In this document: positions 1-58,853 of the stretch, in pieces
How positions within the stretch are numbered: position 1 is the stretch's first letter
How the letters are laid out: every line of letters starts with the position of its first letter
Assembly: GCA_038249055.1 (NCBI GenBank)
Contig: JBBRWS010000008.1
Coordinates: forward strand, 1 to 58,853
Reading direction: 5' to 3'
Length of the DNA: 58,853 nt
Origin: Minisyncoccia bacterium
GTDB lineage: Bacteria; Patescibacteriota; Minisyncoccia; Phycocordibacterales; UBA9973
The notes under the pieces: generated by a model
Told to the model about the DNA's origin: nothing
Databases searched by the model: none
What the model saw: the letters and a program-made list of their open reading frames with translations, nothing else
Translations under genes and position numbers: made by a program

Positions 1-338
1 CCGTGTCTCAGTCCCATCGGTGGGGGTCAGCCTCTCAGCTCCCCTAAGCGTCATAGCCTTGGTGGTCCATTACACCGCCAACTAGCTGATACTTCACAGG
101 CCTTTCCCTAAGCGAAAAACTTTACTCCGGAGAGACTATCGTGTATTAGCTCACCTTTCGGTGAGTTGTTCACGACTTAGGGGGAAGTTCCTATGTATTA
201 CTACCTCGTTCGCCACTAACTTTAAACGACCTTTGAATTGATATAATCGCATCATTGGAAAAATAAAGTCCGTTCGACTTGCATGCCTTATCCACGCCGC
301 CAGCGTTCATCCTGAGCTAGGATCAAACTCTACTTAAA
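1..338 (-). rRNA. rrs: 16S rRNA gene, 5' part (runs off window start; 5' end approximate)
   Basis: Reverse complement reads AGAGTTTGATCCTAGCTCAGGATGAACGCTGGCGGCGTG...GCATGCAAGTCGAACG...GGGACTGAGACACGG, the conserved 16S 5' motifs. Confidence 0.98.
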
Positions 339-652
339 AATAGAACGGAACAAAATAAAGAATACTTTATCGACATCGACTCGGACGATATAAAAATGAT
401 TACATTTTTATTCGCTCCTCGCTTGTCGTTAAAAAAAATACTTTGTTACATTTACTGGTTTCGTTCCACACGCTGTGGAATATATCTCGCATCCTTGCGA
501 GAATTATTATCTCTCACCTGAGAGATAACCTTGCTTGATTTATGATTGTTCTCACAAATAACCTCGTCTTTTAAAAAGATTACTATGAGAACTTTACCTA
601 TTCAAATTTCAAAGAAATTAAAACAGTCCGATATAAACAGACTGTGGAATCC

Positions 653-680
653 ATTATATACATATAAGAAAAGAAGTCAA
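653..680 (-). promoter_or_regulatory. sigma70-type rRNA promoter
   Basis: Minus strand TTGACT-N16-TATAAT about 315 nt upstream of the 16S 5' end. Confidence 0.75.
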
Positions 681-705
681 GGGTTTTCTATATTGCTATA
701 TATAA

Positions 706-736
706 CAAAATATCCCCTAATATAAAGGGATATTTG
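706..736. terminator. intrinsic terminator-like hairpin after ORF 752..1129
   Basis: AAATATCCC-N10-GGGATATTT. Confidence 0.55.
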
Positions 737-751
737 TCTTATTTCTTATTA

Positions 752-1129
752 TTACTGCAAGGGATTATAAGGATTAGGTCTGTTCTTTAAAAAATTCTTT
801 ATATCTTTGATTTTTTGGGCATTCTCTTGAGCAGTATCATACATATCTCTATTATCATTATTTGATGTTAATTCATGATATTCTTCAATCTTCATATCAT
901 CAATATACCATTGACCATCTTCTTTTTTGGTTAGTTTTTCTGAATTTAAAATTTTATATTGTTCTGCTATCCTAGTTTTTTCTTTTTTAAATAATTCATC
1001 TACATCATTAACAGGTTCATCTTTTTTAATATTTTGTTCAGGCTCATCTGGAATATTTAATCGATATTGCCCATCACTTTCTACACCAGAATCTATATTT
1101 ATAGAATTTATTTTTTTATTTTTTTCCAT
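752..1129 (-). CDS. hypothetical charged protein (125 aa)
   Basis: Open ORF with host-like codon bias, followed by a terminator; no recognisable motif. Confidence 0.65.
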   Translation of the reverse strand: MEKNKKINSINIDSGVESDGQYRLNIPDEPEQNIKKDEPVNDVDELFKKEKTRIAEQYKILNSEKLTKKEDGQWYIDDMKIEEYHELTSNNDNRDMYDTAQENAQKIKDIKNFLKNRPNPYNPLQ

Positions 1130-1246
1130 CCCGTTATAAGCAGGTCGCGGTCGTATTTTTTATAAAAACCGTTATTTGCATAGTTAAAAATTTAATAAAT
1201 AATTATCACATCTCGCTATAAACCGTGACTGCGGCTTCTAACGGGA
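1129..1246. mobile_element. MITE-like element, TCCCGTTA...TAACGGGA ends, 4-bp TCCA flanking duplication
   Basis: Imperfect ~24-bp terminal inverted repeats; TCCA at 1125-1128 and 1247-1250. Confidence 0.7.
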
Positions 1247-1333
1247 TCCATAGTTAAATTATACTACTAAATTTTAAAATCAAATACATTTACAAAAACC
1301 ATTTTTTCTGTAATAATTACAGTCAGTTAACTT

Positions 1334-1406
1334 GCCCTGTTAGCTCAGCTGGTAGAGCAGCTCCCTCTTAAGGAGATGGTCGGGGGTTCGATTCCCTCAC
1401 GGGGCA
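1334..1406 (+). tRNA. tRNA-Lys(CTT), no encoded CCA
   Basis: Acceptor GCCCTGT/ACGGGGC, anticodon loop CTCTTAA, T-loop TTCGATT. Confidence 0.95.
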
Positions 1407-1691
1407 CAAAAGTGAAAAAAGAAGCAACGAGTAAGTTGCTTCTTTTTTTGATTCCCACTTTTGGCCCCGTGAGGGAATCGAAAAACGGAGGCTGTCGAGC
1501 TGAGTCGGGGTCGCGAGATTTTTCAGTAGAAAAATACTTGTGACCGATGAACCCAAACTGCTTTGCTTGCGTGAGGGAATCGAAAAGCTTTTCGTTCTCC
1601 GATACTCATTGGAGCGAAAAGTACCTGAACATGCGAATGAGTACATTCGCCTACTGGGTCGTGTTCGATAAGCGTACTTGCGGTCCCTCAC
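1407..1691 (+). mobile_element. tRNA-Lys-associated antisense/scaffold element (two scaffolds in tandem)
   Basis: Antisense to tRNA 3' end at 1464-1482 and 1573-1584; scaffold B 1483-1544; scaffold A 1585-1683; direct repeat TCCCTCAC 1684-1691. Confidence 0.75.
1634..1658 (-). repeat. 25-bp GTAG-type REP-like unit, copy 1
   Basis: Plus strand CGAATG-AGTA-CATTCG-CCTACTGGG. Confidence 0.85.
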
Positions 1692-1704
1692 CTTATTTAA
1701 CCTA

Positions 1705-1893
1705 TTAATAACTTAGTAACCCATCAATACAAGACGGGTCGTCTATATTTAATTTACTACAGTTATTTTTAATTTTTGTATCACTATAGATACTAGTACC
1801 TAATGATAATAAATACATAACTGTCACAAAAACTAAAACAATAAAAATTATTGTTACAACAAATATTTTACTGATTCCTTTATTATTATTCAT
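1705..1893 (-). CDS. small prepilin-like membrane-anchored protein
   Basis: MNNNKG|ISKIFVV plus hydrophobic helix; Cys pair near C-terminus. Confidence 0.55.
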   Translation of the reverse strand: MNNNKGISKIFVVTIIFIVLVFVTVMYLLSLGTSIYSDTKIKNNCSKLNIDDPSCIDGLLSY

Positions 1894-1919
1894 TAATTTT
1901 ACTTTATATTTAAAAATAT

Positions 1920-2507
1920 TTATTTATTATTTTCAGAAACTATCAAATCAAACATTTTTAAAACATCCGGATTATTTGAACGAGTTGTCACTGGAATATA
2001 AGAAAGATTTTTAGGATTAACTGGATTAGAAGGAGTGATATATTCACCAACCCATTTTTCTCCATTTTCTGATTTTAAACAATATGCTTTAGTCATTGAA
2101 TCTTTATCATTAGAAAATGATATATTCGAACAAGTATTTTGCCAACCAGCTATAAAAATAGAATCGTTTTCAGAAAAAGACTTTGGTGGTTTTAATAAAA
2201 TTCCTGTTTCATATCCTTCACTACCAATACTTCCTCCTTTTATACTTTCTACAGTCCAACAGTTTGGATACTTAACTGTATAAATTCCATTATAAGTTAA
2301 CCAAGTAGAACAATTATCTACTGCTATATTTTCATTAGAAATCAAATTTGTATTACCTTCTTCTAATAATTGAGATTCTTTTATTTTTACTTCTTTATCC
2401 ACTTTATTTGAATTCCTTCCCATCAAGTAAGCAGTACCACTCATTGCAAAAATACCAGCCACTACAGCTATAATCATCATCAATGAAAACCCTTTATTAT
2501 ATTTCAT
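1920..2507 (-). CDS. prepilin-like secreted protein, possible PsbP/DcrB-like C-terminal domain
   Basis: MKYNKG|FSLMMIIAVV class III-like signal; YTVKYPNCWTVE motif. Confidence 0.65.
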   Translation of the reverse strand: MKYNKGFSLMMIIAVVAGIFAMSGTAYLMGRNSNKVDKEVKIKESQLLEEGNTNLISNENIAVDNCSTWLTYNGIYTVKYPNCWTVESIKGGSIGSEGYETGILLKPPKSFSENDSIFIAGWQNTCSNISFSNDKDSMTKAYCLKSENGEKWVGEYITPSNPVNPKNLSYIPVTTRSNNPDVLKMFDLIVSENNK

Positions 2508-2536
2508 ATATATTCAATTAATGCTAATAAATAATA

Positions 2537-3211
2537 CTACTCCGCATATGAACACCTAAACCCTTCAAATTTTCTATCTGTTGGATTAGAAATATCAAGA
2601 GTTATTTTTCCTTCTATTTTAGCACCTCCCATTTTCATATACTCCTCAACCCTACTACAATTTTCTTTATTAGGAATATCATTTGTCTTACGCCAATAAT
2701 TTAATATATTTTCTTTTAATTCAAACAACCCGGCAGAATAATTATCGCTAAATAATTTTTCACGTTTATCTAAATCATAAATTATAAAACTTCGTGATGT
2801 CCCTGTTCCCTCATCTATAATTAAAAGATTATCTTTTATATAAGAAAAATGCTGAGCTCGATAACAATTAAGACCATCTGTACAACTATTTTTAATCTCA
2901 AAATCATCCTCTCCTACTTTATAGTCACAATCAATTTTTTGTTGTTTATTTATTTTAAATTTTACTAAAATATCATCTCCTGCATTACCAGATAAATCAG
3001 CACGAGTTATAATAAAATATTTAGACCTATCGTAACAATTATTTCCATTTAATGTAAAATCATTAAAAACTTCTTTACTGTTTAATTCTTTGATTTTATT
3101 TTCACGATTAATATTATTCTGCTTCAACCAATATACTCCCCCACTTACTACTAAAATACCTGCTATTACTGATGCAAGTGCTACCATAGCAAAACCTTTG
3201 TTGTATTTCAT
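2537..3211 (-). CDS. prepilin-like secreted protein
   Basis: MKYNKG|FAMVALASV plus TM helix; Cys-containing extracellular domain. Confidence 0.65.
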   Translation of the reverse strand: MKYNKGFAMVALASVIAGILVVSGGVYWLKQNNINRENKIKELNSKEVFNDFTLNGNNCYDRSKYFIITRADLSGNAGDDILVKFKINKQQKIDCDYKVGEDDFEIKNSCTDGLNCYRAQHFSYIKDNLLIIDEGTGTSRSFIIYDLDKREKLFSDNYSAGLFELKENILNYWRKTNDIPNKENCSRVEEYMKMGGAKIEGKITLDISNPTDRKFEGFRCSYAE

Positions 3212-3302
3212 AATTCAATAAATAAGATTAATAAATATAAACTCTTTAATTATATACCTTTACTATAATTTTTCATATTAAAATAATGAGTAGTGAAATC
3301 AA

Positions 3303-3336
3303 AATCCACCTATAACAAATTTGTTACAGGTGGATT
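3303..3336. terminator. terminator-like hairpin downstream of the Cys-rich microprotein
   Basis: AATCCACCTATAACA...TGTTACAGGTGGATT. Confidence 0.55.
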
Positions 3337-3367
3337 AATTTACCGAAATCATAAAGTATAATTCATC

Positions 3368-3454
3368 TTATTTAGTACCACATCCACACTCACAACTTCC
3401 ATCTGGTTTTGTGTGAACATGATCACATGTTGGACACTTTGTTTCTTCATCCAT
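3368..3454 (-). CDS. 28-aa Cys/His-rich metal-binding microprotein (not in ORF track)
   Basis: Manual translation MDEETKCPTCDHVHTKPDGSCECGCGTK*; CxxC-x-HxH and CxCxC motifs. Confidence 0.7.
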   Translation of the reverse strand: MDEETKCPTCDHVHTKPDGSCECGCGTK

Positions 3455-3564
3455 AGTAATTTTAAAGTTAATTTAAATAAATAATACCACGACCTTTGTC
3501 TCTATATAATGATATTATATTTAGATAAAAATGCAATATATTTTTTAATTACAAGTATTTTATA

Positions 3565-4560
3565 CTACTTTCTTAACAACTTTATTAACTCGTCCATTAA
3601 ATCTTTTATGGATTCATCGTTATAAAGTGAAAGTGTAAATACTGGTTTTTTAAGTTTTAGAAATTCTTTCTTTATTTTTTCAATCTTTTTAGTATCATCA
3701 ATAAGGTCTGTTTTGGTTAAAATAATTACCTCTTCTTTTTCTAAAAGAGTTTTATCATAGGCTCCCAATTCTTTACGAATATCTTTATAAACTTGCATTG
3801 GTTTTTTCAGTCCAGCTTCGCCATCCTGACAAGCATTTTCAAGTGATACTAAATGAGCTAACATTCTAGTTCTTTTAATATGTTTTAAAAACTTTATTCC
3901 GAGACCTTTACCGCTTGAAGCTCCTTCGATAAGACCTGGAATATCAGCGATAGTAAAACCGAAGAAATCTCCCAAATTTGGATCTAGCGTTGTAAATTGA
4001 TAACTACCTATCTTTGCAGATGCATTTGTTACTGCATTCAAAAGTGATGACTTGCCTGCATTAGGTAAACCAACTAAACCAACATCAGCAAAAAGTTCAA
4101 GTTCTATTTTAAAATTACCTTGTTCACCTATTTTACCTTTAGTAGCTTTTGTTGGGGTCGTATTAATAGAAGTCTTAAATTGCTCATTTCCCCATCCTCC
4201 AGGACCACCTTTGAGTAATAATTCTTTCTGTCCAACTTTATCAAGAGAAACTGTACCACCACTTTCCACGTTTGTGATAACAGAACCCACAGGAAATTCT
4301 ATTAATAAATCCTTTCCATCTTTACCATGACGACTTCCACCTGCTCCTTCTTCTCCATCATATCCTTCAAATTGTTTTTTGTGTTTATATTTAGAAAGTA
4401 GGTTTATATCATTAACAGCAACGGCATATATACTGCCGCCTCTTCCACCATCCCCACCATTTGGACCTCCTTTATCAATAAACTTTTCACGACGCCAACG
4501 AACAACGCCGTCTCCACCGCGACCTGCTTTTGCATAAAATTTTATTTCATCTATAAACAT
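3565..4560 (-). CDS. obgE: GTPase ObgE/CgtA (start moved to MFIDEIKF)
   Basis: Gly-rich Obg domain (GRGGDG...GGPNGGDGGRGG); G-motifs GLPNAGKS, FTT, DIPGL, TKTD. Confidence 0.96.
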   Translation of the reverse strand: MFIDEIKFYAKAGRGGDGVVRWRREKFIDKGGPNGGDGGRGGSIYAVAVNDINLLSKYKHKKQFEGYDGEEGAGGSRHGKDGKDLLIEFPVGSVITNVESGGTVSLDKVGQKELLLKGGPGGWGNEQFKTSINTTPTKATKGKIGEQGNFKIELELFADVGLVGLPNAGKSSLLNAVTNASAKIGSYQFTTLDPNLGDFFGFTIADIPGLIEGASSGKGLGIKFLKHIKRTRMLAHLVSLENACQDGEAGLKKPMQVYKDIRKELGAYDKTLLEKEEVIILTKTDLIDDTKKIEKIKKEFLKLKKPVFTLSLYNDESIKDLMDELIKLLRK

Positions 4561-4593
4561 ATAATATAATTGTTGATTAGGTTCTGTGTCTTG

Positions 4594-4678
4594 CTTCGCA
4601 TAAAATAAATTGATTTTCGCTGTCTCGTAGGGCCCCTCTGGGGTAAAGAGCAAGAAAATTAAATTATTTTGGGCGAAG
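4594..4678. repeat. long intergenic stem-loop with GC-rich core
   Basis: 25-bp imperfect inverted repeat CTTCGCATAAAATAAATTGATTTTC / GAAAATTAAATTATTTTGGGCGAAG. Confidence 0.65.
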
Positions 4679-4692
4679 TTATATAATACAAC

Positions 4693-5607
4693 TTACGCTA
4701 ATAATGCCTTTTCAGCAAGCTTTATGGCTCCTTCTTTTGATTTAACATGAATCAAATATCCTGACTTGTGACAAAAAATAACATCATCTACCCCGGTTAC
4801 TTCTCTTAATTTTGGATCCCCATTTGTAAATCCGCGCCAGCTTTCAGGAAATAATTTTCGGCTTTCCATAGTATCTGAGGTTACACTGACCGTCTCAACC
4901 TTCCACTCATCACTATGGCCACTTGGACAAATATAATATAGAGGTTCAGGAAGTCTAGGAAGTACATCTCTAACCAAAAATCTATGAAAAGGCTTACTTA
5001 ATATTATAATTCTTTTATCTTGTGCCATATTATAATCTTCCATTATAATTTTTTCTCCTTTAATATTTGACTGAGCAACTTTAATCTCTCTTTCCAATAA
5101 AGGAATAATTTTCTTTACTTCTTGTTCAAAAATTTTATCTACATTATTCACATCTTCATCCCAAGTAGGATAAAAAGCTTTAAAAATATTATTAACTGTA
5201 TACTGCTCTACATCTTTAAATTTGGACACTGTCAAATCCATACCATTATCTATAGCGTCTATTGGTTGAGCAAGTTTTTTATCTATCTCTAATGCAACTT
5301 CTTTGGAACCACAAATTTTTTCACCATAAGTTTTCCATATAAGACCGAAAGATGAATAAGGAATACCATTTTCTCTATTTCCAGCACCTCCTCTTTGATG
5401 ATGATCAAAAATATTATTAGTAGGATTATAATCTCCCCCTACATCGTATACATAGTCGGCCTTTTTAAAAACTTCTGAGTCACGAGTACGGATGATTTTA
5501 ATATTTCCATTATTTAATATTGAGAGCGCAGCTGTAGCAAAAAGATCGTCAGTATGAAATGCTCCGTTGTGTGTTACACATATTTTCTTTTTTTTAAAAA
5601 ATGACAT
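4693..5607 (-). CDS. MYG1 family metal-dependent hydrolase/exonuclease
   Basis: THNGAFHTDD, IIRTRD, DVGG, FDHHQ, FCHKSGY motifs. Confidence 0.92.
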   Translation of the reverse strand: MSFFKKKKICVTHNGAFHTDDLFATAALSILNNGNIKIIRTRDSEVFKKADYVYDVGGDYNPTNNIFDHHQRGGAGNRENGIPYSSFGLIWKTYGEKICGSKEVALEIDKKLAQPIDAIDNGMDLTVSKFKDVEQYTVNNIFKAFYPTWDEDVNNVDKIFEQEVKKIIPLLEREIKVAQSNIKGEKIIMEDYNMAQDKRIIILSKPFHRFLVRDVLPRLPEPLYYICPSGHSDEWKVETVSVTSDTMESRKLFPESWRGFTNGDPKLREVTGVDDVIFCHKSGYLIHVKSKEGAIKLAEKALLA

Positions 5608-5612
5608 ATATT

Positions 5613-6218
5613 TTATTCCTCTATTTCCTGTAATTCAAATAATTCTATCACAAATGCAATAATTTTTTCTAAAACGAAAAACATAATAAAGAATATAAGT
5701 ATTATACCAAGAAAATTACGAACGTCACGACTAATTGAAAGTGCAGTCAAACTAAAGAAATACCCTATTGAAAGCATCGCGATTGTCCAAGTTAAAAGAG
5801 AAGATGCTTCCGCTTTTATAAAAGTACGTAATTTTATTTTCTTATACCCGGCATAGATTAATGCAAACCAATATATTCCAAGTATCAAAAATCTAGATAA
5901 AAATATTGACCAAAAGGGTTTTTTTAGAAAGTTTGGTAAATAATATTTTATACGATTTTCCGTTTTAATTAAAAATCTTTTATCAGAATGATTATTTTGT
6001 AAATAGTATCCGATACCATAACCTACAATTGATTTTATGCCTCCTCCAGCAATTGTAGCTAAAAAAGCAAAATATAAATTAATAGAACCCAGATGCGCAA
6101 AAATTCCAGCAATAATTACCATTATCTCACCTTCAACCACTACCCCTAAAGTAATTAACAAATATACGATATTCGCATGTTCAGCAACAAATTGTTTAAT
6201 AAAACCGATAGTCAGCAT
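5613..6218 (-). CDS. DedA/VTT family membrane protein
   Basis: EGE motif, GYGIG, SRF, multi-TM. Confidence 0.8.
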   Translation of the reverse strand: MLTIGFIKQFVAEHANIVYLLITLGVVVEGEIMVIIAGIFAHLGSINLYFAFLATIAGGGIKSIVGYGIGYYLQNNHSDKRFLIKTENRIKYYLPNFLKKPFWSIFLSRFLILGIYWFALIYAGYKKIKLRTFIKAEASSLLTWTIAMLSIGYFFSLTALSISRDVRNFLGIILIFFIMFFVLEKIIAFVIELFELQEIEE

Positions 6219-6226
6219 AATATATA

Positions 6227-6568
6227 TTAATCAAAATGGAATATTTTACCCAATATCCAATTAATGACCGAAACGATTAATGCTCCCATAAAGGCTGCAT
6301 AAAATGTTGTGACATGAAAACCATCAATTAGAGTTCCTAAATACCAAAAAATAGCTCCATTAATAATGAGCGAAAATAAACCAAGAGTTATAAGATTGAT
6401 TGGAAGTGTTAGTATATTAATAATAGGTTTAATAAACATATTAATTAAAGTCAAACAAGCCCCCACAATAAGAGTAGTCCATATAGGGTCAACAGATATT
6501 CCAGAAATAATTTTCGTTGTAATAAAAACTGCGAGAGACAATATAATCCAACGTACAAAAATTTTCAT
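6227..6568 (-). CDS. YvlD/DUF360 'phage holin family' 4-TM protein
   Basis: IKPIINILTLPINLITLGLFSLIING signature. Confidence 0.85.
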   Translation of the reverse strand: MKIFVRWIILSLAVFITTKIISGISVDPIWTTLIVGACLTLINMFIKPIINILTLPINLITLGLFSLIINGAIFWYLGTLIDGFHVTTFYAAFMGALIVSVINWILGKIFHFD

Positions 6569-6687
6569 TATCCTAAACTTTTTATCAAAATAACATTATT
6601 GCTAAGATATATTATTAAATAAAAAGCAAATTAAATTTATAATAATTTTATTAAAAAAGTTTTAGTGAATTCATTCACCAAAATAAT

Positions 6688-7143
6688 TTAAATAAATAAT
6701 TTATCGACAGCTTCTTTAACCATACCACCGTCTGCTTTTCCTTTTAAATCCTTCATAAGAGATGCCATGAACATTCCTTTTTTTGTAACATCTTTAATTT
6801 CTAATTCATCATATTTAGTTTTTACAAATTTTTCTACTTCAGTAATATCCATTAATTTGGGTAAATATTCTTCTATAATGGCAAGTTGCTCTTTTTCTAC
6901 ATCAACTAAATCCATACGGCCACCTTTAGTAAATTGTTCAATGGAGTCTTTACGTTGTTTAGAAGAACGCGTAATAACAGCTAAGGCCTGCTCATCAGAT
7001 AACATATCTTGTGGTGTTTTTCCTGTGGCTACTAATTCATTTGTAAAAGCAGTTATAAAACCTCGCATAACTTCAAGTCGAACTGTATCACGAGCTTTCA
7101 TTGCTTCTTTTAAATTGTTTTTGATTTGTTCATGTAATGACAT
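6688..7143 (-). CDS. GatB/YqeY domain protein
   Basis: LKEAMKARD...KQRKDSIEQF..GGR.DL...E...YLP...LKGKADG. Confidence 0.92.
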   Translation of the reverse strand: MSLHEQIKNNLKEAMKARDTVRLEVMRGFITAFTNELVATGKTPQDMLSDEQALAVITRSSKQRKDSIEQFTKGGRMDLVDVEKEQLAIIEEYLPKLMDITEVEKFVKTKYDELEIKDVTKKGMFMASLMKDLKGKADGGMVKEAVDKLFI

Positions 7144-7194
7144 GCTTATATTGTATCATAAAGGTGATATTTAAGTAAAAAGATGTAGCCAGTT

Positions 7195-8229
7195 TTAATC
7201 AATTAAAGAATACAGGCTTAAATATTCATTCATTGATTTTTTATTTGAAATTATCGATAACATATGACGTGCTCTTATAGAACGAGTATCATCTGGTTGG
7301 TTCAAAAGATTTGCACATTTTCTATAGGTTAAGAGCCAAAGAGCTGAGCTTAATAAAGCATTATTAATTTTACCGTTTATTAATAAATAAAAATCTAGGG
7401 TTGATTTACGAATTGAATAAGGAATTCCCTCTGATGTTCCCCTTTCTGGTATTAAATAAAAAGCTACATCAAAATACTCTGGAATAAGTTCAGGAAATGG
7501 ATCGAACATTGTAGGATTTTCAGTCGCAAAAAAATGGCGAGGGCTAAAATCCATATTTCCAAGAAATGAAGAAGTTGTAGCATTTTCTTTCAAAATATTT
7601 TCCATATGAGAATTAGCAATATTTTTCCATTCTGTTTCAGGAAATTCTTTACATATAACATCAAATTTATCTGAATTTACAAATTCAAACTCTAAATAAT
7701 CTTTCAGTAAAAGAATAGGACCTACGAGCTGATTACCCTTCTCCACAAAAGGAAATCCAAATCCAACACCAGAAACCTTTTGCATTCTATTTAAAGCTGT
7801 ACCCATTATTTGTCCAACATCTTGTAAACTAATAGAATTATCATCTATCTTATTTTTAATAGTTAAACCATCAAAATAATCCATTATATAATAAGATGAT
7901 TGATCTTGATCTCCCTCTTCATAAATATTAGGAACAGTGACTTCTACTTCTTTCCATTTTTTAAGTGAAATGATTTCAGATTTTAGTATTTTATTTCTAC
8001 TACTTGTTTTTAATACATATCTTCTCCCGTCTAATAATATCAATTTAACAACAATAGAACTTACCCCCTCCTGATAAAACTCAACAGAAATATTATTAAC
8101 TTCTGACAAAAATGAGGATTGATTAATAACAAAACTGATATAATTATTAGCATTCAATCTGAATTCCTTGTCTTTAGATGAAGCCCAGTTTTGAACAGAA
8201 CAATTATTTAAGAAGGTAATATTTTTCAT
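7195..8229 (-). CDS. protein-kinase-like/APH-type phosphotransferase fold, divergent
   Basis: YVLKT ATP lysine, VTVPNIY, YYIMDY hinge, degenerate NMDFSPRH...FDP catalytic region. Confidence 0.6.
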   Translation of the reverse strand: MKNITFLNNCSVQNWASSKDKEFRLNANNYISFVINQSSFLSEVNNISVEFYQEGVSSIVVKLILLDGRRYVLKTSSRNKILKSEIISLKKWKEVEVTVPNIYEEGDQDQSSYYIMDYFDGLTIKNKIDDNSISLQDVGQIMGTALNRMQKVSGVGFGFPFVEKGNQLVGPILLLKDYLEFEFVNSDKFDVICKEFPETEWKNIANSHMENILKENATTSSFLGNMDFSPRHFFATENPTMFDPFPELIPEYFDVAFYLIPERGTSEGIPYSIRKSTLDFYLLINGKINNALLSSALWLLTYRKCANLLNQPDDTRSIRARHMLSIISNKKSMNEYLSLYSLID

Positions 8230-8319
8230 ATATGGATTATAGCAAATATGTACTAAATTTATTACTTGATTATATTTTATAAAGCAAAAGCAGATGTGTA
8301 AAAAAATGGGTTCATATAT

Positions 8320-8436
8320 AATAGTCTTCTCAAAGGGGCTTTGGAGCGCAGCGGTGCTAAAACTGAAAAAATTTTTAGCAAAAATTTTGATTTAGTAAAA
8401 TCACCTACTGGGTTGTACCCTTTGATAAGAACTATT
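8320..8436. mobile_element. MITE-like stem-loop element (ATAGTCTTMTCARAGGG ends), copy 1
   Basis: Terminal IR AATAGTCTTCTCAAAGGG / CCCTTTGATAAGAACTATT; same ends as 29164..29355. Confidence 0.65.
8388..8412 (-). repeat. 25-bp GTAG-type REP-like unit, copy 2
   Basis: Plus strand TGATTT-AGTA-AAATCA-CCTACTGGG. Confidence 0.85.
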
Positions 8437-8470
8437 TTGTTTGTGTTTATTAAGGTGATATTATATAAAT

Positions 8471-9199
8471 ATGAAAAAAATTATATTTTTAGATACAGAA
8501 ACTACAGGAAACGAACCAAAAAAAGATTTCCTTTGTCAGTTAGCATATAAAACAAAAGATGAAACTTTTTGTGAATTATATAAACCTGCTATTCCTATTC
8601 CTCCTGAAGCTAGTGCAATAACCCACATAACAAATAAAATGGTAGCAGACAAAAAAGTTTTTAAAGAGAGTCCTGAATATAATAAAATTAAAACTTTACT
8701 TGAATCCCCTGACTCAGTTATGGTGGCCCATAATAATAAATTTGATTATGAAATAATTAAAAAAGAAGGAATAACTCCAGCCAACACTATTTGTACACTT
8801 CGAGTAGCTCGCGCTCTAGATAAAAATAATATTATTCCTCAATATAGACTTCAGTACTTGAGATACTATTTAGATATAGATATAGAGGCAAGTGCACATG
8901 ACGCACTCGGAGACGTACTCGTTCTTGAAAAATTATATGAAAGATTACTTGATAAAATAATGAAAGAAGATGGTATAAGTGAAGAAGAAGCAATTAATAA
9001 AATGATAGATATTTCAAGCAAACCGTCTATTATGAATTTATTTAATTTTGGAAAACATAATGGTAAAACAGTAGCTGATGTAGCTCGTGTGGATCCAGGA
9101 TATTTAGAATGGATGCTTAATCAAAAAGAACAAAGTGGGTCTGATAATGAGGAGGATTGGATATATACACTAAAACACTATCTCGGTAGATTACTATAG
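8471..9199 (+). CDS. DEDDh 3'-5' exonuclease (ExoX-like) with C-terminal FGKHxG domain
   Basis: DTETTG, AHNNKFD, AHDALGD motifs; FNFGKHNGK...DPGYLEW. Confidence 0.9.
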   Translation: MKKIIFLDTETTGNEPKKDFLCQLAYKTKDETFCELYKPAIPIPPEASAITHITNKMVADKKVFKESPEYNKIKTLLESPDSVMVAHNNKFDYEIIKKEGITPANTICTLRVARALDKNNIIPQYRLQYLRYYLDIDIEASAHDALGDVLVLEKLYERLLDKIMKEDGISEEEAINKMIDISSKPSIMNLFNFGKHNGKTVADVARVDPGYLEWMLNQKEQSGSDNEEDWIYTLKHYLGRLL

Positions 9200-9224
9200 A
9201 ATTATGATACAATAAATATACGTG

Positions 9225-9324
9225 TCCCGTTTAAAATTTAATGAAACTTAATATTTTCATTAATATGTAGACATGTAAAGATTTTAATTATTAAATATTA
9301 TCAATTAATAAATTTTATTTGGGA
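9225..9324. mobile_element. MITE-like element at rmuC start, TCCC...GGGA ends, TG flanks
   Basis: TCCCGTTTAAAATTTA ... TAAATTTTATTTGGGA; TG at 9223-9224 and 9325-9326. Confidence 0.55.
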
Positions 9325-10370
9325 TGGAAATATTAACAATTGTTTTTCTTGGAATACTCATTGCCCTTGTCATAGGATTATTTTTTTATCTCAAAAAAGA
9401 AACCATCGTAAAGGATGACAGCTCTGTTCAACTTCTTCTTACTCAAATAAATGAATTATCTAGGAATATAGATAGTAAACTCGGTGAATCACAAAAAGAA
9501 ATGAACCAGTCTATTCGTATGCAATCTTCAGAAACATCAAGAATAATTGCAGATATTACTGAGAAAATTACACGACTAGATGAAACCAATAAACAAGTCG
9601 TTTCATTTGCTGACCAACTTAAGAATCTACAAGATATACTTAAAAATCCAAAGCAACGTGGAGTCTTAGGAGAATACTATTTAGAAACGTTACTTAAAAA
9701 TACTATGCCTCCTGGATCCTATCAAATGCAATATCCTTTCCCCGATGGAACAATAGTAGATGCAGCAGTTTTTGTAAAAGATAAAATTATTCCTATTGAT
9801 TCAAAATTCTCACTTGAAAATTATAATAGAATCTCAGAGACAAATGACAAAACAGAAAAAGACCGTCTTGAAAAAGTTTTTGTTAATGATTTAAAAAATC
9901 GCATAGTTGAAACTGCTAAGTATATTCAACCAGAAGAAGGTACTATGGACTTTGCATTTATGTTTATTCCACACGAAGCAATTTATTATGATTTATTAAT
10001 AAATAAAATTGGAGCAATCTCAGAAGATACTGAAAATTTAATTCAACGTGCTGCAAGTAAATACAAAGTTATAATTGTTTCCCCCACTTCATTTCTGGCC
10101 TATCTTCAAACTGTTCTTCAAGGATTGAAAGCTATGCAAATAGAAGAGAGCGCAAAAGATATTGTAAAAAGAGTTGGAGAACTAGGTAATCATTTGAGAA
10201 GTTTTGAAGAAATGCACCAAAAACTTGGTAACGCCCTAACCACAACAGTAAACCATTTTAATAAATCAAATCATGAATTTAGAAAAATAGATAAAGATGT
10301 CATGCGAATCACAGGTGATACTATCAGTATCGAAACTCTAACAATAGAAAAGCCACAAGAAGAAAATTAA
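9324..10370 (+). CDS. rmuC: DNA recombination protein RmuC
   Basis: N-terminal TM and coiled coil; KQRGVLGEYYLE, IDSKF, FMFIPHE, VSPTS motifs. Confidence 0.93.
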   Translation: MEILTIVFLGILIALVIGLFFYLKKETIVKDDSSVQLLLTQINELSRNIDSKLGESQKEMNQSIRMQSSETSRIIADITEKITRLDETNKQVVSFADQLKNLQDILKNPKQRGVLGEYYLETLLKNTMPPGSYQMQYPFPDGTIVDAAVFVKDKIIPIDSKFSLENYNRISETNDKTEKDRLEKVFVNDLKNRIVETAKYIQPEEGTMDFAFMFIPHEAIYYDLLINKIGAISEDTENLIQRAASKYKVIIVSPTSFLAYLQTVLQGLKAMQIEESAKDIVKRVGELGNHLRSFEEMHQKLGNALTTTVNHFNKSNHEFRKIDKDVMRITGDTISIETLTIEKPQEEN

Positions 10371-10376
10371 TTTTCA

Positions 10377-10409
10377 ATAAAAACCCTCGACAAAATCGAG
10401 GGTTTTTAT
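10377..10409 (+). terminator. intrinsic terminator
   Basis: AAAAACCCTCGA-CAAAA-TCGAGGGTTTTT. Confidence 0.85.
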
Positions 10410-10476
10410 CTTGTAAATATATAAATTTGTGTTATTATTCGGGAAAACTTTCTTTCAAAAAATAACTAAATTTGGT

Positions 10477-11877
10477 ATGGAAAATAGTAAAGAATATCCC
10501 AAAATCAGACTAGGAGGCATGGGGATTAATATCTCCGATTGGTTTCTAGCAAGAACTATGTCAATGCTTGACCAGATAGGGACACTGTCTGGGACCGCGT
10601 TAGACATTGTAGTTGCCCGCATTTTACAAAATGGCGATACTGGTGGTCATATCAGGAGAGCCTTAGCACACTTCCCTTTTCCTCTATTTGCGGAAAAAGT
10701 ATTAGATGAGTATTTTGTAAAAGATGGAATAAAAAAAGGTTCTTCTTTTAAGCCAGTACCTTTTTTTACTATCAATCCCTCTAATCTTTTAATAGCTCTG
10801 ACAGTTTGTGCAAATTATGCATTTGTCTGGTTAGCAAAAGAGGAACACGAGAATCCGATAAGTATTAATTATCTGGAAAAAGTATCAATGCCTCACATCT
10901 ATGCTATTACAGGAGCTATGCTTGCTGGAGTAGACGAGATATCAATGGGGGCAGGAATCCCTTTGCAAATTCCCAAAGTTATCAATGATATCTTTGAAGG
11001 AAATGTTGTGAGTTATAATATTCCTGTTATAGGAAAAAATATCACAAAGTATGAAATGAATTTTGATCCAAAAAGTTTTTTTGGAGAAGATCTTCCTTCT
11101 CTTAAAAAGCCCAGATTCCTTCCAATAATTTCTTCAAACTTATTGGCAACAATGTTTACCACAAAGCTTCCGGATGAAAGTGTTTATGGTTTTGTTATCG
11201 AAGAGCCTACTGCTGGTGGGCATAATGCTCCACCTAGAAACAAAATTGACTATGGAATAAAAGATGTAGTTAATTATTCTGAAATAGCCAAACTTGGTAA
11301 ACCGTTTTGGATTGGAGGCTCTTATGCAACCCCAGAAAAACTCAAATGGGCATTATCTGTTGGCGCAAAAGGAATTCAAGCTGGATCAATCTTTGCACTC
11401 TGTGAAGAATCTAATATGGATTATTTAATCCGTAGAAAGGTTTGTAAACTTGGTTTTAATAATGAGTTACATGTTAAAACTGACATGCGGGTATCTCCAA
11501 CTGGATATCCTTTTAAAGTATCGAATGTGCCTGGAACTCTCTCCGATGACTATATATATGAGTTAAGACCTCGTATCTGTGATCAAGGATGCCTTCGCAC
11601 TCTTTATGAAAAACCAAATGGAACTGTTGGCTATAGATGCTCTGCTGAACCTGAATATTTATACACTCATAAGGGTGGAGAAATTGAAGATACATTAGGT
11701 AGGGCTTGTCTCTGTAATGGATTGTTGTCTGCCTGCGGATTAGGTGACAAAGAATTCCCAATAGTGACCCTCGGAGATGATTTTAATTTCCTTGGAAAAC
11801 TTATGAAAGATGAAAATGATTCATATTATGCAAAGAACGCTGTGGATTATCTTCTCTCTAATAAATTAGTTATTTAA
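10477..11877 (+). CDS. nitronate monooxygenase/2-nitropropane dioxygenase-like flavoprotein (start moved to MENSKEY)
   Basis: GGMGINIS, MGAGIP, EEPTAGGH, GIQAGSIF, SPTGYPF, CLCNGL. Confidence 0.85.
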   Translation: MENSKEYPKIRLGGMGINISDWFLARTMSMLDQIGTLSGTALDIVVARILQNGDTGGHIRRALAHFPFPLFAEKVLDEYFVKDGIKKGSSFKPVPFFTINPSNLLIALTVCANYAFVWLAKEEHENPISINYLEKVSMPHIYAITGAMLAGVDEISMGAGIPLQIPKVINDIFEGNVVSYNIPVIGKNITKYEMNFDPKSFFGEDLPSLKKPRFLPIISSNLLATMFTTKLPDESVYGFVIEEPTAGGHNAPPRNKIDYGIKDVVNYSEIAKLGKPFWIGGSYATPEKLKWALSVGAKGIQAGSIFALCEESNMDYLIRRKVCKLGFNNELHVKTDMRVSPTGYPFKVSNVPGTLSDDYIYELRPRICDQGCLRTLYEKPNGTVGYRCSAEPEYLYTHKGGEIEDTLGRACLCNGLLSACGLGDKEFPIVTLGDDFNFLGKLMKDENDSYYAKNAVDYLLSNKLVI

Positions 11878-11901
11878 TTTAATTTAATTAAATTCATCAA
11901 C

Positions 11902-11933
11902 AAAAAAGCCCCCGAAATTCGGAGGGCTTTTTT
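11902..11933. terminator. bidirectional terminator
   Basis: AAAAAAGCCC...GGGCTTTTTT between convergent genes. Confidence 0.85.
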
Positions 11934-11960
11934 ATTTTTAATTTAAAATTTTTGTAGCAA

Positions 11961-12362
11961 TTACCAGCGCATCATGCCATTATTATTTCCGTAGCCATTG
12001 TTGTAATTATAGTAACCATTATTATAACCACTGTTATAACTATATCCATTGTTATATCCGAAGTTGCTACCGTATCCATTATTATAATTATTGTAATAAC
12101 TATAGCCATTATTATAACCGTAATTATTTATATATCCATTATTGTAGTTATTGTAACCGTAACCACTATTACTACCATAGCCATTGTAGTTGTTATTGTA
12201 ACCATAGCCATTGTTATTACCGTATCCATTATAGTTATTATAACCGCAGGTTGTAAAACAATCATATGAACCCCCATAAGCAGATGCTTCACTTGGACTT
12301 AATAAAACACCAAAACCAATGAATAATAAAGATATTGAGAATAAAATATAAGCTTTTTTCAT
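11961..12362 (-). CDS. secreted Gly/Tyr/Asn-rich low-complexity protein
   Basis: Signal peptide ending ASA; repeated YNNGY/GYGNN units. Confidence 0.75.
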   Translation of the reverse strand: MKKAYILFSISLLFIGFGVLLSPSEASAYGGSYDCFTTCGYNNYNGYGNNNGYGYNNNYNGYGSNSGYGYNNYNNGYINNYGYNNGYSYYNNYNNGYGSNFGYNNGYSYNSGYNNGYYNYNNGYGNNNGMMRW

Positions 12363-12583
12363 CCTTTTATTATATACCTTTTAAGTACATTTGTCAATAG
12401 CTTTTTATAAATTTCATTCTCCATAAAAGATAGTATCCGTAACTTTATCTTTTACAAGCGGATTGAATATAATCTTTAATTGTTATACAATTCATCGAGA
12501 TACCCTATTTAACTAAGGGCATTTCTATAAAATATGTTTTGGTAAATAAATAAAAGTGCAAATTATTTATCATAAGTATTTTT

Positions 12584-13189
12584 ATGACAACTCAAAAAAT
12601 TATGGAGATTTTTTTTAATAATATAGTTCTTTGGCTTGAATCTTCAAAATATGTTTTGCTTTTTATTGGTACAATTTTTGAAGGCCCAGTAGTAATGATG
12701 GTAAGTGGATTTTTATATGGACTAGGTCAATTTGATTTTATACCAATGTATTTTGCTCTAGTAGCTGGAGATTTTACTGCTGATATATTGTGGTATTGTT
12801 TGGGTAGATTTGGAACACGAAAAGTATTATTCAAATACGGACATTTTTTGGGTATTACTCCGTTAGTAATATCAAAAGTAGAAAATCGCTTCAAACAATA
12901 TCACCAGAAAATTTTAATTATTTCTAAACTTACAATGGGGCTGGGCTTTGCTTTTATTGTTCTCATAGTGGCAGGAATTTTTAAAGTTCCATTTAAAAAC
13001 TATGTAATACTAAATTTAATTGGTGGTTTTATCTGGACAGCATTTATAGTCGCTATTGGATATTTTTTAGGAAATATTTATTTAATGATAACAGGACCTA
13101 TGAAAATAATATTTGCTATATTTATTATTATCGCGTTTGTGTTAGGTTTAAGATATATTAATCAATATCTAAAGAAAAAAGAAATTTAA
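12584..13189 (+). CDS. DedA/VTT family membrane protein
   Basis: IFEGP, GD..AD.LWY.LGR motifs. Confidence 0.85.
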   Translation: MTTQKIMEIFFNNIVLWLESSKYVLLFIGTIFEGPVVMMVSGFLYGLGQFDFIPMYFALVAGDFTADILWYCLGRFGTRKVLFKYGHFLGITPLVISKVENRFKQYHQKILIISKLTMGLGFAFIVLIVAGIFKVPFKNYVILNLIGGFIWTAFIVAIGYFLGNIYLMITGPMKIIFAIFIIIAFVLGLRYINQYLKKKEI

Positions 13190-13198
13190 TCAATAAAA

Positions 13199-14383
13199 AT
13201 GAAATTAAACGAGAAGCGAAAAATTAATATCGCAATGGTTTGTGACCCAATCGGAAGTAATAAATCTGGTGTTGTTGTTTCAACATTACGCTTTGCAAAA
13301 TTACTAAAAGAAAGAGGACATAACGTAATTTTTATTGGAGCCCGCTCTAAGGAAAATAAAACCCATAGTTACCACGAGGGCGTAAAAGCATATCGATTCC
13401 GAAGTATTCCTGTCCCAAAATCATCCGGATGGCATTTAGCCTTCCCTACTGTAAATGAATTAAAAAAAATATTTAAAGAAGAAAATATTGATATAGTACA
13501 TATTATTTTACCGATGTCTGGCTCAATTATGGCAATAAAAGCAGCCCGTTCTCTTGATATTAAAATTATTGCACACTCACATTCTCAACCAGAAAATTTA
13601 TTTATGGATATGCCGAAAATTATTCAACCGGCGTTATCGAACCTATGGAATTCATATCTTACCTGGACATATGACAAAGCGGAATCATTAATCTATCCAA
13701 CAGAGATGGCACGTGGTTTGCTAGATAAATTAAGCAATAAAAATAAGTTGAGTCATATCGTTAGTAATGGAATAAATACACAAGAATTTAAACCTAAACA
13801 AATTGGAAATTTTTACAAAAAATTTGGTATTCCTGAAAATACTATTAAATTACTTTTTGTCGGAAGACTATTCCCTGAAAAATCAATTGATACTATTATT
13901 AAAGCAGTACCTCATATTATAAAAGAAAATCCTAACACCCATATTATGATAGTTGGTGATGGATATTTAAAATCAAAGTTAAAAAAAATGACTCATGATA
14001 TTGGTGCAAATAAATTTGTTACTTTTTTAGGATTAATTAGTGAGGAAGATAAAATACTAGCTTATAATGCAAGTGATATATTTATACTTCCTTCACTGGC
14101 AGAACTTGAAGGTATGGTGGTACTCGAGGCAATGGCTTGCGGTAAACCTATAATTATTTCTGATTCCAAAATGAGTGCCTCTCGTTTTTTTGTAGATAAA
14201 AATGGCTTTTTGTTTAATAAAGAAAATCCAGAAGATTTAGCAAAAAAAGTTAATATATTAATAAATGATTCAAACCTACGCATAGATATGGGTAAGGTTA
14301 GTCTGGAAAAAAGTAAAGATTATGATATTCAAAAAAGTGTTGATAAACTTGAAGAAGTTTATTATTTAACGTTAAACAGATAA
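13199..14383 (+). CDS. GT4 glycosyltransferase (diacylglycerol glucosyltransferase-like)
   Basis: SGVVVS, SNGI, FVGRL..EK, ELEGMVVLEAMACGKP. Confidence 0.88.
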   Translation: MKLNEKRKINIAMVCDPIGSNKSGVVVSTLRFAKLLKERGHNVIFIGARSKENKTHSYHEGVKAYRFRSIPVPKSSGWHLAFPTVNELKKIFKEENIDIVHIILPMSGSIMAIKAARSLDIKIIAHSHSQPENLFMDMPKIIQPALSNLWNSYLTWTYDKAESLIYPTEMARGLLDKLSNKNKLSHIVSNGINTQEFKPKQIGNFYKKFGIPENTIKLLFVGRLFPEKSIDTIIKAVPHIIKENPNTHIMIVGDGYLKSKLKKMTHDIGANKFVTFLGLISEEDKILAYNASDIFILPSLAELEGMVVLEAMACGKPIIISDSKMSASRFFVDKNGFLFNKENPEDLAKKVNILINDSNLRIDMGKVSLEKSKDYDIQKSVDKLEEVYYLTLNR

Positions 14384-14433
14384 TAAATCTCGTAATAGAA
14401 TTAAAATTATTAATTTAAAATTTTACCAATAGG

Positions 14434-15261
14434 ATGGAAGAATTTATATTTAGAGAGAGTATATATTATAAGAAAAATAATTTTGATAAAGATAAGACTA
14501 CTCTTATCTTTATTCACGGAGTCTCAGGTAGTTCATCAGCATGGATTCCTTATGAAAATAAATTCAAAGAGAAATTTAATATACTTTCTGTTGATTTAAG
14601 AGGTCATGGAAAATCTATTAAACCAAAAGAATATGAATCCTACAAAATAGAATTATTTGCCGAAGATATCCATAATTTATTAGAGTACTTAAATATAAAA
14701 AAAATTATTATAATTAGTCACTCCTTTGGTAGTCTTGTAACGCTAGCTTTTGCTGACAAATACCAAGACATGATAAGTGGTATTATATTTTTAAGCCCTC
14801 AATATAAGGTTGAGGATATGATTTCTGCAAAAATTATAAAACCATTTGTTTATGGAATTGTAAGCTTGTTACCTATTCCTAAATCAATAAAAGCGGGCAA
14901 ACATATTGATTATTCAAAATATTTAAATAGTGGTGACTGGAATATACCTAGAATGTACGCCGATATAAAAAATACTAGTCTTACAACGTATCTTTACTGC
15001 ACAAAACAAACATATTTTTTTGACGGACAAAAAATATTAGAAAAAATAATAGTTCCTACACTTATAATACACGGCAAAAATGACACTGTTTTCCCCGTAA
15101 AATATGCGATGGAAATAAACAGCATGGTAACTGGTTCAGAAATAGTTATTATTGAAAATACAAATCATATTTTAGTATTAAATAATTTTAATGAAGTATC
15201 TACTTTAATAGAAAAATTTATTAAAAAAATAGACAATAATTTATTGGACAAAATTAATTAA
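14434..15261 (+). CDS. alpha/beta hydrolase
   Basis: FIHG, DLRGHG, SHSFG nucleophile, HGKND, NH triad. Confidence 0.9.
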   Translation: MEEFIFRESIYYKKNNFDKDKTTLIFIHGVSGSSSAWIPYENKFKEKFNILSVDLRGHGKSIKPKEYESYKIELFAEDIHNLLEYLNIKKIIIISHSFGSLVTLAFADKYQDMISGIIFLSPQYKVEDMISAKIIKPFVYGIVSLLPIPKSIKAGKHIDYSKYLNSGDWNIPRMYADIKNTSLTTYLYCTKQTYFFDGQKILEKIIVPTLIIHGKNDTVFPVKYAMEINSMVTGSEIVIIENTNHILVLNNFNEVSTLIEKFIKKIDNNLLDKIN

Positions 15262-15299
15262 TAATTATATATTTATATAATTATTAATACTTACCATAC

Positions 15300-15944
15300 A
15301 TGAAGAAAAAAATATCCGAATATAAAAATCTTTTTATATATAAACAATTTTTGAGCTCATTGGGAGTGTCTATTGTTTTCTTTATAATAAGTATTATTAT
15401 AAATTTTTATGCTGGGACATACGCAACAGAAAATGCGAGTAATTCAGTGACAGATATTATACTTTCAAATATAAGAGTATATGACGTAGATAATTTCTTT
15501 ATATATGGATCATTTATATTTGCATTATTTTCTACTTTTATTTGTCTATATAAGCCAGAAAGAATTCCTTTTATAATAAAAAGTGTAGCTTTGTTTATTA
15601 TAGTAAGATCAATATTTATTACTTTAACACATTTAGGACCATTCCCATCACAGTTAGTTATTGATTCCAATCTTCTTAATAAAACATCATTTGGGGCTGA
15701 TTTATTTTTCTCAGGTCATACTGGTATGCCATTTCTTTTGGCATTAATATTTTGGCATGATAAACAAATTAGATATATATTCTTGGTTTTTTCCTTAATG
15801 TTTGCTACTGTCGTTCTTTTGGGACATCTTCATTATTCAATTGATGTATTAGCTGCTTTTTTCATTACTTATACTATTTTTCATATAGCACTATATTTAT
15901 TTAAAAAAGATAGAAATATGTTTCATCATTTTGAAAATATATAA
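15300..15944 (+). CDS. PAP2-superfamily sphingomyelin/IPC-synthase-like membrane phosphotransferase
   Basis: GADLFFSGHT and HLHYSIDV motifs, about 6 TM. Confidence 0.8.
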   Translation: MKKKISEYKNLFIYKQFLSSLGVSIVFFIISIIINFYAGTYATENASNSVTDIILSNIRVYDVDNFFIYGSFIFALFSTFICLYKPERIPFIIKSVALFIIVRSIFITLTHLGPFPSQLVIDSNLLNKTSFGADLFFSGHTGMPFLLALIFWHDKQIRYIFLVFSLMFATVVLLGHLHYSIDVLAAFFITYTIFHIALYLFKKDRNMFHHFENI

Positions 15945-15955
15945 AACTTTGTTAA

Positions 15956-16573
15956 TTAATTTAGGAGTTTAATAAGCACTGGATAAATACGATCAGCAAT
16001 TATTTTATAACCAATATCATTGGGGTGTATTTGATCTGACATATATTTATCATTTCCAAAAAGTCCATCTAATACATCAGATACAAAAGATGTATGATAA
16101 ACATCTCTTAGATTTTTAAATTCCTTACCAAAACGATCATTAAAAAGGGCTCCTCTTACTCCAAGTAAAATAACGACTGCTCCTCGTGATTGGATATTTT
16201 CAATTAGAGCTGCCAAATTTTTATGAGTCTCAACTATAGGTATCTTCCTCAAGCTATCATTTCCACCCAAAAGCAGAAGTACTATTTTAGGATTATATTT
16301 ATCAAGTTGATTTATGCGAGCAATTCCATCTGCTGTTGTATCTCCAGAACGGCCCAAATTTATAATGGGCTTACCGATTTTAAGAGAAAGTAATGACACA
16401 AAATCATTCCCTTTCGTTGAACCATATCCTTCAACAAGCGAATCTCCAAAGGCAATAATATCGGTACCATTTGATGGATAATTAGTTATTGGTTTTGAGT
16501 GAAATATTAAATAAAAACTAAAAGCAATTAAAACTACTAAAATAATCCCGATAATTATGTGGCTACGTTTCAT
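15956..16573 (-). CDS. membrane-anchored SGNH/GDSL arylesterase (TesA-like)
   Basis: FGDSL, GRSGDTT, LGGND, DQIHPN. Confidence 0.92.
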   Translation of the reverse strand: MKRSHIIIGIILVVLIAFSFYLIFHSKPITNYPSNGTDIIAFGDSLVEGYGSTKGNDFVSLLSLKIGKPIINLGRSGDTTADGIARINQLDKYNPKIVLLLLGGNDSLRKIPIVETHKNLAALIENIQSRGAVVILLGVRGALFNDRFGKEFKNLRDVYHTSFVSDVLDGLFGNDKYMSDQIHPNDIGYKIIADRIYPVLIKLLN

Positions 16574-16594
16574 AACACTATTATATCAAAAAAT

Positions 16595-16642
16595 GTTCTT
16601 TGTTTACATATTATAATTTGTTATAATATGTAAACAAAGAAC
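16595..16642. promoter_or_regulatory. perfect 22-bp inverted repeat with TATAAT on both strands in a divergent promoter region
   Basis: GTTCTTTGTTTACATATTATAA-TTTG-TTATAATATGTAAACAAAGAAC. Confidence 0.7.
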
Positions 16643-16685
16643 TAGAGGCACAAGATGTCCGTAATCAATTTTGGTTCGGATTTTT
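16641..16685 (+). promoter_or_regulatory. conserved leader hairpin motif, copy 1
   Basis: 36/45 identical to 19940..19984; follows TGTTATAAT. Confidence 0.6.
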
Positions 16686-16834
16686 ACTGTCGGTATTTTA
16701 AAAAAGTACGATTATTTGTATAAATTCTAACCAAAACAGAAATAAATAACTAGAACAAAAATCTCTCGCGGAAGAATTCTATTACACTACTAAAAAAAAT
16801 AAAGATATATTTAACAGGATGTTTTATAAAAAAT

Positions 16835-17476
16835 ATGAATGATAAAATAATTAAAATTTTAGCTCTTACTATTGGATTTTATGGAATAATAGTAATGATC
16901 GGTTGGATTTTTGATATTGATTCATTGACTAGAATTATCCCCCTAGGAATAAATATGTCCTTCCCTACCGCTTTAATGTTTTTCTTAAGTGCAATAGATA
17001 TTTATTTTATATATCAAACTATAAAAAAAGATTCAGAATTATTTCATTTAATTATTTCGGGTATAGCACTTATAATATTTCTAATCAATATTACTATCTT
17101 AATGGGTGTTTTTTTGAATATTCAAACTGGAATGGAAAACTTATTTATACAAAGCCAGCAATATGAATCTATAAATACTACAATAGCCCGAGCACCTTCT
17201 ATTTCTACTATGATTTGTTTTATTTTACTTGGATTAATCAACCTCTTAGCTTTATTTTCTAATTCCAAAAATTTAAAAAAAATTAAATTTTTAGGATATT
17301 GTATTTTTATAATTAGTTTAGTTGCCATAATAGGCTATGTGATTAAAATTCCTTTTCTTTATTATAAATTTAGTGATTCTACAATACCTATGGCTCTAAA
17401 TACCGCGATGGCCCTTACCCTGCTAAGTTATGTTTTAATTACTATTAGTAAATTAGAAATAAAAAATGAAACTTAA
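16835..17476 (+). CDS. 6-TM membrane protein resembling the membrane sensor modules of HK/GGDEF proteins
   Basis: Two internal repeats (MSFPTA / MALNTA); overlaps the kinase start. Confidence 0.65.
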   Translation: MNDKIIKILALTIGFYGIIVMIGWIFDIDSLTRIIPLGINMSFPTALMFFLSAIDIYFIYQTIKKDSELFHLIISGIALIIFLINITILMGVFLNIQTGMENLFIQSQQYESINTTIARAPSISTMICFILLGLINLLALFSNSKNLKKIKFLGYCIFIISLVAIIGYVIKIPFLYYKFSDSTIPMALNTAMALTLLSYVLITISKLEIKNET

Positions 17477-19121
17477 TACAAAATTTATTTTCTTTGTTTT
17501 AGAAATTGCACTTATTCCATTGGTATTTGCTAGTTTTATTTTTTTCTCAAATTACAAAATACAACTGGAACAAAATACCTTAAAAGGACTTGATTCAATT
17601 GCTCAAATCCAAAAAAATCGTATTGAAGATCACCTAAAAAATGATAAAACATTAATAGAATTATTTTCTAATAAGTCTGAATTACTTTCTTATATACAAC
17701 AATTCAATACAAAACCAACTCTTTTGCTTCAAAAAAACATTGATAATATTTTAAAAGAAGCAAATGATGGCTCAGAAAATATAAAAAAAATATTAATAAC
17801 AAATACCAAAGGAACAGTAATATCTTCAACAGACTCTTCTACTTTGGGAATAAATATTTCTTCTGAAGATTATTTCAATAAAAGTTTAAAAAATAAAAAT
17901 TATTCTTTTTTAAATAAAGACGAAAATGATACTATATTCCATTATTTAACCGATTTATTGATTTTAAACGGAGAAACATTAGGAATAATTATTTTAGCTA
18001 CTGATTCTGGTGATATAATTAATTTAGTAAATGACTACACAGGACTTGGAGAAACAGGAGAAACCTTACTAGGTAAAAATGACGGGAATGGAAATGCTCT
18101 GTATTTAGCCCCTATTCGTTTCAACAAAAATGCAGGGCTTAATCAAATTGTATCAAAAGAAAGAACTGATATAGCTATTACACATGCTATAAATGGCGAA
18201 GAGAATTTTTTTAACAACCTAGTAGATTATAGAGGCATATCAGTATTTGCAGCGACTCGTTATATAGAATCTGTTGATTGGGGAATTGTAGTAAAAATTG
18301 ACAAAAAAGAAGCTCTAGCTCCAACCCAAAAGATGCAAGAATTATTTATATTGTTTATTATATGTATTATTATACTAATAATTTTTCTTACAATTCCAAT
18401 TGCTCGTTCTATTTTAATTAAAGAAAAAGAATTAGATAAAAGAAAAAATGAATTTATTTCATTTGCCTCTCATCAATTAAAAACTCCAATTACTGCTATA
18501 TCATGGAAGTTGGAAATGCTCTTAAAAGATAATAATATAATAGCTAACATAAAACAAAAAGAATCCATAGAAAAAATTTATGAAATTACTAGAGGAATGA
18601 TGGCACTAGTTACAGAATTTTTGGAAATTACAAAAATAGAATCAGATAAATTTAATACTGAGAAAGGATATGTAGATTTACTAAAAATCTCGGATTTGGT
18701 TTTAGAAGAATTAGCAATTGAAATCTCTGATAAAAAAATAAATATCATTAAAAAATATGGAGACAATGTTCCAACTCTTAATATAGGAAGAGAACCTGCT
18801 AAAATTATCTTCCAAAATTTAATTAGCAATGCGGTAAAATATACTCCTCAAAATGGAACAATCGAAATAACAATCAAAAAAAATAATAAAGTTACTTCTA
18901 TTTCTGTAAAAGATAGTGGATACGGGATACCAGAAAAAGACAAAAGTCGTATTTTCACAAAATTATTTCGTTCTGATAACATAAAAACAAAAGAACCATC
19001 TGGTACAGGACTTGGTCTTTACCTTCTAAAATCAATAGTTGAGAAACTAAACGGTAAAATCTGGTTTGAGTCGAAAGAAGGGATTGGGTCAACTTTTTAT
19101 GTAAACTTAAATAATGAATAG
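17466..19121 (+). CDS. sensor histidine kinase with Cache-type extracellular domain
   Basis: ASHQLKTP H-box, NLISNAVKY, DSGYGI, GTGLGL; DYRG...WGIVVKID Cache segment. Confidence 0.92.
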   Translation: MKLNTKFIFFVLEIALIPLVFASFIFFSNYKIQLEQNTLKGLDSIAQIQKNRIEDHLKNDKTLIELFSNKSELLSYIQQFNTKPTLLLQKNIDNILKEANDGSENIKKILITNTKGTVISSTDSSTLGINISSEDYFNKSLKNKNYSFLNKDENDTIFHYLTDLLILNGETLGIIILATDSGDIINLVNDYTGLGETGETLLGKNDGNGNALYLAPIRFNKNAGLNQIVSKERTDIAITHAINGEENFFNNLVDYRGISVFAATRYIESVDWGIVVKIDKKEALAPTQKMQELFILFIICIIILIIFLTIPIARSILIKEKELDKRKNEFISFASHQLKTPITAISWKLEMLLKDNNIIANIKQKESIEKIYEITRGMMALVTEFLEITKIESDKFNTEKGYVDLLKISDLVLEELAIEISDKKINIIKKYGDNVPTLNIGREPAKIIFQNLISNAVKYTPQNGTIEITIKKNNKVTSISVKDSGYGIPEKDKSRIFTKLFRSDNIKTKEPSGTGLGLYLLKSIVEKLNGKIWFESKEGIGSTFYVNLNNE

Positions 19122-19167
19122 CTACCTTTTAAAATAAAAATTTAATAATATTCAAATAATCCAGTCA

Positions 19168-19848
19168 TTAATAATTATTTTCTATTTCAAATAAAATAAT
19201 TTCTAAAACTTCTTTATTCGAAAGAATTTTATGATGACCATATTCTTTAATTTGAATATTTTTAGCACCTTCTAAGTATGAGCTAGTCTCAGGCCAAACA
19301 TGATTATCAAATGTACCAAATATTGAAATAATCTTTTTATTAACCTCTTTTTCTTTGGATAATTTTTTTATAATTTCACTTTGAGGAGAAAGTTCTTTTA
19401 AATTTTTATGTGGTAAATATTTTATTATACCACTTCCCCCGAATGGAGTTGCTATGGTTATAACTTTCTTTACCTTCTTGTCCTTATTAAAAGAAACTAA
19501 TATATCCTTTGCGATTATTCCTCCTTTACTATGAGCTATAATAATTATATTTTCTAACTTTTTATCATTTATCAATTCATTTACTAAATTAGCTGCTTTG
19601 TGTATTTCATCAGTATTATATCCTAAATTTTCGAGAACATATATAGGATGACCAAGTAAAGACAGCGGATCTGCAATCTCTTTCATAAAATACCACTTTT
19701 CAAATAATCCGGGAATAAGAATGATTGGATTTTTATTTTCTAAGATATATCCTAAATAATGAGATGGTGGCTTTGTATATAAAAAAGAAAAACCTTGCCT
19801 GTGAAAAGCATAAAAATAATCTCTAATCCAATGGTGTAAATTTTCCAT
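19168..19848 (-). CDS. alpha/beta hydrolase, small lipase-like
   Basis: ILIPGL, AHSKGG, IATPFGG, D and GHH triad. Confidence 0.85.
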   Translation of the reverse strand: MENLHHWIRDYFYAFHRQGFSFLYTKPPSHYLGYILENKNPIILIPGLFEKWYFMKEIADPLSLLGHPIYVLENLGYNTDEIHKAANLVNELINDKKLENIIIIAHSKGGIIAKDILVSFNKDKKVKKVITIATPFGGSGIIKYLPHKNLKELSPQSEIIKKLSKEKEVNKKIISIFGTFDNHVWPETSSYLEGAKNIQIKEYGHHKILSNKEVLEIILFEIENNY

Positions 19849-19939
19849 AGTTTAATAAGTTTATTATATCAAAATTGAATTATTATAAAAATATAGCTAT
19901 TGTTACCCTTAAAAAAATGATATAATTAAAATACAAAAA

Positions 19940-19984
19940 ACTAGAGGTTCCAGAAGCCCACAATCAATTTTGATTCGGGTTTTT
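19940..19984 (+). promoter_or_regulatory. conserved leader hairpin motif, copy 2 (hsp20 leader)
   Basis: ACTAGAGG...GCCC-AC-AATCAATTTTGATT-CGGGTTTTT after TGATATAAT. Confidence 0.6.
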
Positions 19985-20009
19985 TAATTATTATTTTAAT
20001 ATATATAAT

Positions 20010-20426
20010 ATGTCTATAATAAAATGGGAGCCTTTTAGTGATGTGGATAATTTTTTTCAAGAATTACCAGTTCAACCATTTGGTAAAATCGGTTCAGATT
20101 TAGCAGTTGATTTGTATGAGGAAAAAGAAAACATAATAGCAAAAATGAATTTACCTGGGGTTGATCCAGATAAAATTGATGTTTCTGTCGAGGACAATAT
20201 GTTACATGTTTCAGGTACTCACGAAGAAGAAAAAGAAGAAAAGAAAAAACACTATTACCATAAAGAAATTAAAAAGGGTTCATTTGAACGAGTAGTTTCA
20301 CTTCCCCAGGCTGTAAAAAAGGAGGGCGTTTCTGCAGAATACAAGCATGGTGTTTTAAAAATTATTTTACCTAAAACAAAAAAAGAAGAAAGCGCCCATA
20401 AAATTAAAATTGAGGTTAAAAAATAA
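20010..20426 (+). CDS. Hsp20/alpha-crystallin small heat-shock protein
   Basis: AVDLYE, LPGV, GSFERVVSLP, AEYKHGVLKIILPK. Confidence 0.95.
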   Translation: MSIIKWEPFSDVDNFFQELPVQPFGKIGSDLAVDLYEEKENIIAKMNLPGVDPDKIDVSVEDNMLHVSGTHEEEKEEKKKHYYHKEIKKGSFERVVSLPQAVKKEGVSAEYKHGVLKIILPKTKKEESAHKIKIEVKK

Positions 20427-20431
20427 ATAAT

Positions 20432-20470
20432 ATTAAAAAATCATCTTATAAAATAAGATGATTTTTTAAT
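20432..20470. terminator. bidirectional terminator
   Basis: ATTAAAAAATCATCTTAT-AAA-ATAAGATGATTTTTTAAT. Confidence 0.75.
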
Positions 20471-20504
20471 TACTTACCGTTTGGGACAAAATTAGAAAAT
20501 ATAA

Positions 20505-21035
20505 TTATGGACAAATAAAATGAGAGACCCCAAAATGATAATCACCACTAGTAAGAGTAACCACACCAGGGGTTGGGACAGCTGAAGGATAGTCTAAAAT
20601 ACCATTTGGTCCTGTACTATGAAAAGTGTCGTAACCACATCCACCACTCTCACCTTCATTTTCATCAAATACATAAGGATTACCCCATGGATCAAGTGGT
20701 GGATTAGAAAAACCTAATTTGGACCAATTATTATTTAATATAATTAAACCAGCAGCATTTGAAGCATCATTTAATGGCAATGAATTTCTAAAGGCACAAT
20801 CAGAACAATAATTACCGGTAATTTGACCTGTTGTATTTCCTAGTTCTAATCGCTTTGCAGATATCTGAACTTCTATAGAATGAGCATCTGCTTTTATTTT
20901 TGTTAGCTGAGCTTTCAAACGAGCAGAATTTAAAGAAGCCAAAATTACAGAAGATAATATTCCGATGATAGAGATCACAACAAGAAGTTCTATGAGGGTA
21001 AAACCTTTTTGAAAATTATTTTTCACTAAAATCAT
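20505..21035 (-). CDS. type IV pilin/GspG-like protein (start may be GTG at 21026)
   Basis: KG|FTLIELLVV, SLNSAR, DPWGNPY. Confidence 0.92.
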   Translation of the reverse strand: MILVKNNFQKGFTLIELLVVISIIGILSSVILASLNSARLKAQLTKIKADAHSIEVQISAKRLELGNTTGQITGNYCSDCAFRNSLPLNDASNAAGLIILNNNWSKLGFSNPPLDPWGNPYVFDENEGESGGCGYDTFHSTGPNGILDYPSAVPTPGVVTLTSGDYHFGVSHFICP

Positions 21036-21074
21036 TATACAATATAAAAACAATTTAATTTAATACAGAAATGA

Positions 21075-21560
21075 CTATAAACAAGTAAAATCAGGATCTT
21101 GATATCTAGAATACCAAACTGCTGCACCAGTTGATTCGTTTCTATAACCCAGAGCAAGACCAGATCCTGTATAACAATAATACTTATAAGCATAAGTTCC
21201 AGCTGGAGACATATCTCCAGTCATGTCATTTATAGGATCAATTGGGACTTGCTTTGTTATTCCTCCGGTCACCAAAAAATTCATAAATGTTGGAGATCCT
21301 AATGGTTGAGAACTATAATCCCAACCACCAGAATTTGCATCACTATATACACTTGTTCTAGGAATACCTCCATATTCAAGATGGTACATAACAAGCATTT
21401 TATAAATATTTTGTATATCTGCTTTTCTTACAGCATCTCGAGCTTTTACTCTAGCGCTGTTTAGAGACGCCAAAACAATAGTGGAAAGAGTGCCTACAAT
21501 TGCAATAACAACCAATAGTTCAATTAAAGTAAAACCTTTTTGATATTTGAACTTAGACAT
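21075..21560 (-). CDS. type IV pilin/GspG-like protein (start moved to MSKFKY)
   Basis: KG|FTLIELLVV, ARDAVRKAD, PIDP. Confidence 0.92.
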   Translation of the reverse strand: MSKFKYQKGFTLIELLVVIAIVGTLSTIVLASLNSARVKARDAVRKADIQNIYKMLVMYHLEYGGIPRTSVYSDANSGGWDYSSQPLGSPTFMNFLVTGGITKQVPIDPINDMTGDMSPAGTYAYKYYCYTGSGLALGYRNESTGAAVWYSRYQDPDFTCL

Positions 21561-21570
21561 AATTAAATAA

Positions 21571-22062
21571 TTAATAATTTTTAGCATCAGGGGTATAAAC
21601 AGAGAAAGATTTTGTTGTACCATTTGAATATTCGAGAGACTCAGGAACATTCCCCTCTACTGTAGTAAATATTACAAAATTATAATTATTATCATCATTT
21701 GATCTATAAACATAACAACCATTAGTTCCAATAGGTTTAGGGTCAAGAGGTAGGATACTAATATAATTTGGTGCAAGATTTGGAATATAACCTGTTGCTC
21801 CTGTGGTACCATAAGAACCATAATAAGAGCAATTTCCTCTCCAGCCTGGGGAATAAGGATACTTACCATTATCACTATAATATGTTTCTAAAGCTTTCTG
21901 TACCTCTCTTAAATCTGAAAGTCTTTTTGTATCTCGTGCTTTAGCTCTTGCAGAATTTAAAGAAGCTAAAACTACAGAAGAAAGTATTCCGATAATAGAG
22001 ATGACAACAAGAAGTTCTATGAGGGTGAAACCTTTTTGAGAATTATTTTTCACTAAAATCAT
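21571..22062 (-). CDS. type IV pilin/GspG-like protein (start at MILVKNN or the following GTG)
   Basis: KG|FTLIELLVV, ARDTKRLSDL, YYSDNGKYP, LPLDP. Confidence 0.92.
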   Translation of the reverse strand: MILVKNNSQKGFTLIELLVVISIIGILSSVVLASLNSARAKARDTKRLSDLREVQKALETYYSDNGKYPYSPGWRGNCSYYGSYGTTGATGYIPNLAPNYISILPLDPKPIGTNGCYVYRSNDDNNYNFVIFTTVEGNVPESLEYSNGTTKSFSVYTPDAKNY

Positions 22063-22104
22063 TATACATGATAATAAATAATTTTTAAAATTAGAGATAT
22101 GGAT

Positions 22105-22276
22105 TTGGGAACAGGGACCGCGAGTACGCCTTTCGGCTACCACGTAGCCAGGTACTTTTCGCTCTGGCTAATGCCAGAGAACGAAAAGTCTTTCGAATCC
22201 CTGACGCGACTGAAGCAGTTCAGTCGCTTTCCCAAGCAAATAAAAATAGCCCTTTAACAAGGGTTATTTTTATTTG
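22105..22276 (-). mobile_element. tRNA-Gln-associated antisense/scaffold element (cleanest copy)
   Basis: Hairpin, antisense acceptor, 25-nt hairpin (22204-22228), antisense T-arm (22192-22203), 74-nt scaffold A, 13-nt direct repeat of tRNA 3' end (22105-22117). Confidence 0.8.
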
Positions 22277-22347
22277 CTTGGGAACAGGGATTCGAACCCC
22301 AATTAACGGCTTCAAAGGCCGCTGTCCTACCATTAGACGATTCCCAA
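22277..22347 (-). tRNA. tRNA-Gln(TTG), no encoded CCA
   Basis: Acceptor TTGGGAA/TTCCCAA, anticodon loop CTTTGAA, T-loop TTCGAAT. Confidence 0.95.
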
Positions 22348-22464
22348 ATATATAAATACTTACGCTGACAAAAAAAGCCAAATATTTAAACTCCTATAGA
22401 ATACCTTAAAAATAGTTATTTTTCAACTATTCAACGCCTATATAAAATATGATACAATATACGC

Positions 22465-23487
22465 ATGCATATAAGTTCAACAGAAAAATATTTCTTGTTC
22501 ACATTATTATCAATAACGATTATATTAACACTTTTAATTCTTTATCCTTTTCTTGCTATGTTTATATTAGCAGCAGCTTTTGCTGTGGTACTTAATCCTA
22601 TCTATTTATGGATTAAAGTAAATATAGTTAAAAATATATCTTGGTTAGCATCTATTCTAACTGTAATCATTTTTCTTTTATTTTTATGTGTTCCGTTATT
22701 TTTTGTAGGTAAAGCTATCTTTATACAAACACAAAATATTTATTATAATATTGTAAACTCAGGAACTTCGGGTCATTTTATAGCAACAATAGATGCATCT
22801 ATAACAAAATTTTTACCAAGTGGTTTTAATTTTGATATACATTCTAAAATAATAGAATTGGTCTCCTCATTATCGAGCAATCTAGCCAAATTTTTCTCAT
22901 CAACTCTAAACTCTATTATCATGTTCATCTTAATGATATTTACTCTTTTTTATCTACTAAAAGATGGAGAACAATGGGAAAAAGGCTTACTAAAAATTCT
23001 ACCCCTTCGAGAAGAAAATACAAATGAAATTCTTAAAAATCTTAAAACATCTATTAATAAAATATTTAAGGGATCATTTATAATAGCTATTTCACAGGGA
23101 ATTCTTGCTTGGTTTGGTTTTATGATTTTCGGTGTTCCTAATGCTGTTATTTGGGCTGTTGTTGCAGGTATTGCTTCATTTGTGCCAACAATAGGAACTT
23201 CAGTAGTTTCTGTCCCTGCAATTTTATTTTTATTCTTTACAGGAATGCAAATGCAGGCTCTTGGCCTTCTTATTTGGTCCATACTTCTTATTGGAATGAT
23301 AGATAATCTATTGAGCCCATATATAATTTCAAAAGATACTGAAATACCATCTTTGTTTATTCTTTTTTCAATTCTAGGAGCGTTGTCATTAGTAGGACCA
23401 ATTGGAATTCTTATTGGTCCCCTAGTATTAAGTTTACTATATAGTCTTATTTCTATTTACAAAAAAGAAATTCAAGAATCAAACTGA
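22465..23487 (+). CDS. AI-2E family transporter
   Basis: LFYLLKDG, QGILA, FVPTIG, IDNLLSP, GILIGP pattern. Confidence 0.9.
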   Translation: MHISSTEKYFLFTLLSITIILTLLILYPFLAMFILAAAFAVVLNPIYLWIKVNIVKNISWLASILTVIIFLLFLCVPLFFVGKAIFIQTQNIYYNIVNSGTSGHFIATIDASITKFLPSGFNFDIHSKIIELVSSLSSNLAKFFSSTLNSIIMFILMIFTLFYLLKDGEQWEKGLLKILPLREENTNEILKNLKTSINKIFKGSFIIAISQGILAWFGFMIFGVPNAVIWAVVAGIASFVPTIGTSVVSVPAILFLFFTGMQMQALGLLIWSILLIGMIDNLLSPYIISKDTEIPSLFILFSILGALSLVGPIGILIGPLVLSLLYSLISIYKKEIQESN

Positions 23488-24732
23488 CATCCCAGCTATA
23501 TATCCAGTAGTCCAACAAATCTGTAGTGAATAACCTCCGGAGTTGCGATTCAAATGCAATAAATCTCCAGTAACATATAAATTCTCATATAATTTTGAAC
23601 GCATAGTTTTCATGTCTATTTCAGAAAGTGAAACTCCGCCGTTAACTACAACTGCTCTGTCGTACCCCATTAATCCAACTACAGTAATTGGTAGTGCTTT
23701 CAATAACTTTACTATCATACGTCTTTCTTCTTTTGTGATACTATGCACTTTTGTTTCAAGGTCCACAAAATTGATTACTTTTTGGAGAGCTTGAGCCATC
23801 CCCTCTGGAACGAATTCTTTTATAATCGTTTTTAATATTTTATTTTTATTTAAATCAAAGACTTTTATTATTCTATCTTCAAGTAAACTATTATTTGTAT
23901 CTGGATATAAATCTATAAATGCAGTTACCTCACCTTTTTCTAAAAGTATATTAATTTTATTCGCACTATTTAAAATAAGAGGTCCAGAAAGACCAAAATG
24001 TGTAAATAAAATTTTACCTTTTTTTGAAAATTGATTTTTACCATTGAGACAAAAAGTTATCTTCATAAAAGAAAGCGTGGTCCCTGCTAAACTTTTAACC
24101 CAATCTTCTTTTATTTCAATAGGGACAATGTCTGGGGTCGGTTCTGTTATTGTATGCCCTAGTACCTCTAAAAATTTATAACCATCACCAGTTGAACCTG
24201 TTTCAGGATGTGACATTCCTCCTGTAGCGAGTATGAAAGATTTTGCATAAAATTGACCTTGATTGGTATTAATATTTATTATTTTATTATCATTATGAAT
24301 AATATTTGAAACAATACAATTTGTCCTTATTTCTACCTTATTTTTTATTAATTCTTTATATAAAACATTAAAAACATCAACTGCTTTTTCTGATGCGGGA
24401 AAAACACGATTACGCGCTTGCACAACAAGTGGTAATCCTCGTGTTTCAAAATATGTGAATGTATCTTTAACTCCAAAAATAGAAAAAGGTGAATATAAAT
24501 GTGGAGCTCCTTCTCCATAAACTTTAAGTAATTTATGAATATCTGGCTCATTATTTGTAATATTACACCTACCTCCTCCAGTAATTTTTAGTTTTTCACC
24601 AAGAGCCGTATTTTTATCTACAATTAAGACAGACAAAGAACGAGATGCGGATACAGCTGCAGCCATCATCCCAGAGGCACCACCCCCCATAATAATAACA
24701 TCCCAAATTTTATTTTTATTATTTTTCAGCAT
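23479..24732 (-). CDS. HI0933/BaiN-like flavoprotein
   Basis: GGGASG, GEKLKITGGGRCNITN, LFTHFGLSGP, GGYSLQ. Confidence 0.92.
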   Translation of the reverse strand: MLKNNKNKIWDVIIMGGGASGMMAAAVSASRSLSVLIVDKNTALGEKLKITGGGRCNITNNEPDIHKLLKVYGEGAPHLYSPFSIFGVKDTFTYFETRGLPLVVQARNRVFPASEKAVDVFNVLYKELIKNKVEIRTNCIVSNIIHNDNKIININTNQGQFYAKSFILATGGMSHPETGSTGDGYKFLEVLGHTITEPTPDIVPIEIKEDWVKSLAGTTLSFMKITFCLNGKNQFSKKGKILFTHFGLSGPLILNSANKINILLEKGEVTAFIDLYPDTNNSLLEDRIIKVFDLNKNKILKTIIKEFVPEGMAQALQKVINFVDLETKVHSITKEERRMIVKLLKALPITVVGLMGYDRAVVVNGGVSLSEIDMKTMRSKLYENLYVTGDLLHLNRNSGGYSLQICWTTGYIAGMSV

Positions 24733-25774
24733 TTAGAATTTTCAACAAAGCAAGCTCAAGTGGCAGTTCGTTTATGATAGAAGTGCGAAGCGATTGATAA
24801 GCATTAAGTAAAATCAAGAGTGTGGATGAAGATATATGTTCTGGTTTGGTGTAAACTAATTTTTCTAAATAAATCATGTCTCGTTCACTTATACTATTTT
24901 CAATAGATTTCTTTGCACTTGGTACATAACGAAGCATAAGTGCATATCGAAGCTTATATAAAATCATTTTTATATAAACACCCATATCAATATTTTGTTT
25001 AACGGCTTTTTCTATAGAAATAAAACCTTTTTCAATATCATTTGTTGCAATTGAATCTAAAAAACTATCAACAAGCGTGGTGTTAGGTGCTCCTGTAATT
25101 TCTTCAATTTCTTTTATATTTATTATTTTATCTCTAGAAAAAGAAATAACTTTTTGAAGAGTTCCTAATGCATCTCTAAACGCACCATCTGCAAGTAAAG
25201 CTATCAACTCTGCTCCACCTTCTTCTAATTTATAACCTTCTTTTTTTGCAACACTTGTAACAACTTGAGCGAGTATTACATCATTTGGTTTTTTAAAAAC
25301 AAAACTCTGACAACGAGAAATAATTGTTTCAGGAATTTTTTCTAGTTCTGTGGTAGCAAGAATAAATATTACATGTTCAGGTGGTTCTTCAATTGTTTTA
25401 AGAAGTGCATTCCAAGCTTCTTTTGTAAACATATGAACTTCATCTAAAATATAAATCTTATATTTTGAATCAAAAGGTAAAGTTCGAACACTCTCATTTA
25501 TATCTCTTACATCATCTATCCCCCGATTACTAGCTGCATCCATTTCATTAATGTCGTTTACAGAAGTTCCCAATTCACGGGCAATTATACGCGCAATAGT
25601 AGTTTTGCCTGTTCCACGAGGACCACATAAAAGGTAAGCATGAGCCACCTTACCAGCAGCCAAACTACCTGAAATAGCCTTTACTATATGGTCTTGACCC
25701 ATAACTTCTTCAAAACTTTCTGGTCTATATTTTCTATATAATGCGATATTTGAGTCTTTCTTAGATTCTTTCAT
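24719..25774 (-). CDS. dnaX: DNA polymerase III gamma/tau, short form
   Basis: LYRKYRP, GPRGTGKT, DAASNRG, DEVHM, LKTIEEPP, SRC. Confidence 0.95.
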   Translation of the reverse strand: MKESKKDSNIALYRKYRPESFEEVMGQDHIVKAISGSLAAGKVAHAYLLCGPRGTGKTTIARIIARELGTSVNDINEMDAASNRGIDDVRDINESVRTLPFDSKYKIYILDEVHMFTKEAWNALLKTIEEPPEHVIFILATTELEKIPETIISRCQSFVFKKPNDVILAQVVTSVAKKEGYKLEEGGAELIALLADGAFRDALGTLQKVISFSRDKIINIKEIEEITGAPNTTLVDSFLDSIATNDIEKGFISIEKAVKQNIDMGVYIKMILYKLRYALMLRYVPSAKKSIENSISERDMIYLEKLVYTKPEHISSSTLLILLNAYQSLRTSIINELPLELALLKILNAEK

Positions 25775-25791
25775 ATTTGTAGTATAACAAA

Positions 25792-26757
25792 TTAATGATT
25801 ATTGAGAAATTTTTTAACTATAGCTTCTACTTCAGAAGCTATTTTTGTCTCCATTAATTCTACCCGTAATTCTTTCGCTCCATCAAAGCCATTTACATAG
25901 GCCTTATAATGTTTCTTCATAACAGCAAAGTTTTTATGTCCACCTAAAATTTTTTCAAATAATTTTGTATGCTCTATCATGACTTTTAATTTTTCTTTTA
26001 TAGTTGGAACTTTCCCTGAAAATAACCAAGGGTTTCCAAAAATTCCTCTGCCTACCATTATCCCATCACAGCCAGTCTCGAAGGCAAGGAGCCTCCCCTG
26101 TTCCAAATCTTTTACATCACCATTCCCTATTATCTTTGTCTTTACTCCCATTTTATTTCTTATATCTACCACTTCTTTAACATGCTCCCATCTTGCAGGA
26201 ACTAGTGACATTTCTTTACGAGTACGAGCATGAATAGTTAGTGCGTCTATATCTTGAGATAACAAAAATGGAATCCATTCACTAATTTGATTTTTATTGT
26301 AACCAATACGAGTCTTTACTGAAACAGAAATATTTTTCTTTTTTGAATCTTTAATTCCATCTTTAACCGCCTCTATTATCTCACCTGCTTTCTTCATATC
26401 CTTCATCATTGCTGCTCCTGCTCCTTGTTTCTCTACTGATCTATCTGGACAACCCATATTAATATCTATTCCATCAAAACCAAGAGACGCTACATATTTT
26501 GATGCCTCTCTCATTTTAATGGGGTTTGAAGAAAATAATTGAGCAATGATTGGTTTTTCTTTTTTTGAAAATATTAAATTATTCTTTAGTACCTCTCGTC
26601 CAGGACTTGAAAGTCCATCGGCAGAAACAAACTCTGTCCACATTACGTCTGGTTTCCCATATTTAGAGATAACACTCCTAAAAGAAGCATCAGTGACATC
26701 AGCCATTGGCGCTAAACAAAAAAACGGTTTTGGTAATTTATCCCAGAATTTTTTCAT
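25792..26757 (-). CDS. tRNA-dihydrouridine synthase
   Basis: LAPMADVTD, DINMGCP, VSVKTRIG, IHART, GNGD, GRG..GNPW. Confidence 0.93.
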   Translation of the reverse strand: MKKFWDKLPKPFFCLAPMADVTDASFRSVISKYGKPDVMWTEFVSADGLSSPGREVLKNNLIFSKKEKPIIAQLFSSNPIKMREASKYVASLGFDGIDINMGCPDRSVEKQGAGAAMMKDMKKAGEIIEAVKDGIKDSKKKNISVSVKTRIGYNKNQISEWIPFLLSQDIDALTIHARTRKEMSLVPARWEHVKEVVDIRNKMGVKTKIIGNGDVKDLEQGRLLAFETGCDGIMVGRGIFGNPWLFSGKVPTIKEKLKVMIEHTKLFEKILGGHKNFAVMKKHYKAYVNGFDGAKELRVELMETKIASEVEAIVKKFLNNH

Positions 26758-26768
26758 TTGTTTTTTAG

Positions 26769-26854
26769 GGAATTTAGAATGTACTCAGACGAATTGGTCT
26801 GGCCCCTCATCCTCCCTCGTCCGAGGACCTGAGTATGAATATTTTCTAAATTCC
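26769..26854. repeat. multibranch intergenic stem-loop with GC-rich core
   Basis: GGAATTTAGAA/TTCTAAATTCC outer stem, TACTCAG/CTGAGTA inner stem, CCTCG-TC-CGAGG hairpin. Confidence 0.6.
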
Positions 26855-26874
26855 TTTATAACTAGAACTCATTA

Positions 26875-27741
26875 TTATTGAAACTTATATAAGACCTTGT
26901 TATTAAAGCGAAGATCTATATATAAGAGCGTATTATACTTTGAATTAATCTCTTCGGCAAATTCTCTCTTTCTCATAGAAAGAGCAAGATTGTCATATAT
27001 TGTTTCTAGTACATTATCATTCTTAAAAATTATTTTTGGGATAGAGTCATTTACTGCATGGCTCAAATATAATGAATTTATTCCATCTTGCCCTAATACT
27101 ATGTAAATAGGGTTTAAACCAAGAGAATTAATTTTATCCATAAACCGGGTTAATTCATGAAAACGATTAACATCAATCATTTGTTTGCCGAGAGGACTAA
27201 TAATATTTCCTTCTATTGTTCCATAATACTTAAAATATACATTTCCAGAAAAATATGGGGCCTCATCAAAAATAAATCCATCGTCATTTATAAAATAACA
27301 ATTTTCTCCTACTTGCTCTATATCTTGAGGAATATTTGGACCACAATAAAGAGAAGATCCTACTCTTTCAATTATTTCAATATGTAAAGTTTTTAAATTA
27401 TCACGATAGATAGAAAGTGATTCTATCCTTGGGAAATTTAAAATTAAATTATTATAAATTTGCTTATGTGGATAAATAAAACTATTTGCTCTAGAAAAAA
27501 GATGAAAATATTTACCTGAAATATCTTTGTAAATTTCTTCTTCAATATCTACTTTATCTATAATATGAGTACCAGTTATAACAACCTTATCAATAATTAT
27601 ATTTTTATTACCTGAAAAATAGGAAGTAGCCCCAATAATAGAAATGAGTAAAATAAAAAAAAGAATAGATAACCGAAACAAGCGAATACGGCGATTATGC
27701 CTTATTTCTATAATTCGTGGAGATGTTGGTATATCTCTCAT
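26875..27741 (-). CDS. FtsQ/DivIB-like cell division protein
   Basis: Basic N-terminus plus TM, POTRA-like region, C-terminal YIDLRFNNKVLYK. Confidence 0.75.
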   Translation of the reverse strand: MRDIPTSPRIIEIRHNRRIRLFRLSILFFILLISIIGATSYFSGNKNIIIDKVVITGTHIIDKVDIEEEIYKDISGKYFHLFSRANSFIYPHKQIYNNLILNFPRIESLSIYRDNLKTLHIEIIERVGSSLYCGPNIPQDIEQVGENCYFINDDGFIFDEAPYFSGNVYFKYYGTIEGNIISPLGKQMIDVNRFHELTRFMDKINSLGLNPIYIVLGQDGINSLYLSHAVNDSIPKIIFKNDNVLETIYDNLALSMRKREFAEEINSKYNTLLYIDLRFNNKVLYKFQ

Positions 27742-27748
27742 ATTAAAT

Positions 27749-29011
27749 CTATGAAATAATATCTTTACCTAAATATTTTTTCAAAACTTCTGGTATTTTA
27801 ATTGTACCATCTGCTTGTTGAAAATTTTCTACCAAAGACACTAATATGCGAGGGGTTGGAATAGCGGTACAATTAAGAGAATGAGCATATCTTGCTTTAC
27901 CTTCTTCATCACGATACCGAATATTTAAACGGCGAGTTTGAAAATCATGGAAATAAGACGCGGATGAAATCTCGCGATATTTGCTTTCCTTTGGAACCCA
28001 AAGTTCTACATCATATTTTTTAACTTGACCCATTCCTAAATCCCCTCCACAATTAACAACAGTATGATACGGAATACCGAGTGATTCTATAAATTCTTCT
28101 GTATTACGATTTACTTCTTCATGATATTTAACACTCTCAGTATGAGAAGCAGCACAAATAACTACTTGTTCTAATTTATAAAATTCGTGAACTCTTATTA
28201 AGCCTTTTACATCTTTACTGTGACTTCCCGCTTCGCGTCTATAACAAGGAGAAAAACCTAAATATTTTTTGGGTAATTCATCTGCTTTCAAAATTTCATC
28301 AGAATGAAATCCCATAAGGGGAACTTCCGCAGTACCAGCAAGAAAATCACCATCTTGAGTTTTATATAAATCATCTTCACCTTGTGGTAAATAACCTGTC
28401 CCCATAAAAGTTTCTCTTCGGATTATGACAGGCGGTAACACTGGAATAAATCCTTTATCGGAAAAGAAATTAAGAGCATAATTCCAGATGGCCATAGAAA
28501 GACGAGCTCCGTCACCTATAAGAAAATATCCTCTAAAGCCATGAACTTTTGTTCCTCTGTCAAAATCTACCATTTTTAGATTGGTCATTAGTTCAATATG
28601 ATCTTTTGCTTCAAACGAAAATGTTGGTTTTTCTCCCCAAGATTTAACTTCTTGATTGTCGGCATCACTCTCACCTTCAGGAACTGAAATATCTGGAACA
28701 TTTGGAACTTGGAGCATAAAAGACTGCCAAACTAGCATAGTTGCACGTAATTCTTCTTCTTTATCTTTTAATTCATCTTTAACGAGACGCATTTCCTCAA
28801 TCAATTGTCCTCGTGCTTCTTGGCTTAATGTTCCACCCATAGAAACACTCACTTTATTTTGCTCTCCACGCAAAAATTCAACACGAGAAAGAAGTTCTAA
28901 TCTTTTTTCATCAATAGAAAGAAGATTATCAATATCTACTTCAATATGTTTTTTCTTTGCACCCTCTTTAATTATATCTTTATTCTCGCGAATGAATTTA
29001 ATATCTAACAT
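27749..29011 (-). CDS. serS: seryl-tRNA synthetase
   Basis: MLDIKFIR, GTAEVP, YRREAG, RVHEF, EISSAS, ENFQQADG. Confidence 0.97.
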   Translation of the reverse strand: MLDIKFIRENKDIIKEGAKKKHIEVDIDNLLSIDEKRLELLSRVEFLRGEQNKVSVSMGGTLSQEARGQLIEEMRLVKDELKDKEEELRATMLVWQSFMLQVPNVPDISVPEGESDADNQEVKSWGEKPTFSFEAKDHIELMTNLKMVDFDRGTKVHGFRGYFLIGDGARLSMAIWNYALNFFSDKGFIPVLPPVIIRRETFMGTGYLPQGEDDLYKTQDGDFLAGTAEVPLMGFHSDEILKADELPKKYLGFSPCYRREAGSHSKDVKGLIRVHEFYKLEQVVICAASHTESVKYHEEVNRNTEEFIESLGIPYHTVVNCGGDLGMGQVKKYDVELWVPKESKYREISSASYFHDFQTRRLNIRYRDEEGKARYAHSLNCTAIPTPRILVSLVENFQQADGTIKIPEVLKKYLGKDIIS

Positions 29012-29113
29012 CCCAGTACTAAAATCTTATGACTAATTTTTCTCAATTACCCGACTGCCCTACTATCAATATATTTTATCTTAATTTAACTTAATCAAAA
29101 ATTTAGTACGGGA
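29011..29113. mobile_element. MITE-like element at serS start, TCCC...GGGA ends
   Basis: TCCCAGTACTAAA ... TTTAGTACGGGA; CA on both flanks (TG on the coding strand). Confidence 0.6.
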
Positions 29114-29163
29114 CAAGTAATATCTACAGTATATAAAAAAATATTATAATACACAAACAAATC

Positions 29164-29355
29164 TATATAAAATACAAAAATAGTCTTATCAGAGGGTCTT
29201 GGGAGGCTGTCGAGCCGAGCATGCTTAAAAGAAAACTGCTTTTCTTTTAAGGCGATGCCGTAGGCACATGTCGTTGTCGTAGACAGACATGAGTGGACAT
29301 TTTTATCCTTTAAATATCCGTGCCCTCTGAGAAGACTATTCTTATATTTTATATA
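29164..29355. mobile_element. MITE-like stem-loop element (ATAGTCTTMTCARAGGG ends), copy 2
   Basis: 33-bp terminal IR with 3 mismatches; internal GGAGGCTGTCGAGC identical to 1487-1500; AA-CTGC-TT hairpin at 29225-29250. Confidence 0.7.
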
Positions 29356-29385
29356 TTAAAACATAGTGTATAATAATTAAATATT

Positions 29386-30249
29386 ATGGAGGACATTTTT
29401 AAATTAAAACCAGAACAATTTCCTAATCCCCTACTTGAAATCCCCCAACCTCCAAAAACTCTTTACATAAGAGGAAAATTACCTGGCCCAGAATTAATAT
29501 ACTTAGCAGTTGTTGGTTCCCGTAAATACACTTCTTACGGCAGAGATATTTGTGAAAAGTTGATTCGTGGATTAAAAGATTATCCTATTGTTATTGTTTC
29601 AGGATTAGCCCTCGGAATAGATACTATTGCACATAAAACAGCGATGGAAGTAGGACTTACAACTATTTCTTTTCCTGGTTCAGGTTTAGACAACAGTGTT
29701 TTGTACCCAAGAACAAACATTCGACTTGCACAAGAAATAATAAACAATGGGGGTTGTTTAATTTCAGAATTCGAACCGAGCTTTATTGCCACACTTTATT
29801 CTTTTCCACAAAGAAATAGATTAATGGCTGGAATATCAAAAGCAGTACTAATAATAGAAGCTGAAGAAAAATCTGGTACGCTTATTACTGCCCGTATGGC
29901 TCTCGACTATAATCGTGATGTCCTGGCTGTTCCCGGCTCTGCATTTTCAGCAAATTCAAATGGAACCAACTGGCTAATAAAACAAGGAGCTACTCCTATA
30001 ACTTCGAGTGGAGATATTTTAGAAGCTCTAGGCTTTGAAATAGAAAAACTAGAGATAAGTGACGAAGAAAAATATGCTGACTGTTCTAAAGAAGAATTAA
30101 AAATAATTGCACTACTCCATGAGCCAATGGAGCGTGATGATTTAGTTCGCGAATCAGGCATGAAAATAGCGGAGGCGAATGCATTGCTTTCAATAATGGA
30201 ATTAAAAGATTTTATTAAAGAAGAATTAGGAGAGATTAGAAAAAAATAA
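29386..30249 (+). CDS. dprA: DNA-processing protein DprA
   Basis: AVVGSR, VSGLALGID, FPQRNRL, SGTLITA, LIKQGA. Confidence 0.96.
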   Translation: MEDIFKLKPEQFPNPLLEIPQPPKTLYIRGKLPGPELIYLAVVGSRKYTSYGRDICEKLIRGLKDYPIVIVSGLALGIDTIAHKTAMEVGLTTISFPGSGLDNSVLYPRTNIRLAQEIINNGGCLISEFEPSFIATLYSFPQRNRLMAGISKAVLIIEAEEKSGTLITARMALDYNRDVLAVPGSAFSANSNGTNWLIKQGATPITSSGDILEALGFEIEKLEISDEEKYADCSKEELKIIALLHEPMERDDLVRESGMKIAEANALLSIMELKDFIKEELGEIRKK

Positions 30250-30290
30250 AAAACATATTCGTACGCTATAGCGTACGAATATGTTTTTTA
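30247..30290. terminator. bidirectional terminator
   Basis: AAAAAACATATTCGTACGC-TATA-GCGTACGAATATGTTTTTT. Confidence 0.85.
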
Positions 30291-30310
30291 GATAATAAAA
30301 TAAATAAAAA

Positions 30311-31618
30311 TTACCTTTCAACCACGGGAAATACTTCCCCAGTATCTGGAATCATAAAATATTGATAACTTATTAATTGAGTCTTAATTAGATCGTCTGT
30401 GTTACCAACAGAGTGAGTATCATCCTCTGTAAGGAAAATTATTCTATCACCGTTATCTCTTCTTGTATCTTTCGTAAAATATACAAAACTACAATTAGCT
30501 TCGATGCATTCTCTAATAGTACTATTGGTCATATGTCCTCTATCTATATTATATTTTTCTGTATAATCAAAAATTTCTCCTGTATCTGCAATTCTAAATG
30601 TCCCCTTAACAAATTTATCAACAACCTCTCCTCTAGCATTTATCATATTTACACTATCTACAATAGGACTTGGAATAGGACCATTAGGGTCATATTTATC
30701 AGAAATAGATTTATTTTCATTATTAACTGAATTATTTTTAACAGTACTTACCCCACAACAATATGAACATGTTACAGGACCTTGATCTTCTTCTATGTAA
30801 AAATTTCCATTTTCATCAATCTTTATTCTATTTGTTAAATCTATACCACCAGGAATACAAGAAGCTTCTTTATCTGTTTTACCTTTTGATTCGCAAAATT
30901 GTTTAGAATCAAAACACTGAGAACGATCTTTGTATTCTTGTGTTACTATTTTTTGGTAAAAACAACTATATCCATCTCTTGAATTACCAACAAGCGCCCC
31001 TTCCTTTCCACATTGAACCTTTGATATAATTTTAACTCCAAAAATCATAACTAAAGGTACTACAACGGTTATAAAAATAATTATAGATAATATTATTACT
31101 AATTTTTTATTATTTTTAATCCATAATTTAAATGAGGCTATTTTTCCAACTTTTTCTCCATTCTCTATATTTTGTGTTGCATTATCTAAATTTTCGGAAA
31201 TATTTATATTATTAATAATGAGTTTTTTTAAATGTTTGACAAAAGTTACCCAAATTATAATAGTAATAATCGATAAAACTATCCAAGGAATAAATGCGAG
31301 AATAGCGAAAAGAAGATTTGGAGTTAGTATTACTTGTAAAAACAAATAGGCAATAATATAAGCAAAAGAAATGTGGGTCCATTTAATTACATCTTGTTTA
31401 AAATTGTAAAGTTTATAAACAAATATTAAAGAAAGACAAATATCAACTAAATATAACCCCAGTCTTATAATATTTGCGGTAGGATTTGATAAAAGACCTG
31501 GAGTTAATAAAACATTAATGTTAATTAATCCTGAGACGAGAGACCAAAGAGTCCCTGTTATTCCCAATATAAATAAAACGAGAATTATCCAAACATAAAC
31601 ACTTTTTTTATTATTCAT
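30311..31618 (-). CDS. hypothetical multi-TM protein with Cys-rich extracellular domain (paralog A)
   Basis: 4+1 TM; CxDSKQFCE, CxYCCG, YDPNGP...IPDTGEVFP shared with the next gene. Confidence 0.75.
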   Translation of the reverse strand: MNNKKSVYVWIILVLFILGITGTLWSLVSGLININVLLTPGLLSNPTANIIRLGLYLVDICLSLIFVYKLYNFKQDVIKWTHISFAYIIAYLFLQVILTPNLLFAILAFIPWIVLSIITIIIWVTFVKHLKKLIINNINISENLDNATQNIENGEKVGKIASFKLWIKNNKKLVIILSIIIFITVVVPLVMIFGVKIISKVQCGKEGALVGNSRDGYSCFYQKIVTQEYKDRSQCFDSKQFCESKGKTDKEASCIPGGIDLTNRIKIDENGNFYIEEDQGPVTCSYCCGVSTVKNNSVNNENKSISDKYDPNGPIPSPIVDSVNMINARGEVVDKFVKGTFRIADTGEIFDYTEKYNIDRGHMTNSTIRECIEANCSFVYFTKDTRRDNGDRIIFLTEDDTHSVGNTDDLIKTQLISYQYFMIPDTGEVFPVVER

Positions 31619-31626
31619 ATATTTAA

Positions 31627-33171
31627 TTATCTATTTATTAATGGAAAAACTTCTCCTGTATCAGGAATTAAAGAATATTGATAGCTAACTAATTCAGCCT
31701 CTTCAATTTTTCCTGTAAAAAAAATACTGGAACTATCTTCAGAAGCTGATAAACTATTTTTACTCTCTGGGTTAAGAAAGATTACAACAACACCTATATT
31801 ATAATGAGGCTCATAACAATATTGTCCTCCACCCTTAACCCCCATACAAAGATCTTCAGAATAAGTTATAGTCTTATCTGACCCACCATTTTGAGAATAT
31901 AAAATAGTATAAGTTGCACCGTCAGACATATCATGAGGATTAGGATAAGATACAACTTTTTTACCTTTTGAATAAAACTCAACTTTTATAATTTTTCCAA
32001 TAGCTGGATTATCTGTGTCATTAAATCTAGCACCAGAACCATATTTTATATAAGTATCATCTACAAAATAAACTTTTTTACAATTTAATTTAACACAACT
32101 ATCAATCGCACTTTCATAATCTAAGCTAACCTTTTCTCTGTATTCAAATGTTTTATCTTCGCCTATTTTTTTAAACGTCCCATTTATCCATTTATCAACA
32201 ACCTCTCCTCTAGCATTTATCATATTTACACTATCTACAATAGGGCTTGGATAAGGGCCATTTGGATCATACTTAGAAGTATTCACTTCTTTAACTAATG
32301 GAACTATTTTATCTATATCCCCACAACAATAATTACAAGCAACAGGTCCGTCTTGTAAATATATAACTCCATCTTTTTTAACACTTATAACATTTTTTCC
32401 ATAAGCACTACTAAAACCACAAAAATCACTCTTGTCAGTTTTACCTTTTAGTTCACAAAATTGTTTAGAATCAATGCACTGAGCATTTTCCGGCTGATTA
32501 ATAAAATAATAAGAACAATAGTATCCACCATTACCATTACTAATAAGTTTTGCATTTCTACCGCATTCTATTCTTGCTTTTGTACTCATAAACAAAGTAG
32601 GACCAAAGATTAAAACAAGTATCACAGATATAATTATCAGAATTGTTTTATTATTTTTAACCCAAAACATAAAACTTGATTTTTCTTTTATTATTTCTTT
32701 ATTATTTTCTTGACTATTATCTAAAACAACTGAAGAATTTTCTAATTGAACTTTCCTTATTCCTTTTAAATGATGAGTAAAAGTAACCCAAATTAATGCA
32801 ATGACTACCATTAAAATTATCCATGGAGTAACTACAACTGGCAAAAACATTAGATAATTAAAAATCAAACCCAAAGAACTACTAAAAATAAAAAAATAGA
32901 AAAAAATATTAGTCCATTTGATAACATCATTCTTTAAATTATAAAGTTTATAAAAATATACAACTAGAATAAAAAGATTTACGAAATTAAAAATTACACT
33001 TAGAATAGAAACAACGGAAATTGTTAAAATGTGATGTTCTAAAAAGATATTAATGCTCATTAAACCTAAAATAACGGCAAAAATATAACTTATTATTCCC
33101 AATAATATTAAAGTTAAAATAATCCAAACATAAGAACTTTTTTTGTTAATAACTATTAACTGATTTTCCAT
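31627..33171 (-). CDS. hypothetical multi-TM protein with Cys-rich extracellular domain (paralog B)
   Basis: Same architecture as paralog A plus ~80 extra aa. Confidence 0.75.
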   Translation of the reverse strand: MENQLIVINKKSSYVWIILTLILLGIISYIFAVILGLMSINIFLEHHILTISVVSILSVIFNFVNLFILVVYFYKLYNLKNDVIKWTNIFFYFFIFSSSLGLIFNYLMFLPVVVTPWIILMVVIALIWVTFTHHLKGIRKVQLENSSVVLDNSQENNKEIIKEKSSFMFWVKNNKTILIIISVILVLIFGPTLFMSTKARIECGRNAKLISNGNGGYYCSYYFINQPENAQCIDSKQFCELKGKTDKSDFCGFSSAYGKNVISVKKDGVIYLQDGPVACNYCCGDIDKIVPLVKEVNTSKYDPNGPYPSPIVDSVNMINARGEVVDKWINGTFKKIGEDKTFEYREKVSLDYESAIDSCVKLNCKKVYFVDDTYIKYGSGARFNDTDNPAIGKIIKVEFYSKGKKVVSYPNPHDMSDGATYTILYSQNGGSDKTITYSEDLCMGVKGGGQYCYEPHYNIGVVVIFLNPESKNSLSASEDSSSIFFTGKIEEAELVSYQYSLIPDTGEVFPLINR

Positions 33172-33175
33172 ATAG

Positions 33176-33412
33176 TTATTTTTTAATTTTTATTAAAGAA
33201 AAAATTGCTATTAATGACCATACTACTTGTAGCGTAAATGCTGGCCAAGCACTCTGTTGAAAAACATTAACTCCGACAAAAATAGCACCGAATAAATTCA
33301 ATAATTGATATCTTCTGTCTGTTGCACTAATTTTATTATTAGAAACTAAAAAATAAGCTAATACTATTAAAAAAGTTCCAATCCAACCGATAGTTTGTGA
33401 AAATATTTCCAT
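33176..33412 (-). CDS. small 3-TM protein (CBU_0592-like)
   Basis: IGWIG..LIVLAY...YQLLNLFGA...AWP. Confidence 0.7.
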   Translation of the reverse strand: MEIFSQTIGWIGTFLIVLAYFLVSNNKISATDRRYQLLNLFGAIFVGVNVFQQSAWPAFTLQVVWSLIAIFSLIKIKK

Positions 33413-33560
33413 CTATTAATTGTATATTAGAATCAAATATTTATCAAAGAATTTGCAAAAAAATATGTTTTCGTGTAATACTGTGAATTAGGTTCTGGTA
33501 TCTAGTTTCTATTTTTTAAAAACCTAATCACTTGTCACTAGTTCCTAATCACTAATTTAT

Positions 33561-35792
33561 ATGAAACTTTTAATTGTTGAGTCCCCTTCAAAAGCAAAGA
33601 CAATAGAAAAATATTTAGACGGCGCATACACTGTGCGTGCTTCTGTTGGGCACATAAGAGATTTACCAAAATCAAATAAAGAGGCAATAGACATACCTGG
33701 TGGTTTTATACCTCGTTATGAAATATCAAAAGGTAAAGAAAAAGTAGTTTCTGAATTAAAATCTCTTTCTGAAAAAGCAACAGAAATAATGCTCGCAACT
33801 GACCCGGACCGTGAAGGAGAAGCTATCTCATGGCATTTAAAAGAATTACTTGATGAAGATAAAAAAGTTAAAGCTCCTATTAAAAGAGTAACTTTTTATG
33901 AAATTACAAAAGAAGCTGTACAAAATGCACTTCAAAACCCTCGTGACATAGACCAAGATCTTGTAAAAGCTCAAGAAGCCCGTCGTGTACTTGACCGTCT
34001 TGTAGGATATGATTTATCTGGAATCATTTGGAAAAAAGTACGATACGGCCTTTCTGCAGGAAGAGTTCAATCCCCCGCTCTTCGTATAATAATGGAACGC
34101 GAAAGAGAAATTCGTGCTTTTATTCCTGAACAATATTGGACACTAGAAGGAACTTGGGAAACAAATAAAAATAATAAAATAACTCTATCTTGTGTAGAGG
34201 AACCTAGAGATGAAAAAGTTGTAACTCAAATTCTTAAACTAGGCAATAAAGAAAAATGGTTTGTAAAAGATTTAAAAACAAGTGAACAAAAGAGGCAACC
34301 TCGTGCTCCCTTTACAACTTCCACTCTTCAGCAGACTGCTAGTACTAGACTTGGATTTTCTCCTTCACGTACTATGCAAGTGGCCCAGAAACTTTATGAA
34401 CAAGGTTTTATTACATATATGCGTACAGATAGTACAAATTTAAGTTTAGTTGCTCAAAATCAAATACTTGCCCTCGTAGAAAAAAAATATGGTAAGGAGT
34501 ATGTAGAAGCTCATGTATATAAAGCCAAATCTAAAAATGCACAGGAGGCACACGAAGCTATTCGTCCTACTCATATAGAACAAATAAATGCAGGTGCAAA
34601 TGAAGAACAAAATAAACTTTATAAATTAATTTGGGAAAGAGTTGTTTCTTCTCAAATGTCTGACGCAAAATTATTAAAAACAAAAATTACTGCAAATATT
34701 AAAGAGGATGCAATTCCTGATTTTACTGCCAATGGTTCACGTGTATTATTTCCTGGATGGCTTCTATGTGAGACGGGAGCACGGGGTGAAGATGTTGAAC
34801 TTCCAGAAGTAATAGTAGGTGAAGAATTAAAACTTATAGAACTAAACAGCACAGAGAAAGCGACTGAACCTCCTAATCGTTATACTGAAGCGGGATTAGT
34901 TAAAGAACTTGAAGCACGTGACATCGGACGCCCTTCTACATATGCATCTATCATGAAAACTATTGAAGATAGAGGCTACGTGAGAAAAGAAGGACGTACT
35001 TTATTCCCTACTGATACTGGAGATGTGGTATCATCTTTTCTTGAAAATAATTTTGGAGAATATATAAGTGATACTTTCACCGCAGAAATGGAAGACAAAT
35101 TAGATGATATTTCAAATGGCAAAAGAGATTATGTAAAAACTTTAAGTGATTTTTATATTCCATTTCAAAAAGACGTTAAAGAAAAAGATAAACTTGCAAA
35201 AGCAACAAACATGGGTGAGGCTCCACTTGATATATTATGTCCAAAATGCGGAGGAAGTATGATTGTTAAACTTTCACGTGGAGGAAAATTTTATTCTTGT
35301 TCTAATTATCCAGATTGTGACGGTGCAAAAACTATTGAAGGAGTTGAACTTGAAGGTCCAAAAGAAACTGGTGAAATGTGTCCTACTTGTGGAGAAAAGA
35401 AAGGAAAATCAGGTGGTGGAAAACTTGTGATTCGTGTTAGACGTGACGGTACAGGTACTTTTATTTCTTGCTCTCGCTATCCTAAATGTAAATTTATAAA
35501 ACAAGACGAAGAAGAAATGAAAAGAAAGATGACAGATATTACCTGTCCTACGTGTCAAAAAGGCAAAATGATGGAACGCAAAGGAAGATTTGGAATATTT
35601 TATTCATGTAGTAACTACCCAGACTGTAAAAATGCTATCAAAGCAAAACCAACTGGAAATATTTGTCCTATGTGTGACTCACTTATGATGGAAGGCACAA
35701 AAACTATTCCTGAACGTTGTTCAAATAAAATGTGTAAGAATCATAATCCGCACAAACTTGGAGAAAACATAAAGAACAATAAAAACATTTAG
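33561..35792 (+). CDS. topA: DNA topoisomerase I with C-terminal zinc ribbons
   Basis: IVESPSKAK, ATDPDREGE, SAGRVQS, ITYMRTD, IGRPSTYA, repeated CPxC ribbons. Confidence 0.98.
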   Translation: MKLLIVESPSKAKTIEKYLDGAYTVRASVGHIRDLPKSNKEAIDIPGGFIPRYEISKGKEKVVSELKSLSEKATEIMLATDPDREGEAISWHLKELLDEDKKVKAPIKRVTFYEITKEAVQNALQNPRDIDQDLVKAQEARRVLDRLVGYDLSGIIWKKVRYGLSAGRVQSPALRIIMEREREIRAFIPEQYWTLEGTWETNKNNKITLSCVEEPRDEKVVTQILKLGNKEKWFVKDLKTSEQKRQPRAPFTTSTLQQTASTRLGFSPSRTMQVAQKLYEQGFITYMRTDSTNLSLVAQNQILALVEKKYGKEYVEAHVYKAKSKNAQEAHEAIRPTHIEQINAGANEEQNKLYKLIWERVVSSQMSDAKLLKTKITANIKEDAIPDFTANGSRVLFPGWLLCETGARGEDVELPEVIVGEELKLIELNSTEKATEPPNRYTEAGLVKELEARDIGRPSTYASIMKTIEDRGYVRKEGRTLFPTDTGDVVSSFLENNFGEYISDTFTAEMEDKLDDISNGKRDYVKTLSDFYIPFQKDVKEKDKLAKATNMGEAPLDILCPKCGGSMIVKLSRGGKFYSCSNYPDCDGAKTIEGVELEGPKETGEMCPTCGEKKGKSGGGKLVIRVRRDGTGTFISCSRYPKCKFIKQDEEEMKRKMTDITCPTCQKGKMMERKGRFGIFYSCSNYPDCKNAIKAKPTGNICPMCDSLMMEGTKTIPERCSNKMCKNHNPHKLGENIKNNKNI

Positions 35793-35903
35793 CCTTCGCT
35801 AAATGTTTTAGTTTTTGTGAGACGGAGCGATGTTTTGCGAGCACGCAAAACCGCGAGTCAAGGTTATTAGTTTTTCGAGTGGCGACGAGAAAAAACTTGT
35901 AAC
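35784..35903 (+). mobile_element. topA-associated antisense/scaffold element (scaffold B)
   Basis: 25-nt hairpin 35784-35808; antisense TAGTTTTTGTG 35809-35819; AGACGGAG...GAGTC..GGT...CTTGTAAC related to 1483-1544. Confidence 0.7.
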
Positions 35904-35992
35904 CAAAAACTATTCCCGAAAGATGCAGCAACAAGATGTGTAAAAACCATAATCCGCACAAGCTTGGGGAAAATATAAAAAGTAATAAATAA
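35904..35992 (+). pseudogene. synonymously recoded duplicate of the last ~28 codons of topA
   Basis: Encodes KTIPERCSNKMCKNHNPHKLGENIKSNK* versus topA ...ENIKNNKNI*. Confidence 0.9.
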
Positions 35993-36013
35993 ATTTTTTC
36001 AAAGGTACAACTT

Positions 36014-36038
36014 TGATTGAGTACAATCACCTACTGGG
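36014..36038 (-). repeat. 25-bp GTAG-type REP-like unit, copy 3
   Basis: Plus strand TGATTG-AGTA-CAATCA-CCTACTGGG. Confidence 0.85.
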
Positions 36039-36142
36039 CCGAAGCCGGCTAGCCAGTGAGGTCAATTTGCTAATTGAAGGTTGGACCTCTAAAACATTTA
36101 CCTGTCGTTTCCAAAAAAATACCAATACGTTATAATAAAGAA

Positions 36143-37609
36143 ATGATTCCAACAATCGAAGAAATAATATCTTTTACCCCAAATATAACAGAAAATGATA
36201 AAGCCCTTATAAAAAAGGCATATAATTTTGCGAAAAAAGCACACGAAGGACAACTTAGAAAAAATGGAGATCCTTACCTTATACACGTTGCAACAACTGC
36301 TCAAAATTTAGCAGACCTTGGGATGAGTCCTGTTGTCATATCTGCTGGTCTACTCCATGATGTTTTAGAAGATGCAGATGTAACTAGAGAAGAATTACAA
36401 AAAGAGTTTGGAGAAGAGATAGTGGAACTCGTAGAAGGAGTTACTAAACTTGGTAGAGTTAAATATAAAGGAATTGAACGTAATGTAGAAAACTTGAGAA
36501 AATTTTTCATTTCTGTTGCAAAAGATTTACGTGTTCTTGTCATTAAATTAGCCGACAGATTACACAACATAGAAACATTAGAAAATGTTAGACCCGACAA
36601 ACAAAGACGTATTGCACTTGAAACTCTAGAAATATACGCCCCCCTAGCGAATCGTCTTTCTATGGGAAGACTTAAGGGTAAACTTGAAGATGAAGCTTTT
36701 CCATTTGCTTACCCTAAAGAATATCAGGAAGTAAAAAAATTACTTTTACATAAAAAAGATGTTGGAGAAAAATATTTAATAGAAGTAAAAGAAAAAATTG
36801 AACAAAAAATTAAAGAATCTAAATTAAAAGATGTCACAATAGATTATCGCCAGAAGCATTTATATTCACTCTGGAAAAAACTCCAAAAAAATGATATGGA
36901 TATAGAAAAAATATACGATATCATAGCTCTTAGAGTTATGGTTAAAACTGTTGCTGATTGTTATCACGTCTTAGGTTTGGTTCATGGAGAATGGACACCA
37001 GTGCCAAATAGAATAAAAGATTATATTGCAACTCCAAAAGCAAATGGATATCAGAGTTTGCATACAACTATCTTTACAGGAACAGGAGGTATAGCAGAAA
37101 TACAAATTCGTACATATGAAATGCACGAAAAAGCTGAAAATGGTATAGCTGCTCACTTTATCTATAAAGAAAAAGATAAAAATGAAAGCACAATACCTAA
37201 GCAACTTGAGTGGGTTCAACAATTACATGAACTTAATCAAAATAAAGATAACCCTGAAAAATTCTTAAAATCGATAAAAATGGATTTCTTTAAAGATAGA
37301 GTTTTCGTTTTTACTCCTAGGGGGGATGTTATAGATTTACCCGAAGATTCTTCTGTTATTGATTTTGCATATGCTATACACACGGATGTTGGAGACCACG
37401 CACAAGGGTCAAAGGTTAATGGAAAAAATTCTTCTCTTGGTACTAAACTTAAAAATAATGATATAGTAGAAATTCAAACAAATAAGAATTCTAATCCATC
37501 ATCTAAATGGTTGGACTATGCAAAAACTAGTCTTGCTCGAAAACGTATAAATGTCTATTTGAAATCAAATAGCCTGCTTTCAAAATTTCTATCTTTTGGT
37601 AAACAATAA
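36143..37609 (+). CDS. rel: RelA/SpoT (p)ppGpp synthetase/hydrolase, HD+SYNTH+TGS, no ACT (start moved to MIPTIEE)
   Basis: LLHDVLED, KLADRLHN, APLANRL, KDYIATPK.NGYQSLHT, EIQIRT, DFAYAIHT. Confidence 0.93.
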   Translation: MIPTIEEIISFTPNITENDKALIKKAYNFAKKAHEGQLRKNGDPYLIHVATTAQNLADLGMSPVVISAGLLHDVLEDADVTREELQKEFGEEIVELVEGVTKLGRVKYKGIERNVENLRKFFISVAKDLRVLVIKLADRLHNIETLENVRPDKQRRIALETLEIYAPLANRLSMGRLKGKLEDEAFPFAYPKEYQEVKKLLLHKKDVGEKYLIEVKEKIEQKIKESKLKDVTIDYRQKHLYSLWKKLQKNDMDIEKIYDIIALRVMVKTVADCYHVLGLVHGEWTPVPNRIKDYIATPKANGYQSLHTTIFTGTGGIAEIQIRTYEMHEKAENGIAAHFIYKEKDKNESTIPKQLEWVQQLHELNQNKDNPEKFLKSIKMDFFKDRVFVFTPRGDVIDLPEDSSVIDFAYAIHTDVGDHAQGSKVNGKNSSLGTKLKNNDIVEIQTNKNSNPSSKWLDYAKTSLARKRINVYLKSNSLLSKFLSFGKQ

Positions 37610-37614
37610 AGTCT

Positions 37615-37660
37615 AATTAAAAAAATCACTTCGACTAAAGTCGAAGTGATTTTTTTAATT
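37615..37660. terminator. bidirectional terminator
   Basis: AAAAAAATCACTTCGAC-TAAA-GTCGAAGTGATTTTTTT. Confidence 0.85.
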
Positions 37661-38687
37661 AGATTGAGAAATTTTTGATGTTATATAAATCAATATCTTC
37701 CTCAGTTTTTGCTATTTCTTGTTTTGTTCTATCTTCAACAAGATGATCATCAATAAAAGTGTTTACATCTTCTGAAATATTTTGTTTAATCGTAACCGAA
37801 ACTTCAGGTTGTGATTCTTGACTAGCAGCAAATTTATCTAACATTGCATTTGGATTGCTACCTTCGACAGATTTAATTAAACCAAGAATAGTATGCAAGT
37901 CATCATTAGTAAAGAAATCAATCGTAATATAACCACCATTTTCTTTCTTTTCAATATGAACCCGAGTTCCAAGTGATTCTTGCAATTTTTCTTCCATTTC
38001 TGCAATCTCTGGATCAAGCATATACTCCTTTTTTCGAACACGATCAAAAGCTATTTTACGCGCGGCCTTTTCTGCGTCACGAACTGTCATCTTTTTAAAA
38101 ACTATTTCTTTAAATAGTACCATCTGTTCCTGAGGTCTGTCCGTAAGCATCAAAATAGGACGGGTGTGTCCTTCGCTTATTTTTCTTGCAGAGAGTGCAT
38201 CTAATATCTCTTGAGGTAAAGCAAGAAGTCTCATTGTGTTTGATACATATTCACGACTCTTTCCAACTTTCTTTCCTATCTGAGTGTGAGTAAATTTAAA
38301 TTCTTCTACAAGTCTCATAAAAGCTCGAGCACGTTCAACTGCATTTAAATCTTCACGTTGTAAGTTCTCAATTATAGCAAGCTCAAGCTTAGCCATACTA
38401 TCATCACCTACTCGAATAATAACTGGAATTTGTTCAAGCCCGGCTAACTTGGAAGCTCTTAATCTACGCTCCCCCGCAATAAGTTCATATTCTACTGCAA
38501 TACCACCATCTTCCTTCTGAATTTCTTCTCGTGATACTACAAGCGGCTGAAGAACACCATACTGACGAATAGAATCTGCTAAATCCCTCAAACGATCTTC
38601 ATCAAACTCACGGCGAGGTTGAAAAGGATTTGGTTTAACTTTTTCTATATCTACCCAAAAAATTGAATTACTATAAAGTTGAGACAT
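37659..38687 (-). CDS. parB: ParB/Spo0J partition protein
   Basis: PNPFQPR, GVLQP, IAGERRLRA, IENLQREDL, HTH. Confidence 0.95.
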   Translation of the reverse strand: MSQLYSNSIFWVDIEKVKPNPFQPRREFDEDRLRDLADSIRQYGVLQPLVVSREEIQKEDGGIAVEYELIAGERRLRASKLAGLEQIPVIIRVGDDSMAKLELAIIENLQREDLNAVERARAFMRLVEEFKFTHTQIGKKVGKSREYVSNTMRLLALPQEILDALSARKISEGHTRPILMLTDRPQEQMVLFKEIVFKKMTVRDAEKAARKIAFDRVRKKEYMLDPEIAEMEEKLQESLGTRVHIEKKENGGYITIDFFTNDDLHTILGLIKSVEGSNPNAMLDKFAASQESQPEVSVTIKQNISEDVNTFIDDHLVEDRTKQEIAKTEEDIDLYNIKNFSI

Positions 38688-38761
38688 ACAGAGTATTTTA
38701 TCACACTTTCATCATGTTGAAAAATTTAAATATTTGTGTATAATTAACCCTGTTAGTATAT

Positions 38762-38844
38762 GCGTCGGTGGTAGAGCGGTCAATTACAACAGACTGTAAA
38801 TCTGTCGCCTTCGGGCTACGTAGGTTCAAATCCTACCCGACGCA
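38762..38844 (+). tRNA. tRNA-Tyr(GTA), no encoded CCA
   Basis: Acceptor GCGTCGG/CCGACGC, loop CTGTAAA, long variable arm, T-loop TTCAAAT. Confidence 0.95.
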
Positions 38845-39180
38845 CAAATAAGAAAAACGGCTTCAAGGCCGTTTTTCTTATTTGTGCGTCGGAGCAAGCC
38901 AACTGCTTGGCTTGCGTGTAGGATTTGAAAAGCTTTTCGTTACAAATTTTGATTTATCAAAATTTGTCGAAAAGGTGTACAGAATCTGTAAGATTCAAAA
39001 AGGCTACTGCCGGTCCTACCCAACACATGTTGTCGCTGAGTCGCCCAGTAGGTCATTTTACTAAATGAGGGTCGCGAGATTTTTCAGCAGAAAAATACTT
39101 GTGACCAAAAAATGTACTCATGGTCCTACCCCCCCAAAAAAAGTTTTAGTCGAGTTCCAAAAGCATATTCACGGTCCTAC
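38845..39180 (+). mobile_element. tRNA-Tyr-associated antisense/scaffold element with three right-end remnants
   Basis: Antisense 38885-38892 and 38918-38929 split by a 25-nt hairpin; TCCTAC(CC) repeats at 39014, 39124, 39175; scaffold-B hairpin 39069-39106. Confidence 0.8.
39044..39068 (+). repeat. 25-bp GTAG-type REP-like unit, copy 4 (opposite orientation)
   Basis: CCCAGTAGG-TCATTT-TACT-AAATGA. Confidence 0.85.
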
Positions 39181-39214
39181 TAAAAAGACCTTAATTTTAA
39201 TTAAGGTCTTTTTA
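39181..39214. terminator. terminator after clpB
   Basis: TAAAAAGACCTTAATT/AATTAAGGTCTTTTTA. Confidence 0.75.
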
Positions 39215-39218
39215 ATTA

Positions 39219-41906
39219 CTATTTTGAATTAACTTTACTATCTAATTTTATATTATGATTAATTTTCTTTTTCTTCATCTCAATAATAATCTCATTATCT
39301 TTCATAGTGGCGTAAACAGTATCCCCTTTCTTTACTCCCTTAGAAATCATAAACATAGCCACAGGGTTAAGAATCTTTTCTTGAATCAATCTACCTAAAG
39401 GTCGAGCACCATAGTGAGGATCATATCCTTCTTTTGCTAAATAAGACAAAGCTTCATCTTTTATATCAAGCTCAATTCCCTTACTTGCCAAACGTTCTCT
39501 AATTATTTTAATTTTAATATCAACAATATGACGAATAACTTCAGGAGAAAGAATATCAAAAACAATAATATCATCCAATCGATTCAAAAATTCTGGTCTA
39601 AAATGTTCTTTTAAAGCATCTAGTACCTTATCCTTAGTTTGAGAATATTCATCCATTTTTGTTTTATTACTAAATCCTAGTGATTCCATTTTTTGAATAA
39701 AATTAGAACCTAAATTTGAAGTGAGTACTATAATTGTATTTCTAAAATTAACTACACGACCTTTTGAGTCAGTAAGACGCCCTTCATCAAGAACTTGTAG
39801 TAGAACATTGAAAACCTCAGGGTGAGCTTTTTCTATTTCATCAAATAATATTACCGAGTATGGTCGATGACGAACTGCTTCTGTAAGATTACCTGATTCA
39901 TCATAGCCAACATAACCAGGAGGTGAACCGATAAGTTTTGAAATGCTGTGACGTTCTGTATATTCACTCATGTCTACTCGTATGAGTGCCTTATCATCAT
40001 TAAACATAAATTGAGCCAATGCTTTTGTAAGTTCTGTTTTTCCCACACCAGTTGGACCGAGAAAAATAAAAGAACCCATTGGTTTATTTGGATCTGAAAT
40101 TCCCGCTCTACTGCGACGAACAACATCTGAAATCTTTTTAATAGCAATATCTTGACCTACAACGCGTAAACGTAACTCATCTTCTATCTTTGATAATTTA
40201 TTTAATTCTTCCTCTAACATTTTTTCAAGAGGTACTCCTGTCCAACGAGAAACAACCGCGGCTATGTCTTCTGTGGTTATTTCTTCTTTTAGAATACGTC
40301 GTGATTTTTGAAGTTTTTTCAATCTAGACACTTTTGTTTCTAGATTACTTTGTAAATCAGGAATTCTTCCATAACGTATTTCTGCTGCACGCCCTAAGTC
40401 TGCACGCATCTCAGCATTTTCTGCTTCAAGGCGTAAAGACTCTAACTCTTTTTTTATTTCACGAATTTCTAGAACTGTTTCTTTTTCGTTTTTCCATTTA
40501 AGTTCCAATTCATGAGTTTTCTCTTTAAGATTCGCAATTTCTTTTTCTATATCTTTCATCCTAGCTTTTGCATCTTTATTTTGTGATGTTTTATTTCTTT
40601 CTATCTCTTTAGTTAATGCCTCTTTCTCAACTTCAAAACGCATAATTTTTCGATCAGATTCTTCTAAAACTTGTGGTTTATTTTCAAGTGCAAGACGTAA
40701 AGCAGAAGAAGCTTCATCTATAAGATCAACAGCTTTATCTGGTAAATATCTATTCGTGATATATCTTGCACTTAAATTGACAGCGGAAATAATAGCATCA
40801 TCGGTAATTCTAACACCATGAAAAAGTTCATACTTTTCTTTTAGACCACGTAAAATTGCAATTGCATCGTCAATACTTGGCTCATCTATATATATAGGTT
40901 GAAATCGTCTTGCAAGAGCTGGGTCTTTTTCAATATGTTTTTGATACTCTTTTAGTGTAGTTGCTCCTATTGCACGTAGTTCCCCACGAGCAAGTGCTGG
41001 TTTTAACATATTTGAAGCATCAAGAGAACCCTCTGATGAACCCGCTCCAACTATTGTATGAATTTCGTCTATAAATAAAATTATTTTTCCATTAGACTTC
41101 TCTATTTCTTTCATAATACCGCGCAATCTTTCTTCAAATTCTCCACGATATTTTGTACCAGATAATAACAATCCTAAATCAAGTGCTACTACTTCCTTAT
41201 CTTTTAAACTCTCAGGTACATCATTTTTTGCTATTCGAATAGCAAGAGCTTCGGCAACTGCCGTCTTTCCAGTTCCAGCCTCTCCTATTAAAATAGGATT
41301 ATTTTTGGTACGTCGAGATAATATTTGCATCATTCTCATTATTTCTGTATCACGTCCAATAACTGGATCAAGTTTATCTTCCCTAGCTAGCGTTGTAAGA
41401 TTACGAGTAAACTTAACAAGAAGTTTTGGTTTTTTAGAAGAATTTGATTCTGTAATATTTTCATTTCTAAGCAAATTAAGAACATTTAAAACTTTTTCTT
41501 TATTGATTTTAAAACGCCCCAATAATTCACGAGCTTCACCTGCAACTTCAAGTAAAGAAACAAATAGATGCTCCGTAGAAACAAATTCGTCCTTTAAAGT
41601 TTGAGCTACTTTGCTAGAATTTTCAATAATTTGAGCGAGATCTGGAGTAAGATAAATCTGATATGAAGGTGAAAGTGTATTACGATTTTCAGGAGATTCT
41701 GTCATTTCTATCAAGTTATCTGTCAGCAACATCGTATCAACTTCCATCTTATCTAAAATAGAAATAACCAAAGAATCTTCCTGTATTAACAGAGCGGTTA
41801 ATAAATGTAAAGAATTTACATGATTTTGACCACGCTCAATAGCTAGCTCATGAGCCTTACGAATTACCTCTTTTGCTTTTGTTGTAAAATTATTAAATGG
41901 GGGCAT
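39219..41906 (-). CDS. clpB: ATP-dependent chaperone ClpB
   Basis: Two AAA modules ([16 protein letters not shown]) and long coiled-coil M-domain with AAEIRYG. Confidence 0.93.
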
Positions 41907-41955
41907 AAATATAATTACTAATTTATAATTACTAATTTAAAAAACTAATAGTTTT

Positions 41956-42555
41956 TTATTGTGTATTACTTACAGCGTCCGTGTTAGTAGTTACTTCTGG
42001 AGATTTTACTACTGATGATTTTTCTGTAATTTTTAATACAGTAAAACCATTATTAAACTTTTTTAAAATTGAAACATTAAAATCAGTTTTATCTAATACT
42101 ACTTTATATGAATCTATATCATTAATCAAATTTGAATCTACTAATATTAGACCAACATCTGATATTATAATACCTTGCCCAATGGGACTAGGTACTGTAT
42201 TTGTAATATTTATATTTTCAACTGTTGGGTTTACTTCTGTGGGGGTTTCTACTTTTGCATTATTAAGAAAAATATTTACTAATGTATCACTATTACTAAG
42301 TGTTAACACTGCATTCTCCTTCTCACTAGCTTTATTATCGATAGTATTGTCTTGAGTATAAACAGGGGCCGGAGCTTGAATAGTAGTAACTTTTTCAATT
42401 GTTCTTTGAATAACATTATTTATTGTCTGCGGAACACTTTTTGGCATCTGATTCATGAGTGAAACAGTCACAATACCAGTGGCAATCGAAACTACAAAAG
42501 TAATCAACAATGTCAATAAAATAAGCTGTTTTTTGTCTAATTCTTTAATATCCAT
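41956..42555 (-). CDS. membrane-anchored protein with truncated, degenerate trypsin/HtrA-like segment
   Basis: TM LITFVVSIATGIVTVSL; GQGIIISDVGLILV without the catalytic His. Confidence 0.6.
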   Translation of the reverse strand: MDIKELDKKQLILLTLLITFVVSIATGIVTVSLMNQMPKSVPQTINNVIQRTIEKVTTIQAPAPVYTQDNTIDNKASEKENAVLTLSNSDTLVNIFLNNAKVETPTEVNPTVENINITNTVPSPIGQGIIISDVGLILVDSNLINDIDSYKVVLDKTDFNVSILKKFNNGFTVLKITEKSSVVKSPEVTTNTDAVSNTQ

Positions 42556-42594
42556 ATGCCTATTATATCATAAAATATGGTTAAATAATAAATT

Positions 42595-43818
42595 TTATTT
42601 CCATTTTTTATATTTTTCTAATATTTTATTTATAGATTTAAGTAAATAATCTATATCACTTTTTTTCGTACCTCTTCCTAATGATATTCGGAGTGAACCA
42701 TCTTCCTCTTTCCCCTTTCTTGAACAAACCTTTCTAATCGCATCAATTACATAAGACTTGCTACTATCATCACTTTTGCAAGCACTTTTTTCAGAAACAA
42801 AAATACCCATTGCTGACAATTCTATAACAAGAAGTTCACTTGAAATTCCTAAAATAGAAATATTTATATTATTCGGTAACCTTTTATTTTTATCACCATT
42901 TAAAATTATTTTATATCCGGATATTCCAGAAAGAGCTAACAATTTTTCTATCCCATAATCTCGAATTTTAATAAGTCTCTCTGACTCTTTTTGTTTAATT
43001 TTATTTACTACTTCAAACATAAAAGAAAATCCTGATATCAAGGACACACTTTCCGTCCCGGAACGTAAACCAAATTCTTGGCCTCCTCCAGAATAAATAG
43101 GGCAAAGTTCAATATTTCTTTTTTTATACAAAACACCCACTCCTTTAGGACCATAAATTTTAGAGCTATTAAAAGTCATTAAGTCTACCCCGAGCTTTTC
43201 TATATTGTCTGTGTATAAATAATTCATTGCCTGACATGCATCAGTATGGAAAAGTGGGAGAGATAGATTTTTTAATTTTTTAAAATGTCTTATTATTTTT
43301 GCAATTTCTTGTATTGGTTGTATTGTTCCAATTTCATTATTGGCATACATAACTGAAACCAAAACTGTATTTTCTTTTAAAGAATCTTCTAATTCTTCAA
43401 GATTTATGATCCCATTTTTATCTACTGAAATATAGGTAACTTCTGCTTCTCCCAAACTCTCAAGTATTCTACAATTTTCAAGCACTGCAGGATGTTCTAT
43501 CTTTGTTGTTAAAATATGCGGAATCTTATCTTTATTTTTAATCCGCCAACCTCTTATTACTCCCAATATAGCGAGTGCATCACTTTCTGTTCCACTCCCA
43601 GTAAAAATAATCTCATCATTATGAGCATTAATCAATTTTGCAATTTTACCCCTACAATCTTCTATTATATTTCTAACTTTTACCCCATCTGCATGAATTG
43701 CGCTTGGATTGGCAAAAAATCGTCTTTCGAAGAAATCTACTATTTTTGCAGTTTTACTGTCTATCGGAGTTGCTCCTGCATAGTCAAAATATATATTTTT
43801 TTTGGGTAATAATTTCAT
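42595..43818 (-). CDS. iscS: cysteine desulfurase (IscS/NifS family)
   Basis: YFDYAGATP, ANPS, NNEIG, HTDACQ, SSKIYGPKG, RSGTE, SAC. Confidence 0.9.
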   Translation of the reverse strand: MKLLPKKNIYFDYAGATPIDSKTAKIVDFFERRFFANPSAIHADGVKVRNIIEDCRGKIAKLINAHNDEIIFTGSGTESDALAILGVIRGWRIKNKDKIPHILTTKIEHPAVLENCRILESLGEAEVTYISVDKNGIINLEELEDSLKENTVLVSVMYANNEIGTIQPIQEIAKIIRHFKKLKNLSLPLFHTDACQAMNYLYTDNIEKLGVDLMTFNSSKIYGPKGVGVLYKKRNIELCPIYSGGGQEFGLRSGTESVSLISGFSFMFEVVNKIKQKESERLIKIRDYGIEKLLALSGISGYKIILNGDKNKRLPNNINISILGISSELLVIELSAMGIFVSEKSACKSDDSSKSYVIDAIRKVCSRKGKEEDGSLRISLGRGTKKSDIDYLLKSINKILEKYKKWK

Positions 43819-43963
43819 AAGTTATATGTATAACTATAACACCCTGTGATGAATTTTAAAAACTTTTAAGTTCCATAAATTTATGTCTAAATTCTTTTAA
43901 AATCTAGTACATAATAAAACAGCATTGTAAAAAAAGCCTTATTGGTATATACTCTTTTTAGTT

Positions 43964-44410
43964 ATGAATACTACTATCTTAATTTATATAATTTCCGCGA
44001 TTGTTATTATTATTTTATTATGGATTATGTCTATAGAGCTTAGATTTAAAAAATTCTTTGCTGGAACTAAAGCACGTAATCTAGAAGAAATGATTATATT
44101 AGTTGGTGAAAAAATAAATAAAGTAGAAGAAACCCAAAATAAAATTGATAAACACTTAGTTATAATTGATAATCGACTTAACAAATCAATAAGAAAAATA
44201 GAAACAATACGTTTCAACCCATTTGTAGACGGTGGCGGAAATCAAAGTTTTGCAATTGCTCTAATGAATGACGAAAGTAACGGAGTAGTAATATCCAGTT
44301 TGTATGCTCGTGACCGTATGAGTATCTTTGCAAAGCCAATAATAAACGGTAAATCAGAATTTGAATTATCTGCTGAAGAAAAAGACGTTCTTGAAAAAGC
44401 AATAAATTAA
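43964..44410 (+). CDS. DUF4446-like membrane-anchored protein
   Basis: RFNPF..GGNQSFAIAL...GVVISSLYAR...FAKP...LS.EE. Confidence 0.8.
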   Translation: MNTTILIYIISAIVIIILLWIMSIELRFKKFFAGTKARNLEEMIILVGEKINKVEETQNKIDKHLVIIDNRLNKSIRKIETIRFNPFVDGGGNQSFAIALMNDESNGVVISSLYARDRMSIFAKPIINGKSEFELSAEEKDVLEKAIN

Positions 44411-44444
44411 CGAAATCGAGTCAACTAGAAAGAAATAATTATTT

Positions 44445-45953
44445 ATGATAGAAGAAATTAAAAAAATTGAAAAAGTTCGCCCACCCGTAGTTGTTGTTAT
44501 GGGGCATGTTGATCATGGTAAATCAACACTTCTTGACTATATACGAAAATCAAACATTGTAGATAGTGAGGCAGGTGGAATCACTCAGCACATTAGTGCT
44601 TATGAAGTTGTAAGCAAAGATGATAAAAATGAAAATAGGCTTATAACTTTTTTAGATACTCCTGGACATGAAGCTTTTTCAAAAATGCGTACTCGTGGAG
44701 CCCAAGCTGCAGATATTGCTATTCTTGTTGTCTCCGCAGAAGATAGTGTTAAGGCTCAAACTCTTGAAGCTTATAACACGATTATAGAAAGTAAAATACC
44801 ATACATTGTTGCTATAAATAAAATAGACAGACCGAACGCAAATATTGAAAAAACTAAAATGGATTTAGTTGAAAAAGGTATATATCTAGAGGGATTAGGT
44901 GGTGATATACCATTTGTACCTATATCCGCTAAAGTTGGGACAGGAATTGATGAACTTCTAAGTATGATTATTTTAGTTGCTGATATTCAAGGTTTTACTG
45001 GAAATCCATCAATAAATGCTACTGGGGTCATTATTGAAGCAAAGCGTGATCCACAACGTGGAGTTTCCGCAACATGTATTATTAAAAATGGCACACTTCG
45101 TTCTGGAATGTTCGTAGCATGCGGAGAAGCCATAGTTACAACTCGTATTTTAGAAAATTTTTTAGGTAAGCCCATAAAAGAAGCAACTTTCTCATCCCCC
45201 ATTAAGTTGGTTGGATTTGAATCAATGCCAGAAGTCGGTAGTATTTTTCAATCATTTAAAACAAAAAAAGAAGCTGAAAATTATATAAATAATATAAAGG
45301 ATGAAAAATTAAATAATAAAATACAAGACAAACAATCTACTTCTACTGGAAAAATTATTCCAATAATAATAAAAACAGATGTTATGGGAACAATAGAAGC
45401 CATTGAAAAAGAAATAAGTAAATTAAATACAGATGAAATTTCTTTCAAAATAATAAGCAAAGGCGTTGGAGCTATAAATGAATCCGACTTAAAAATGGGA
45501 AATGTGAATAAAGAAAGTATAATTGTTGGGTTTAATACAAAAATAGATAGTGGAGCAAGAGACCTCAATGAATCTTTAAAAGTCAAAGTAGAAACATTTG
45601 ATATTATTTATAAACTTATTGATTGGCTAAAAGAATTAGTAGAAGCTCGTCGTCCAAGAATAGAAACCGTAGAAGTAATAGGAACTCTAAAGGTATTAAA
45701 AACATTCGGTTCAACTAAAGGTAAGCATGTAGTTGGAGGTAAAGTTACATCTGGTAAAATAACCTTCGGTAGTAATATTCGTATAATTCGCCGTGATTTT
45801 GAAATTGGAACTGGAAAAATTGTTGAATTGCAGATGAATAAAATTAAAGCAAAAGAAGTACAAGAAGGAAATGATTGTGGCCTTCAAGTAGAGACCAAAT
45901 TAGATATTGCCCCAGGTGATGTTTTAGAAGCTTTTGAAATTTCTATTAAATAA
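44445..45953 (+). CDS. infB: translation initiation factor IF-2, lacking the N-terminal domain
   Basis: RPPVVVVMGHVDHGKSTLLD, GGITQHI, DTPGHEAF, NKID. Confidence 0.97.
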   Translation: MIEEIKKIEKVRPPVVVVMGHVDHGKSTLLDYIRKSNIVDSEAGGITQHISAYEVVSKDDKNENRLITFLDTPGHEAFSKMRTRGAQAADIAILVVSAEDSVKAQTLEAYNTIIESKIPYIVAINKIDRPNANIEKTKMDLVEKGIYLEGLGGDIPFVPISAKVGTGIDELLSMIILVADIQGFTGNPSINATGVIIEAKRDPQRGVSATCIIKNGTLRSGMFVACGEAIVTTRILENFLGKPIKEATFSSPIKLVGFESMPEVGSIFQSFKTKKEAENYINNIKDEKLNNKIQDKQSTSTGKIIPIIIKTDVMGTIEAIEKEISKLNTDEISFKIISKGVGAINESDLKMGNVNKESIIVGFNTKIDSGARDLNESLKVKVETFDIIYKLIDWLKELVEARRPRIETVEVIGTLKVLKTFGSTKGKHVVGGKVTSGKITFGSNIRIIRRDFEIGTGKIVELQMNKIKAKEVQEGNDCGLQVETKLDIAPGDVLEAFEISIK

Positions 45954-45962
45954 TATTTTTAT

Positions 45963-46289
45963 ATGTCTATATTCCGAGGAGAAAAAATAACAAATAATAT
46001 AAAAGAACTAGCAGCACTTTATATAGAACGTGAGGCTGGTCCTACATCCCTCATTACTGTAACCAGAGTTGTTCTATCCCCTGACGGCAAAAAAGCCACA
46101 ATAATGGTTAGCGTTTTGCCACGTGAAAAAGAAAAAGCGGCCTATGGATTTATAAAGAGAAATTTAGGTGAATTAAGAAAACACATAACTAAAAATTTAA
46201 GAATAAATCCTATTCCATTTTTAGATGTTGAAATAGATGAAGGAGAAAAAAATCGCCAAAAAATTGACGATTTATTAATGAAAGGTTAG
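45963..46289 (+). CDS. rbfA: ribosome-binding factor A
   Basis: Directly after infB; LITVTRV.LSPD...IPFL...D pattern. Confidence 0.88.
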   Translation: MSIFRGEKITNNIKELAALYIEREAGPTSLITVTRVVLSPDGKKATIMVSVLPREKEKAAYGFIKRNLGELRKHITKNLRINPIPFLDVEIDEGEKNRQKIDDLLMKG

Positions 46290-46315
46290 GATAGAAAAGT
46301 GGAATAAAATAATAA

Positions 46316-46387
46316 GGCCTGGTAGCCAAGTGGTAAGGCAGAGATCTGCAAAATCTCTATGCGGCGGTTCAATTCCGCCCCAGGCCT
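46316..46387 (+). tRNA. tRNA-Cys(GCA); no antisense element downstream
   Basis: Acceptor GGCCTGG/CCAGGCC, loop CTGCAAA, T-loop TTCAATT, discriminator T. Confidence 0.95.
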
Positions 46388-46452
46388 CCTTAAAGTAAAT
46401 TTCTTAAAATTTACTAGGGTGAATAATTTTAATAAAATTATTTTAGCCAAAA

Positions 46453-46490
46453 AAATAAAGCAAAACCGATATTATGGTTTTGCTTTATTT
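46453..46490. terminator. bidirectional terminator
   Basis: AAATAAAGCAAAACC-N8-GGTTTTGCTTTATTT. Confidence 0.8.
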
Positions 46491-46510
46491 AAATTTAGAC
46501 TAACTTAATG

Positions 46511-46831
46511 TTATTCCTCTGATAAATTCTGATCTTCAGACATCTTCATCAAAACAAGAACGACCTTGGTTAAGTCTTGGAAATTCTGGAATTCAGGAAA
46601 ATCACAATCATCTTCATCGATGAATACTGATACTTCATTACCACAAACTTCTTGGCAAAATTCTTCCTGATTATAAACATCCAAAACAGCTAATACCCAA
46701 GCATTTTGACAACCACCAAGATTGTCTAAAGAGAAACAATCATTTACTGAGTGACCAACAGAACATAAATTAACAAGATCACCCATTTGAAGAGTATTTC
46801 CTTCTAACTGAGAACTAGTTTTATAATTCAT
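46511..46831 (-). CDS. hypothetical acidic Cys-containing protein
   Basis: Open ORF with ATG, ending at a terminator. Confidence 0.55.
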   Translation of the reverse strand: MNYKTSSQLEGNTLQMGDLVNLCSVGHSVNDCFSLDNLGGCQNAWVLAVLDVYNQEEFCQEVCGNEVSVFIDEDDCDFPEFQNFQDLTKVVLVLMKMSEDQNLSEE

Positions 46832-46938
46832 ATCTACAAGTTTTAAAATCGTTTAGATTAATACTATCATAATTATATTTTTATGCAACAATATTCACTA
46901 TAAGTCAAAAAAATAAGCGGACGTAAAGTCCGCGAATT

Positions 46939-47244
46939 TTATTTTTCACATAATTTCATAATCTCTTTTACTACTCTTGTCAGGGCGGCAAAATCATTTA
47001 TTTTTGAAATAGGAAATTGATCTGGAGCAGAATGATCTCCAGGTGGTAGATACCCATAACATTTTGAACAAAAATCATATTTATTTAGAATTCCAAGCAC
47101 AATAAATATTTTGTCATTTCTATCACCATAAAAAGAAACGAGAGAATTATTTAATACTTTATATTTAATTCCCCAAAATTCAACAATATCTTTTTCTTTA
47201 ACATCATCAAACTCTAATTGCTTTAATTTTTTATAAAAAGCCAT
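46939..47244 (-). CDS. hypothetical protein
   Basis: Open ORF; FCSKCYGY motif; FP...DF.ALTRVV tail loosely like the neighbour's. Confidence 0.55.
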   Translation of the reverse strand: MAFYKKLKQLEFDDVKEKDIVEFWGIKYKVLNNSLVSFYGDRNDKIFIVLGILNKYDFCSKCYGYLPPGDHSAPDQFPISKINDFAALTRVVKEIMKLCEK

Positions 47245-47358
47245 ATTTTAAAATATTAAATTTACACCATTTTTTTTATTAAACTATAAATTTATACGGA
47301 AGTCAATGATGACTAGTATTTATAATAAATTTTTGCTAATATGTTCTAGTGCTTAAAT

Positions 47359-47440
47359 GCCCAGGTGGCGGAATTGGTATACGCGCTAGTCTTAGGAACT
47401 AGTGGAGCAATCCTTGGAGGTTCAAGTCCTCTCCTGGGCA
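47359..47440 (+). tRNA. tRNA-Leu(TAG), no encoded CCA
   Basis: Acceptor GCCCAGG/CCTGGGC, loop CTTAGGA, long variable arm, T-loop TTCAAGT. Confidence 0.95.
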
Positions 47441-47596
47441 CAAATACAAAAAATCCCTTTGCTTTTGCAAAAGGATTTTTTGTATTTGTGCCCAGAGCAA
47501 GCCATTGGTACGGCTTGCGTGAGAGGACTTGAAAAGGTTGAATATATGGTTTAGAAATTAATATTTCTAAACCATATGAAACCTGTACCGACTCTG

Positions 47597-47621
47597 CGAA
47601 TGAGTGCATTCGCCTACTGGG
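47597..47621 (-). repeat. 25-bp GTAG-type REP-like unit, copy 5
   Basis: Plus strand CGAATG-AGTG-CATTCG-CCTACTGGG. Confidence 0.85.
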
Positions 47622-47679
47622 TAAGAGTCAAGACATGTACTCATGGTCCTCTCCTGGGCTTAATTGATGCTCAAAAGCG

Positions 47680-47704
47680 CGAATGAGTACATTCGCCTAC
47701 TGGG
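47680..47704 (-). repeat. 25-bp GTAG-type REP-like unit, copy 6
   Basis: Plus strand CGAATG-AGTA-CATTCG-CCTACTGGG, identical to copy 1. Confidence 0.85.
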
Positions 47705-47788
47705 TACTCGCAACCCCTCCTTCTTCTTGACACAATATACAATTAAAAGTAATCTAAATAAAAATCATCTACATTTAAAATGTAAAAA

Positions 47789-48190
47789 ATGACGACAAAA
47801 AAATTTTATCTTATCCAAGGAATTTATTTCCAGAGCGGTTATCGTGGTGGCTGTCTAGGTTTTAGATTAGAACCAAAGAACTTAGCTACAATCGATTTTG
47901 AAATGATTAATGCAATGTATAATGGTATAGTAGAATCTTGTGATTCAAACTCCAAATTATTCTATGGCGAAATGAAAGATATTTGGGGAAATGCAAAAAT
48001 ATCTGATTTTGAAATTAGTGAAAGTGAGCTAAAATTCATTAAAACATACGAAAAACGCCCGCCTATAATTCACCTTTTTACAAAAAAAGAAAATGGTGTT
48101 TGGCTAGGAACATTCGAAGGCGATGACTGTGGAAAAGGAAAAACAAAATGTATCGCAACTGAAATTGATAATGAATTCTTTATGTCTTAA
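47789..48190 (+). CDS. hypothetical protein
   Basis: Open ORF with upstream TTGACA and a downstream terminator. Confidence 0.65.
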   Translation: MTTKKFYLIQGIYFQSGYRGGCLGFRLEPKNLATIDFEMINAMYNGIVESCDSNSKLFYGEMKDIWGNAKISDFEISESELKFIKTYEKRPPIIHLFTKKENGVWLGTFEGDDCGKGKTKCIATEIDNEFFMS

Positions 48191-48196
48191 AAATCA

Positions 48197-48228
48197 AAAA
48201 AAATACTGCTCAAAAGGCAGTATTTTTT
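48197..48228 (+). terminator. intrinsic terminator
   Basis: AAAAAATACTGC...GCAGTATTTTTT. Confidence 0.75.
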
Positions 48229-48267
48229 AATATTTCCATGTACTTTTTTTCATGCTAAAATACTCCC

Positions 48268-49137
48268 ATGTCCCACCAGAAAACGGCTATTAAAACAATT
48301 TACTTTAGTATTATTAGTAGCGCTCTTCTAGCAACTATTAAATGGATTGCAGGCTACTTTGGTAATTCTTATGCTTTAATCGCAGACGCAATAGAATCTA
48401 CAACTGATATTTTTTCTTCAACCTTAGTTTTACTTGGTCTTAAATATTCAAATAAACCAGCTGACAAAAATCACCCTTACGGACACGGTAGAATAGAACC
48501 TTTGGTTACTTTTCTAGTTGTTGGTTTTCTAATATTTTCTGCGGTAATAATTACTCGTCAAGCTCTGATAAATATACAAACTCCTCATGAGTTACCAAAA
48601 GCGTATACGCTAATAATATTGGGCGGAATTATTATATGGAAAGAAACTTCATATAGGTTAGTTTTAAAAAAGAGCAAAGAAACTAAAAGTTCGTCTTTAA
48701 AAGCAGATGCTTGGCACCACAGAAGTGATGCTATTACTTCTGTGGCAGCATTTATTGGAATAACCATAGCCTTAACGTTAGGCAAAGGATATGAATATGC
48801 AGATGACTGGGCAGCTATTTTTGCGGCTATCTTTATTCTTTATAATTGTTATAAAATTTTTAGACCAGCACTTGGTGAAATTATGGATGAACACACCCAT
48901 GATGATATTATTGAAAAAATTAGAGAAATATCTAAAAAAACGGAGGGGGTTATAGACACAGAAAAATGTTTTGTTAGAAAAACTGGAATGAGATTTCATG
49001 TAGATTTACATATTACTGTTAATTCCCAAATAACTGTAAAAAGTGGACACGAAATCTCTCATAAACTTAAAAATAGACTTGAAGAAGAATTACCAGAAGT
49101 ATCAAATGTATTGATACATATTGAACCAAATGAGTAA
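48268..49137 (+). CDS. cation diffusion facilitator (FieF-like)
   Basis: ALIADAIES..D, HPYGHGRIE, ADAWHHRSD, VDLHI, IHIEP. Confidence 0.93.
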   Translation: MSHQKTAIKTIYFSIISSALLATIKWIAGYFGNSYALIADAIESTTDIFSSTLVLLGLKYSNKPADKNHPYGHGRIEPLVTFLVVGFLIFSAVIITRQALINIQTPHELPKAYTLIILGGIIIWKETSYRLVLKKSKETKSSSLKADAWHHRSDAITSVAAFIGITIALTLGKGYEYADDWAAIFAAIFILYNCYKIFRPALGEIMDEHTHDDIIEKIREISKKTEGVIDTEKCFVRKTGMRFHVDLHITVNSQITVKSGHEISHKLKNRLEEELPEVSNVLIHIEPNE

Positions 49138-49202
49138 ACAATGTTTTGCTTTGACCCTTATTACACTTGCTTATTCTATTTAAATATAGTACTATAGAGC
49201 TC

Positions 49203-49436
49203 ATGATGATTATTGCTAATATATTGCCTTATATACAAATTATACTATCGATTATTTTAGTTGCTGCCATCCTGCTTCAACAATCTAGTGCAGGAGTTGG
49301 AGGAGCGCTAGGAGGAGGAGATGGAGGTGGACTTTATAGTACACGTCGTGGTTTTGAGAAATTTCTATTTATTTTAACGATTGTTATTAGTATTCTTTTT
49401 GTCGCATCATCTTTCATAACTATGTTTCTCAAATAA
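49203..49436 (+). CDS. secG: preprotein translocase SecG
   Basis: ILLQQ...GGALGG...TRRGFEK two-TM pattern. Confidence 0.88.
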   Translation: MMIIANILPYIQIILSIILVAAILLQQSSAGVGGALGGGDGGGLYSTRRGFEKFLFILTIVISILFVASSFITMFLK

Positions 49437-49480
49437 TAAAGCTTTTTATCTCTAGCTAATTATCTTGATTAAGTGCTTTT

Positions 49481-51280
49481 ATGCGTAAATTTATTCTATT
49501 TATTAAAGAATTTCATATTTATAAGAAAAAAGAACTTCTAGATGCCATTGCATCTTTTTCTAAAAAACAATTCCTAATTTTTATAGGAATTTTGTTTGTT
49601 GCATTTATTTCAATGATAATTCTATTGGGTAAAATTAATGCTATTTTTTTAGTTGATATTCCAATAAAAGGAGGCTCGATTACAGAGGGTATCGTTGGTG
49701 TACCAACCCTTATTAATCCAGTAATTGCTATGTCAGACGCAGATAAAGATTTAACATCCATAGTTTATTCAGGGTTAATGAGAAAAACATCTGATGGAAA
49801 ATTTATACCTGATTTAGCAGAATCATTTACTATATCTCCTGATGGAACAACCTACACATTTATAATTAAAAAAGATGTAAAATTTCATAATGGTACAAAA
49901 ATCACAGCTGAAGACGTTCTTTTTACAATTGAAAAAATAAAAGACCCAATTATTAAAAGCCCAAGAAAAATGGGGTGGGATGGAGTTAATGTTAATAAGA
50001 AAGATGACCATACTGTTGTATTTACACTAGCCCAACCTTATATATCATTTTTAGATAATACAACTATCGGGATACTTCCTTCTAGTTTATGGAAAAATGT
50101 TAAAGCTAGTGAATTCAATTTGTCTACTCTTAACACAAAAGCAATAGGTTCAGGTCCTTATAAAATAAATTCCGTAATAAAAAATAAGGATGGGGTTTCT
50201 GAACAATATAAACTTGTAAGATTTAATAATTTTTCTCTTGGAAAACCTCTCATTAAAAATTTTAATATTATATCTTACGCAAACGAAAAAGATTTATTAA
50301 AAGCATTGCTTAATAATTCTATCGATCAAGCAGGTGGTATAACTCCAGAAAACACTGAGAATATAAAAAAAGGTAAATATACAATTCATACTGCTACTTT
50401 GCCAAGAATTTTTGGAATTTTCTTTAATAGTAACAAAAACAAAATTTTTAGTGACCAGGTTATACTTAAAGCTTTTGATAAAACATTAAATAGACAAGAA
50501 ATTATTGATGATGTATTAGGGGGTTTTGGTTCTATAGTTTATAACCCTATACCTGAAAAAATCATACAAAGTGATGAGAATGTAAATTTTAACGAAAAAA
50601 TAATAGACGAAACAAATCTTATGTTGGATCATGCTGGATGGATAAAAGGAGAAGATGGAATCAGAACAAAAGGAGGAAGTAAAACAAGTACTATAACTAA
50701 AAAAGTAGGAAATAAAACTGTTACTCAAACAGTTAAAAACACAACTCCAGCGGTAAGGCTCTCTTTTTCTTTAACTACAGGAGATACTCCGGAGTTAAAA
50801 CAAACAACATTTCTAATTAAAGAACAATTAGCAAAAATTGGCGCAGAAGTTGATATAATGAAAGTCTATGAGACGGGCCAATTAAATCAAATTATAAGAG
50901 CTCGTGATTATGAAGCATTATTCTTTGGACAAGTAATTAATCATGAATCTGATTTATATTCCTTCTGGCATTCATCTCAAAGAGCTGATCCAGGATTAAA
51001 TATAGCTATGTATAATAATAATAAAGTTGATACTATCCTTGAGTCAGTACAAAAAATATTAAATGAAGAAGATCGAATTGTAAAATATAGTGACCTTGAG
51101 AAAGAATTTAAAGCAAATATCCCCGCTTTATTAATATACTCACCAAAATATTTATACGTAACATCATCAAAACTTAATAATATGTCTTTTGAGAATATAA
51201 CTATTCCATCAGATCGTTTTACTTCAATTTATACATGGTCTGCAGATACAGATCAAGTATGGAAAATTTTTGCAAAATAA
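49481..51280 (+). CDS. family 5 ABC substrate-binding protein (OppA/DppA-like), TM-anchored
   Basis: VYSGL, PDLAESF.IS.DG..YTF, FHNG..ITAEDV.FT, IGSGPY. Confidence 0.9.
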   Translation: MRKFILFIKEFHIYKKKELLDAIASFSKKQFLIFIGILFVAFISMIILLGKINAIFLVDIPIKGGSITEGIVGVPTLINPVIAMSDADKDLTSIVYSGLMRKTSDGKFIPDLAESFTISPDGTTYTFIIKKDVKFHNGTKITAEDVLFTIEKIKDPIIKSPRKMGWDGVNVNKKDDHTVVFTLAQPYISFLDNTTIGILPSSLWKNVKASEFNLSTLNTKAIGSGPYKINSVIKNKDGVSEQYKLVRFNNFSLGKPLIKNFNIISYANEKDLLKALLNNSIDQAGGITPENTENIKKGKYTIHTATLPRIFGIFFNSNKNKIFSDQVILKAFDKTLNRQEIIDDVLGGFGSIVYNPIPEKIIQSDENVNFNEKIIDETNLMLDHAGWIKGEDGIRTKGGSKTSTITKKVGNKTVTQTVKNTTPAVRLSFSLTTGDTPELKQTTFLIKEQLAKIGAEVDIMKVYETGQLNQIIRARDYEALFFGQVINHESDLYSFWHSSQRADPGLNIAMYNNNKVDTILESVQKILNEEDRIVKYSDLEKEFKANIPALLIYSPKYLYVTSSKLNNMSFENITIPSDRFTSIYTWSADTDQVWKIFAK

Positions 51281-51386
51281 TAAATAGCTGTAAAAACAGG
51301 ATAATTTAGTAAAAATATTATAAATCTAAAAAACATTAAAAATTAAAAAGAATGATAAAAAAAATAATATCATTCTTAAATACAGG

Positions 51387-53369
51387 ATGAACGAGATACC
51401 AAAAAATACACAAAACCCTAAACAAAAAAATAGCCAGGGTTTTAGTTATCATAAACAAGGAAATATTCGTGTTTTACATAAAACACAACAACCCACAACA
51501 AAGGTAAATACAACCGCCAAGCAGCCTTCTTATTCTAGTGATAAGACAACGGGAACTACAAAGAAAATCAATCGAGGGAGCTATCAATACAGCAATTTAA
51601 AAAACAACAGAAGACCAAGAGCAGAATCACCTACGACACAGAATAAAACTACCTATACAAAAAATAAAACAGCTCCTATCCCTCCCCCAGAAAAAGGAGT
51701 GATCAGAATAATCCCACTTGGTGGAGTCGAAGAAATAGGGAAAAATATGACTGCCATTGAAATTGGTGATGATATTATTGTGATTGATGCTGGTATGCAA
51801 TTTAAAACAGAAGATACCCCTGGTATTGATTATATTATTCCAAATACTACATACCTTGAAGAGCGTAAAGACAAAATAAGAGCAATGCTTGTAACTCACG
51901 GACACTTAGACCATATTGGAGGCATTCCTCTTGTTATGAGTCGTATTGGTAACCCCCCACTATATTCTAGGAATCTTTCAATCCTCGTTATGAAAAAACG
52001 TCAGGAAGAATTTTCTCATTTACCACCTCTTGACGCACATATAGTAGAAAAAGATTCTGTAATTTATGCTGGTAATCTTAGAATTCGTTTTTTTGGAGTA
52101 ACTCACACTATGCCTGATTCTATGGGAATAGTAATTGAAACCCCTTATGGTTCAATAGTAACTCCGGGAGACTATAAACTAGACCAAATCGACGGTAAGG
52201 TAAGCGATGAAGAAGAAAAAGAATATGCTTTTTTTGATAAAGAAAAAGTCCTATTACTTTTAACTGACTCTACAAACATTGAGAATGAAGGATTTTCTCT
52301 TCCAGAAGTTCGTGTTCACGAAGGATTGGATAAAGTAATAAGACAAGGAACAGGACGTATAATTATCTCAGCTTTTGCTTCATCAATTACACGTCTAATG
52401 AAAATAGTTGAGATAGCTGAATCTCTAGGTAAAAAAGTTGTACTTGACGGAAGATCCCTTAAAACAAACATGGAAGTATGTGAGCAAGCAGGAATATTCA
52501 AACCAAAAAAAGGCACGATTATTCCAGTTGAAGATGTTGATAATTACCCTCCAAATAAGGTTCTAATTATGATGACGGGTGCTCAAGGAGAGGAATTTGC
52601 AGCACTAGGTCGTGCAGCAAATAAAACTCATAAAAAATTTACTATTCGTCCAGGCGATACTATAATTCTTTCATCTTCTATAGTTCCAGGTAATGAAATT
52701 GCAGTACAACATTTAAAAGATAATCTATCTCGTCATGGAGTACGTATTATTAGTTATAGAACTAGTGAAGAATATATCCATGCAACTGGCCACGGAAACC
52801 AAGAAGATATTAAGTGGCTACACAGAAAGACTCACCCAAAATTCTTTATTCCAATTCATGGATGGCATTCAATGCTTGTAAAACACAAAGAAGTTGCTAT
52901 GTCACTTGGAATGTCTGGTGATAATATAATAGTACCTGATAATGGTTCTATTATTGAAATAATTGATGATGGAAATAAAATAGTTCTTCGTAAAGAAAAA
53001 GCACCGTCAGGTCCTATGATGGTAGATGGATTTTCCGTGGGAGATGAGCAAGATGTTGTAATTAGAGACAGAGTTATGCTTGCCCAAGATGGAATGTTTG
53101 TTCTTATTGCAACTATTGATTCTGAAACAGGTAAATTAAGGAAGTCTCCAGATATAATATCTCGTGGATTTATTTATTTAAAAGAAAACCAAGAATTACT
53201 GCACCAAGTTCGTTTAATCATAAAGAAAACTGTTGAAGATGAGACTCTTGGAATGAATCCAATTAATTTTGATGTAATAAAAACATCTCTAGGAGATAAT
53301 ATATCTAAATTTCTTTTTCAAAAGACAGCAAAGAGACCTATCGTCATACCAGTATTATTAAGTATTTAA
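51387..53369 (+). CDS. rnj: ribonuclease J with ~100-aa disordered N-terminal extension
   Basis: PLGGVEEIGKNM, THGHLDHIG, HATGH, PIHG. Confidence 0.95.
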   Translation: MNEIPKNTQNPKQKNSQGFSYHKQGNIRVLHKTQQPTTKVNTTAKQPSYSSDKTTGTTKKINRGSYQYSNLKNNRRPRAESPTTQNKTTYTKNKTAPIPPPEKGVIRIIPLGGVEEIGKNMTAIEIGDDIIVIDAGMQFKTEDTPGIDYIIPNTTYLEERKDKIRAMLVTHGHLDHIGGIPLVMSRIGNPPLYSRNLSILVMKKRQEEFSHLPPLDAHIVEKDSVIYAGNLRIRFFGVTHTMPDSMGIVIETPYGSIVTPGDYKLDQIDGKVSDEEEKEYAFFDKEKVLLLLTDSTNIENEGFSLPEVRVHEGLDKVIRQGTGRIIISAFASSITRLMKIVEIAESLGKKVVLDGRSLKTNMEVCEQAGIFKPKKGTIIPVEDVDNYPPNKVLIMMTGAQGEEFAALGRAANKTHKKFTIRPGDTIILSSSIVPGNEIAVQHLKDNLSRHGVRIISYRTSEEYIHATGHGNQEDIKWLHRKTHPKFFIPIHGWHSMLVKHKEVAMSLGMSGDNIIVPDNGSIIEIIDDGNKIVLRKEKAPSGPMMVDGFSVGDEQDVVIRDRVMLAQDGMFVLIATIDSETGKLRKSPDIISRGFIYLKENQELLHQVRLIIKKTVEDETLGMNPINFDVIKTSLGDNISKFLFQKTAKRPIVIPVLLSI

Positions 53370-53477
53370 CAATACATTACTTCACTAAATATTAAAATTT
53401 TGTATGGCTCCTAAGGATAAAGGCCAAGCGCGCTCAAAAATTTTATATTTAATTATGTGTATTAATAAAAATAAAGA

Positions 53478-54650
53478 ATGAACTTCACAAAAATAAATAG
53501 GATGTACATATTGTCTTTTCTTTTTACACTTCATATAGCACTTTCTGCTTATGTTAATTCCACATTTTTATCTAATATAATTTCAGAAAAATATGTTGGT
53601 ATATTATATACATTGGCTTCTCTTACAACTTTATTATTATTATCAAAAAGTTCAAGTGTTCTAAAATTCTTTGGTAATAAAAAATTAACTTTGTGGTTAT
53701 TGCTTGCCAATATGCTGTCTTTAGTTGGAATGATTACATCTCAAAATCCTTATATTGTTGGAACTTCTTTTGTTGTCTTTGTCTCAACAAATACTCAAAT
53801 ATTATTTTGTATTGATATCTTTATTGAACACTTTGGAGATAAAAATACAGTCGGGAAAACTAGAGGTCTTTATTTAACTATAATAAACCTTGCTTGGATG
53901 CTGTCTCCCCTTTTAACATCTTTTTTAATAACAAAAGAAGGAGGATATAAAACAATATATATTGTGGCTTTTATTGCAACAATTATAATGACTATAGGAT
54001 TATTCTTTTCAGTTAAAACATTTGAAGATAAAACTTACAAAAAAACTCCATTCTTAGAAACATATAGGTATTTAAAAACAAACCACCACATGCTCGCAAT
54101 TACAATGATTAATTTTATTTTGCAATTCTTTTATGCATGGATGGTTATTTATACCCCTATATACCTATATCAACATATCGGGTTAGGGTGGAATCAAATA
54201 GGTATTATATTTGTAATAATGCTTTCCCCTTTTGTTATATTTGGATTACCAGTTGGTATACTTATAGATAAATATCATATAAGAAAAAGAACACTTTTAT
54301 ATTTTGGTTTTTTTATTGTTAGCATCTCAACATTCCTTATTTCAGGAATAACATCTCAAAGTGTTATATTATGGAGTATAGTACTATTTATGACTAGAGT
54401 TGGAGCAAGTATAATAGAAACAGCTTCAGAAATTTATTTCTTTACGCATATTAAAGAAGAGGAAACATATTTGCTTAGTATTTATAGAGATATGAATCCA
54501 GTTGCATATATTGTCGCTCCTCTTTTAGGCACTGTAATTCTTTTATACCTACCATTTAAATTTTTGTTCATTATTTTATTTATTATTTTATTGTCTGGTT
54601 TTTATTATATTCCTCGACTAAAACATGATCATAAAATAAATGAAGTTTAA
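53478..54650 (+). CDS. MFS transporter
   Basis: About 12 TM; G.LIDKY..RK loop motif. Confidence 0.85.
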   Translation: MNFTKINRMYILSFLFTLHIALSAYVNSTFLSNIISEKYVGILYTLASLTTLLLLSKSSSVLKFFGNKKLTLWLLLANMLSLVGMITSQNPYIVGTSFVVFVSTNTQILFCIDIFIEHFGDKNTVGKTRGLYLTIINLAWMLSPLLTSFLITKEGGYKTIYIVAFIATIIMTIGLFFSVKTFEDKTYKKTPFLETYRYLKTNHHMLAITMINFILQFFYAWMVIYTPIYLYQHIGLGWNQIGIIFVIMLSPFVIFGLPVGILIDKYHIRKRTLLYFGFFIVSISTFLISGITSQSVILWSIVLFMTRVGASIIETASEIYFFTHIKEEETYLLSIYRDMNPVAYIVAPLLGTVILLYLPFKFLFIILFIILLSGFYYIPRLKHDHKINEV

Positions 54651-54735
54651 AAAGACCATTATTATTAATATATTCTTTCTAATCACATTTTAATTCATAA
54701 AAAATAAAAATGAATTAGCAGGAAAATTTAAATAT

Positions 54736-55446
54736 ATGAATATAGAATATCCAATCAGAATAAATAAATATTTAGCACTTCATAATTTTTCTACAAGAGT
54801 AGGAGGAGATGAGCTTATAAAAAAGGGTCTTGTTACAATAAATGGTAGGAAGGCAGTTTTAGGAGATAAAGTAAATGAGAGCGATGAGGTTATTGTTAAA
54901 ACAAAGGGTGCAAAAAAAGAATATGTATATTATGCATACAACAAAGATATAAATGTATCTACAAATCCAGACCCTGCAAGTAAGGACATCCTTCAAGTAA
55001 CCAGGTTCCCTTCCAAAGTTTTTCCAGTAGGAAGACTCGATAAGGACTCTCATGGACTCATAATAGTAACAGATGATGGACGAATAACTGACAGACTATT
55101 ATCACCTAAATACGTTCATGAAAAAGAATATACAGTAAAAGTAGATAAACCATTTTCAGATACTTTTTTGACTATGATGGGGAATGGTGTTCATTTTGAT
55201 GGATTTATTAGTAAAAAGTGTAAAGTATGGAGAATGGGTAAATCTAAAGATACATTCCATATAGTCCTTACAGAGGGCAAGAAACGCCAAATAAGACGTA
55301 TGTGTGAGGCATTACACCATAATGTAATAAATTTAAAACGTATCCGTGTTATGAATATAGAATTAGGAAAGATTCCTCTTGGTGGATTTAGAGAAATTAA
55401 GGGTAAAGAATTGGAGGAATTTCTAACTTCATTAAATCTAATCTAA
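54736..55446 (+). CDS. RsuA/RluB/RluF-family rRNA pseudouridine synthase with S4 domain
   Basis: RINKYLA, VGRLDKDSHGL, EKEY, LTEGKKRQIRRM. Confidence 0.93.
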   Translation: MNIEYPIRINKYLALHNFSTRVGGDELIKKGLVTINGRKAVLGDKVNESDEVIVKTKGAKKEYVYYAYNKDINVSTNPDPASKDILQVTRFPSKVFPVGRLDKDSHGLIIVTDDGRITDRLLSPKYVHEKEYTVKVDKPFSDTFLTMMGNGVHFDGFISKKCKVWRMGKSKDTFHIVLTEGKKRQIRRMCEALHHNVINLKRIRVMNIELGKIPLGGFREIKGKELEEFLTSLNLI

Positions 55447-55491
55447 ATAAAAAACCCTCCAATTTAAATTGGAGGGTTTTTTATTTAGATT
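55440..55491. terminator. bidirectional terminator
   Basis: AATCTAAATAAAAAACCCTCCAATT/AATTGGAGGGTTTTTTATTTAGATT. Confidence 0.88.
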
Positions 55492-55493
55492 TT

Positions 55494-58400
55494 TTAATTA
55501 TCTAATCCGGCTTTTACTCGACTGAAATAACCAAATTTTCCGTCAGGAGTAAGACCATTTGCAGCTTGCCATTCTGCAACTTTTCTTGCAGTCATAGGAC
55601 CAAAATTTCCATCAATATCTAACCCTAGGAATTCTTGAAGTCTTTTAACATCCTCACCTTTAACGCCAATCTTAAGAGTTCTAAATATTTTGGCATTATA
55701 CATTGCCATTGGAGTAGTACCGGGATTATTTTTAATATAAGTAGTTGAACTACCTACATTTACACTCAAACTTGTCTCTGCACTTCCTCCGTTAGAAGGA
55801 CAAGGTGTTGTAATACATCGGATTGTATTTTCACTTGTAGCTGTAAAGATTGGTGTATATATTCCTGGTTGTGAATAAGAATGAGTAAATGTTGCAGTTT
55901 GTTGTGGCGCAGTTGCACTCTTTAACCAAGGTGTAGCTGTCGGCTCTCCCCAATCAACAGAATAGGAAAGATTTCCACCATTTGGATTAGATGCAGTTAT
56001 TGTCCATGTTCCTGTTTGATTTAAAGCGAGTGATTGTGGACCAGAAACTCCAGAGATTACGGGACCATTTGAGTTTACACATTTATATGAAATTATACAT
56101 TTATTATAATCTTGAACTGCTTCAATTTTTCCATTAAAACAATAGCTAGGTGCTGGTTGTGAAATTAATGGACAAGAAATATTTTCTGAAGTTATTGTGA
56201 ATAAACCATCAGATAGGCCATCTCCATCAAGTAATAATGAATTTCTTCTAATAACAAACTGATATTCACCTGAAGGAAGATTACTTCCTAAAGTAACAGT
56301 TTGAATACCATCATTTGGAGTTGCCTCTGAAAGAGTAGTCCATCCACCATAGAAATCCCCACTCTTGTAGGCTCTTGTTATTTCTATTAATACAGTTTCA
56401 GAAGATGGAATATTTTCAGTCTTCCATTTAGCGGTAATTTGTTGTCCTGCTTTAAATATCTCCCCTCCTTTAGGGTAAAGAACCGAGAGTGAAGGAGTAG
56501 AATCTGACGCAACTATTGTAAACAAATCAGATCTGTCTGAAACACTTGTTTTACCATCTGAGGCTAAAGTACTAATTGTTATTTTATAATCACCAGTTTT
56601 TACATTTGCATAGTCACTTGTAGGAATTTTAAATGTTTCTATTCCGTCGTTTGTAGTGAAAATAGCCGGTACATTCTTATCTTCAGTAAGATATATAATA
56701 ACACCACTATTAACATTTTCCAGTGTCATAACTACCTGACTAGTTGGTAATACACCATTACTATTCCATTTTACAGTAATTTGATTACCTATTTTAAATC
56801 TATCACCTTCACCTGGAGAAAGAACATTTATAGAAGAAGTGGTATTTGATTTAATAGTAATTGTATTCCCATTAATTTTTTGAGGACTCATTACTGCACC
56901 AGGTGCATCAAAATTTAATCCCCAATTACCAACAGAGAATGTTCCCAATAAAGCACTATTTGGAATATCAGCTAGAACTCTAAAAACTTTCTTTGTTCCA
57001 GCTGGTATAGAAACTGATGCTGGAGAATTAACCCATGCATAATAATATTCACCATTATAATCAAATTTATTTATTGTTTGTCCAACCTGTTTGTTTGTTG
57101 ATGAATCAAAAACCTTAACATGATTGATATAATTATTTAGATTTGCAGATGAAGCTAAATGAAGACCGTTTAAGAACACTTCAGTTGTACCTGTATTACG
57201 TAGGGCAATACTTACGACTTCAACATCATTGGAACCAGAGGATACGGTCATATCTACATGACTGTTAGTATCTAAGGACTGAGTTATTTTGCCTAAATTG
57301 TCTGATACAGATTCCACGCACTTATAAGACATTCTTGTACTTGGGTAATAATTTAAATTATATCTTTCCTGCCAAGTATTAATTGTTTCTGTTTTGTATT
57401 CAACTACACTTGTTGTATTTGGATACCATTTTTTACAGTATGTGAGTTTATCAATATCAGCACCTGAAACTCCATCTGCATCTGTTTGCCACATTTTTGA
57501 AGCAACATCTACGTGTTGATTTACTTTACCTTGCCATACCGAGATACGAGGAGTTAGGTCGGTTGTTGGTGTGATAGGAACGACAGTATCGGAAACTATA
57601 AAGGCATTATCACTATAATCACAAGTACCTATGGACAAACCACAAACTCCAATTCTATATTGAGCACCAGGTACAACAGAGATAGAATTAGGTCCAGTAC
57701 TTGGTCCAGACATTTTCAAATTAGTGTCCCAGATATAACTACCATAGTTTGCAACGTTATATGCAATAGTAAATTCTGACTGACAGCCAGTATAGGGAGC
57801 TGGAGGACAGATTACTCCCTCCTTTTTTAAAGACAAGGACACATTATTACCACTTAGAGGTCCTTGAGATTCCCAAGTAATATTATATTTATCACCCATT
57901 TTTATACTCTCTCCGCCATTTGGAGATAGAACTTTTATTGTTGAAGTTGAGACACTTTGAACACATTTATATGTCATTCTTGTACTTGGGTAATCATTTA
58001 TATTACCTCTATCATGCCATGCGTTGATTGTTTCATTTTTGTATTCAACTACACTTGTTGTATTTGGATACCATTTTTTACAATATGTAAGCTTATCGAT
58101 TTCTGCTCCTGAAACTCCATCAGGGTCTGTATTCCACATCTTTGCAGATACCTCTACGTGTTGGTTTACTTTACCTTGCCATACTGAAATACGAGGAGTT
58201 AAGTCTGATGTTGGAGTGATTTGAGCTACGGTACCAATAGTACAAACTGGAAATGTACTTTCTGTTCCAGAAATGTAATCTGTCATATAAGTTACATCGA
58301 GAACACTTACTTTACCATCCTTATTCACATCTGCTCTCTTAGTTTGATCATAGATGAAATAATTTAATCCACCAATATTTTCTTGAATAGTTATTATATC

Positions 58401-58853
58401 TTTTTCACTTAAATATCCATCATAATTTACATCTCCGTAAGGTGCACATGGAGAAGTTTTAATTATAACTGGAGTTGAGATTGTAAATGTTGCTTTCACA
58501 GTACAAGAACTAGTTATTGGTGCAGTTGTATAAGTATCACCAGAGAGTGAACCTTCACATCCTATTACTGAAGCTGTGTATCCAGTCTTTGGAGTAATAG
58601 TAAATTTTTTAATTTGACCAGTATTTGCTTGAACTGAGATTGGTCCAGCTGGAGAGATTGTTCCGTTTGCTCCAGAAGAAGTATAGATGTTAGCGAGAGT
58701 TGGATAAGCTGTATTTACTGTCACCCTAACTGTTTTCTTGTTGAAGTTTGAACTTGATGCCATAGCTGTTAAATCGTAGTCAGTCGTCATTGTAGGAGTA
58801 ACTACTTTCGAGCCACTAAGACTTGTCATAGAACCAACACCTGAAATATATAC
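55494..58853 (-). CDS. large modular surface protein, 5'-truncated by window: dockerin-like, duplicated ~90-aa domain, Ig-like/PKD, C-terminal peptidoglycan-binding domain
   Basis: Frame open to window end; GDVNYDG...ADVNKDGKVSVLD; three VLxPxxG modules; YSVDWG...HSYSQPG.Y; G.DVKRLQ.FL...DG.FGP.T...WQ...GL..DG. Confidence 0.85.
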   Translation of the reverse strand, partial: VYISGVGSMTSLSGSKVVTPTMTTDYDLTAMASSSNFNKKTVRVTVNTAYPTLANIYTSSGANGTISPAGPISVQANTGQIKKFTITPKTGYTASVIGCEGSLSGDTYTTAPITSSCTVKATFTISTPVIIKTSPCAPYGDVNYDGYLSEKDIITIQENIGGLNYFIYDQTKRADVNKDGKVSVLDVTYMTDYISGTESTFPVCTIGTVAQITPTSDLTPRISVWQGKVNQHVEVSAKMWNTDPDGVSGAEIDKLTYCKKWYPNTTSVVEYKNETINAWHDRGNINDYPSTRMTYKCVQSVSTSTIKVLSPNGGESIKMGDKYNITWESQGPLSGNNVSLSLKKEGVICPPAPYTGCQSEFTIAYNVANYGSYIWDTNLKMSGPSTGPNSISVVPGAQYRIGVCGLSIGTCDYSDNAFIVSDTVVPITPTTDLTPRISVWQGKVNQHVDVASKMWQTDADGVSGADIDKLTYCKKWYPNTTSVVEYKTETINTWQERYNLNYYPSTRMSYKCVESVSDNLGKITQSLDTNSHVDMTVSSGSNDVEVVSIALRNTGTTEVFLNGLHLASSANLNNYINHVKVFDSSTNKQVGQTINKFDYNGEYYYAWVNSPASVSIPAGTKKVFRVLADIPNSALLGTFSVGNWGLNFDAPGAVMSPQKINGNTITIKSNTTSSINVLSPGEGDRFKIGNQITVKWNSNGVLPTSQVVMTLENVNSGVIIYLTEDKNVPAIFTTNDGIETFKIPTSDYANVKTGDYKITISTLASDGKTSVSDRSDLFTIVASDSTPSLSVLYPKGGEIFKAGQQITAKWKTENIPSSETVLIEITRAYKSGDFYGGWTTLSEATPNDGIQTVTLGSNLPSGEYQFVIRRNSLLLDGDGLSDGLFTITSENISCPLISQPAPSYCFNGKIEAVQDYNKCIISYKCVNSNGPVISGVSGPQSLALNQTGTWTITASNPNGGNLSYSVDWGEPTATPWLKSATAPQQTATFTHSYSQPGIYTPIFTATSENTIRCITTPCPSNGGSAETSLSVNVGSSTTYIKNNPGTTPMAMYNAKIFRTLKIGVKGEDVKRLQEFLGLDIDGNFGPMTARKVAEWQAANGLTPDGKFGYFSRVKAGLDN
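57304..58220 (-). repeat. two ~272-bp intragenic repeats (57304-57575 and 57949-58220)
   Basis: Both encode ITPT.DLTPRISVWQGKVNQHV...DKLTYCKKWYPNTTSVVEYK.ETIN.W...YPSTRM.YKCV.SVS. Confidence 0.9.

Follow-up and report, generated by a model that had tools for sequence, protein, structure and literature searches.

What is the 25-bp unit that recurs along a 58,853-nt stretch of a Minisyncoccia bacterium (GCA_038249055.1, JBBRWS010000008.1:1-58853; the whole stretch is hereafter called the window), and how did it come to lie inside other repeats? The unit is composed of a 6-bp stem with a 4-nt loop, followed by a fixed tail. The original prediction listed six copies in the window with four different stems. 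All six are present, every stem pairs, the loop is AGTA or AGTG and the tail is CCTACTGGG. A sister unit at 36053-36077, absent from that list, lies in the right half of the REP doublet whose left half holds copy 3. The units and the repeats that concern them are as follows.

1634..1658, plus strand: unit copy 1, stem CGAATG/CATTCG, loop AGTA, tail CCTACTGGG
8388..8412, plus strand: unit copy 2, stem TGATTT/AAATCA
36014..36038, plus strand: unit copy 3, stem TGATTG/CAATCA, inside the REP doublet at 36001-36091, in its left half
36053..36077, minus strand: sister unit, stem TCAATT/AATTGA, loop AGCA, tail CCTCACTGG
39044..39068, minus strand: unit copy 4, stem TCATTT/AAATGA, within the GAGTCG^GGGTCGCGAG module of the tRNA-Tyr-linked element
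47597..47621, plus strand: unit copy 5, stem CGAATG/CATTCG, loop AGTG, within the loop TG^TAA of a hairpin in the tRNA-Leu(tag)-linked element
47680..47704, plus strand: unit copy 6, stem CGAATG/CATTCG, at GCG^TACTCGC of a partial second element
36001..36091, no strand assigned: host REP doublet with arms like TAGAGGT(A/C)CAACCT and AGGTTGGACCTCTA and a 14-nt centre, carrying copy 3 and the sister unit
1408..1692, plus strand: tRNA-Lys-linked modular element, host of copy 1
38846..39131, plus strand: tRNA-Tyr-linked modular element, host of copy 4
47442..47711, plus strand: tRNA-Leu(tag)-linked modular element with a partial second copy, host of copies 5 and 6
22100..22275, minus strand: tRNA-Gln(ttg)-linked element without any unit, the empty comparator

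With at most one mismatch, the tail 9-mer occurs 10 times in the window; shuffled sequences gave a mean of 3.63, and none of 100 shuffles reached 10. In the whole genome (975 kb), the exact 9-mer CCTACTGGG was found 38 times, and in 34 cases it is preceded by a hairpin in which no fewer than 5 of the 6 stem positions pair. The other four are in a tRNA-His gene, in elements linked with tRNA-His, or in one unrelated place. AGTA-type copies number 26, a sister family with the tail CCTCACGGG has 14 copies, and the total is 56 when five tail variants are counted. Most units are extragenic: only two of the 56 in this genome, and four of 61 in other genomes, lie within an ATG-started ORF of at least 120 aa. 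The stem covaries. There are 28 distinct stems among the 117 units, with compensatory changes at pairs 1, 2, 4 and 6; pair 2 is GC in 59 and CG in 53, and pair 6 is TA in 32, GC in 22 and CG in 53. DNA folding z-scores of the units range from -2.4 to -3.1, and the composite fold around copy 3 reaches -5.0.

The hosts of the unit are found both with and without it, and the difference is exactly 25 nt. Removal of 25 nt yields a unit-free paralogous repeat (at most 3 mismatches in 28 nt) for 17 of the 56 units, and one unit has three such sites with no mismatch. Copy 1 interrupts the second hairpin loop of the tRNA-Lys(ctt)-linked element and has a unit-free look-alike at 3 mismatches; alignment of this Lys element with the Gln element leaves a single internal gap of 25 nt, so that the two are colinear, as had been proposed. 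Tyr without copy 4 likewise equals the Lys sequence at 1500-1517, and the equivalent site is filled in other genomes (L035 and L047). The parallel drawn earlier between Leu GACTCTG^TAAGAGTC and Tyr GAATCTGTAAGATTC checks out, and the loop position of copy 5 is also filled in the Gln(ctg) and Lys elements of this genome and in L093 and L116 elsewhere. Without copy 6, the sequence GCG^TACTCGC, which is the conserved end of the tRNA-linked elements, is restored. Copy 2 comes directly after a 68-nt repeat (8320-8387) and interrupts an A/T palindrome that its removal rebuilds; copies of the 68-nt repeat in the genomes G005 and G022 stop at the left border of the unit.

The REP doublet at 36001-36091 is a member of the palindrome family that flanks the RAYT-like gene of the genome, and unit-free look-alikes of the sister unit site exist at 2 mismatches. 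In this family 10 of 37 doublets carry units, at AACCT^C: 27 are empty, 7 have one unit and 3 have two. The centre is 13-14 nt long in 19 of the 27 empty doublets, 38-40 nt in six of those with one unit and 50 nt in the seventh, and 62-65 nt in those with two units. The precise presence or absence of 25 bp without target duplication, put forward in the original prediction, is thus upheld by the unit-free sites, the doublet centres and the Lys/Gln gap. No target duplication was found at any junction, and no inverted copy of the tail is present at the opposite end. A MITE was rejected, since there are neither terminal inverted repeats nor target-site duplications. Paired units are separate insertions with differing stems and tails.

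The junctions share a simple preference. In other genomes, T comes next after the unit in 56 of 61 cases, and a C or T stands before it in 57. In this genome the following base is T or C at 47 of 48 junctions, and A never precedes the unit. Because the unit itself begins with T, insertion rebuilds the target, which accounts for the tandem pairs. Hairpin loops were rejected as a general target: a flanking stem of at least 5 bp was found at 9 of 48 junctions here and 9 of 61 elsewhere, versus 6-8% of random positions. In this genome the tail strand runs with the majority gene strand for 22 units and against it for 16; elsewhere the GTAG strand agrees in 31 cases versus 18, with 12 ambiguous. These orientation data give weak or no support to lagging-strand targeting.

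Units of one subfamily are 92-100% identical, whereas their flanks (25+25 nt) are 29-41% identical, with the exception of one subfamily whose flank identity is 0.65. Near-identical units in diverged flanks indicate recent insertion and not deletion. Among 40 relatives, only two have AGTA-type units, holding 3 and 1 copies, and 726 kb of related metagenome loci contain only two units, which are adjacent in the same locus. The unit recurs in scattered Patescibacteria including Saccharibacteria with loop and tail unchanged, in a search whose pattern fixed both. In an even draw of the phylum it is rare, occurring in well under 1%. Contigs of two runs contained no presence/absence polymorphism of the unit, and rare variants are not visible in such contigs. 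It is very probable that the unit is a mobile element that inserts exactly and without duplication. With 25 bp it ranks with the smallest mobile DNA elements seen. The unit may be described as a non-autonomous REP-type element that recently rose to about 50 copies in this Paceibacterota genome, inserting at pyrimidine-pyrimidine^T/C junctions. Other repeats hold most of the copies, namely the palindromes tied to the RAYT-like gene and the tRNA-linked modular elements.

What type of element is it? The complementary strand reads 5'-CCCAGTAGG-hairpin, with GTAG unpaired just ahead of the hairpin and 1 nt from the 6-bp stem, which is the layout of GTAG-family REPs that had been claimed for it. All copies with the main tail read CCCA-GTAG-G-hairpin on this strand, and the sister family reads CCC-GTGA-GG. 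In size, tag, stem subfamilies and extragenic position, the unit fits the structural definition of GTAG-tagged REPs by Di Nocera et al. 2013 (PMC3733652). According to the available parts of four reports (PMC3733652, PMC3116915, PMC6006769, PMC8266576), GTAG REPs and REPINs are, like the unit, extragenic hairpins of 20-40 bp with an unpaired GTAG at one end. Both have subfamilies with compensatory stems, both occur as single, inverted-pair and tandem-pair forms without target duplication, and both are accompanied by a RAYT-like HUH gene in the genome. The available text of Quentin et al. 2018 (PMC6006769) describes short REPs with the tag 1-2 nt from the stem and a foot plus stem of 10-13 nt. 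The view that single REPs nested in other elements are unusual was overstated: the accessible part of PMC3733652 reports families dominated by single units, and GTAG REPs inserted within small palindromes for which empty targets number in the hundreds. GTAG-23 of T. roseum, as covered there, resembles the unit in lying inside small palindromes with many empty copies. There are differences as well. Unlike a cognate REP or REPIN, the unit flanks no RAYT gene examined. Known REPs usually track their own RAYT lineage, whereas the loop and tail of the unit are the same across classes. The replicative unit of a REPIN is an inverted doublet, whereas the inserted block here is a single 25-nt hairpin. 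The junction dinucleotides are CT or CA for the RAYTs studied in the available portion of Corneloup et al. 2021 (PMC8266576) versus YY^T for the unit.

Other small elements share part of this behavior. The 'peel and paste' elements of the IS200/IS605 family and their miniature derivatives, like the unit, have hairpin-defined ends, a short adjacent target and no duplication, and the fold of their HUH Y1 enzyme is present in this genome. However, in the unit one hairpin is the whole element with no linked transposase gene, its target is the loose YY^T and not a fixed tetra- or pentanucleotide, and a strand bias is not clear. The SDR4-6 repeats of Nostocaceae, attributed to Elhai et al. 2008, are reportedly 21-27 nt long, hairpin-forming, inserted exactly without duplication and often nested in small repeats. 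The accessible part of PMC5861425 reports the HIP1 palindrome as an insertion site of SDR5 and finds SDRs in Nostocaceae only. SDR4-6 thus differ from the unit in phylum and sequence, being limited by that account to Nostocaceae whereas the unit occurs in several classes of Patescibacteria, and an enzyme is known for neither.

The original prediction proposed a search for HUH enzyme genes flanked by the motif. An intact gene for a Y1 RAYT-like protein is present, but its flanks belong to a different palindrome family, TAGAGGTCCAACCTCTA.

Contig C12 of this genome, 13527-14186, reverse strand: candidate RAYT-like HUH Y1 gene, a 220-aa ORF, the single intact one in the genome

The protein matched Pfam Y1_Tnp (PF01797) with 29 bits against a cut-off of 23, and H82, H84, Y142, N144 and N146, which include the HUH histidines and the catalytic tyrosine, are invariant in 12 orthologues. 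Its predicted model (mean pLDDT 72.4) has the E. coli RAYT-REP complex (PDB 4er8_A, E 9.3e-4, probability 1.00) as the top structural match, followed by the IS608 and ISDra2 transposases. Against the curated NCBIfam family REP_Tyr_transpos (REP-associated tyrosine transposase) it scored 20.8 bits, below the cut-off of 80, and PDB sequence searches with the protein or a 12-sequence profile found no RAYT. The flanks of the gene hold five TAGAGGTCCAACCTCTA-type palindromes, with the unit absent from them. A unit as direct flank is also absent at eleven RAYT homologues in relatives and six in Saccharibacteria, which have other palindromes or none. These palindromes are lineage-specific, differing among this genome, G022 and other relatives and changing with the gene. 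The unit does not change with the RAYT lineage: its loop and tail are constant across classes, in a search that fixed both, while the flanking palindromes vary. In L108, a MAG of another Paceibacterota, the palindromes on either side of the RAYT gene each contain a unit and are not replaced by it. The closest RAYT orthologue (77% identity) is in G022, the only relative with several units. RAYT homologues were found in 32 of 40 relatives, 30 of which have no unit, and one Saccharibacteria genome with 2 units has no PF01797 or RAYT match. A search for a linked enzyme gene in 57 unit-bearing loci found each protein family in at most 4 of them. Since neither this gene nor its relatives have the unit as a flank, where other, lineage-specific palindromes lie instead, action of the RAYT on the unit is something that we infer.

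The unit would most likely travel in single-stranded form, with an HUH tyrosine enzyme provided in trans to do the cutting and rejoining, and the single intact RAYT-like protein of the genome is the best candidate for this enzyme. As a whole, with the enzyme included, a REP-type tiny mobile element moved by an HUH enzyme is the best explanation, to which we give equal measures of belief and doubt.

The strongest alternative is that the unit is moved by other machinery, possibly that which spreads the tRNA-linked elements, and that it is a miniature of their 3' end. In the unit, CC-TACT-GG-G and then T come after an AGTA-loop hairpin. The tRNA-linked elements end similarly in a 5-bp hairpin (loop AGTAG or TGTAA), a short linker, a mini-hairpin N3-TACT-N3' whose stems covary (GCG/CGC, ATG/CAT, GTG/CAC, GGC/GCC), GG and T. 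This likeness is our reading of short motifs. A loose motif test places 26 of 56 units here, about half, in tRNA-linked elements, with position and orientation fixed for each site type, and matching sites in other genomes are filled by units with other stems; the unit is moreover never the RAYT-flanking palindrome. However, in other genomes the majority of units lie outside tRNA-linked elements, and the 3'-end motif of these elements was found in 22 of 40 relatives, of which most lack the unit. No enzyme is known for the tRNA-linked elements, and none recurs near units. We regard this alternative as possible but doubtful.

It is still less probable that the unit is mainly a functional hairpin, binding protein or acting in an mRNA leader, that was selected and copied by recombination or gene conversion and not by transposition. 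The constancy of loop and tail across distant classes of Patescibacteria, with a covarying stem, would agree with function. On the GTAG strand an ORF starts within 20 nt past the hairpin for 14 of 61 units elsewhere, versus 2 of 61 in the other orientation. Nine of these 14 have the start 3-17 nt downstream with no other Shine-Dalgarno-like sequence in view, and eight of the nine ORFs are housekeeping genes (ftsZ, argS, L18, grpE, class II aldolase, YqeY, glyoxalase and a DUF4147/MOFRL protein). Many start-proximal units read GTAGGTGAT, which may resemble a Shine-Dalgarno sequence, judged against the 16S 3' end. However, the genes downstream are mutually unrelated, no Rfam family matches the unit, and in this genome only 2 of 34 units are near a start codon, most being nested in other repeats. 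The copy number is 0 in most genomes versus about 50 here. Gene conversion fails to explain identical 25-nt blocks in unrelated, diverged hosts that share no flanking homology. Although replication slippage can remove hairpins, it is scarcely credible that the unit is original to its hosts and was deleted exactly from the others, because in every host family examined the empty copies are more numerous than those with a unit (27 versus 10 for the doublets), at least five unrelated host contexts contain the unit, units are much more similar to each other than their hosts are, and no direct repeats able to drive exact slippage flank them.

The spread of REP-type repeats is still debated, including the ability of a single hairpin to move. 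The unit provides an unusually clean natural record, in which a single 25-nt hairpin was gained in exact 25-nt steps by dozens of repeats that otherwise lack it. Because the genome is tiny, with one intact candidate enzyme and a simple target rule (YY^T), a direct biochemical test is practical. The recurrence of the same 25-mer in scattered, distant Patescibacteria suggests that an element with far too little sequence for any gene may move horizontally. A more far-reaching reading, which we put forward tentatively and think unlikely as a whole, is a nano-transposon: a 25-nt unit without an enzyme that passes horizontally among distant Patescibacteria and is parasitic on other repeat systems. 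If so, the unit would land in resident RAYT palindromes and tRNA-linked elements and borrow their enzyme, and the burst in this genome would have followed a match of its GTAG tag with a RAYT whose palindromes carry a GTAG foot. These findings add to the view of some ultra-small bacteria as repeat-rich.

The unit was recovered at all six places where it had been predicted in the window (1634, 8388, 36014, 39044 on the reverse strand, 47597 and 47680). Each copy has a 6-bp stem, a loop AGTA or AGTG and the 9-nt tail CCTACTGGG, and the four distinct stems pair in every case, as had been claimed. The tail 9-mer with at most one mismatch occurs 10 times in the window against a shuffle mean of 3.63, and 10 or more were found in 0 of 100 shuffles. 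There is also a seventh member:
36053-36077, reverse strand, unit with the variant tail CCTCACTGG, in the same host as copy 3 (36014)

The genome comprises 975 kb in 18 contigs (31% G+C), and the window is its contig C8. In a genome-wide count the exact tail CCTACTGGG was found 38 times, 34 of them after a hairpin with at least five of six pairs; the remaining four lie in a tRNA-His gene, in two tRNA-His-linked elements and in one unrelated place. Perfect hairpins of 6-bp stem and 4-nt loop number 2016 in the genome, and the 9-mers that most often follow them are CCTACTGGG (31) and CCTCACGGG (13), the latter being the tail of the sister family. When four rarer tails are added, the unit family has 56 members. 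Pooling these with 61 units from other genomes (among the matches listed) gave 28 distinct stems, with compensatory changes at four of the six pairs. Each unit folds as single-stranded DNA into a hairpin (z-scores -2.4 to -3.1). The loop AGTA is complementary to TACT of the tail, yet loops and tail of the sister family do not covary, and loop-tail pairing was rejected; full pairing of the 4-nt loop with the tail within one strand would not be possible. Neither the window nor the surroundings of copies 5 and 6 gave an Rfam match at curated score.

When the 14 nt on each side of a unit were joined and searched against the genome, a look-alike unit-free site with at most five mismatches was found for 31 of the 56 units; of these matches, four trace to adjacent units and one to low-complexity sequence. 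With such matches excluded, 17 of the 56 units have a unit-free site at three mismatches or fewer, and for one unit there are three such sites at 0 mismatches. The clearest insertion series is the palindrome doublet, in which arms like TAGAGGTCCAACCT and AGGTTGGACCTCTA surround a short centre (37 doublets):
no unit: 27 doublets, centre 13-14 nt in 19 of these
one unit: 7 doublets, centre 38-40 nt in six and 50 nt in one
two units: 3 doublets, centre 62-65 nt
Thus, the centre grows in steps of 25 nt. When the Lys-linked element is aligned with its unit-free Gln-linked counterpart, there is a single internal gap, of 25 nt. No junction with a duplicated target was found, so that this part of the original prediction stood. 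Units within subfamilies are 92-100% identical against 29-41% for their 25+25-nt flanks, with the exception of one subfamily (flanks 65%), and the identical stems inside diverged hosts argue for recent spread within this genome. Because filled doublets are fewer than unit-free ones, several unrelated hosts carry the unit, and units are better conserved than their flanks, sequence comparison points to insertion rather than deletion. At four units of the window, no 25-nt gap or joint is seen in contigs from two sequencing runs of the same study, X1 (probably the source) and X2; these contigs break at repeats and would not reveal rare variants. Around copy 2 (8388), the upstream gene order is not the same in the relatives G020 and G022. 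The left border of this copy coincides with the end of a 68-nt repeat at window 8320-8387, of which 75-85% identical copies are present in the relatives G005 and G022.

A loose motif test places 26 of the 56 units in modular elements linked to tRNA genes, 16-17 in the palindrome family and 13 elsewhere, the last including three in variant palindromes and four in one further repeat that they share. In the tRNA-linked elements, units of fixed orientation recur at the following positions (^):
hairpin loop TG^TAA
GCG^TACTCGC
loop CTGC^TT
GTCG^GGGTCGCGAG
Equivalent sites in other genomes are occupied by units with other stems (loci L093 and L116; L035 and L047). We rejected the hairpin loop as a general target, since its enrichment is just about two-fold: flanks pair as a stem of at least 5 bp at 9 of 48 units in this genome against 8.1% at random positions, and at 9 of 61 units elsewhere (among the matches listed) against 6.0%. 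A simpler base rule at the junctions fits better. Among the 61 units listed from other genomes, 56 are followed by T, and the two preceding positions are occupied by C or T in 57 and 54 of them, respectively. Of 48 units in this genome, 47 have T (27) or C (20) as the next base, and none is preceded by A. T is the first base of most units, so that the target is rebuilt upon insertion, which explains tandem pairs.

More than half of the 42 tRNA genes in the genome have a modular element behind them, and some of these elements are in tandem. Those in the window are as follows:
1408-1692, tRNA-linked element
22100-22275, reverse strand, tRNA-linked element
38846-39131, tRNA-linked element
47442-47711, tRNA-linked element
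The first part is a terminator-like hairpin and the second a hairpin whose loop is AACTGCTT; an antisense T-arm copy, GAAAAGCTTTTCGTT-hairpin-CGAAAAG, another hairpin and N3-TACT-N3'-GG come next, and a copy of the tRNA 3' end in sense orientation comes last. The main tail CCTACTGGG matches, in antisense, the T-stem/acceptor-stem junction of tRNA-His (C10:36478-36550), and the sister tail CCTCACGGG is a sense copy of that junction in tRNA-Lys(ctt) (window 1395-1403). A tRNA origin of the tails was set aside on account of these conflicting orientations; the likeness may be coincidental, or the tails may retain a trace of descent from the tRNA-linked elements.

The layout of the unit had been likened to that of GTAG-family REPs, which RAYT enzymes handle. 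A search of the genome did yield one intact Y1_Tnp match, but the unit does not flank that gene. The features are:
C12:13395-14398 (locus L001/L010; relatives in L011-L021), RAYT-like gene with flanking 'double-foot' palindromes
C3:24904-25248, reverse strand, second RAYT-like gene, truncated with two stop codons, with GATAGGG-type flanking palindromes as in the genus
The intact match is a 220-aa ORF. Its Pfam PF01797 score is 29 bits (cut-off 23), and its score with the NCBIfam REP-transposase model, 20.8 bits, is below the cut-off of 80. PDB sequence searches gave no relative of the protein. Both HUH histidines and the Y-x-N-x-N motif are invariant in 12 orthologues. The best match of the predicted structure (mean pLDDT 72.4) is 4er8, the complex of the E. 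coli RAYT with a REP hairpin (E 9.3e-4, probability 1.00), and the IS608 and ISDra2 transposases come next.

The intact gene is flanked by five TAGAGGTCCAACCTCTA palindromes (the double-foot palindrome reads GGTAGAGGTCCAACCTCTACC), and the unit is absent from these flanks. In relative G022, AATCGGTCCAACCGATT palindromes follow the 77% identical orthologue, the other side being barely sampled as the contig starts 60 bases before the gene. In most other relatives the RAYT gene is bordered on at least one side by palindromes, either with a GATAG(A/G)GG-type foot or of another kind, and six Saccharibacteria homologues have their own palindrome nearby in five cases and none in one. The palindromes vary together with the gene between this genome, G022 and other members of the genus. 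The genome thus has an ordinary RAYT-plus-palindrome arrangement, and the RAYT's own repeat differs from the 25-nt unit. Three ties to the unit were found: units are nested in the RAYT-flanking palindrome family, both RAYT-flanking palindromes of another Paceibacterota MAG (L108) hold units, and the closest RAYT belongs to G022, the sole relative with several units. The RAYT reading is plausible and unproven; flanking of the RAYT gene, one defining feature of a RAYT's own REP, was tested and is absent.

The unit may move by single-strand cut-and-join through an HUH enzyme, as in IS200/IS605. Such a mechanism has been proposed for REPs in the available text of PMC8266576 and PMC6006769. This reading draws on the exact duplication-free gain, the GTAG-tagged hairpin and the loose target beside a fixed base, in the setting of a unit with no linked gene. 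On the GTAG strand, the junction counts give a purine, mostly A, before both borders, as expected from one cleavage preference. Against it we count the weak strand bias of the units and the fact that the unit is not the RAYT-like enzyme's own repeat. The junctions also differ from the CT or CA of studied RAYTs, as far as the available text of PMC8266576 describes them. The machinery of the tRNA-linked elements could be responsible instead, because the 3' end of the unit, CC-TACT-GG-G then T, resembles that of those elements, N3-TACT-N3'-GG then T with covarying N3. Further candidates were rejected: a RAYT homologue is present at 1 of 114 loci listed, which speaks against a linked enzyme; a phage vector was dismissed, the hairpin being found in just 2 of 70 viral-contig matches (one sequence in two contigs, followed by G); and the six GIY-YIG matches in this genome have no evident tie to units. 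The largest cluster of a protein family near units comprised 4 of 57 loci among the matches listed, so that no recurrent family was found.

The available text of PMC3733652 describes GTAG REPs that form subfamilies, are arranged singly or in pairs, and are nested in palindromes; that of PMC3116915 gives the doublet (REPIN) model, and that of PMC6006769 short REPs whose tag lies 1-2 nt away from the stem. Literature searches on REP or RAYT in Patescibacteria or the Candidate Phyla Radiation gave nothing relevant; the supplementary REP-family lists of PMC3733652 and PMC6006769, outside the scope of these searches, might include Patescibacteria.

In other genomes, some units precede gene starts. 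Among the matches listed, an ORF starts within 20 nt past the hairpin on the GTAG strand in 14 of 61 cases against 2 of 61 in the other orientation. Nine such ORFs were compared with Pfam; one had no match and eight were recognisable as FtsZ, ArgRS, ribosomal protein L18, GrpE, class II aldolase, YqeY, glyoxalase and a DUF4147/MOFRL protein. The following have the unit 3-10 nt before the start codon:
L042, ftsZ
L048, DUF4147/MOFRL gene
L069, glyoxalase gene
L079, fba
L081, yqeY
L102, argS
L115, rplR
L090, grpE
In these eight start-proximal units of other Patescibacteria the GTAG strand is always the sense strand, and many read GTAGGTGAT. No other ribosome-binding sequence was evident at the start-proximal units inspected. 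It is possible that the unit acts in mRNA leaders. It is also possible that the placement reflects insertion tolerance in very compact genomes. In the genome under study, just 2 of 34 units are start-proximal.

Among 40 same-order relatives, the loop-plus-tail pattern was found in two, G022 (3) and G020 (1, with a decayed stem), and the hairpin-plus-CC pattern is confined to G022 and the genome under study. When metagenomes were scanned with the protein encoded at window 42595-43818, 72 loci were obtained (best identity 76%), and 726 kb of related metagenome loci contain two adjacent units, both in the nearest locus, L147 (76% protein identity):
L147:3730-3780, tandem units with tails CCTCACGGG and CCTACTGGG, beside a half palindrome and a small GIY-YIG-like ORF
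In the window, the spacer orthologous to this region (42556-42594) has no units, half palindrome or GIY-YIG-like ORF. An even draw of 400 phylum genomes gave one match each in 5, which is at chance level since a backwards control pattern gave 3. A scan of one genome per species gave at least 114 loci with at least 115 pattern matches. The stem is paired in 58 of the 115 matches listed, where about 2 are estimated by chance; the 2 of 70 in viral contigs serve as a control. Among the matches listed, 42 of 57 paired-stem loci are Patescibacteria (Nomurabacteria, Paceibacterota, Parcubacteria, Kaiserbacteria, Yonathbacteria, Minisyncoccia and six Saccharibacteria), and the other 15 are 14 bacteria of no stated group and one archaeal MAG with an imperfect stem. 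Five Saccharibacteria genomes have 1-4 copies each.

In size the genome under study ranks near the top of 25 same-genus genomes (the sizes of the others being rounded), and its repeat content is the highest. The tRNA-element end motif is present in 15 copies, against at most 7 in any of the 40 relatives; there are also 22 palindrome matches (none in relatives) and 26 AGTA-type units (at most 3).

The SDR elements of Nostoc, which Elhai is said to have described in 2008, are reportedly 21-27 nt long. By this description and by two passages citing it, they are the closest known phenomenon to the unit. In conclusion, we are confident that the unit is a real, very small mobile hairpin that is inserted without duplication. 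It is of REP type. The unit is rare and occurs here and there in distant classes with little change, and among the matches listed it is expanded in this genome only. This pattern suggests horizontal spread of the unit.

Follow-up and report, generated by a model that had tools for sequence, protein, structure and literature searches.

Scaffold A, the structured segment downstream of the gene for tRNA-Gln(UUG), forms the conserved core of non-coding modules that lie directly 3′ of tRNA and tmRNA genes and constitute a family confined to one lineage (~170 bases at this locus; ~130–190 nt in the family). The modules follow one order, in which the tRNA end is succeeded by a bidirectional terminator, a segment antisense to the acceptor, a 9-bp hairpin (hp), a segment antisense to the T-stem and T-loop, the core, and a direct repeat. 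The anatomy of the modules, their match to the adjacent tRNA, the covariation of their stems, their distribution, their decay pattern, and the lack of an associated enzyme are established by the observations presented here. The family is apparently an undescribed selfish repeat of one lineage of the candidate phyla radiation. We tentatively favor, as a serious possibility short of a probable one, that the module is a selfish “micro-island”, non-autonomous and active as a folded single strand, whose match to its tRNA is maintained by the replication and repair functions of the host. The DNA analyzed (“the window”; 58,853 nt) is contig 8 of a genome that measures 975 kb, has a G+C content of 31%, and contains 42 tRNA genes.

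The features of the tRNA-Gln locus and the other copies of scaffold A in the window are compiled in Table 1. The tRNA-Gln gene does not encode CCA, and no ORF was found within the 171-nt module. The two arms of the terminator are complementary to each other, a terminator-like site was predicted on the minus strand, and the A run, G+C hairpin, and T run of an intrinsic (bidirectional) terminator are recognizable in the sequence; the same design, in different sequence, was present in 13 listed modules. The antisense-acceptor segment is directed against the acceptor 3′ strand, the discriminator, and the next base (8 of 8 match), and it pairs with the tRNA end in the minimum free energy (MFE) fold. 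Because it is the exact complement of the tRNA end, the terminator hairpin is extended over that end. The antisense T-stem is the reverse complement of the 3′ strand, not of the tRNA's own, wobble-paired 5′ T-stem strand. The direct repeat comprises the last T-loop base, the T-stem 3′ strand, and the acceptor 3′ strand. The covariance-model match at this locus spans 22109–22203, and a promoter-like site for the next gene lies at 22061–22089, ~20–45 nt past the end of the repeat. As a separate observation, contigs assembled from four DNA runs on the region 21500–39500 terminated in or beside a module and its tRNA, and no joint that skips a module was among those listed.

Table 1. Features of the tRNA-Gln module and further copies of scaffold A in the window.
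Feature	Position	Strand	Remarks
tRNA-Gln(UUG), host and target of the module	22277..22347	minus	ARAGORN 22276-22347; Rfam tRNA 61.4 bits, 22277-22347
Bidirectional terminator (t)	22238..22275	minus	A-rich arm, G+C hairpin 22250-22263, T-rich arm
Antisense-acceptor segment, 9 nt	22229..22237	minus	Exact reverse complement of 22276-22284
hp, 9-bp hairpin, CTGC loop	22206..22227	minus	Between the two antisense segments in every module
Antisense T-stem (22198-22203) and antisense T-loop (22192-22197)	22192..22203	minus	T-stem part is 5′ strand of closing helix P0
Scaffold A core, 74 nt	22118..22191	minus	P1 22182-22189 with 22154-22161; inner hairpin 22162-22179
Scaffold A P2	22144-22149 with 22135-22140	minus	Loop GTG; also picked up by the scan that predicted the terminator-like site
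Scaffold A P3	22127-22129 with 22120-22122	minus	Loop TACT; GG at 22118-22119
Direct repeat of tRNA 3′ end, 13 nt	22105..22117	minus	3′ strand of P0; 12/13 equal to tRNA
Scaffold A copy behind tRNA-Lys(CUU), second unit	1573..1692	plus	64.3 bits; 25-nt REP-like insert in P2 loop
Scaffold A copy, long-P1 variant, behind tRNA-Tyr	38918..39022	plus	104.3 bits
Scaffold A copy behind tRNA-Leu(UAG)	47522..47655	plus	74.3 bits; REP-like 25-nt insert in P2 loop

A preliminary description of this DNA had reported colinear scaffolds at the Gln and Lys loci and similar hairpins at the Tyr and Leu loci. The Gln string is present as quoted, on the minus strand, and is followed by the 13-nt direct repeat. 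When the 25-nt insert was removed by script from the Lys copy (1585–1683), the remaining 74 nt aligned to the Gln scaffold without gaps, 52 of 74 positions being identical. The differences cluster in the inner P1 hairpin, P2, and P3 with pairing retained, which bears out the claim of compensatory stem changes; the Lys copy retained the repeat over 8 nt only. Tyr and Leu do carry 6-bp/3-nt hairpins together with longer first hairpins. The four loci are therefore real, but they belong to a family of dozens per genome that is limited to one lineage.

The arms of the module correspond to the tRNA gene that precedes them. An antisense match of at least 8 nt to the gene's own 3′ end (last 22 nt) was found within 420 nt downstream of 29 of the 42 tRNA genes, a count that includes one lone 8-mer that is probably due to chance; by a rough estimate, ~0.05 such matches per tRNA would be expected by chance. 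The tmRNA gene also carries a module with antisense to its own end. In control genomes from another order of the class and from another class, such matches were found for 0 of 16 and 1 of 24 tRNAs, respectively, and in a genome of another family of the same order for 2 of 15, there with a different core. The starts of the antisense acceptor and the antisense T-stem were 33 nt apart in nearly all modules, and the orientation of the core was that of the tRNA in 27 of 27 copies of this genome. In other species, both the antisense and the repeat track that species' own tRNA-Gln variant.

Two possible sources of the antisense segments were eliminated by their sequence. At 16 of 16 informative positions (leaving out three mis-parsed tRNAs, namely one Met, Leu-UAA, and Ala), the antisense is the reverse complement of the 3′ strand and not of the tRNA 5′ strand, which rules out a copy of the tRNA's own 5′ half. 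Where CCA is encoded by the gene (Leu-CAA and Ser-GGA), its complement is part of the antisense; behind tRNAs without encoded CCA, the palindrome extends into the A-rich flank instead. Because the CCA complement is present only where CCA is gene-encoded, the antisense must have been copied from the gene or the primary transcript, and an origin from mature tRNA, in the manner of a primer-binding site, was rejected.

The direct repeat is less well preserved than the antisense. Summed over 22 copies, the antisense matched 245 of 286 positions and the repeat 174 of 286 (one mis-parsed tRNA and two shifted hits enter into both sums). In 16 of the 22 copies, the half of the repeat that corresponds to the acceptor was decayed, and at least 12 of 13 positions matched in only six; the T-stem part was intact (5 of 5) in 18, and P0 was kept. 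From this decay it follows that the constant pairings are those of the antisense acceptor with the real tRNA end and of the antisense T-stem with the repeat.

Each copy folds as a four-way junction. P0 is formed by the antisense T-stem and the repeat, P1 contains an inner hairpin that varies, P2 consists of 6 bp closed by a 3-nt loop, and P3 has 3 bp enclosing a TACT or TAAT loop, followed by GG. T-loop sequence is found at both borders of the core, the right-hand copy being tRNA-specific; P3 resembles a 14-nt insertion in this right-hand copy, and a shorter variant without P3 occurs. The unpaired junction and loop sequences of the core are conserved across families. In the 15 clean copies, 88.5% of cells were paired versus 67.5% after shuffling, 21 of 29 pairs changed on both sides, the observed pairing was reached in 0 of 500 shuffles, and slid controls gave 40–47%. 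The preliminary description had named a loss of covariation in a larger alignment among the outcomes that would refute its claim. A covariance model built from these 15 copies served to align 98 matches from 86 sources, which gave 95 distinct rows; being fitted to the model, this alignment is biased towards it. In it, 91.0% of cells were paired versus 67.7% after shuffling, 28 of 29 pairs changed on both sides, 0 of 500 shuffles reached the observed values, and slid controls gave 37–47%; the covariation thus persists. The hairpin hp behaved likewise: in 20 modules with 15 distinct sequences, all pairs were Watson–Crick, several pair types occurred at seven of nine positions, and the loops were CTGC (12), CTAC (2), and CTTC (1). 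In its 9-bp, G/C-closed form, hp was observed inside modules only.

The G-U pairs pointed out in the preliminary description are no sign of an RNA strand, as P1–P3 contain 34 G-U against 35 A-C among 1929 cells. Of the selection on an RNA or DNA single strand that had been proposed, the conserved single-stranded fold with its compensatory changes is upheld, but RNA is not indicated: equal G-U and A-C, and two strands that fold equally well, amount to a DNA-like or neutral signature. The equality fits selection or templating on DNA, and also young copies decaying neutrally; it would likewise arise if such copies decayed from RNA-selected masters. Template switching during DNA replication reportedly creates and maintains hairpins (PMC8794818). 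Because switching within a strand can write both arms together, compensation need not mean selection on two separate mutations (PMC8794818). The modules share with such template-switch hairpins the perfect stems with apparently compensatory changes arising without selection on each arm separately (PMC8794818), and the match of G-U to A-C and arms that copy adjacent sequence fit as well; in contrast, switching alone does not explain why loops and junctions are conserved, why the orientation is fixed, or why the modules are confined to tRNA ends.

The placement of hp raises a different reading. tRNA-like structures and acceptor/T minihelices occur in other RNAs, and in intact copies of the module, the antisense and the repeat can, to judge from their sequence, form a helix with tRNA acceptor/T-stem sequence. 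The module might accordingly encode a separate small RNA with tRNA-like ends, in which the antisense acceptor/T-stem and the repeat make up a minihelix that copies the neighboring tRNA, hp is a third arm, and scaffold A replaces the T-loop; such an RNA is predicted to be recognized by RNase P, RNase Z, or the CCA-adding enzyme and to have as its target or competitor the cognate tRNA or the enzymes that serve it. That hp lies between the acceptor and T-stem complements like a tRNA body, that tmRNA has a module too, that the junction sequences are conserved, and that putative AT-rich, −10-like words stand by eye ahead of the antisense segment would all suit it. We nevertheless regard it as quite unlikely. 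The acceptor half of the repeat that a minihelix needs is mostly lost, so that an intact acceptor and T-stem formed from both ends was not found throughout and the full acceptor/T minihelix, as read from the sequences, is not kept in the family; a junction of 75–100 nt stands in place of the T-loop; the terminator separates the tRNA promoter from the module, with no conserved promoter shown; G-U pairs are not in excess; and copies with loop inserts persist. Nor did Rfam point to a known RNA: at gathering thresholds, Rfam 15 returned tRNAs and SSU rRNA only in the window, the E-value mode gave only sub-threshold hairpin-like hits in 22040–22400, and the Rfam tRNA model matched real tRNAs only and not the module.

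With the core model, 37 sites were detected in this genome at E ≤ 1; of the 27 that remained at E < 1e-3, 15 were the seeds. All of 24 congeneric genomes contained model matches (1–12 each), as did 9 of 16 genomes from other genera of the order, whereas an even sample of the rest of the phylum yielded none in 150 genomes (E ≤ 1e-5, with stricter filters). A pattern scan covering one genome per species returned 119 stretches, of which 80 were tested with the model. Forty-three contained a match, all under Patescibacteria-type or unnamed titles (Nomurabacteria, Paceibacterota, Kaiserbacteria, Woesebacteria, Minisyncoccia, and “Saccharibacteria”); the 37 tested loci titled with other phyla contained none. 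Among the strongest 41 of the 43 matches, 30 had a same-strand tRNA or tmRNA gene no more than 400 nt upstream (usually 51–80 nt), one had a tRNA 2.9 kb upstream, and ten had no same-strand tRNA in the stretch examined. In 26 of the 31 with an upstream gene, all from other genomes, the first bases of the match (the antisense T-stem) were the exact complement of the T-stem of that tRNA or tmRNA. Viral contigs gave 45 pattern matches, none of which was confirmed by the model.

Within this range the modules turn over. Among 25 assessable tRNA-Gln(UUG) loci of the genus, 14 carried a full module, ten were empty, and one was partial, comprising the terminator and antisense acceptor only. The scaffold subtype differed between near relatives, even where tRNA-Gln was 97% identical. 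Tandem and partial units were common, as were REP-like inserts in the P2 and P3 loops, degenerate copies occurred, and cores ~93% alike stood behind different tRNAs with unrelated terminators. The selfish reading draws on these swings in copy number (1–27), the empty orthologous sites, the inserts in loops, the confinement of the family to a single order, and the failure to find an enzyme associated with it, and also on the decay of that half of the repeat that appears not to be under selection. Presence in every congener examined counts against it and could mean that the module is useful to its host.

One such use would be that of a cis-acting RNA device kept by the host, at once a fail-safe terminator, an insulator, and a processing platform. 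For the tRNA together with its module, the predicted folding energy was −124 kcal/mol (z −11.5) when the tRNA strand was folded and −123.4 kcal/mol (z −13.9) for the opposite strand. In the predicted MFE fold of the former, the antisense is bound to the 3′ strand of the tRNA itself, and the tRNA 5′ strands pair with the distal repeat. This modeled fold is the “two folds” of the preliminary description, realized as a strand exchange; the antisense is indeed complementary to both the real tRNA end and the terminal repeat, but the acceptor half of the latter is often decayed. A device would employ exactly this exchange: antisense in read-through RNA is predicted to form a perfect duplex of >40 bp with the tRNA 3′ half, likely a substrate of RNase III, the repeat would pair with the freed tRNA 5′ strands, and read-through from the strong tRNA promoter would be cut off from the next gene. 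A terminator in every module, the regular architecture with its constant 33-nt spacing, the occurrence in 24 of 24 congeners, and the tight intergenic space with the next promoter-like site close by argue for such a role. On the other hand, an excess of G-U is absent, copy number varies from 1 to 27 among congeners with 10 of 25 orthologous tRNA-Gln loci empty, decayed and tandem copies and inserts in loops exist, and a four-way-junction core would be superfluous for this function. A host-kept device is therefore, in our view, unlikely.

No enzyme was found that would account for the spread of the family. This genome contained no match to RVT_1, IS110-type, or TnpB genes. Its one tyrosine recombinase passes the XerA model (235.8 vs. 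220) and fails the integron-integrase models (123.5 bits vs. a cut-off of 265), and its one RAYT-like Y1 gene is weak (20.8 bits vs. a cut-off of 80). Three large serine recombinases were present, compared with 27 module copies. A search of the same 41 genomes for the families of Y1 transposase, resolvase, RVT_1, and phage integrase revealed none that tracked the modules. In the 16 other genera, the classes with both module and Y1, module only, Y1 only, and neither numbered 5, 4, 4, and 3; for resolvase, the corresponding numbers were 3, 6, 5, and 2. Reverse transcriptase was found in three of nine module-bearing genera outside the genus and in one of seven without modules. Tyrosine recombinases were mostly one per genome and Xer-like. 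Modules also occurred in genomes without Y1, resolvase, or RT matches (G029, G035, and G028), and in G029 and G035 only a Xer-like gene was present.

The serine recombinases sit in islands adjoining tRNA-His, tRNA-Glu, and tRNA-Asn. At the far ends of two of these islands, 18–39 kb downstream, stand orphan modules whose antisense matches His and Glu, so that the islands (18–40 kb of cargo) were apparently inserted between the tRNA and its old module. Smaller separations were observed elsewhere, with a 540-nt cargo between tRNA and module in another family (L038) and a 2.9-kb insert between tRNA-Glu and its module (L137), in which no recombinase was recognizable by ORF listing. The three islands and their two orphan modules could suggest that the modules themselves are scars, or arm regions, left by ordinary islands that carried an integrase and inserted at the 3′ ends of tRNAs, most of each island having been deleted. 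The repeat, which spans the T-loop to the tRNA end, and the inclusion of tmRNA are as reported for islands in tRNA/tmRNA genes (PMC4383910). This origin is nonetheless very unlikely, given that order-wide compensatory conservation of a core is unexpected for scars, that 27 copies face three recombinases, that a resolvase match is missing from six of the nine other genera with modules and the tyrosine recombinase of most genomes is a single Xer-like one, that antisense segments are not known as a feature of att sites, that the complete module lies outside the present islands, at the old tRNA flank, and that none of the 45 viral-contig pattern hits was real. A trans-acting recombinase guided by the module is another reading to which we give very little probability. 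As in other mobile elements guided by nucleic acid, the antisense would anneal to the strand displaced from the tRNA gene and so target insertion to that site; the ~20 nt complementary to its own target in each copy, the conserved scaffold adjoining this guide, and the cargo of widely differing size between tRNA and module accord with it. Against it stand the lack of an IS110-type, TnpB, or RT gene in this genome and of any association with Y1 or resolvase, as well as the fact that each guide equals its present neighbor, so that retargeting would still need explaining.

Comparison with known systems places the module near, but not within, several of them. Islander reportedly identifies islands in tRNA/tmRNA genes by a regenerated target and a displaced fragment (PMC4383910). 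The module shares with these islands the 3′ part of tRNA/tmRNA as the target, a regenerated end, and a displaced fragment forming a direct repeat (PMC4383910), the repeat here starting at the T-loop or T-stem; tandem arrays and a patchy presence between species are common to both. Unlike such islands, the module measures only ~130–190 nt and has no integrase or other gene, no element-carried integrase having been found; it has antisense copies of the target and a conserved four-way-junction core, and it occurs where the only tyrosine recombinase is Xer-like. REP/BIME elements with RAYT and MITEs resemble it in being short, non-coding, hairpin-rich, intergenic, and present in dozens per genome, with mosaic or tandem arrangements and lineage-specific expansion. 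The arms of the module are, in contrast, inverted and direct copies of the upstream tRNA and not fixed terminal repeats. True REP-like units (a hairpin and the complement of GTAG) form a separate family here that inserts into module loops: the 25-nt inserts fit a GTAG-type hairpin with a cognate Y1, scaffold A does not. The fixed terminal inverted repeats, parent IS, and target duplication of a MITE were not found either, as the arms vary by tRNA, and no parent element with a transposase was found for the module in this genome. A retroelement is also ill-suited, since no RVT_1 was detected here and the antisense follows the flank of the gene rather than an added CCA.

Integron attC and the attP of CTX phage are recombination sites that act as folded single strands, with constant core sequences that are read by IntI or XerCD. 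The module has in common with them two inverted arms, a variable loop, and conservation of structure over sequence. Its layout of site, body, inverted arm, loop, and direct arm resembles a gene-less cassette, and its strict Watson–Crick pairing is as expected for a mimic of duplex DNA; it differs in that its arms change with the tRNA and no integron integrase is present. A dif/Xer mimic was likewise set aside because the arms differ between tRNAs. Arms that are inverted and direct copies of the 3′ end of the target tRNA are a feature not described for islands, REP/MITE elements, or folded sites, and no description of such modules was found in full-text searches of the literature.

Let X denote the tRNA 3′ segment from T-loop to discriminator and X′ its reverse complement. 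In the integrated form, the X of the tRNA is followed by the terminator, by X′ with the 9-bp hairpin interrupting it, by the core, and by a second X, which by analogy is the layout of a very small genomic island. Returning to the selfish micro-island, we infer that the module is selfish, that DNA is its acting form, and that it spreads by copy-choice. A small unit consisting of terminator, X′, core, and X would recombine into X, whereby the tRNA 3′ end would be regenerated, a displaced fragment left behind, and a terminator supplied by the insert itself. The module would act as a folded single strand, DNA being more likely than RNA; one antisense segment would lengthen the terminator hairpin across the tRNA acceptor strand, and the other would close the four-way junction with the copy of the T-stem. 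Copying, and the continued match to the tRNA, would proceed via strand switching or recombination around the T-loop with no enzyme of its own, the arms being held perfect by template switching within the strand. Two facts suggest copy-choice or recombination carried out by the host's replication and repair functions: the family is tracked by no recombinase, and its arms are always those of the local gene. As side effects, the tRNA would acquire a strong bidirectional terminator, and read-through RNA would have two competing folds.

Several observations are awkward for the selfish micro-island. Because cores ~93% alike have unrelated terminators, a simple moving unit that includes the terminator does not fit, and gene conversion of cores or target-templated rewriting must be assumed. 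The conserved junctions, the fixed orientation, and the tRNA-like position of hp, which by sequence lies exactly where a tRNA body would leave the acceptor/T helix, imply that something more specific recognizes the fold, and they count against copy-choice alone; a binding partner or a function in RNA would more easily account for the conserved unpaired sequences and the placement of hp. If the process were a purely symmetric one of DNA hairpins, the orientation of the core might be expected to flip. Circular forms, excision joints, and filled and empty versions of a site in close strains were not observed. A bolder variant, to which we assign only a small chance, is that the module reads its target and writes its own guide, the end of the tRNA gene being copied into the antisense arm and from there back into the repeat when synthesis switches templates within the strand, over the terminator hairpin and over the core. 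A conserved hairpin core could then settle behind any tRNA or tmRNA gene and stay matched without a recombinase, and the palindrome would constitute a back-up copy for correcting the 3′ end of a single-copy tRNA gene.

The bacteria concerned have genomes of no more than 1 Mb and single-copy tRNA genes, up to two thirds of which carry a structured appendage that includes ~20 nt antisense to the tRNA itself. The module accounts for assembly breaks at tRNA genes in such genomes, provides annotators with a model for 100–200 nt of otherwise unexplained sequence per tRNA locus, and, by marking the old tRNA flank, delimits integrated islands. If it is selfish, a repeat with target-templated arms would be a new way of being site-specific, and it would call for caution, as perfect “compensatory” covariation can arise at the level of DNA. 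If it is expressed, the candidate phyla radiation would harbor a large unexplored set of anti-tRNA or tRNA-like RNAs.

The module, a non-coding unit of ~130-190 nt that lies behind tRNA genes and closes with a direct repeat of the tRNA 3' end, is also found complete at the 3' end of the tmRNA gene (see the table below), with terminator, antisense, hp (the 9-bp hairpin between the two antisense segments) and scaffold A, a conserved four-way-junction core. Another species (L115) likewise carries a tmRNA-linked copy. The position of scaffold A, with the antisense T-stem on one side and the repeat on the other, can be taken by an unrelated core, type B, consisting of a small three-way motif followed by a long hairpin. 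Additional core types occur behind tRNA-Thr, tRNA-Lys(UUU) and tRNA-Ser(UGA) as well as in G199, a genome from a different family. Behind tRNA-Phe(GAA), the core is absent; there, the T-arm and acceptor end are duplicated downstream as two degenerate tandem copies (spacer, 45 nt), which are followed by terminator and antisense-acceptor. In several modules, the antisense T-stem is interrupted by an insert of ~24 nt comprising a small hairpin of its own and a T-loop-like word. Two tRNA-Ser genes are preceded, at a distance of ~110 nt, by two near-identical 12-bp hairpins (loop CTTC or CTGC) that belong to no module.

Features of the tRNA-flanking modules and associated elements (C, contig of the same genome)
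Feature	Location	Strand	Remarks
Complete tmRNA-linked module	C2:41455-41620	minus	
Type B core	window 1464-1545, 39040-39107		
Stretch downstream of tRNA-Phe(GAA)	C1:25704-25880		degenerate tandem copies
Inserts splitting the antisense T-stem	C1:24650-24690, C2:90340-90420, C6:37340-37380, C1:78990, C1:95420		
12-bp hairpins upstream of tRNA-Ser	C10:47293, C2:55119		outside any module
REP-like units	window 1633-1657, 47592-47616, 47678-47705		further copies on other contigs
Y1 (HUH) transposase-like gene	C12:13524-14186 (= L002:1273-1935)	minus	220 aa; Pfam Y1_Tnp, 28.4 bits
16S rRNA gene, 5' end	window 1-338	minus	runs off the window start
Serine-recombinase islands	C10:18000-36550, C1:78800-118050, C3:91840-93570		

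The loops of module helices P2 or P3 are the insertion sites of a REP-like unit of 25 nt, in which the complement of GTAG comes after a 7-bp hairpin; insertion was always directly after "..AC" (TTAC, CTAC, GTAC, CGAC) as read on the opposite strand. In a second variant, the hairpin differs and the tail is identical. The Y1 transposase-like gene, which scored only 20.8 bits against the model for REP-associated tyrosine transposases (cut-off, 80), is probably the partner of these units. Such genes are present in 32 of 41 related genomes. Small reverse transcriptases (~330-360 aa) were encoded in 16 of 40 relatives, whereas none was found in this genome. In one relative (G015; locus G015:C21:21591-22115), a second tyrosine recombinase and two copies of scaffold A are separated by 1.2 kb.

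Within the window, a tRNA-Lys gene is situated ~1 kb from the 5' end of the 16S rRNA gene. Because Logan contigs of the source-like run end at tRNA/module loci, the module repeats probably fragment assemblies.

Three islands with large serine recombinases are located directly 3' of tRNA-His, tRNA-Glu(CUC) and tRNA-Asn; the Glu island also contains heavy-metal ATPase-like genes. The old tRNA flanks are marked by orphan modules, at distances of 18, 22 and 39 kb, whose antisense segments match His and Glu.

Follow-up and report, generated by a model that had tools for sequence, protein, structure and literature searches.

Two ends of one topA gene in a Minisyncoccia genome: a possible copy of a protein-less, guide-directed insertion or intron-like module

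Why does a topoisomerase gene in a Minisyncoccia genome carry two versions of its 3' end, one behind the other? The window, the whole stretch of DNA that was analysed, comprises 58,853 nucleotides (contig JBBRWS010000008.1 of assembly GCA_038249055.1), and in its ORF list topA, the gene for DNA topoisomerase I, occupies 33561–35792 on the + strand. The 743-aa product contains, according to Pfam, Toprim and Topoisom_bac domains and three Zn ribbons, and it ends in a tail copy, X1 (35698–35792, +, stop codon included), with the protein end ..TKTIPERCSNKMCKNHNPHKLGENIKNNKNI. A second tail with its own stop, X2 (35904–35992, +), ends in ..KTIPERCSNKMCKNHNPHKLGENIKSNK. We take X1 as the left part of an insert of 206 nt that holds no ORF (35698–35903); removing it puts the displaced X2 in frame with topA. 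Our reading, to which we give a probability of about one half, is that this insert belongs to a family of modules in Patescibacteria (Paceibacteria type) that encode no protein and act as guide-directed insertion or intron-like units.

The elements that the original prediction had placed at topA are all present where it had placed them. A terminator-like hairpin (35782–35809, +; 12 bp, loop CTTC) includes the X1 stop codon, is predicted for both strands and has a T-rich tail that continues into the next element; such a hairpin between the tails had been foreseen, but with a size of 25 nt, whereas it measures 28 nt. Next comes an antisense guide of 11 nt, TAGTTTTTGTG (35809–35819, +), which is the exact reverse complement of the target word CACAAAAACTA (35696–35706, +). 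This word lies across the left junction CA|CAAAAACTA, and the guide accordingly spans 2 nt upstream and 9 nt downstream of the junction and matches the gene at 11 of 11 positions. The antisense is indeed specific to topA, and a predicted RNA fold pairs the two words. The guide stands immediately 5' of scaffold B (35820–35903, +; 84 nt), and an in-frame TAA lies in the scaffold end just 5' of X2.

Such a duplication could be an artefact of assembly or strain mixing that fused two topA alleles, and it is true that the assembly is a metagenome-derived draft of 18 contigs with one low-depth joint, 35710→35902. However, a Logan contig of 358 nt from the probable source run covers 35685–36042, both tails included, with 0 differences at a depth of 76, and runs from two other studies yielded diverged versions, in contigs across 35714/35730–35943 with 19 and 14 differences. 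The arrangement was also found again in nine other genomes of the genus and in three named records. These observations refute an artefact, which we regard as scarcely credible. In the source run the joint 35710→35902 has a depth of 5 vs 76; it does not match a precise excision, as that would remove 206 nt.

Read codon by codon, X1 and X2 are identical in 27 of 28 residues, with 12 codons differing synonymously (CGT/AGA and TCA/AGC included) and one N/S change. This divergence is of the synonymous type, and both tails look like functional topA ends, as had been claimed. The accompanying claim that they evolved in different genomes is not established for this window. A foreign-type X1, together with a native-type X2, was seen in one other species, G083; in G094 and G100 the two tails are almost identical, and the X1 3' end and the hairpin are homologous among G000 (the genome of this window), G025, G063 and G004. 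Both tails are under coding constraint, and X2 is still evolving as a coding sequence, with 10–13 synonymous and 0–1 non-synonymous differences per pair (binomial P 1e-7 to 1e-10 under neutrality). A DGR reading was rejected from the sequence because the differences between X1 and X2 are not adenine-specific.

Scaffold B folds into a helix P1 (GAC/GUC) around a GGA/GA internal loop and a hairpin P2, followed after a 2-nt linker by a long hairpin P3, whose last pair takes C35904, the first base of X2. The consensus fold has three helices in 62–120 nt, and some scaffold variants reach only ~50 nt. A covariance model was built from 11 copies, and 12 of the 21 pairs are compensated among these sequences. 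In 59 matches (56 distinct), 96.0% of cells were paired vs 76.3% in shuffles, and double changes occurred in 19 of 21 pairs, a level reached by 0 of 500 shuffles (slid controls, 36–46%). G.U pairs are frequent (48 at one pair), which places the fold on the sense strand of the gene. The structure of scaffold B is thus genuine, and it forms on the sense strand. With the model, the topA copy scored 89.2 bits (match 35820–35904, E 1.3e-19) and a copy behind tRNA-Lys 60.9 bits (E 1.1e-12), and the proposed resemblance of the topA scaffold to 1483–1545 thus holds in that one covariance model finds both; the motif pattern from which it had been drawn matches these two sites only and nothing in 100 shuffles. 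With Rfam 15 at gathering score, only tRNAs and a 16S fragment passed and scaffolds A and B had no family; at E up to 1 there were hairpin-type chance matches only, and no Intron_gpI or group-II match in the window.

The sister copy at tRNA-Lys(CTT) (1464–1545, +) consists of a 19-nt antisense (1464–1482) to tRNA positions 54–72 and scaffold B (1483–1545). Its target resumes at C56 (CGAT) and is then interrupted by a second, A-type module (~1549–1688). The register between antisense and junction had been proposed to be the same here and at topA. Among 77 distinct copies, the guide forms on average 5.56 of 8 Watson-Crick pairs with the post-scaffold sequence at that register, and 24 copies reach at least 7/8; with a shift of −2, −1, +1 or +2 the means were 2.38–2.65 and zero copies came to 7/8, and 200 permutations of the guide partners gave a mean of 3.63 and a maximum of 3.99. 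Pairing peaks at offset 0, and the register is fixed as proposed. The guides of 13 topA-site elements match their own gene at 9–11 of 11 positions, perfectly in 6, and guide and gene changes are matched at four positions (CA to GA in G002, A to C in record L166, and the third bases of ACT/ACC/ACA). The same scaffold carries target-dependent guides to T-loops, tRNA trailers, topA and efp, and the antisense words of the modules are 8–21 nt long.

Most of these modules, 140–230 nt in total, stand at tRNA genes. In genome G000, 28 of 42 tRNA genes are followed within 700 nt by an antisense copy of at least 9 nt of their own 3' end, and 14 have no module. Scaffold-B copies all point the same way as their target gene; of 58 that were inspected, 43 follow a co-oriented tRNA. 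The tRNA 3' ends are repeated behind the modules. Tandem identical units (three of 139 nt in G001; two each at tRNA-Leu(GAG) and tRNA-Lys(TTT) of G000) and modules nested within modules were observed. In the module stack behind tRNA-Tyr (38762–38845), a partial or variant scaffold B (39047–39106, +; 36.3 bits) has a REP-like hairpin inserted. A-type modules, described by reading of the sequences, have G as the last base before the junction, and their anti-acceptor word, hairpin and anti-T-arm word mimic a tRNA 5' half.

Scaffold B had 563 matches in 90 of 93 genomes of the genus and occurred in 5 of 150 other genomes of the phylum, where families far apart from each other show this tiny layout again. 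One of these other families provides efp as a second protein-gene target; the argument that a protein-gene target speaks against a purely tRNA-processing role, made for topA, is strengthened by efp, and such a role is excluded. A broader service to the host is conceivable, in which guide and scaffold, acting in cis or in trans, would aid the preceding tRNA or mRNA in its processing, folding, stability or regulation, with the repeats as by-products. Modules behind 28 of 42 tRNA genes and their conservation across the genus would suit this, and the A-type tRNA mimic plus X2 would give an acceptor/T-arm minihelix, a shape recognised by RNase P, RNase Z and the CCA enzyme. Nevertheless, we consider it very improbable, because the presence of modules varies among species at one locus without gene loss, copies are tandem and nested, the targets are unrelated (tRNAs, topA, efp), 14 of the 42 tRNA genes and 145 of the 150 other phylum genomes do without a module or scaffold B, respectively, and pairing to the tRNA 3' half would compete with tRNA folding.

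Of 91 genus genomes in which topA was matched, 10 carry the insert at this site, as do three named Paceibacteria-type records. All 24 non-occupied genomes that were inspected have the empty topA junction that the original prediction had named as something to look for. A topA tree of 31 genomes, 7 of them occupied, requires a minimum of 5 changes, and well-supported branches force 3 of these. G000, G063 and G025 form a clade at 99/99 support and all three have the insert; their scaffolds are 73–86% identical and the flanking topA 85%. This similar divergence of scaffold and flanking gene suggests that the insertion is older than the three species. Judged from these comparisons, the insert of this clade looks old and vertically inherited, which does not point to recent mobility at this locus.

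Duplication of the target 3' end with a replacement copy is a hallmark of integrase-mediated integration into tRNA genes. The modules might thus be CIME-like leftovers: islands or phages at tRNA or topA 3' ends would have brought X1 and later been deleted internally, and scaffold B would be a conserved island end by attR, perhaps a regulatory small RNA. Besides the replacement copy, stacking at tRNA genes is typical of such sites, and G000 does have an island of this kind, an 18-kb stretch next to tRNA-His on contig C10 that encodes a large serine recombinase. Its end, however, has neither scaffold A nor scaffold B; it is a classical island atop older modules and was rejected as the autonomous parent. 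This topA position yielded no island with a recombinase, and about 80 inspected copies contained no ORF, cargo or integrase between X1 and the guide. A weak IMG/VR search with one exact 15-mer of the scaffold gave 18 loci, of which the model recognised 0 as true copies. Att sites need no target-matched antisense 85 nt from the crossover, whereas here the word covaries with its targets; the RNA-type covariation of the scaffold, G.U pairs included, and the repetition of the tiny layout in distant families likewise argue against island remnants, which we find quite improbable.

Another reading is an RNA that is intron-like or replaces the 3' exon. The guide would hold the 5' junction (NN|C) at the scaffold foot and P3 the 3' junction, and X1 to scaffold would be removed from read-through transcripts, or X2 trans-spliced, leaving TopA or the tRNA to end in X2; X1 would be a built-in backup used when splicing does not occur, and DNA mobility would be compatible with all this. 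A look-up of RNA runs containing the stretch listed none. Consistent with such an RNA, X2 evolves in a coding manner behind an insert seemingly older than the species, and after joining at GGCA|C, X2 still gives T-K-T-I-P where its first codons have changed (G033, records L166 and L185). The co-orientation of copies with their targets, the sense-strand fold and the final G of A-type modules before the junction also fit, and the order of guide, scaffold and 3' target copy from the exact junction may be likened to an internal guide sequence plus 3' exon, as in group I introns and engineered trans-splicing ribozymes. Against it, Rfam offers no ribozyme or intron match at E up to 1, certain scaffolds are only ~50 nt long, the junction nucleotides follow neither group I nor group II rules, the guide comes after a terminator-like hairpin, and G000 has no RtcB and no tRNA splicing endonuclease (EndA). 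Of 13 topA-site elements, 3 moreover have an X2 with a frameshift or signs of decay (records L166, L139 and L185), and RNA splicing alone leaves the origin of the DNA copies unaccounted for. On balance we think this explanation unlikely.

Proteins that might act with the modules were sought in the genomes, and no partner enzyme emerged. G000 encodes one Xer-type tyrosine recombinase, three large serine recombinases and a weak Y1/RAYT-like gene. The sole tyrosine recombinase was rejected as a partner, being Xer itself, which nothing links to the modules; a Y1/RAYT partner was rejected too, since a Y1-like ORF occurs in 1 of 5 scaffold-B-positive vs 42 of 145 negative phylum genomes. The IS110 DEDD domain (PF01548) was not detected in G000 and was found in 3 of 93 genus genomes, although scaffold B is present in 90, and the TNB domain of TnpB (PF07282) was found in 6 of 93 and not in G000. 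Reverse transcriptases (RVT_1) were detected in 47 of 93 genus genomes and none in G000. They are small, group-II-like, below the equivalog cut-off and near tRNA-Leu(GAG) outside the modules, and their presence is unlinked to scaffold copy number (means 6.3 vs 5.8, P 0.66). Neither Nop (PF01798) nor L7Ae (PF01248) was found in G000.

If the insert is a copy of a guide-directed module family, the parts may act as follows. Modules would settle in a fixed orientation in 3' gene ends, mainly those of tRNAs and less often those of protein genes such as topA and efp. Each would supply four parts: a replacement 3' end with stop or terminator (X1), a hairpin, an antisense word and a structured scaffold. 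X1 would replace the gene end and so leave the target gene intact, while the original 3' end, X2, would stay behind the scaffold. The antisense word of 8–21 nt would pair with the gene across the junction, and word and scaffold, as RNA or single-stranded DNA in the sense-strand fold, would form a guide module that sets, at constant register, the point where the module joins and is removed; for scaffold B this would be 2 nt into the guide, before the C that also closes P3. The catalyst would lie outside the module, in some host factor, or be the RNA itself. The data show the anatomy, the covarying structure, the fixed register, the covariation of guide and gene, the patchy presence in the genus, the stacked and tandem copies, the foreign X1 and the coding constraint on both tails. 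We infer that pairing guides the joining, that DNA is recombined and not RNA spliced, and which agent does it. It is possible, though with the odds clearly against it, that this amounts to programmable protein-free joining, in which an RNA of ~60–110 nt with a single guide of 8–21 nt inserts and removes itself precisely where essential genes end (3' side), whether on DNA with a universal host factor or on RNA as a new minimal splicing ribozyme; its own spare gene end would keep the host function, and X2 would be under coding selection as the module is regularly removed. Some points sit awkwardly with the guide-directed module. The left junction regenerates the insertion point, so the guide alone cannot distinguish occupied from empty sites, and retargeting lacks an explanation because an old X1 would break a new tRNA species. 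The terminator-like hairpin separates topA from the guide, and no promoter for a guide RNA was identified.

IS110/IS1111 elements have at the element end a bridge RNA or seekRNA with programmable target-complementary words. The modules resemble them in a structured non-coding RNA at the element end, a target-complementary word and a joining point at fixed register, but lack a DEDD recombinase and any ORF, use one 5' guide word instead of two bispecific target/donor loops, carry a long replacement target 3' end and have an unrelated scaffold. These bridge RNAs and seekRNAs are mentioned in PMC12045711, and for ISPpu9 stand-alone RNA copies are known. As in group I and II introns and engineered trans-splicing group I ribozymes, the antisense pairs across the junction with both flanking exon stretches, and as in mobile introns, the orientation is that of the host gene and X2 resembles a constrained 3' exon. 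The site directly follows a terminator-like hairpin, and class C group II introns are likewise located behind terminator hairpins. Unlike group I and II introns, however, the scaffold has 50–110 nt rather than at least 200 nt, no catalytic core (P3–P9, domains I–VI) was detected, the junction nucleotides differ, the "intron" holds a full spare 3' exon with stop, and RT is unlinked.

With integrase islands and CIMEs at tRNA and tmRNA genes, the modules share the replacement 3' end, the displaced original as a direct repeat, stacking at one gene and the T-loop and 3'-end sublocations; they differ in their size of ~0.2 kb without integrase or cargo, the antisense copy of the junction and the covarying RNA scaffold. 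The pairing word directly 5' of a hairpin foot and the scaffold abutting the target at the right end recall IS200/IS605 (TnpA guide tetranucleotides, TnpB/IscB omega RNAs), but the guide has 8–21 nt instead of 4, TnpA and TnpB are absent and the target tail is duplicated. Like IMEX of the CTX-phi type and integron attC sites, the modules are small and recombinase-less, and sense and antisense could fold into a duplex target mimic in single-stranded DNA; unlike these, they have variable targets rather than dif or attI, and at 11 bp the stem falls short of a Xer site. TIGR-Tas and box C/D-like guides (36-nt dual-spacer arrays; PMC12045711) have a different layout, and G000 has no Nop or L7Ae. 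The full-text literature, as represented by listings and abstracts, gave no description of such modules. The presence of such inserts behind most tRNA genes of this bacterium points to a module type undescribed so far.

If guide and scaffold do set the joining point, no smaller guide-directed unit for insertion or splicing would be known than this one, with no element-encoded protein and with natural retargeting to dozens of sites (most tRNA genes, topA, efp), and it would represent a new branch of RNA-guided mobile elements or of ribozymes. By a rough estimate for G000 (~50 modules of ~200 nt), modules take up ~1% of the reduced genome, and a 300-nt fragment offers a testable system for cleavage, ligation or recombination. 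Even on a conservative reading, the modules matter for annotation, as they create tRNA and protein pseudo-tails and long palindromes behind most Paceibacteria tRNA genes. Small GIY-YIG ORFs adjoin two tRNA genes.

The draft genome that we analyzed (G000; 975 kb, 31% G+C, 18 contigs, of which the window is contig C8) carries two versions of the 3' end of topA. The gene runs on the forward strand from 33561 to 35792, with a RelA/SpoT gene next downstream, and its last 95 nt, the translated tail X1 that begins at 35698, are repeated in the same orientation as a displaced tail, X2, at 35904-35992. Comparison of the two codon strings by reading gave 27 identical residues of 28, 12 synonymous codon differences and one N/S difference, bearing out the synonymous recoding described in the original prediction. 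Between the tails lie, all on the forward strand, a terminator-like hairpin of 12 bp that holds the X1 stop codon (35782-35809), the antisense word or guide TAGTTTTTGTG (35809-35819) and an 84-nt folded element, scaffold B (35820-35903); together with X1 they make up the module. The guide is the exact reverse complement of CACAAAAACTA at 35696-35706, so the topA-specific antisense proposed to stand between the tails is indeed there. In the predicted RNA fold of 35690-35925 (−62.7 kcal/mol, z = −4.64; 0 of 200 shuffles equally good), the guide was paired with the gene across X1 and the scaffold helices were formed.

Two topA tails could also have been joined by an assembly artefact. An independently made 358-nt contig of the probable source run covers 35685-36042 with zero differences at a depth of 76, contigs from runs of two other studies, differing at 19 and 14 positions, reach from the end of X1 across the scaffold into the start of X2, and the same arrangement occurs at the same topA codon in nine further genomes of the genus and three named records. 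We therefore rejected the artefact, whose probability is negligible; the spanning-sequence check that had been proposed shows the duplication to be real. One low-depth contig of the source run (depth 5 vs 76) joins 35710 to 35902 and skips 191 nt, whereas precise loss of the module would be expected to skip 206 nt.

The consensus fold of 11 scaffold-B copies consists, 5' to 3', of P1 (GAC/GUC), a GGA/GA internal loop, the hairpin P2, a 2-nt linker and a long hairpin, P3, whose last pair includes the base at which the target resumes. Twelve of its 21 pairs were compensated, and a MAFFT alignment of these copies, independent of the model, recovered the same pairs. Among 59 model hits (56 distinct), 96.0% of the cells were paired compared with 76.3% in shuffles, two-sided changes occurred in 19 of 21 pairs, and none of 500 shuffles reached the observed values, in an alignment that was fitted to the covariance model and thus favours the structure; sliding the partner by 1-3 columns lowered pairing to 36-46%. 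G.U pairs were frequent (48 at one position) and would read A.C on the opposite strand, which places the fold on the sense strand of the target gene. Judged by this covariation, the scaffold is a structured element folded on that strand. An Rfam search with it matched no family.

The guide and the junction had further been predicted to keep a fixed register, with the third base from the end of the guide opposite the resumed C. In 77 distinct copies, the stretch 5' of the scaffold was matched against the stretch 3' of it; this register gave a mean of 5.56 of 8 Watson-Crick pairs and at least 7 of 8 in 24 copies, compared with means of 2.38-2.65 and no copy at 7 of 8 for offsets of −2, −1, +1 and +2; permuted partners averaged 3.63. 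The register thus holds over the whole set. The guides themselves vary with the target (T-loops, tRNA trailers, topA, efp): T-loop guides are complementary to the tRNA starting at T54, and their junction lies at T55|C56; trailer guides complement the last two tRNA bases and the trailer, with the junction 3' of the discriminator. In 13 topA-site elements, the guide agreed with the gene at 9-11 of 11 positions (2 upstream and 9 downstream of the junction), perfectly in six, and matched changes on both sides were seen at four positions. The guide never fitted X2 better than the gene, and in the poorest cases it fitted 5-6 of 9 positions of X2, so it follows the functional gene sequence. Where targets read ..CGAG.., six copies from different genomes (L084, L086, L093, L016:45, L022:1346, L083) have GA opposite GA, that is, tandem G.A mismatches instead of the Watson-Crick complement.

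The scaffold-B model had 563 hits in 90 of 93 genus genomes (0-22 per genome) and also hit 5 of 150 other genomes sampled across the phylum. The layout in those five was unchanged: behind a tRNA that encodes its CCA come a spacer, a short guide and the scaffold, and then a tRNA repeat, which was perfect from C56 to CCA. A 15-mer of the scaffold occurred at 120 genome-collection loci, 30 of which were scored with the model: true copies numbered 23 among the 24 whose titles were of Patescibacteria type or 'uncultured bacterium', and 0 among the 6 from other phyla. The named scaffold records are titled Candidatus Nomurabacteria, Paceibacterota, Adlerbacteria, Minisyncoccia, Patescibacteria group and uncultured Saccharibacteria. 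Among 58 copies inspected, 43 lay behind a co-oriented tRNA, seven at topA and one at efp. In the efp module (L083, G259:C3, oriented 1450-1600), scaffold B sits within the last efp codons and the tail ..VEKA* is repeated behind it in recoded form; the resumed base is T, not C, with an A of the guide opposite, and P3 is closed by G.U.

Of the 42 tRNA genes of G000, 28 are accompanied, at most 700 nt downstream, by an antisense stretch of 9-21 nt that copies their own 3' end and usually stops at the T54 complement, and most of these genes have a sense repeat from position 56 or 60 to the tRNA end further downstream. Several scaffold types occur here: A, B and a type of ~50 nt, after which the tRNA resumes at C56. 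The A type begins with a long palindrome, in which the acceptor 3' strand, trailer and terminator face an anti-acceptor word, and continues with a covarying hairpin (loop CTGC), an anti-T-arm word and the scaffold, whose terminal mini-hairpin has 3 bp, the loop TACT/TAAT and stems GCG/CGC, ATG/CAT, GTG/CAC or GGC/GCC; the scaffold terminates in GG and the tRNA resumes at T60. Modules occur in stacks, one inside another and in some cases as identical tandem units. A-type or related modules in the window lie at tRNA-Lys (1549-1688), tRNA-Gln (22105-22275, reverse strand), tRNA-Tyr (38846-39175) and tRNA-Leu (47442-47720). The anti-acceptor word, hairpin and anti-T word of the A type mimic the 5' half of a tRNA. 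At G000 C3:14700-15300 (L035), scaffold B stands between a duplicate of the 5' part of tRNA-Glu(TTC) and the intact tRNA downstream, departing from the usual 3'-end layout.

Empty topA junctions, which the original prediction suggested looking for, do exist: 24 of 24 other genomes read had no scaffold behind the topA stop codon, and the insert was present in 10 of 91 genus genomes with a topA-tail match. On a maximum-likelihood tree (600 nt of topA, 31 genomes; G095, G086 and G100 are left out because the script found no tail motif, as are G079 and G083, fetched later), the seven occupied rows need at least five gains or losses, three of them forced by well-supported branches. G000, G063 and G025 form a clade (support 99/99), with identities of 85% upstream in topA, 78-94% in X1, 73-86% in the scaffold and 79-87% in X2; because all segments are about equally diverged, the insertion seems older than these three species.

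X2 differs among the three by 10-13 synonymous and 0-1 non-synonymous changes (binomial P of 1e-7 to 1e-10 for neutrality, in a simple model with 83% of sites non-synonymous and saturation ignored). The changed first X2 codons of G033 and of the records L166 and L185 still read T-K-T-I-P once joined to GGCA. Read-through into X2 is excluded by an in-frame TAA or TGA at the scaffold end of topA-site elements, so this coding-type divergence means that selection acts on X2 as a topA tail. This could come about in three ways: frequent removal of the 206 nt at the DNA level, removal at the RNA level, or re-import from empty alleles. X2 is broken in 3 of 13 topA-site elements. The X1 tail of G083 belongs to a foreign type (..SKSCPNHNPHKINK*, resembling tails in other genera) and its X2 to the genus type, indicating that X1 can travel with the module. 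X1 and X2 are nearly identical in G094 and G100, in the latter with the terminator included, and in G025 their first 62 nt are identical. Extra insertions of ~35-75 nt within or after the displaced tail in L006 (G033) and L185 give a third partial tail, again of topA codons. At an 'empty' topA site (L109, G081), TTTTTGTGAGA right behind the stop codon equals a guide end plus the first scaffold bases and may be what a lost module left behind.

A conserved fold with a word that matches the target immediately on its 5' side, junctions at fixed places and an attached spare 3' end of the target together suggest a guide-directed, protein-less insertion module, whose removal would restore the gene with X2; we give this reading a probability of about 0.5. 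A problem for it is that the target is restored at the left junction, as suits tandem arrays but not homing-type drive. Another is that a module moving to a different tRNA species could not take the old X1 along, so both guide and duplication must in some cases arise from the new target itself; the near-identical tails of G094 and G100 agree with this. The chief competing or complementary reading is an RNA-level, intron-like mechanism, which we consider rather unlikely. Searches of G000 found no RT, splicing endonuclease, RtcB, Nop, L7Ae, IS110 DEDD or TnpB TNB. Across the genus, a small group-II-like RT is present in 47 of 93 genomes, G000 not among them, and its presence was unrelated to how many scaffolds a genome has (means 6.3 vs 5.8, P 0.66). 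These RTs adjoin tRNA-Leu(GAG), not the inside of modules, and include intron-less group-II-intron-like forms of 339-357 aa (L242, L243 and L244 in G102, G111 and G004). IS110 occurs in 3 and TNB in 6 of the 93 genomes.

The recombinase genes of G000 are one Xer-type tyrosine recombinase, three large serine recombinases and a weak Y1/RAYT-like gene (C12:13527-14183); in the phylum sample, a Y1-like protein was found in 1 of 5 scaffold-positive and 42 of 145 scaffold-negative genomes. Profile searches of G000, the genus and the phylum sample thus tied no candidate joining enzyme to the modules. An 18-kb island in tRNA-His (C10:18087-36550) encodes a 444-aa large serine recombinase, and the displaced tRNA-His end with two older small modules sits 18 kb away; we set it aside as a classical island inserted upstream of the older modules. 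The module looks like an integrase att duplication, and it works like the guides of IS110 bridge RNAs, the internal guide or exon-binding sequences of introns and the guide tetranucleotides of IS608; it failed the testable defining features of each of these families. Integrase leftovers are improbable and a host-serving RNA very improbable; like an artefact, both are less likely than the guide-directed module and the RNA-level mechanism. A full-text literature search returned no description of such modules among the matches listed. The mechanism proposed for the module is inferred.

In G000, module-carrying tRNA genes are directly adjoined at two places by a stand-alone GIY-YIG ORF, one of 82 aa (C11:10934-11146) and one of 127 aa (C2:81796-82002), and GIY-YIG has five hits in the genome. 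A REP-like unit, the hairpin xATTxAGTAxAATx followed by CCTACTGGG (GTAG plus hairpin on the opposite strand), lies directly after X2 (36003-36095) and at about 38 other places, often in inverted pairs, with copies also within scaffolds A and B (e.g., window position 39052 and the C6 tRNA-Thr).

Follow-up and report, generated by a model that had tools for sequence, protein, structure and literature searches.

A conserved 25-nucleotide hairpin divides the antisense copy of the tRNA tail in an apparently undescribed family of tRNA-linked elements

INTRODUCTION

Directly behind the tRNA-Tyr gene in a 58,853-nt stretch of DNA from a Minisyncoccia bacterium (the window), the tail of the tRNA is copied in antisense, and this copy is interrupted by a 25-nt hairpin at the point that corresponds to the junction of the acceptor stem and the T-stem. 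The locus raises the question of why a hairpin should stand at precisely this point and whether it is part of the surrounding sequence or was inserted into it. A preliminary description of the window had proposed either a protein-binding handle that sets the length of a guide or a second tiny mobile unit. Here, we have followed the hairpin, designated M1, through the window, through the genome that holds it (975 kb, with 42 tRNA genes and a tmRNA gene, rated 97.6% complete), and through related and more distant genomes.

RESULTS

The unit behind tRNA-Tyr comprises an ordered series of parts (Table 1). The tRNA gene has a promoter-like site nearby (38717-38744), and the arms of the palindrome T that follows the gene are identical to those found 3' of tRNA-Tyr in a relative that carries no unit (genome G003, locus L057). 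The first antisense segment, A1, covers the acceptor 3' strand, the discriminator and 1 nt more; it lengthens the T palindrome and, in the predicted fold of a Tyr read-through RNA, pairs with the tRNA tail, X. The second segment, A2, matches the unusual T-loop of tRNA-Tyr, TTCAAAT. As stated in the preliminary description, M1 lies between these two exact reverse complements of the tRNA. The type-A scaffold that follows is made up of a long hairpin closed by CUUUUCG/CGAAAAG, a 6- to 7-bp hairpin with a UGUA loop, a 3-bp hairpin with a UACU loop, and then GGU.

Table 1. Features of the window that bear on the M1 hairpin
Feature	Coordinates	Strand	Basis
Two units behind tRNA-Lys(CTT) (gene 1334-1407)	1408..1691	+	
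Complete type-A unit behind tRNA-Gln(TTG)	22105..22275	-	R1, 146.8 bits
Gln unit, S	22105-22117	-	
Gln unit, scaffold	22118-22191	-	
Gln unit, A2	22192-22203	-	
Gln unit, M1	22204-22228	-	
Gln unit, A1	22229-22237	-	
Gln unit, T	22238-22275	-	
tRNA-Gln(TTG) gene	22276-22347	-	
Separate structured element between serS and dprA	29178..29345	+	
topA terminator, overlapping the topA stop codon	35782..35809	+	
Type-B unit behind the topA terminator, with the last 27 topA codons duplicated	35810..35992	+	
Duplicate topA end (last 27 codons)	35906-35992	+	
tRNA-Tyr(GTA)	38762..38845	+	ARAGORN, Rfam
X: last 21 nt of tRNA-Tyr (nt 54-74), copied downstream in antisense and sense			
T: A/T-armed perfect palindrome, terminator-like, directly 3' of tRNA-Tyr	38846..38883	+	Sequence
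A1: GTGCGTCGG, antisense of nt 66-74	38884..38892	+	Exact reverse-complement match
M1: A-GCAAGCCAA-CTGC-TTGGCTTGC-GT, 9-bp stem, CUGC loop	38893..38917	+	Sequence, family alignment
A2: GTAGGATTTGAA, antisense of nt 54-65 (T-stem 3' strand, entire T-loop)	38918..38929	+	Exact match
Type-A scaffold	38930..39013	+	Covariance model R1 match 38883-39031, 135.5 bits; covariation
S: partial sense copy of the tail, TCCTACCC; closes the scaffold by pairing with A2	39014..39021	+	Sequence
Degenerate unit pieces: type-B 3' part with inverted M3, two more ends (...GGTCCTAC)	39027..39180	+	
Terminator after the degenerate Tyr pieces	39181-39214		
Type-A unit behind tRNA-Leu(TAG) (gene 47359-47441)	47442..47659	+	
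Leu unit, A1 (8 nt)	47488-47495	+	
Leu unit, M1	47496-47520	+	
Leu unit, A2	47521-47533	+	
Leu unit, S	47646-47659	+	

Genome-wide, the order of parts 3' of the tRNA is T, A1, M1, A2, scaffold and S, and the elements, which are noncoding and about 140 to 220 nt long, lie directly behind the terminator hairpin of a tRNA or tmRNA gene. A1 is a 9-nt antisense of the acceptor 3' strand (always 8 to 9 nt), M1 is a 25-nt hairpin of constant 1+9+4+9+2 geometry, A2 is a 12-nt antisense of the T-stem and T-loop, the scaffold spans ~90 to 120 nt, and S is a sense copy of the tRNA tail that, in type-A units, does not include the T-loop. The antisense copies the tail of the tRNA and not its 5' strands, and A2 tracks the T-loop variant of each individual tRNA (TTCAAAT, TTCAATT, TTCAAGT, TCCGATT and others).

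To be counted, a hairpin required a 9-bp stem (≤1 nonpair), a 3- to 5-nt loop and two 8-nt flanks pairing with the tRNA tail (≤1 nonpair per flank). Antisense split by M1 was found at 21 of the 43 tRNA and tmRNA genes, in 25 units; the remaining 22 genes are without the M1 form. The junction falls between tRNA nt 65 and 66 (65|66) in 21 units and 1 nt later in the other four, all of which belong to tRNA-Leu (CAA, TAG and, twice, GAG). When each tRNA was instead compared with the region downstream of another gene, 20 of 1,806 pairs matched, mostly isoacceptors. These results bear out the constant length and geometry claimed earlier, as well as the split at the acceptor/T-stem junction with Leu 1 nt off, and the Gln and Leu hairpins are as they had been described. 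In other genomes, at loci chosen in part by a pattern that contains M1, the junction lies at 65|66 in 35 of 39 units, with Watson-Crick pairing to the tail in 464 of 468 cells for A2 and 295 of 351 for A1.

The M1 consensus, AGCAAGCAAACUGCUUUGCUUGCGU, recurs across three phylum-level groups. M1 always has the orientation of the tRNA and nearly always lies immediately 5' of the T-arm antisense; no inverted copy was seen. From a loose search that returned 983 hairpins, only the list of identical 25-mers was used: one such 25-mer occurs at three different tRNAs, and the identical 25-mers are the cross-phylum consensus itself. Two other modules of 25 to 26 nt, M2 and M3, are nested in the same elements and look like nested insertions; M3 occurs in both orientations. 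M1 is not an intrinsic terminator, since it is followed by GT and the A2 antisense with no T run, and it does not appear in the terminator scan.

M1 is missing from many units (type B). Those at Asp, Thr-TGT, Lys-CTT and Val-TAC have uninterrupted antisense and carry the type-B scaffold, and some lineages (for example, Parachlamydiales, locus L067) keep M1 and A2 without a matching A1. For both of these reasons, M1 is not indispensable. Among the matches listed from other phyla, M1 is joined to the type-B scaffold as well, which is how a domain of the element would behave.

Several further loci in the window carry variants. The M1 of Leu(TAG) has the loop TGGT and a 66|67 junction, and its scaffold contains an M3 insertion. 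Behind tRNA-Lys(CTT), the first unit is of type B, with an uninterrupted 19-nt antisense (1464-1482); the second is of type A (R1 match 1541-1699; A2, 1573-1584; S, 1684-1691) and retains the 3' half of M1 (about 1552-1572), which corresponds to the partial copy reported previously. The hairpin at topA (35784-35808), which had been put forward as another example of the module, is rejected: it is the inner part of a 12-bp stem followed directly by a T run, which makes it an ordinary intrinsic terminator, and it has no antisense flanks.

The topA locus is informative for another reason. The downstream copy of the topA end encodes the same peptide with about 17 differences, mostly synonymous, and is 86.7% identical to the topA end of genome G007, although no topA in the comparison is otherwise more distant (70.4%). 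The comparisons extend over 83 to 93 nt, and the BLAST identities of the two copies to relatives are ambiguous alone and suggestive only against the upstream 900 nt of topA; on this basis, the sequence suggests that the duplicate is foreign-looking.

The structure of the units is supported by covariation. RNAalifold applied to 8 units gave 46 pairs, 30 of them with compensatory changes. In 47 model-aligned units, 43 of the 46 pairs change on both sides, and 92.5% of cells are paired, compared with 63.5% in shuffles and 38 to 47% with slid partners; the first percentage is inflated because the alignment was fitted to the model structure. All nine pairs of the M1 helix covary, with 97.9% of cells paired in the family alignment. 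G-U cells outnumber A-C cells (114 versus 32), and they do so when two conserved U-G columns are removed (61 versus 31).

With regard to strand, of the 40 matches to covariance model R1 in this genome, 35 are found ≤700 nt downstream of a tRNA or tmRNA gene and in its orientation, and none in the opposite one. The promoter/terminator scan placed no promoter-like site between tRNA and unit. In predicted folds of read-through transcripts, the tRNA tail is paired by A1 in 16 of 16 cases and by A2 in 15, and S pairs with the 5' strand of the tRNA's own T-stem in 8. The unit most likely acts as a single strand of tRNA-sense polarity, made as RNA by read-through from the tRNA promoter. It is the G-U bias and the conserved U-G pairs that point to RNA, and single-stranded DNA would tolerate these too; the unit is separated from the tRNA promoter by a terminator, so its transcription would require the putative read-through. 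A search for RNA runs containing this DNA found none.

Possible partner proteins were sought in the same 97.6%-complete genome. No match was obtained to IS110 (PF01548), TnpB (PF07282), reverse transcriptase (PF00078), Nop (PF01798) or L7Ae (PF01248); no integron-type (IntI) integrase was identified, and no conserved open reading frame was seen to neighbor the units. The genome does have a bacterial RNase P RNA, a single tyrosine recombinase (one PF00589 match, away from the units) and one Y1 (RAYT-like) transposase gene flanked by GTAG-type palindromes, GGTAGAGGTTGGACCTCTACC. Among relatives, the RNA occurs without a RAYT match in five genomes and the reverse is true in three; the RAYT was rejected as the mobilizer because its presence does not track the RNA family. 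M1 is not a REP or REPIN sequence either, since it has a single orientation and a single structural position and differs from the RAYT palindromes.

The family was matched in 36 of 41 related genomes, including 24 of 24 from the same genus and 11 of 16 from other families of the order, with 0 to 40 matches per genome (these are matches and not copy numbers). A scan of 596 Gb of public genomes with 16 specified bases, for which some hundreds of chance matches are estimated, was used only where R1 confirmed the locus; among the matches listed, this was so for 49 of the 80 loci fetched by pattern, and these include Paceibacteria, Saccharibacteria and Elusimicrobia. The tmRNA gene is among the targets, and the antisense "guides" follow lineage-specific changes in the tRNAs. 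The finding is larger than was first stated, with 25 units at 21 of 43 genes here and members in multiple phyla (Saccharibacteria and Elusimicrobia).

Occupancy is uneven. Of 28 tRNA-Tyr loci, 15 have no unit, 5 have a type-A unit with M1 and 8 have units of other types, and terminators that share their arms may or may not have a unit behind them (L033/L057 and L050/L042). Units are also found in tandem, in degenerate form, behind topA or orphaned far from their tRNA. Assembled contigs of two DNA runs, compared with positions 21800-39500, gave repeat-induced joints and breaks only, with no clean empty-site or circle junction. In viral contigs, the pattern of M1 plus A2 had 18 matches and the type-B 16-mer had 3; R1 matched none of these 21, and the 3 type-B matches were rejected because they look like chance occurrences in coding DNA.

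At gathering thresholds, Rfam recognized only tRNAs and a 16S fragment in the whole window. Searches in E-value mode (38700-39250, 29100-29420 and five loci from other phyla) gave only tRNA genes at gathering level; the best other match, to TD-2 on locus L142 (39.6 bits; threshold, 48.7), runs across the terminator and a portion of M1 on the other strand and was judged spurious. Apparently, the family is uncatalogued, being absent from Rfam 15 and from open-access papers and preprints, the literature covered here. The elements have the look of a structured RNA or a mobile element, linked to tRNAs and of a kind not previously described.

DISCUSSION

In our best explanation, to which we give even chances, M1 is an integral junction helix of a widespread, horizontally moving, non-autonomous family of elements matched to tRNA tails. 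Each element starts with 21 nt complementary to the tRNA tail (nt 54-74), and M1 breaks this antisense at 65|66, where the acceptor and T helices of the tRNA abut, to leave two pairing arms. A1, with its 9 nt, would reach over the terminator to pair with the acceptor 3' strand and give a longer terminator hairpin, while A2 would find its partner either in the tail, at the T-stem 3' strand and T-loop, or in S at the 3' end of the element, which closes the scaffold. Because the antisense splits into two pairing arms, we infer that M1 projects as a side arm from a three- or four-way junction, to which linkers of 1 and 2 nt join it. That M1 is constant in length and has a conserved loop and a consensus shared across phyla suggests that it serves as an arm for architecture or recognition and holds the two pairings in register; a protein handle or a docking helix could play this part. 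The handle envisaged in the preliminary description fits the anatomy, the covariation and the cross-phylum consensus; a binding protein was not found among the families searched, and the "guide" whose length it was thought to set is itself conjectural.

The foreign-looking topA-end duplicate, together with the patchy occupancy of orthologous sites, points to a non-autonomous element that moves horizontally. It would both move and duplicate, and its complementarity to the tRNA tail would bind it to its site, so that mobility may be guided by pairing. However, this explanation does not account for how 21 or more tRNAs acquired a perfectly matched antisense, and concerted evolution of a quasi-palindrome by templated correction could keep the antisense matched in the absence of any function.

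We tentatively suggest, as a possibility well short of even, that the units are homing elements, either protein-less or dependent on host enzymes, that locate the 3' flanks of tRNA genes through base pairing with the tRNA tail in a single-stranded state folded at the terminator. It can be imagined that the T-loop antisense provides a toehold and that M1 forms the arm of the junction, that the spare sense tail could replace the clamped tail in the manner of a swap-in 3' exon, and that guide and passenger copies would be rewritten for each new tRNA. If this is true, site choice guided by nucleic acid and self-customizing ends would exist across several bacterial phyla.

Should the family be real, about half of the tRNA genes in a ~1-Mb genome, and likewise those in many other Patescibacteria and some Elusimicrobia, would bear a structured element with ends that take their sequence from the neighboring tRNA. 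It would add a large RNA family beyond Rfam and account for some of the intergenic "dark matter" in streamlined episymbiont genomes, and target pairing across a folded terminator may be a new principle of site recognition. The constancy of M1 across phyla makes it a concrete bait for a partner protein.

Other readings have to be weighed against that of a mobile element with an integral M1. It is unlikely, in our judgment, that the unit is a cis-acting device of the host, in which read-through antisense would clamp the tRNA tail and S would substitute for it so as to mark, process or rescue precursors, with M1 either breaking a ~40-bp duplex or shaping, for RNase P, RNase Z or RNase III, a junction that resembles a tRNA. 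The predicted domain swap (antisense-tail pairing in 15 to 16 of 16 folds and pairing of S with the T-stem 5' strand in 8 of 16) would be consistent with such a device, as are the invariable tRNA orientation, the presence of RNase P RNA and guides that follow lineage-specific tRNA changes. However, 15 of 28 tRNA-Tyr loci have no unit, 22 of 43 genes here are without the M1 form, matches range from 0 to 40 per genome, and tandem, degenerate, topA-linked and orphan units all occur; this patchiness is easier to reconcile with a selfish, dispensable element than with a function for the host.

Somewhat more doubtful is the proposal that the unit is a guide RNA serving an RNA-guided enzyme, be it a recombinase, a nuclease or a modification enzyme, with A1 and A2 as a split guide and M1 as a protein-binding handle; the nearest analogues would be, in H/ACA RNAs, the upper stem of the pocket and, in bridge RNAs, the distal hairpin of a loop. 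The guide-hairpin-guide layout with constant lengths of 9, 25 and 12 nt, the conservation of the M1 consensus across phyla and the perfect complementarity to each cognate tRNA argue for it, and since the T-loop antisense has no partner within a type-A unit, it looks aimed at the tRNA or its gene. Nevertheless, in the genome, rated 97.6% complete, no IS110, TnpB, reverse transcriptase, Nop or L7Ae gene was found, no conserved open reading frame was seen to adjoin the units, both halves pair contiguously with the same target strand, and S masks the guide within the unit itself.

In H/ACA RNAs, two guide stretches around a hairpin pair with a continuous target strand to form a three-way junction in which two target nucleotides stay unpaired; a lower stem closes the pocket, the ACA box lies 14 to 16 nt from the target, and the proteins include Cbf5 and L7Ae. 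The two guide-like arms of the units resemble this arrangement in geometry only, since their target is fully paired, the three unpaired nucleotides are on the guide side and the host is bacterial; a lower stem and ACA box are absent from the expected place, and the L7Ae family was unmatched in the genome. TIGR systems, which occur in Parcubacteria, are described as arrays in which edge and loop repeats alternate, with ~9-nt spacers, next to the gene for a Nop-domain Tas protein (PMC12045711). Bridge RNAs of IS110 and tigRNAs share with the units short split guides (about 9 nt) around a structured repeat or hairpin; however, their guides address opposite DNA strands, whereas A1 and A2 are contiguous on one strand, and their genes lie next to one for a DEDD recombinase or Nop-domain protein, neither of which was found here. 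In this genome, PF01548 and PF01798 had no match, the guide halves are not on opposite strands, and the units are 140 to 220 nt long and not 36-nt repeats.

We think it improbable that the X-T-A palindrome, with M1 extrahelical, is a folded single-stranded DNA recombination site for the host tyrosine recombinase and that the units are cassette-like, although by analogy with an integron attC or CTX-phage attP(+) hairpin it might present a duplex copy of the tail of the tRNA gene. Integration sites used by tyrosine integrases at the T-loop leave direct repeats from the T-loop to the 3' end, and the direct repeats here likewise span the T-loop to the 3' end. Each arrayed unit ends in a tail copy and a palindrome, one array has an open reading frame between two units (C2:90620-91430), tmRNA is also targeted, one tyrosine recombinase is present, and the topA-end copy looks foreign. 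Against this, an integron-type integrase was not identified, the conserved RNA-like U-G pairs and many small covarying hairpins would not be needed, the terminator beside the tRNA looks ancestral and not element-borne, and the contigs covering 21800-39500, where only repeat-induced joints and breaks appeared, revealed no circular or excised form.

The sites in question, attC and attP(+), are imperfect palindromes conserved in their structure and not in their sequence, with extrahelical features, that act as folded single strands and form arrays at one site. The units are likewise arrayed palindromes with extrahelical features, but their arms copy the tail of the neighboring tRNA, their apex is the terminator of the gene, their cargo is a conserved, structured, noncoding scaffold, and they have no IntI-type integrase. 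Integrative elements that target tRNA genes, with their non-autonomous, CIME- and MITE-like derivatives, show direct repeats of the tRNA 3' end on either side of the insert, arrays, patchy occurrence and the use of tmRNA. The units share T-loop-to-end repeats, tandem arrays, patchy occupancy and the tmRNA target; they differ in having no integrase, in their length of about 200 nt, in their place behind the terminator and in carrying an antisense tail copy that contains a conserved hairpin.

It is very improbable that M1 is an independent REP-like mobile hairpin inserted into a continuous antisense, perhaps moved by the Y1 (RAYT-like) transposase: units with uninterrupted antisense (Asp, Thr-TGT, Lys-CTT and Val-TAC), nested M2 and M3 with M3 in both orientations, a RAYT-like gene with GTAG-type palindromes and the same 25-mer at three tRNAs would be expected of it, but the junction stays at 65|66 in most units (21 of 25 in this genome, 35 of 39 in others) while its sequence varies by tRNA, a pattern that independent insertions would not produce, and M1 is never inverted, its stems covary and are not copies, the identical 25-mers equal the cross-phylum consensus, the continuous-antisense units have a different (type-B) scaffold, and the RAYT does not track the RNA. 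For the reasons of single orientation and nearly constant place 5' of the T-arm antisense, the second tiny mobile unit of the preliminary description finds no support as a reading of M1. The hammerhead, the hairpin ribozyme, the K-turn and group II domain 5 were dropped on inspection by eye, as their core motifs do not fit, and none was found by Rfam.

Group II introns of class C (IIC) are far larger than the units, with six domains and a catalytic domain 5; they usually encode a reverse transcriptase and have few exon-binding nucleotides. The units, at 140 to 220 nt with a 21-nt antisense of the upstream tRNA tail, differ in these respects; Rfam gave no group II intron match at gathering or E-value thresholds, and RVT_1 had no match in the genome. 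IIC introns are mobile structured RNAs located directly 3' of intrinsic terminators in the direction of transcription (PMC1702495). In this they resemble the units, which also lie directly behind a terminator in the same orientation, with A1 abutting the palindrome in the units read.

Finally, the separate structured element between serS and dprA has two hairpins in common with the units, namely, one with the form GGAGGC...GCCGAG and the AA-CUGC-UU hairpin (29227-29248) that had already been noticed at this locus.

Anatomy of the tRNA-linked units

The 25-nt hairpin behind tRNA-Tyr, here termed M1, is one part of an ordered unit: a terminator palindrome (T), the first antisense half of the tRNA tail (A1), M1, the second antisense half (A2), a conserved scaffold and S, a sense copy of the tail. 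At tRNA-Tyr, A2 covers the T-stem 3' strand and the entire T-loop in antisense, and the scaffold lies 3' of it, followed by S. The hairpins at tRNA-Gln (22204-22228, minus strand) and tRNA-Leu (47496-47520) are present as the preliminary description had them, and at tRNA-Lys, where the copy had been called partial, the 5' half of the hairpin is missing. The copy claimed behind topA is the center of a 12-bp stem (35782-35809), which is followed by a T run and overlaps the topA stop codon; for these reasons it was rejected as a copy of M1 and is regarded as a normal terminator.

Coordinates of unit parts and associated modules (C1, C2, C6 and C10 are other contigs of the same genome; all other positions are in the window)
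Feature	Position	Remarks
tRNA-Tyr	38762-38845	start of the ordered parts
T, 38-nt A/T-armed perfect palindrome	38846-38883	directly 3' of tRNA-Tyr
A1, GTGCGTCGG	38884-38892	reverse complement of tRNA-Tyr nt 66-74
M1, A-GCAAGCCAA-CTGC-TTGGCTTGC-GT	38893-38917	
A2, GTAGGATTTGAA	38918-38929	reverse complement of tRNA-Tyr nt 54-65
S, partial sense copy of tRNA-Tyr tail	39014-39021	after scaffold
M3 copies	1650, 8404, 36030, 47613, 47696, 39052(-)	
M2 sites	C1:24650-24680 (L001), C2:90385-90415 (L006), C6:37345-37375 (L015)	
Orphan units	C1:95420-95560(-), C1:78843-79029(-), C10:17800-18450(-)	

M1 occupies a fixed position relative to the tRNA tail

The genome (975,128 bases, 18 contigs, of which the window is C8, approximately 31% G+C, 42 tRNA genes and one tmRNA gene) was searched for modules with a 9-bp stem (at most one nonpair), a 3- to 5-nt loop and linkers of 1 nt before and 2 nt after, whose 8-nt flanks paired in register with the tRNA tail (at most one nonpair each, G-U allowed). 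Such a module lies within 450 nt downstream of 21 of the 43 tRNA/tmRNA genes, giving 25 units; the tmRNA gene, too, has a unit downstream. The junction falls between nt 65 and 66 in 21 units and one nucleotide later in the remaining four, every one at tRNA-Leu (CAA, TAG and GAG twice). When each tRNA was set against the sequence downstream of each of the other genes, 20 of 1,806 comparisons matched, mainly isoacceptors with near-identical tails; with exact 8-nt flank matches demanded, 16 genes still pass. The hairpin is therefore not placed at random. At four tRNAs (Asp, Thr-TGT, Lys-CTT and Val-TAC), an uninterrupted 19- to 21-nt antisense is joined to the second of two scaffold kinds, type B.

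RNAalifold predicted 46 pairs from eight clean, well-aligning units, 30 with compensatory changes. A covariance model of the unit family, R1, gave 40 hits in this genome. For 35 of these, a tRNA or tmRNA lies at most 700 nt upstream in the same orientation; in no case is such a gene in the opposite orientation. Among 47 R1 hits, drawn from this genome and related ones, 92.5% of cells were paired, versus 63.5% for shuffles and 38 to 47% for slid partners; fitting the alignment to R1 favors structure, but the margin over the controls is still large. Both sides change in 43 of the 46 pairs, and in the M1 helix all nine pairs covary and 97.9% of cells are paired. Because G-U cells exceed A-C cells (114 versus 32, or 61 versus 31 after dropping two conserved U-G columns), the folded strand is the tRNA-sense strand. 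A promoter scan found no promoter-like site between tRNA and unit; thus, if the molecule is RNA, terminator read-through must supply it.

We conclude that M1 is real, nonrandom and conserved. We read it as a junction helix built into the elements, which are clamped to tRNA tails and belong to a family that appears to be undescribed. Of the two roles first proposed, a second tiny mobile unit is not supported; M1 was rejected both as an independent mobile hairpin and as a terminator. A protein-binding handle or ruler for guide length is compatible with the data and stands as a candidate role.

Pairing partners and predicted folds

A1 extends the terminator palindrome, so that the acceptor 3' strand of the tRNA, T and A1 form one long hairpin. 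S pairs with the first five or six nucleotides of A2, closing the scaffold, in a helix that is 94.1% paired; the A1:S helix is paired at just 81.5%. The T-loop antisense of A2 has no partner in type-A S copies, yet it tracks each tRNA's own T-loop variant. In other genomes, A2:tail pairing was Watson-Crick in 464 of 468 cells and A1:tail pairing in 295 of 351, in a sample selected in part by a pattern and by a cutoff of 17 of 21 pairs. Where the T-stem of the tRNA contains wobble pairs, as at tRNA-Gln, A2 departs from the 5' strand of that stem. The tail itself is therefore what the antisense copies or is matched to.

In minimum free energy folds of whole read-through RNAs, the tRNA's own tail was clamped by A1 in 16 of 16 and by A2 in 15 of 16, in a tally that leaves aside three further genes where no S was found; S paired with the T-stem 5' strand in 8 of 16, and at tRNA-Gln also with the acceptor 5' strand. 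A tail swap is thus predicted, in which A1 and A2 clamp the tail of the read-through RNA and S substitutes for it. In either modeled fold, M1 would lie where the partner helices meet, with 1 + 2 unpaired linker nucleotides; its site corresponds to the stacking point of the acceptor and T helices of a tRNA. Three leading candidates stand for what the element does: homing guided by base pairing while single-stranded, a cis-acting device for read-through precursors, or recombination at a folded site.

Distribution

R1 matched 36 of 41 genomes, this one counted: all 24 others of the same genus and 11 of 16 from other families of the order. A pattern comprising M1 and the start of A2 matched at least 121 stretches of public genomes. 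R1 hit 49 of 80 loci taken from the matches listed, including metagenome-assembled genomes (MAGs) of Paceibacteria/Parcubacteria, Saccharibacteria, Minisyncoccia and Elusimicrobia; the remaining loci presumably matched by chance, as expected with 16 specified bases. M1 is joined to a type-B scaffold in Elusimicrobia MAGs (L081, L122 and L142) and two other MAGs (L076 and L110), and a Parachlamydiales locus has M1 and A2 with no matching A1. The 25-mer AGCAAGCAAACTGCTTTGCTTGCGT is common to Paceibacteria, Saccharibacteria and Elusimicrobium; M1 therefore has a sequence consensus besides its covariation. Rfam 15 matched only tRNAs in the unit regions, no description of such elements was found in open-access papers and preprints, and a search of viral contigs with the unit patterns and R1 found no viral association.

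Possible mobility and partners

Twenty-eight tRNA-Tyr loci in relatives were classed by eye over 260 nt: 15 had no unit within that distance, five (L033, L047, L050, L056 and L062) had an M1 type-A unit and eight had other antisense-bearing units. In two occupied/empty pairs (L033/L057 and L050/L042), the same terminator arms adjoin the tRNA, so that the unit appears to have been added 3' of a preexisting terminator; the alternative is that the element bears the terminator itself. Terminal copies of S frequently retain only a part of the tail (positions 12-19 up to 12-24), and those within tandem arrays are full length, each with a further terminator behind it; unequal exchange in which the tRNA tail recombines with S can thus generate such arrays.

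Behind topA lies a type-B unit and then, approximately 200 nt downstream, a second copy of the last 27 topA codons (35906-35992), with about 17 nucleotide differences, mostly synonymous, and a peptide that differs at one residue and at its end only. The topA end of the related genome G007 matches this copy at 86.7% identity; over the 900 nt upstream of that end, G007 has, at 70.4%, the most divergent topA in the comparison. The in-frame end resembles that of the closest relative, G022 (84.4% versus 81.8%). This comparison, made on short segments, points to another lineage as the source of the element and of the tail copy that came with it. Two topA-end matches 200 to 280 nt apart also occur in several relatives (G004, G037 and G002).

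Family searches of the genome found no match to IS110, RT, TnpB, L7Ae or Nop; one tyrosine recombinase and RNase P RNA are present. A single gene encodes a 220-aa RAYT-like Y1 transposase (PF01797; C12:13527-14186(-), corresponding to L063:1273-1935) and is bounded by its own palindromes, GGTAGAGGTTGGACCTCTACC. The distribution of RAYT does not follow that of the unit RNA: in five genomes the RNA occurs with no RAYT match, and in three RAYT is matched but the RNA is not. Further copies of the GGTAGAGGTTGGACCTCTACC palindromes follow the second topA end (approximately 36000-36100) and lie close to several of the tRNA-linked units.

Other modules and neighboring elements

M3, a module of 25 to 26 nt, consists of a short AGTA-loop hairpin and CCTACTGGG. 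It has 38 copies in the genome, where we estimate approximately one copy of its 9-mer by composition, and is nested in loops of M1, the scaffold and type-B units in both orientations; the 9-mer is antisense to tRNA-His nt 61-69. M3 looks like a DNA-level mini-insertion. M2, the 25-nt module CGATTAGTAAATCGAACCGTGAGGA, interrupts A2 in three units (Gly-CCC unit 2, Gln-CTG and Ala-TGC) and ends in a stretch similar to the antisense of tRNA-Lys(CTT) nt 62-69.

Between serS(-) and dprA(+) lies a 168-nt structured element (29178-29345; 19-bp closing stem, z-score -5.1) with no Rfam match, which has an AA-CUGC-UU hairpin and a GGAGGC...GCCGAG hairpin in common with the tRNA-linked units. Leaders 5' of two tRNA-Ser genes (C2:55090-55228 and C10:47265-47423) contain a tRNA 5'-end copy (GGAGGYGTGG) and then an AA-CTKC-TT hairpin, and may be the 5'-side counterpart of the 3' units. 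The antisense of the orphan units matches tRNA-Glu(CTC) or tRNA-His, 18 to 40 kb from those genes, which themselves lack a unit; degenerate tail-like sequence and a hairpin lie upstream of each.

Two units matching tRNA-Gln(CTG) enclose an ORF of approximately 270 aa (C2:90620-91430) in a cassette-like layout; the ORF has a promoter-like site of its own and encodes a hydrophobic anchor at the N terminus. A small ORF between tRNA-Met and tRNA-Asp (C2:81700-82200), preceded by a hairpin, was labeled GIY-YIG type by eye from its translated sequence. At tRNA-Phe(GAA) (C1:25704-25900), two tandem partial copies of the gene's own 3' end, spaced 47 nt, are followed by a terminator and a 9-nt antisense; this arrangement is another kind of tail-copying element.
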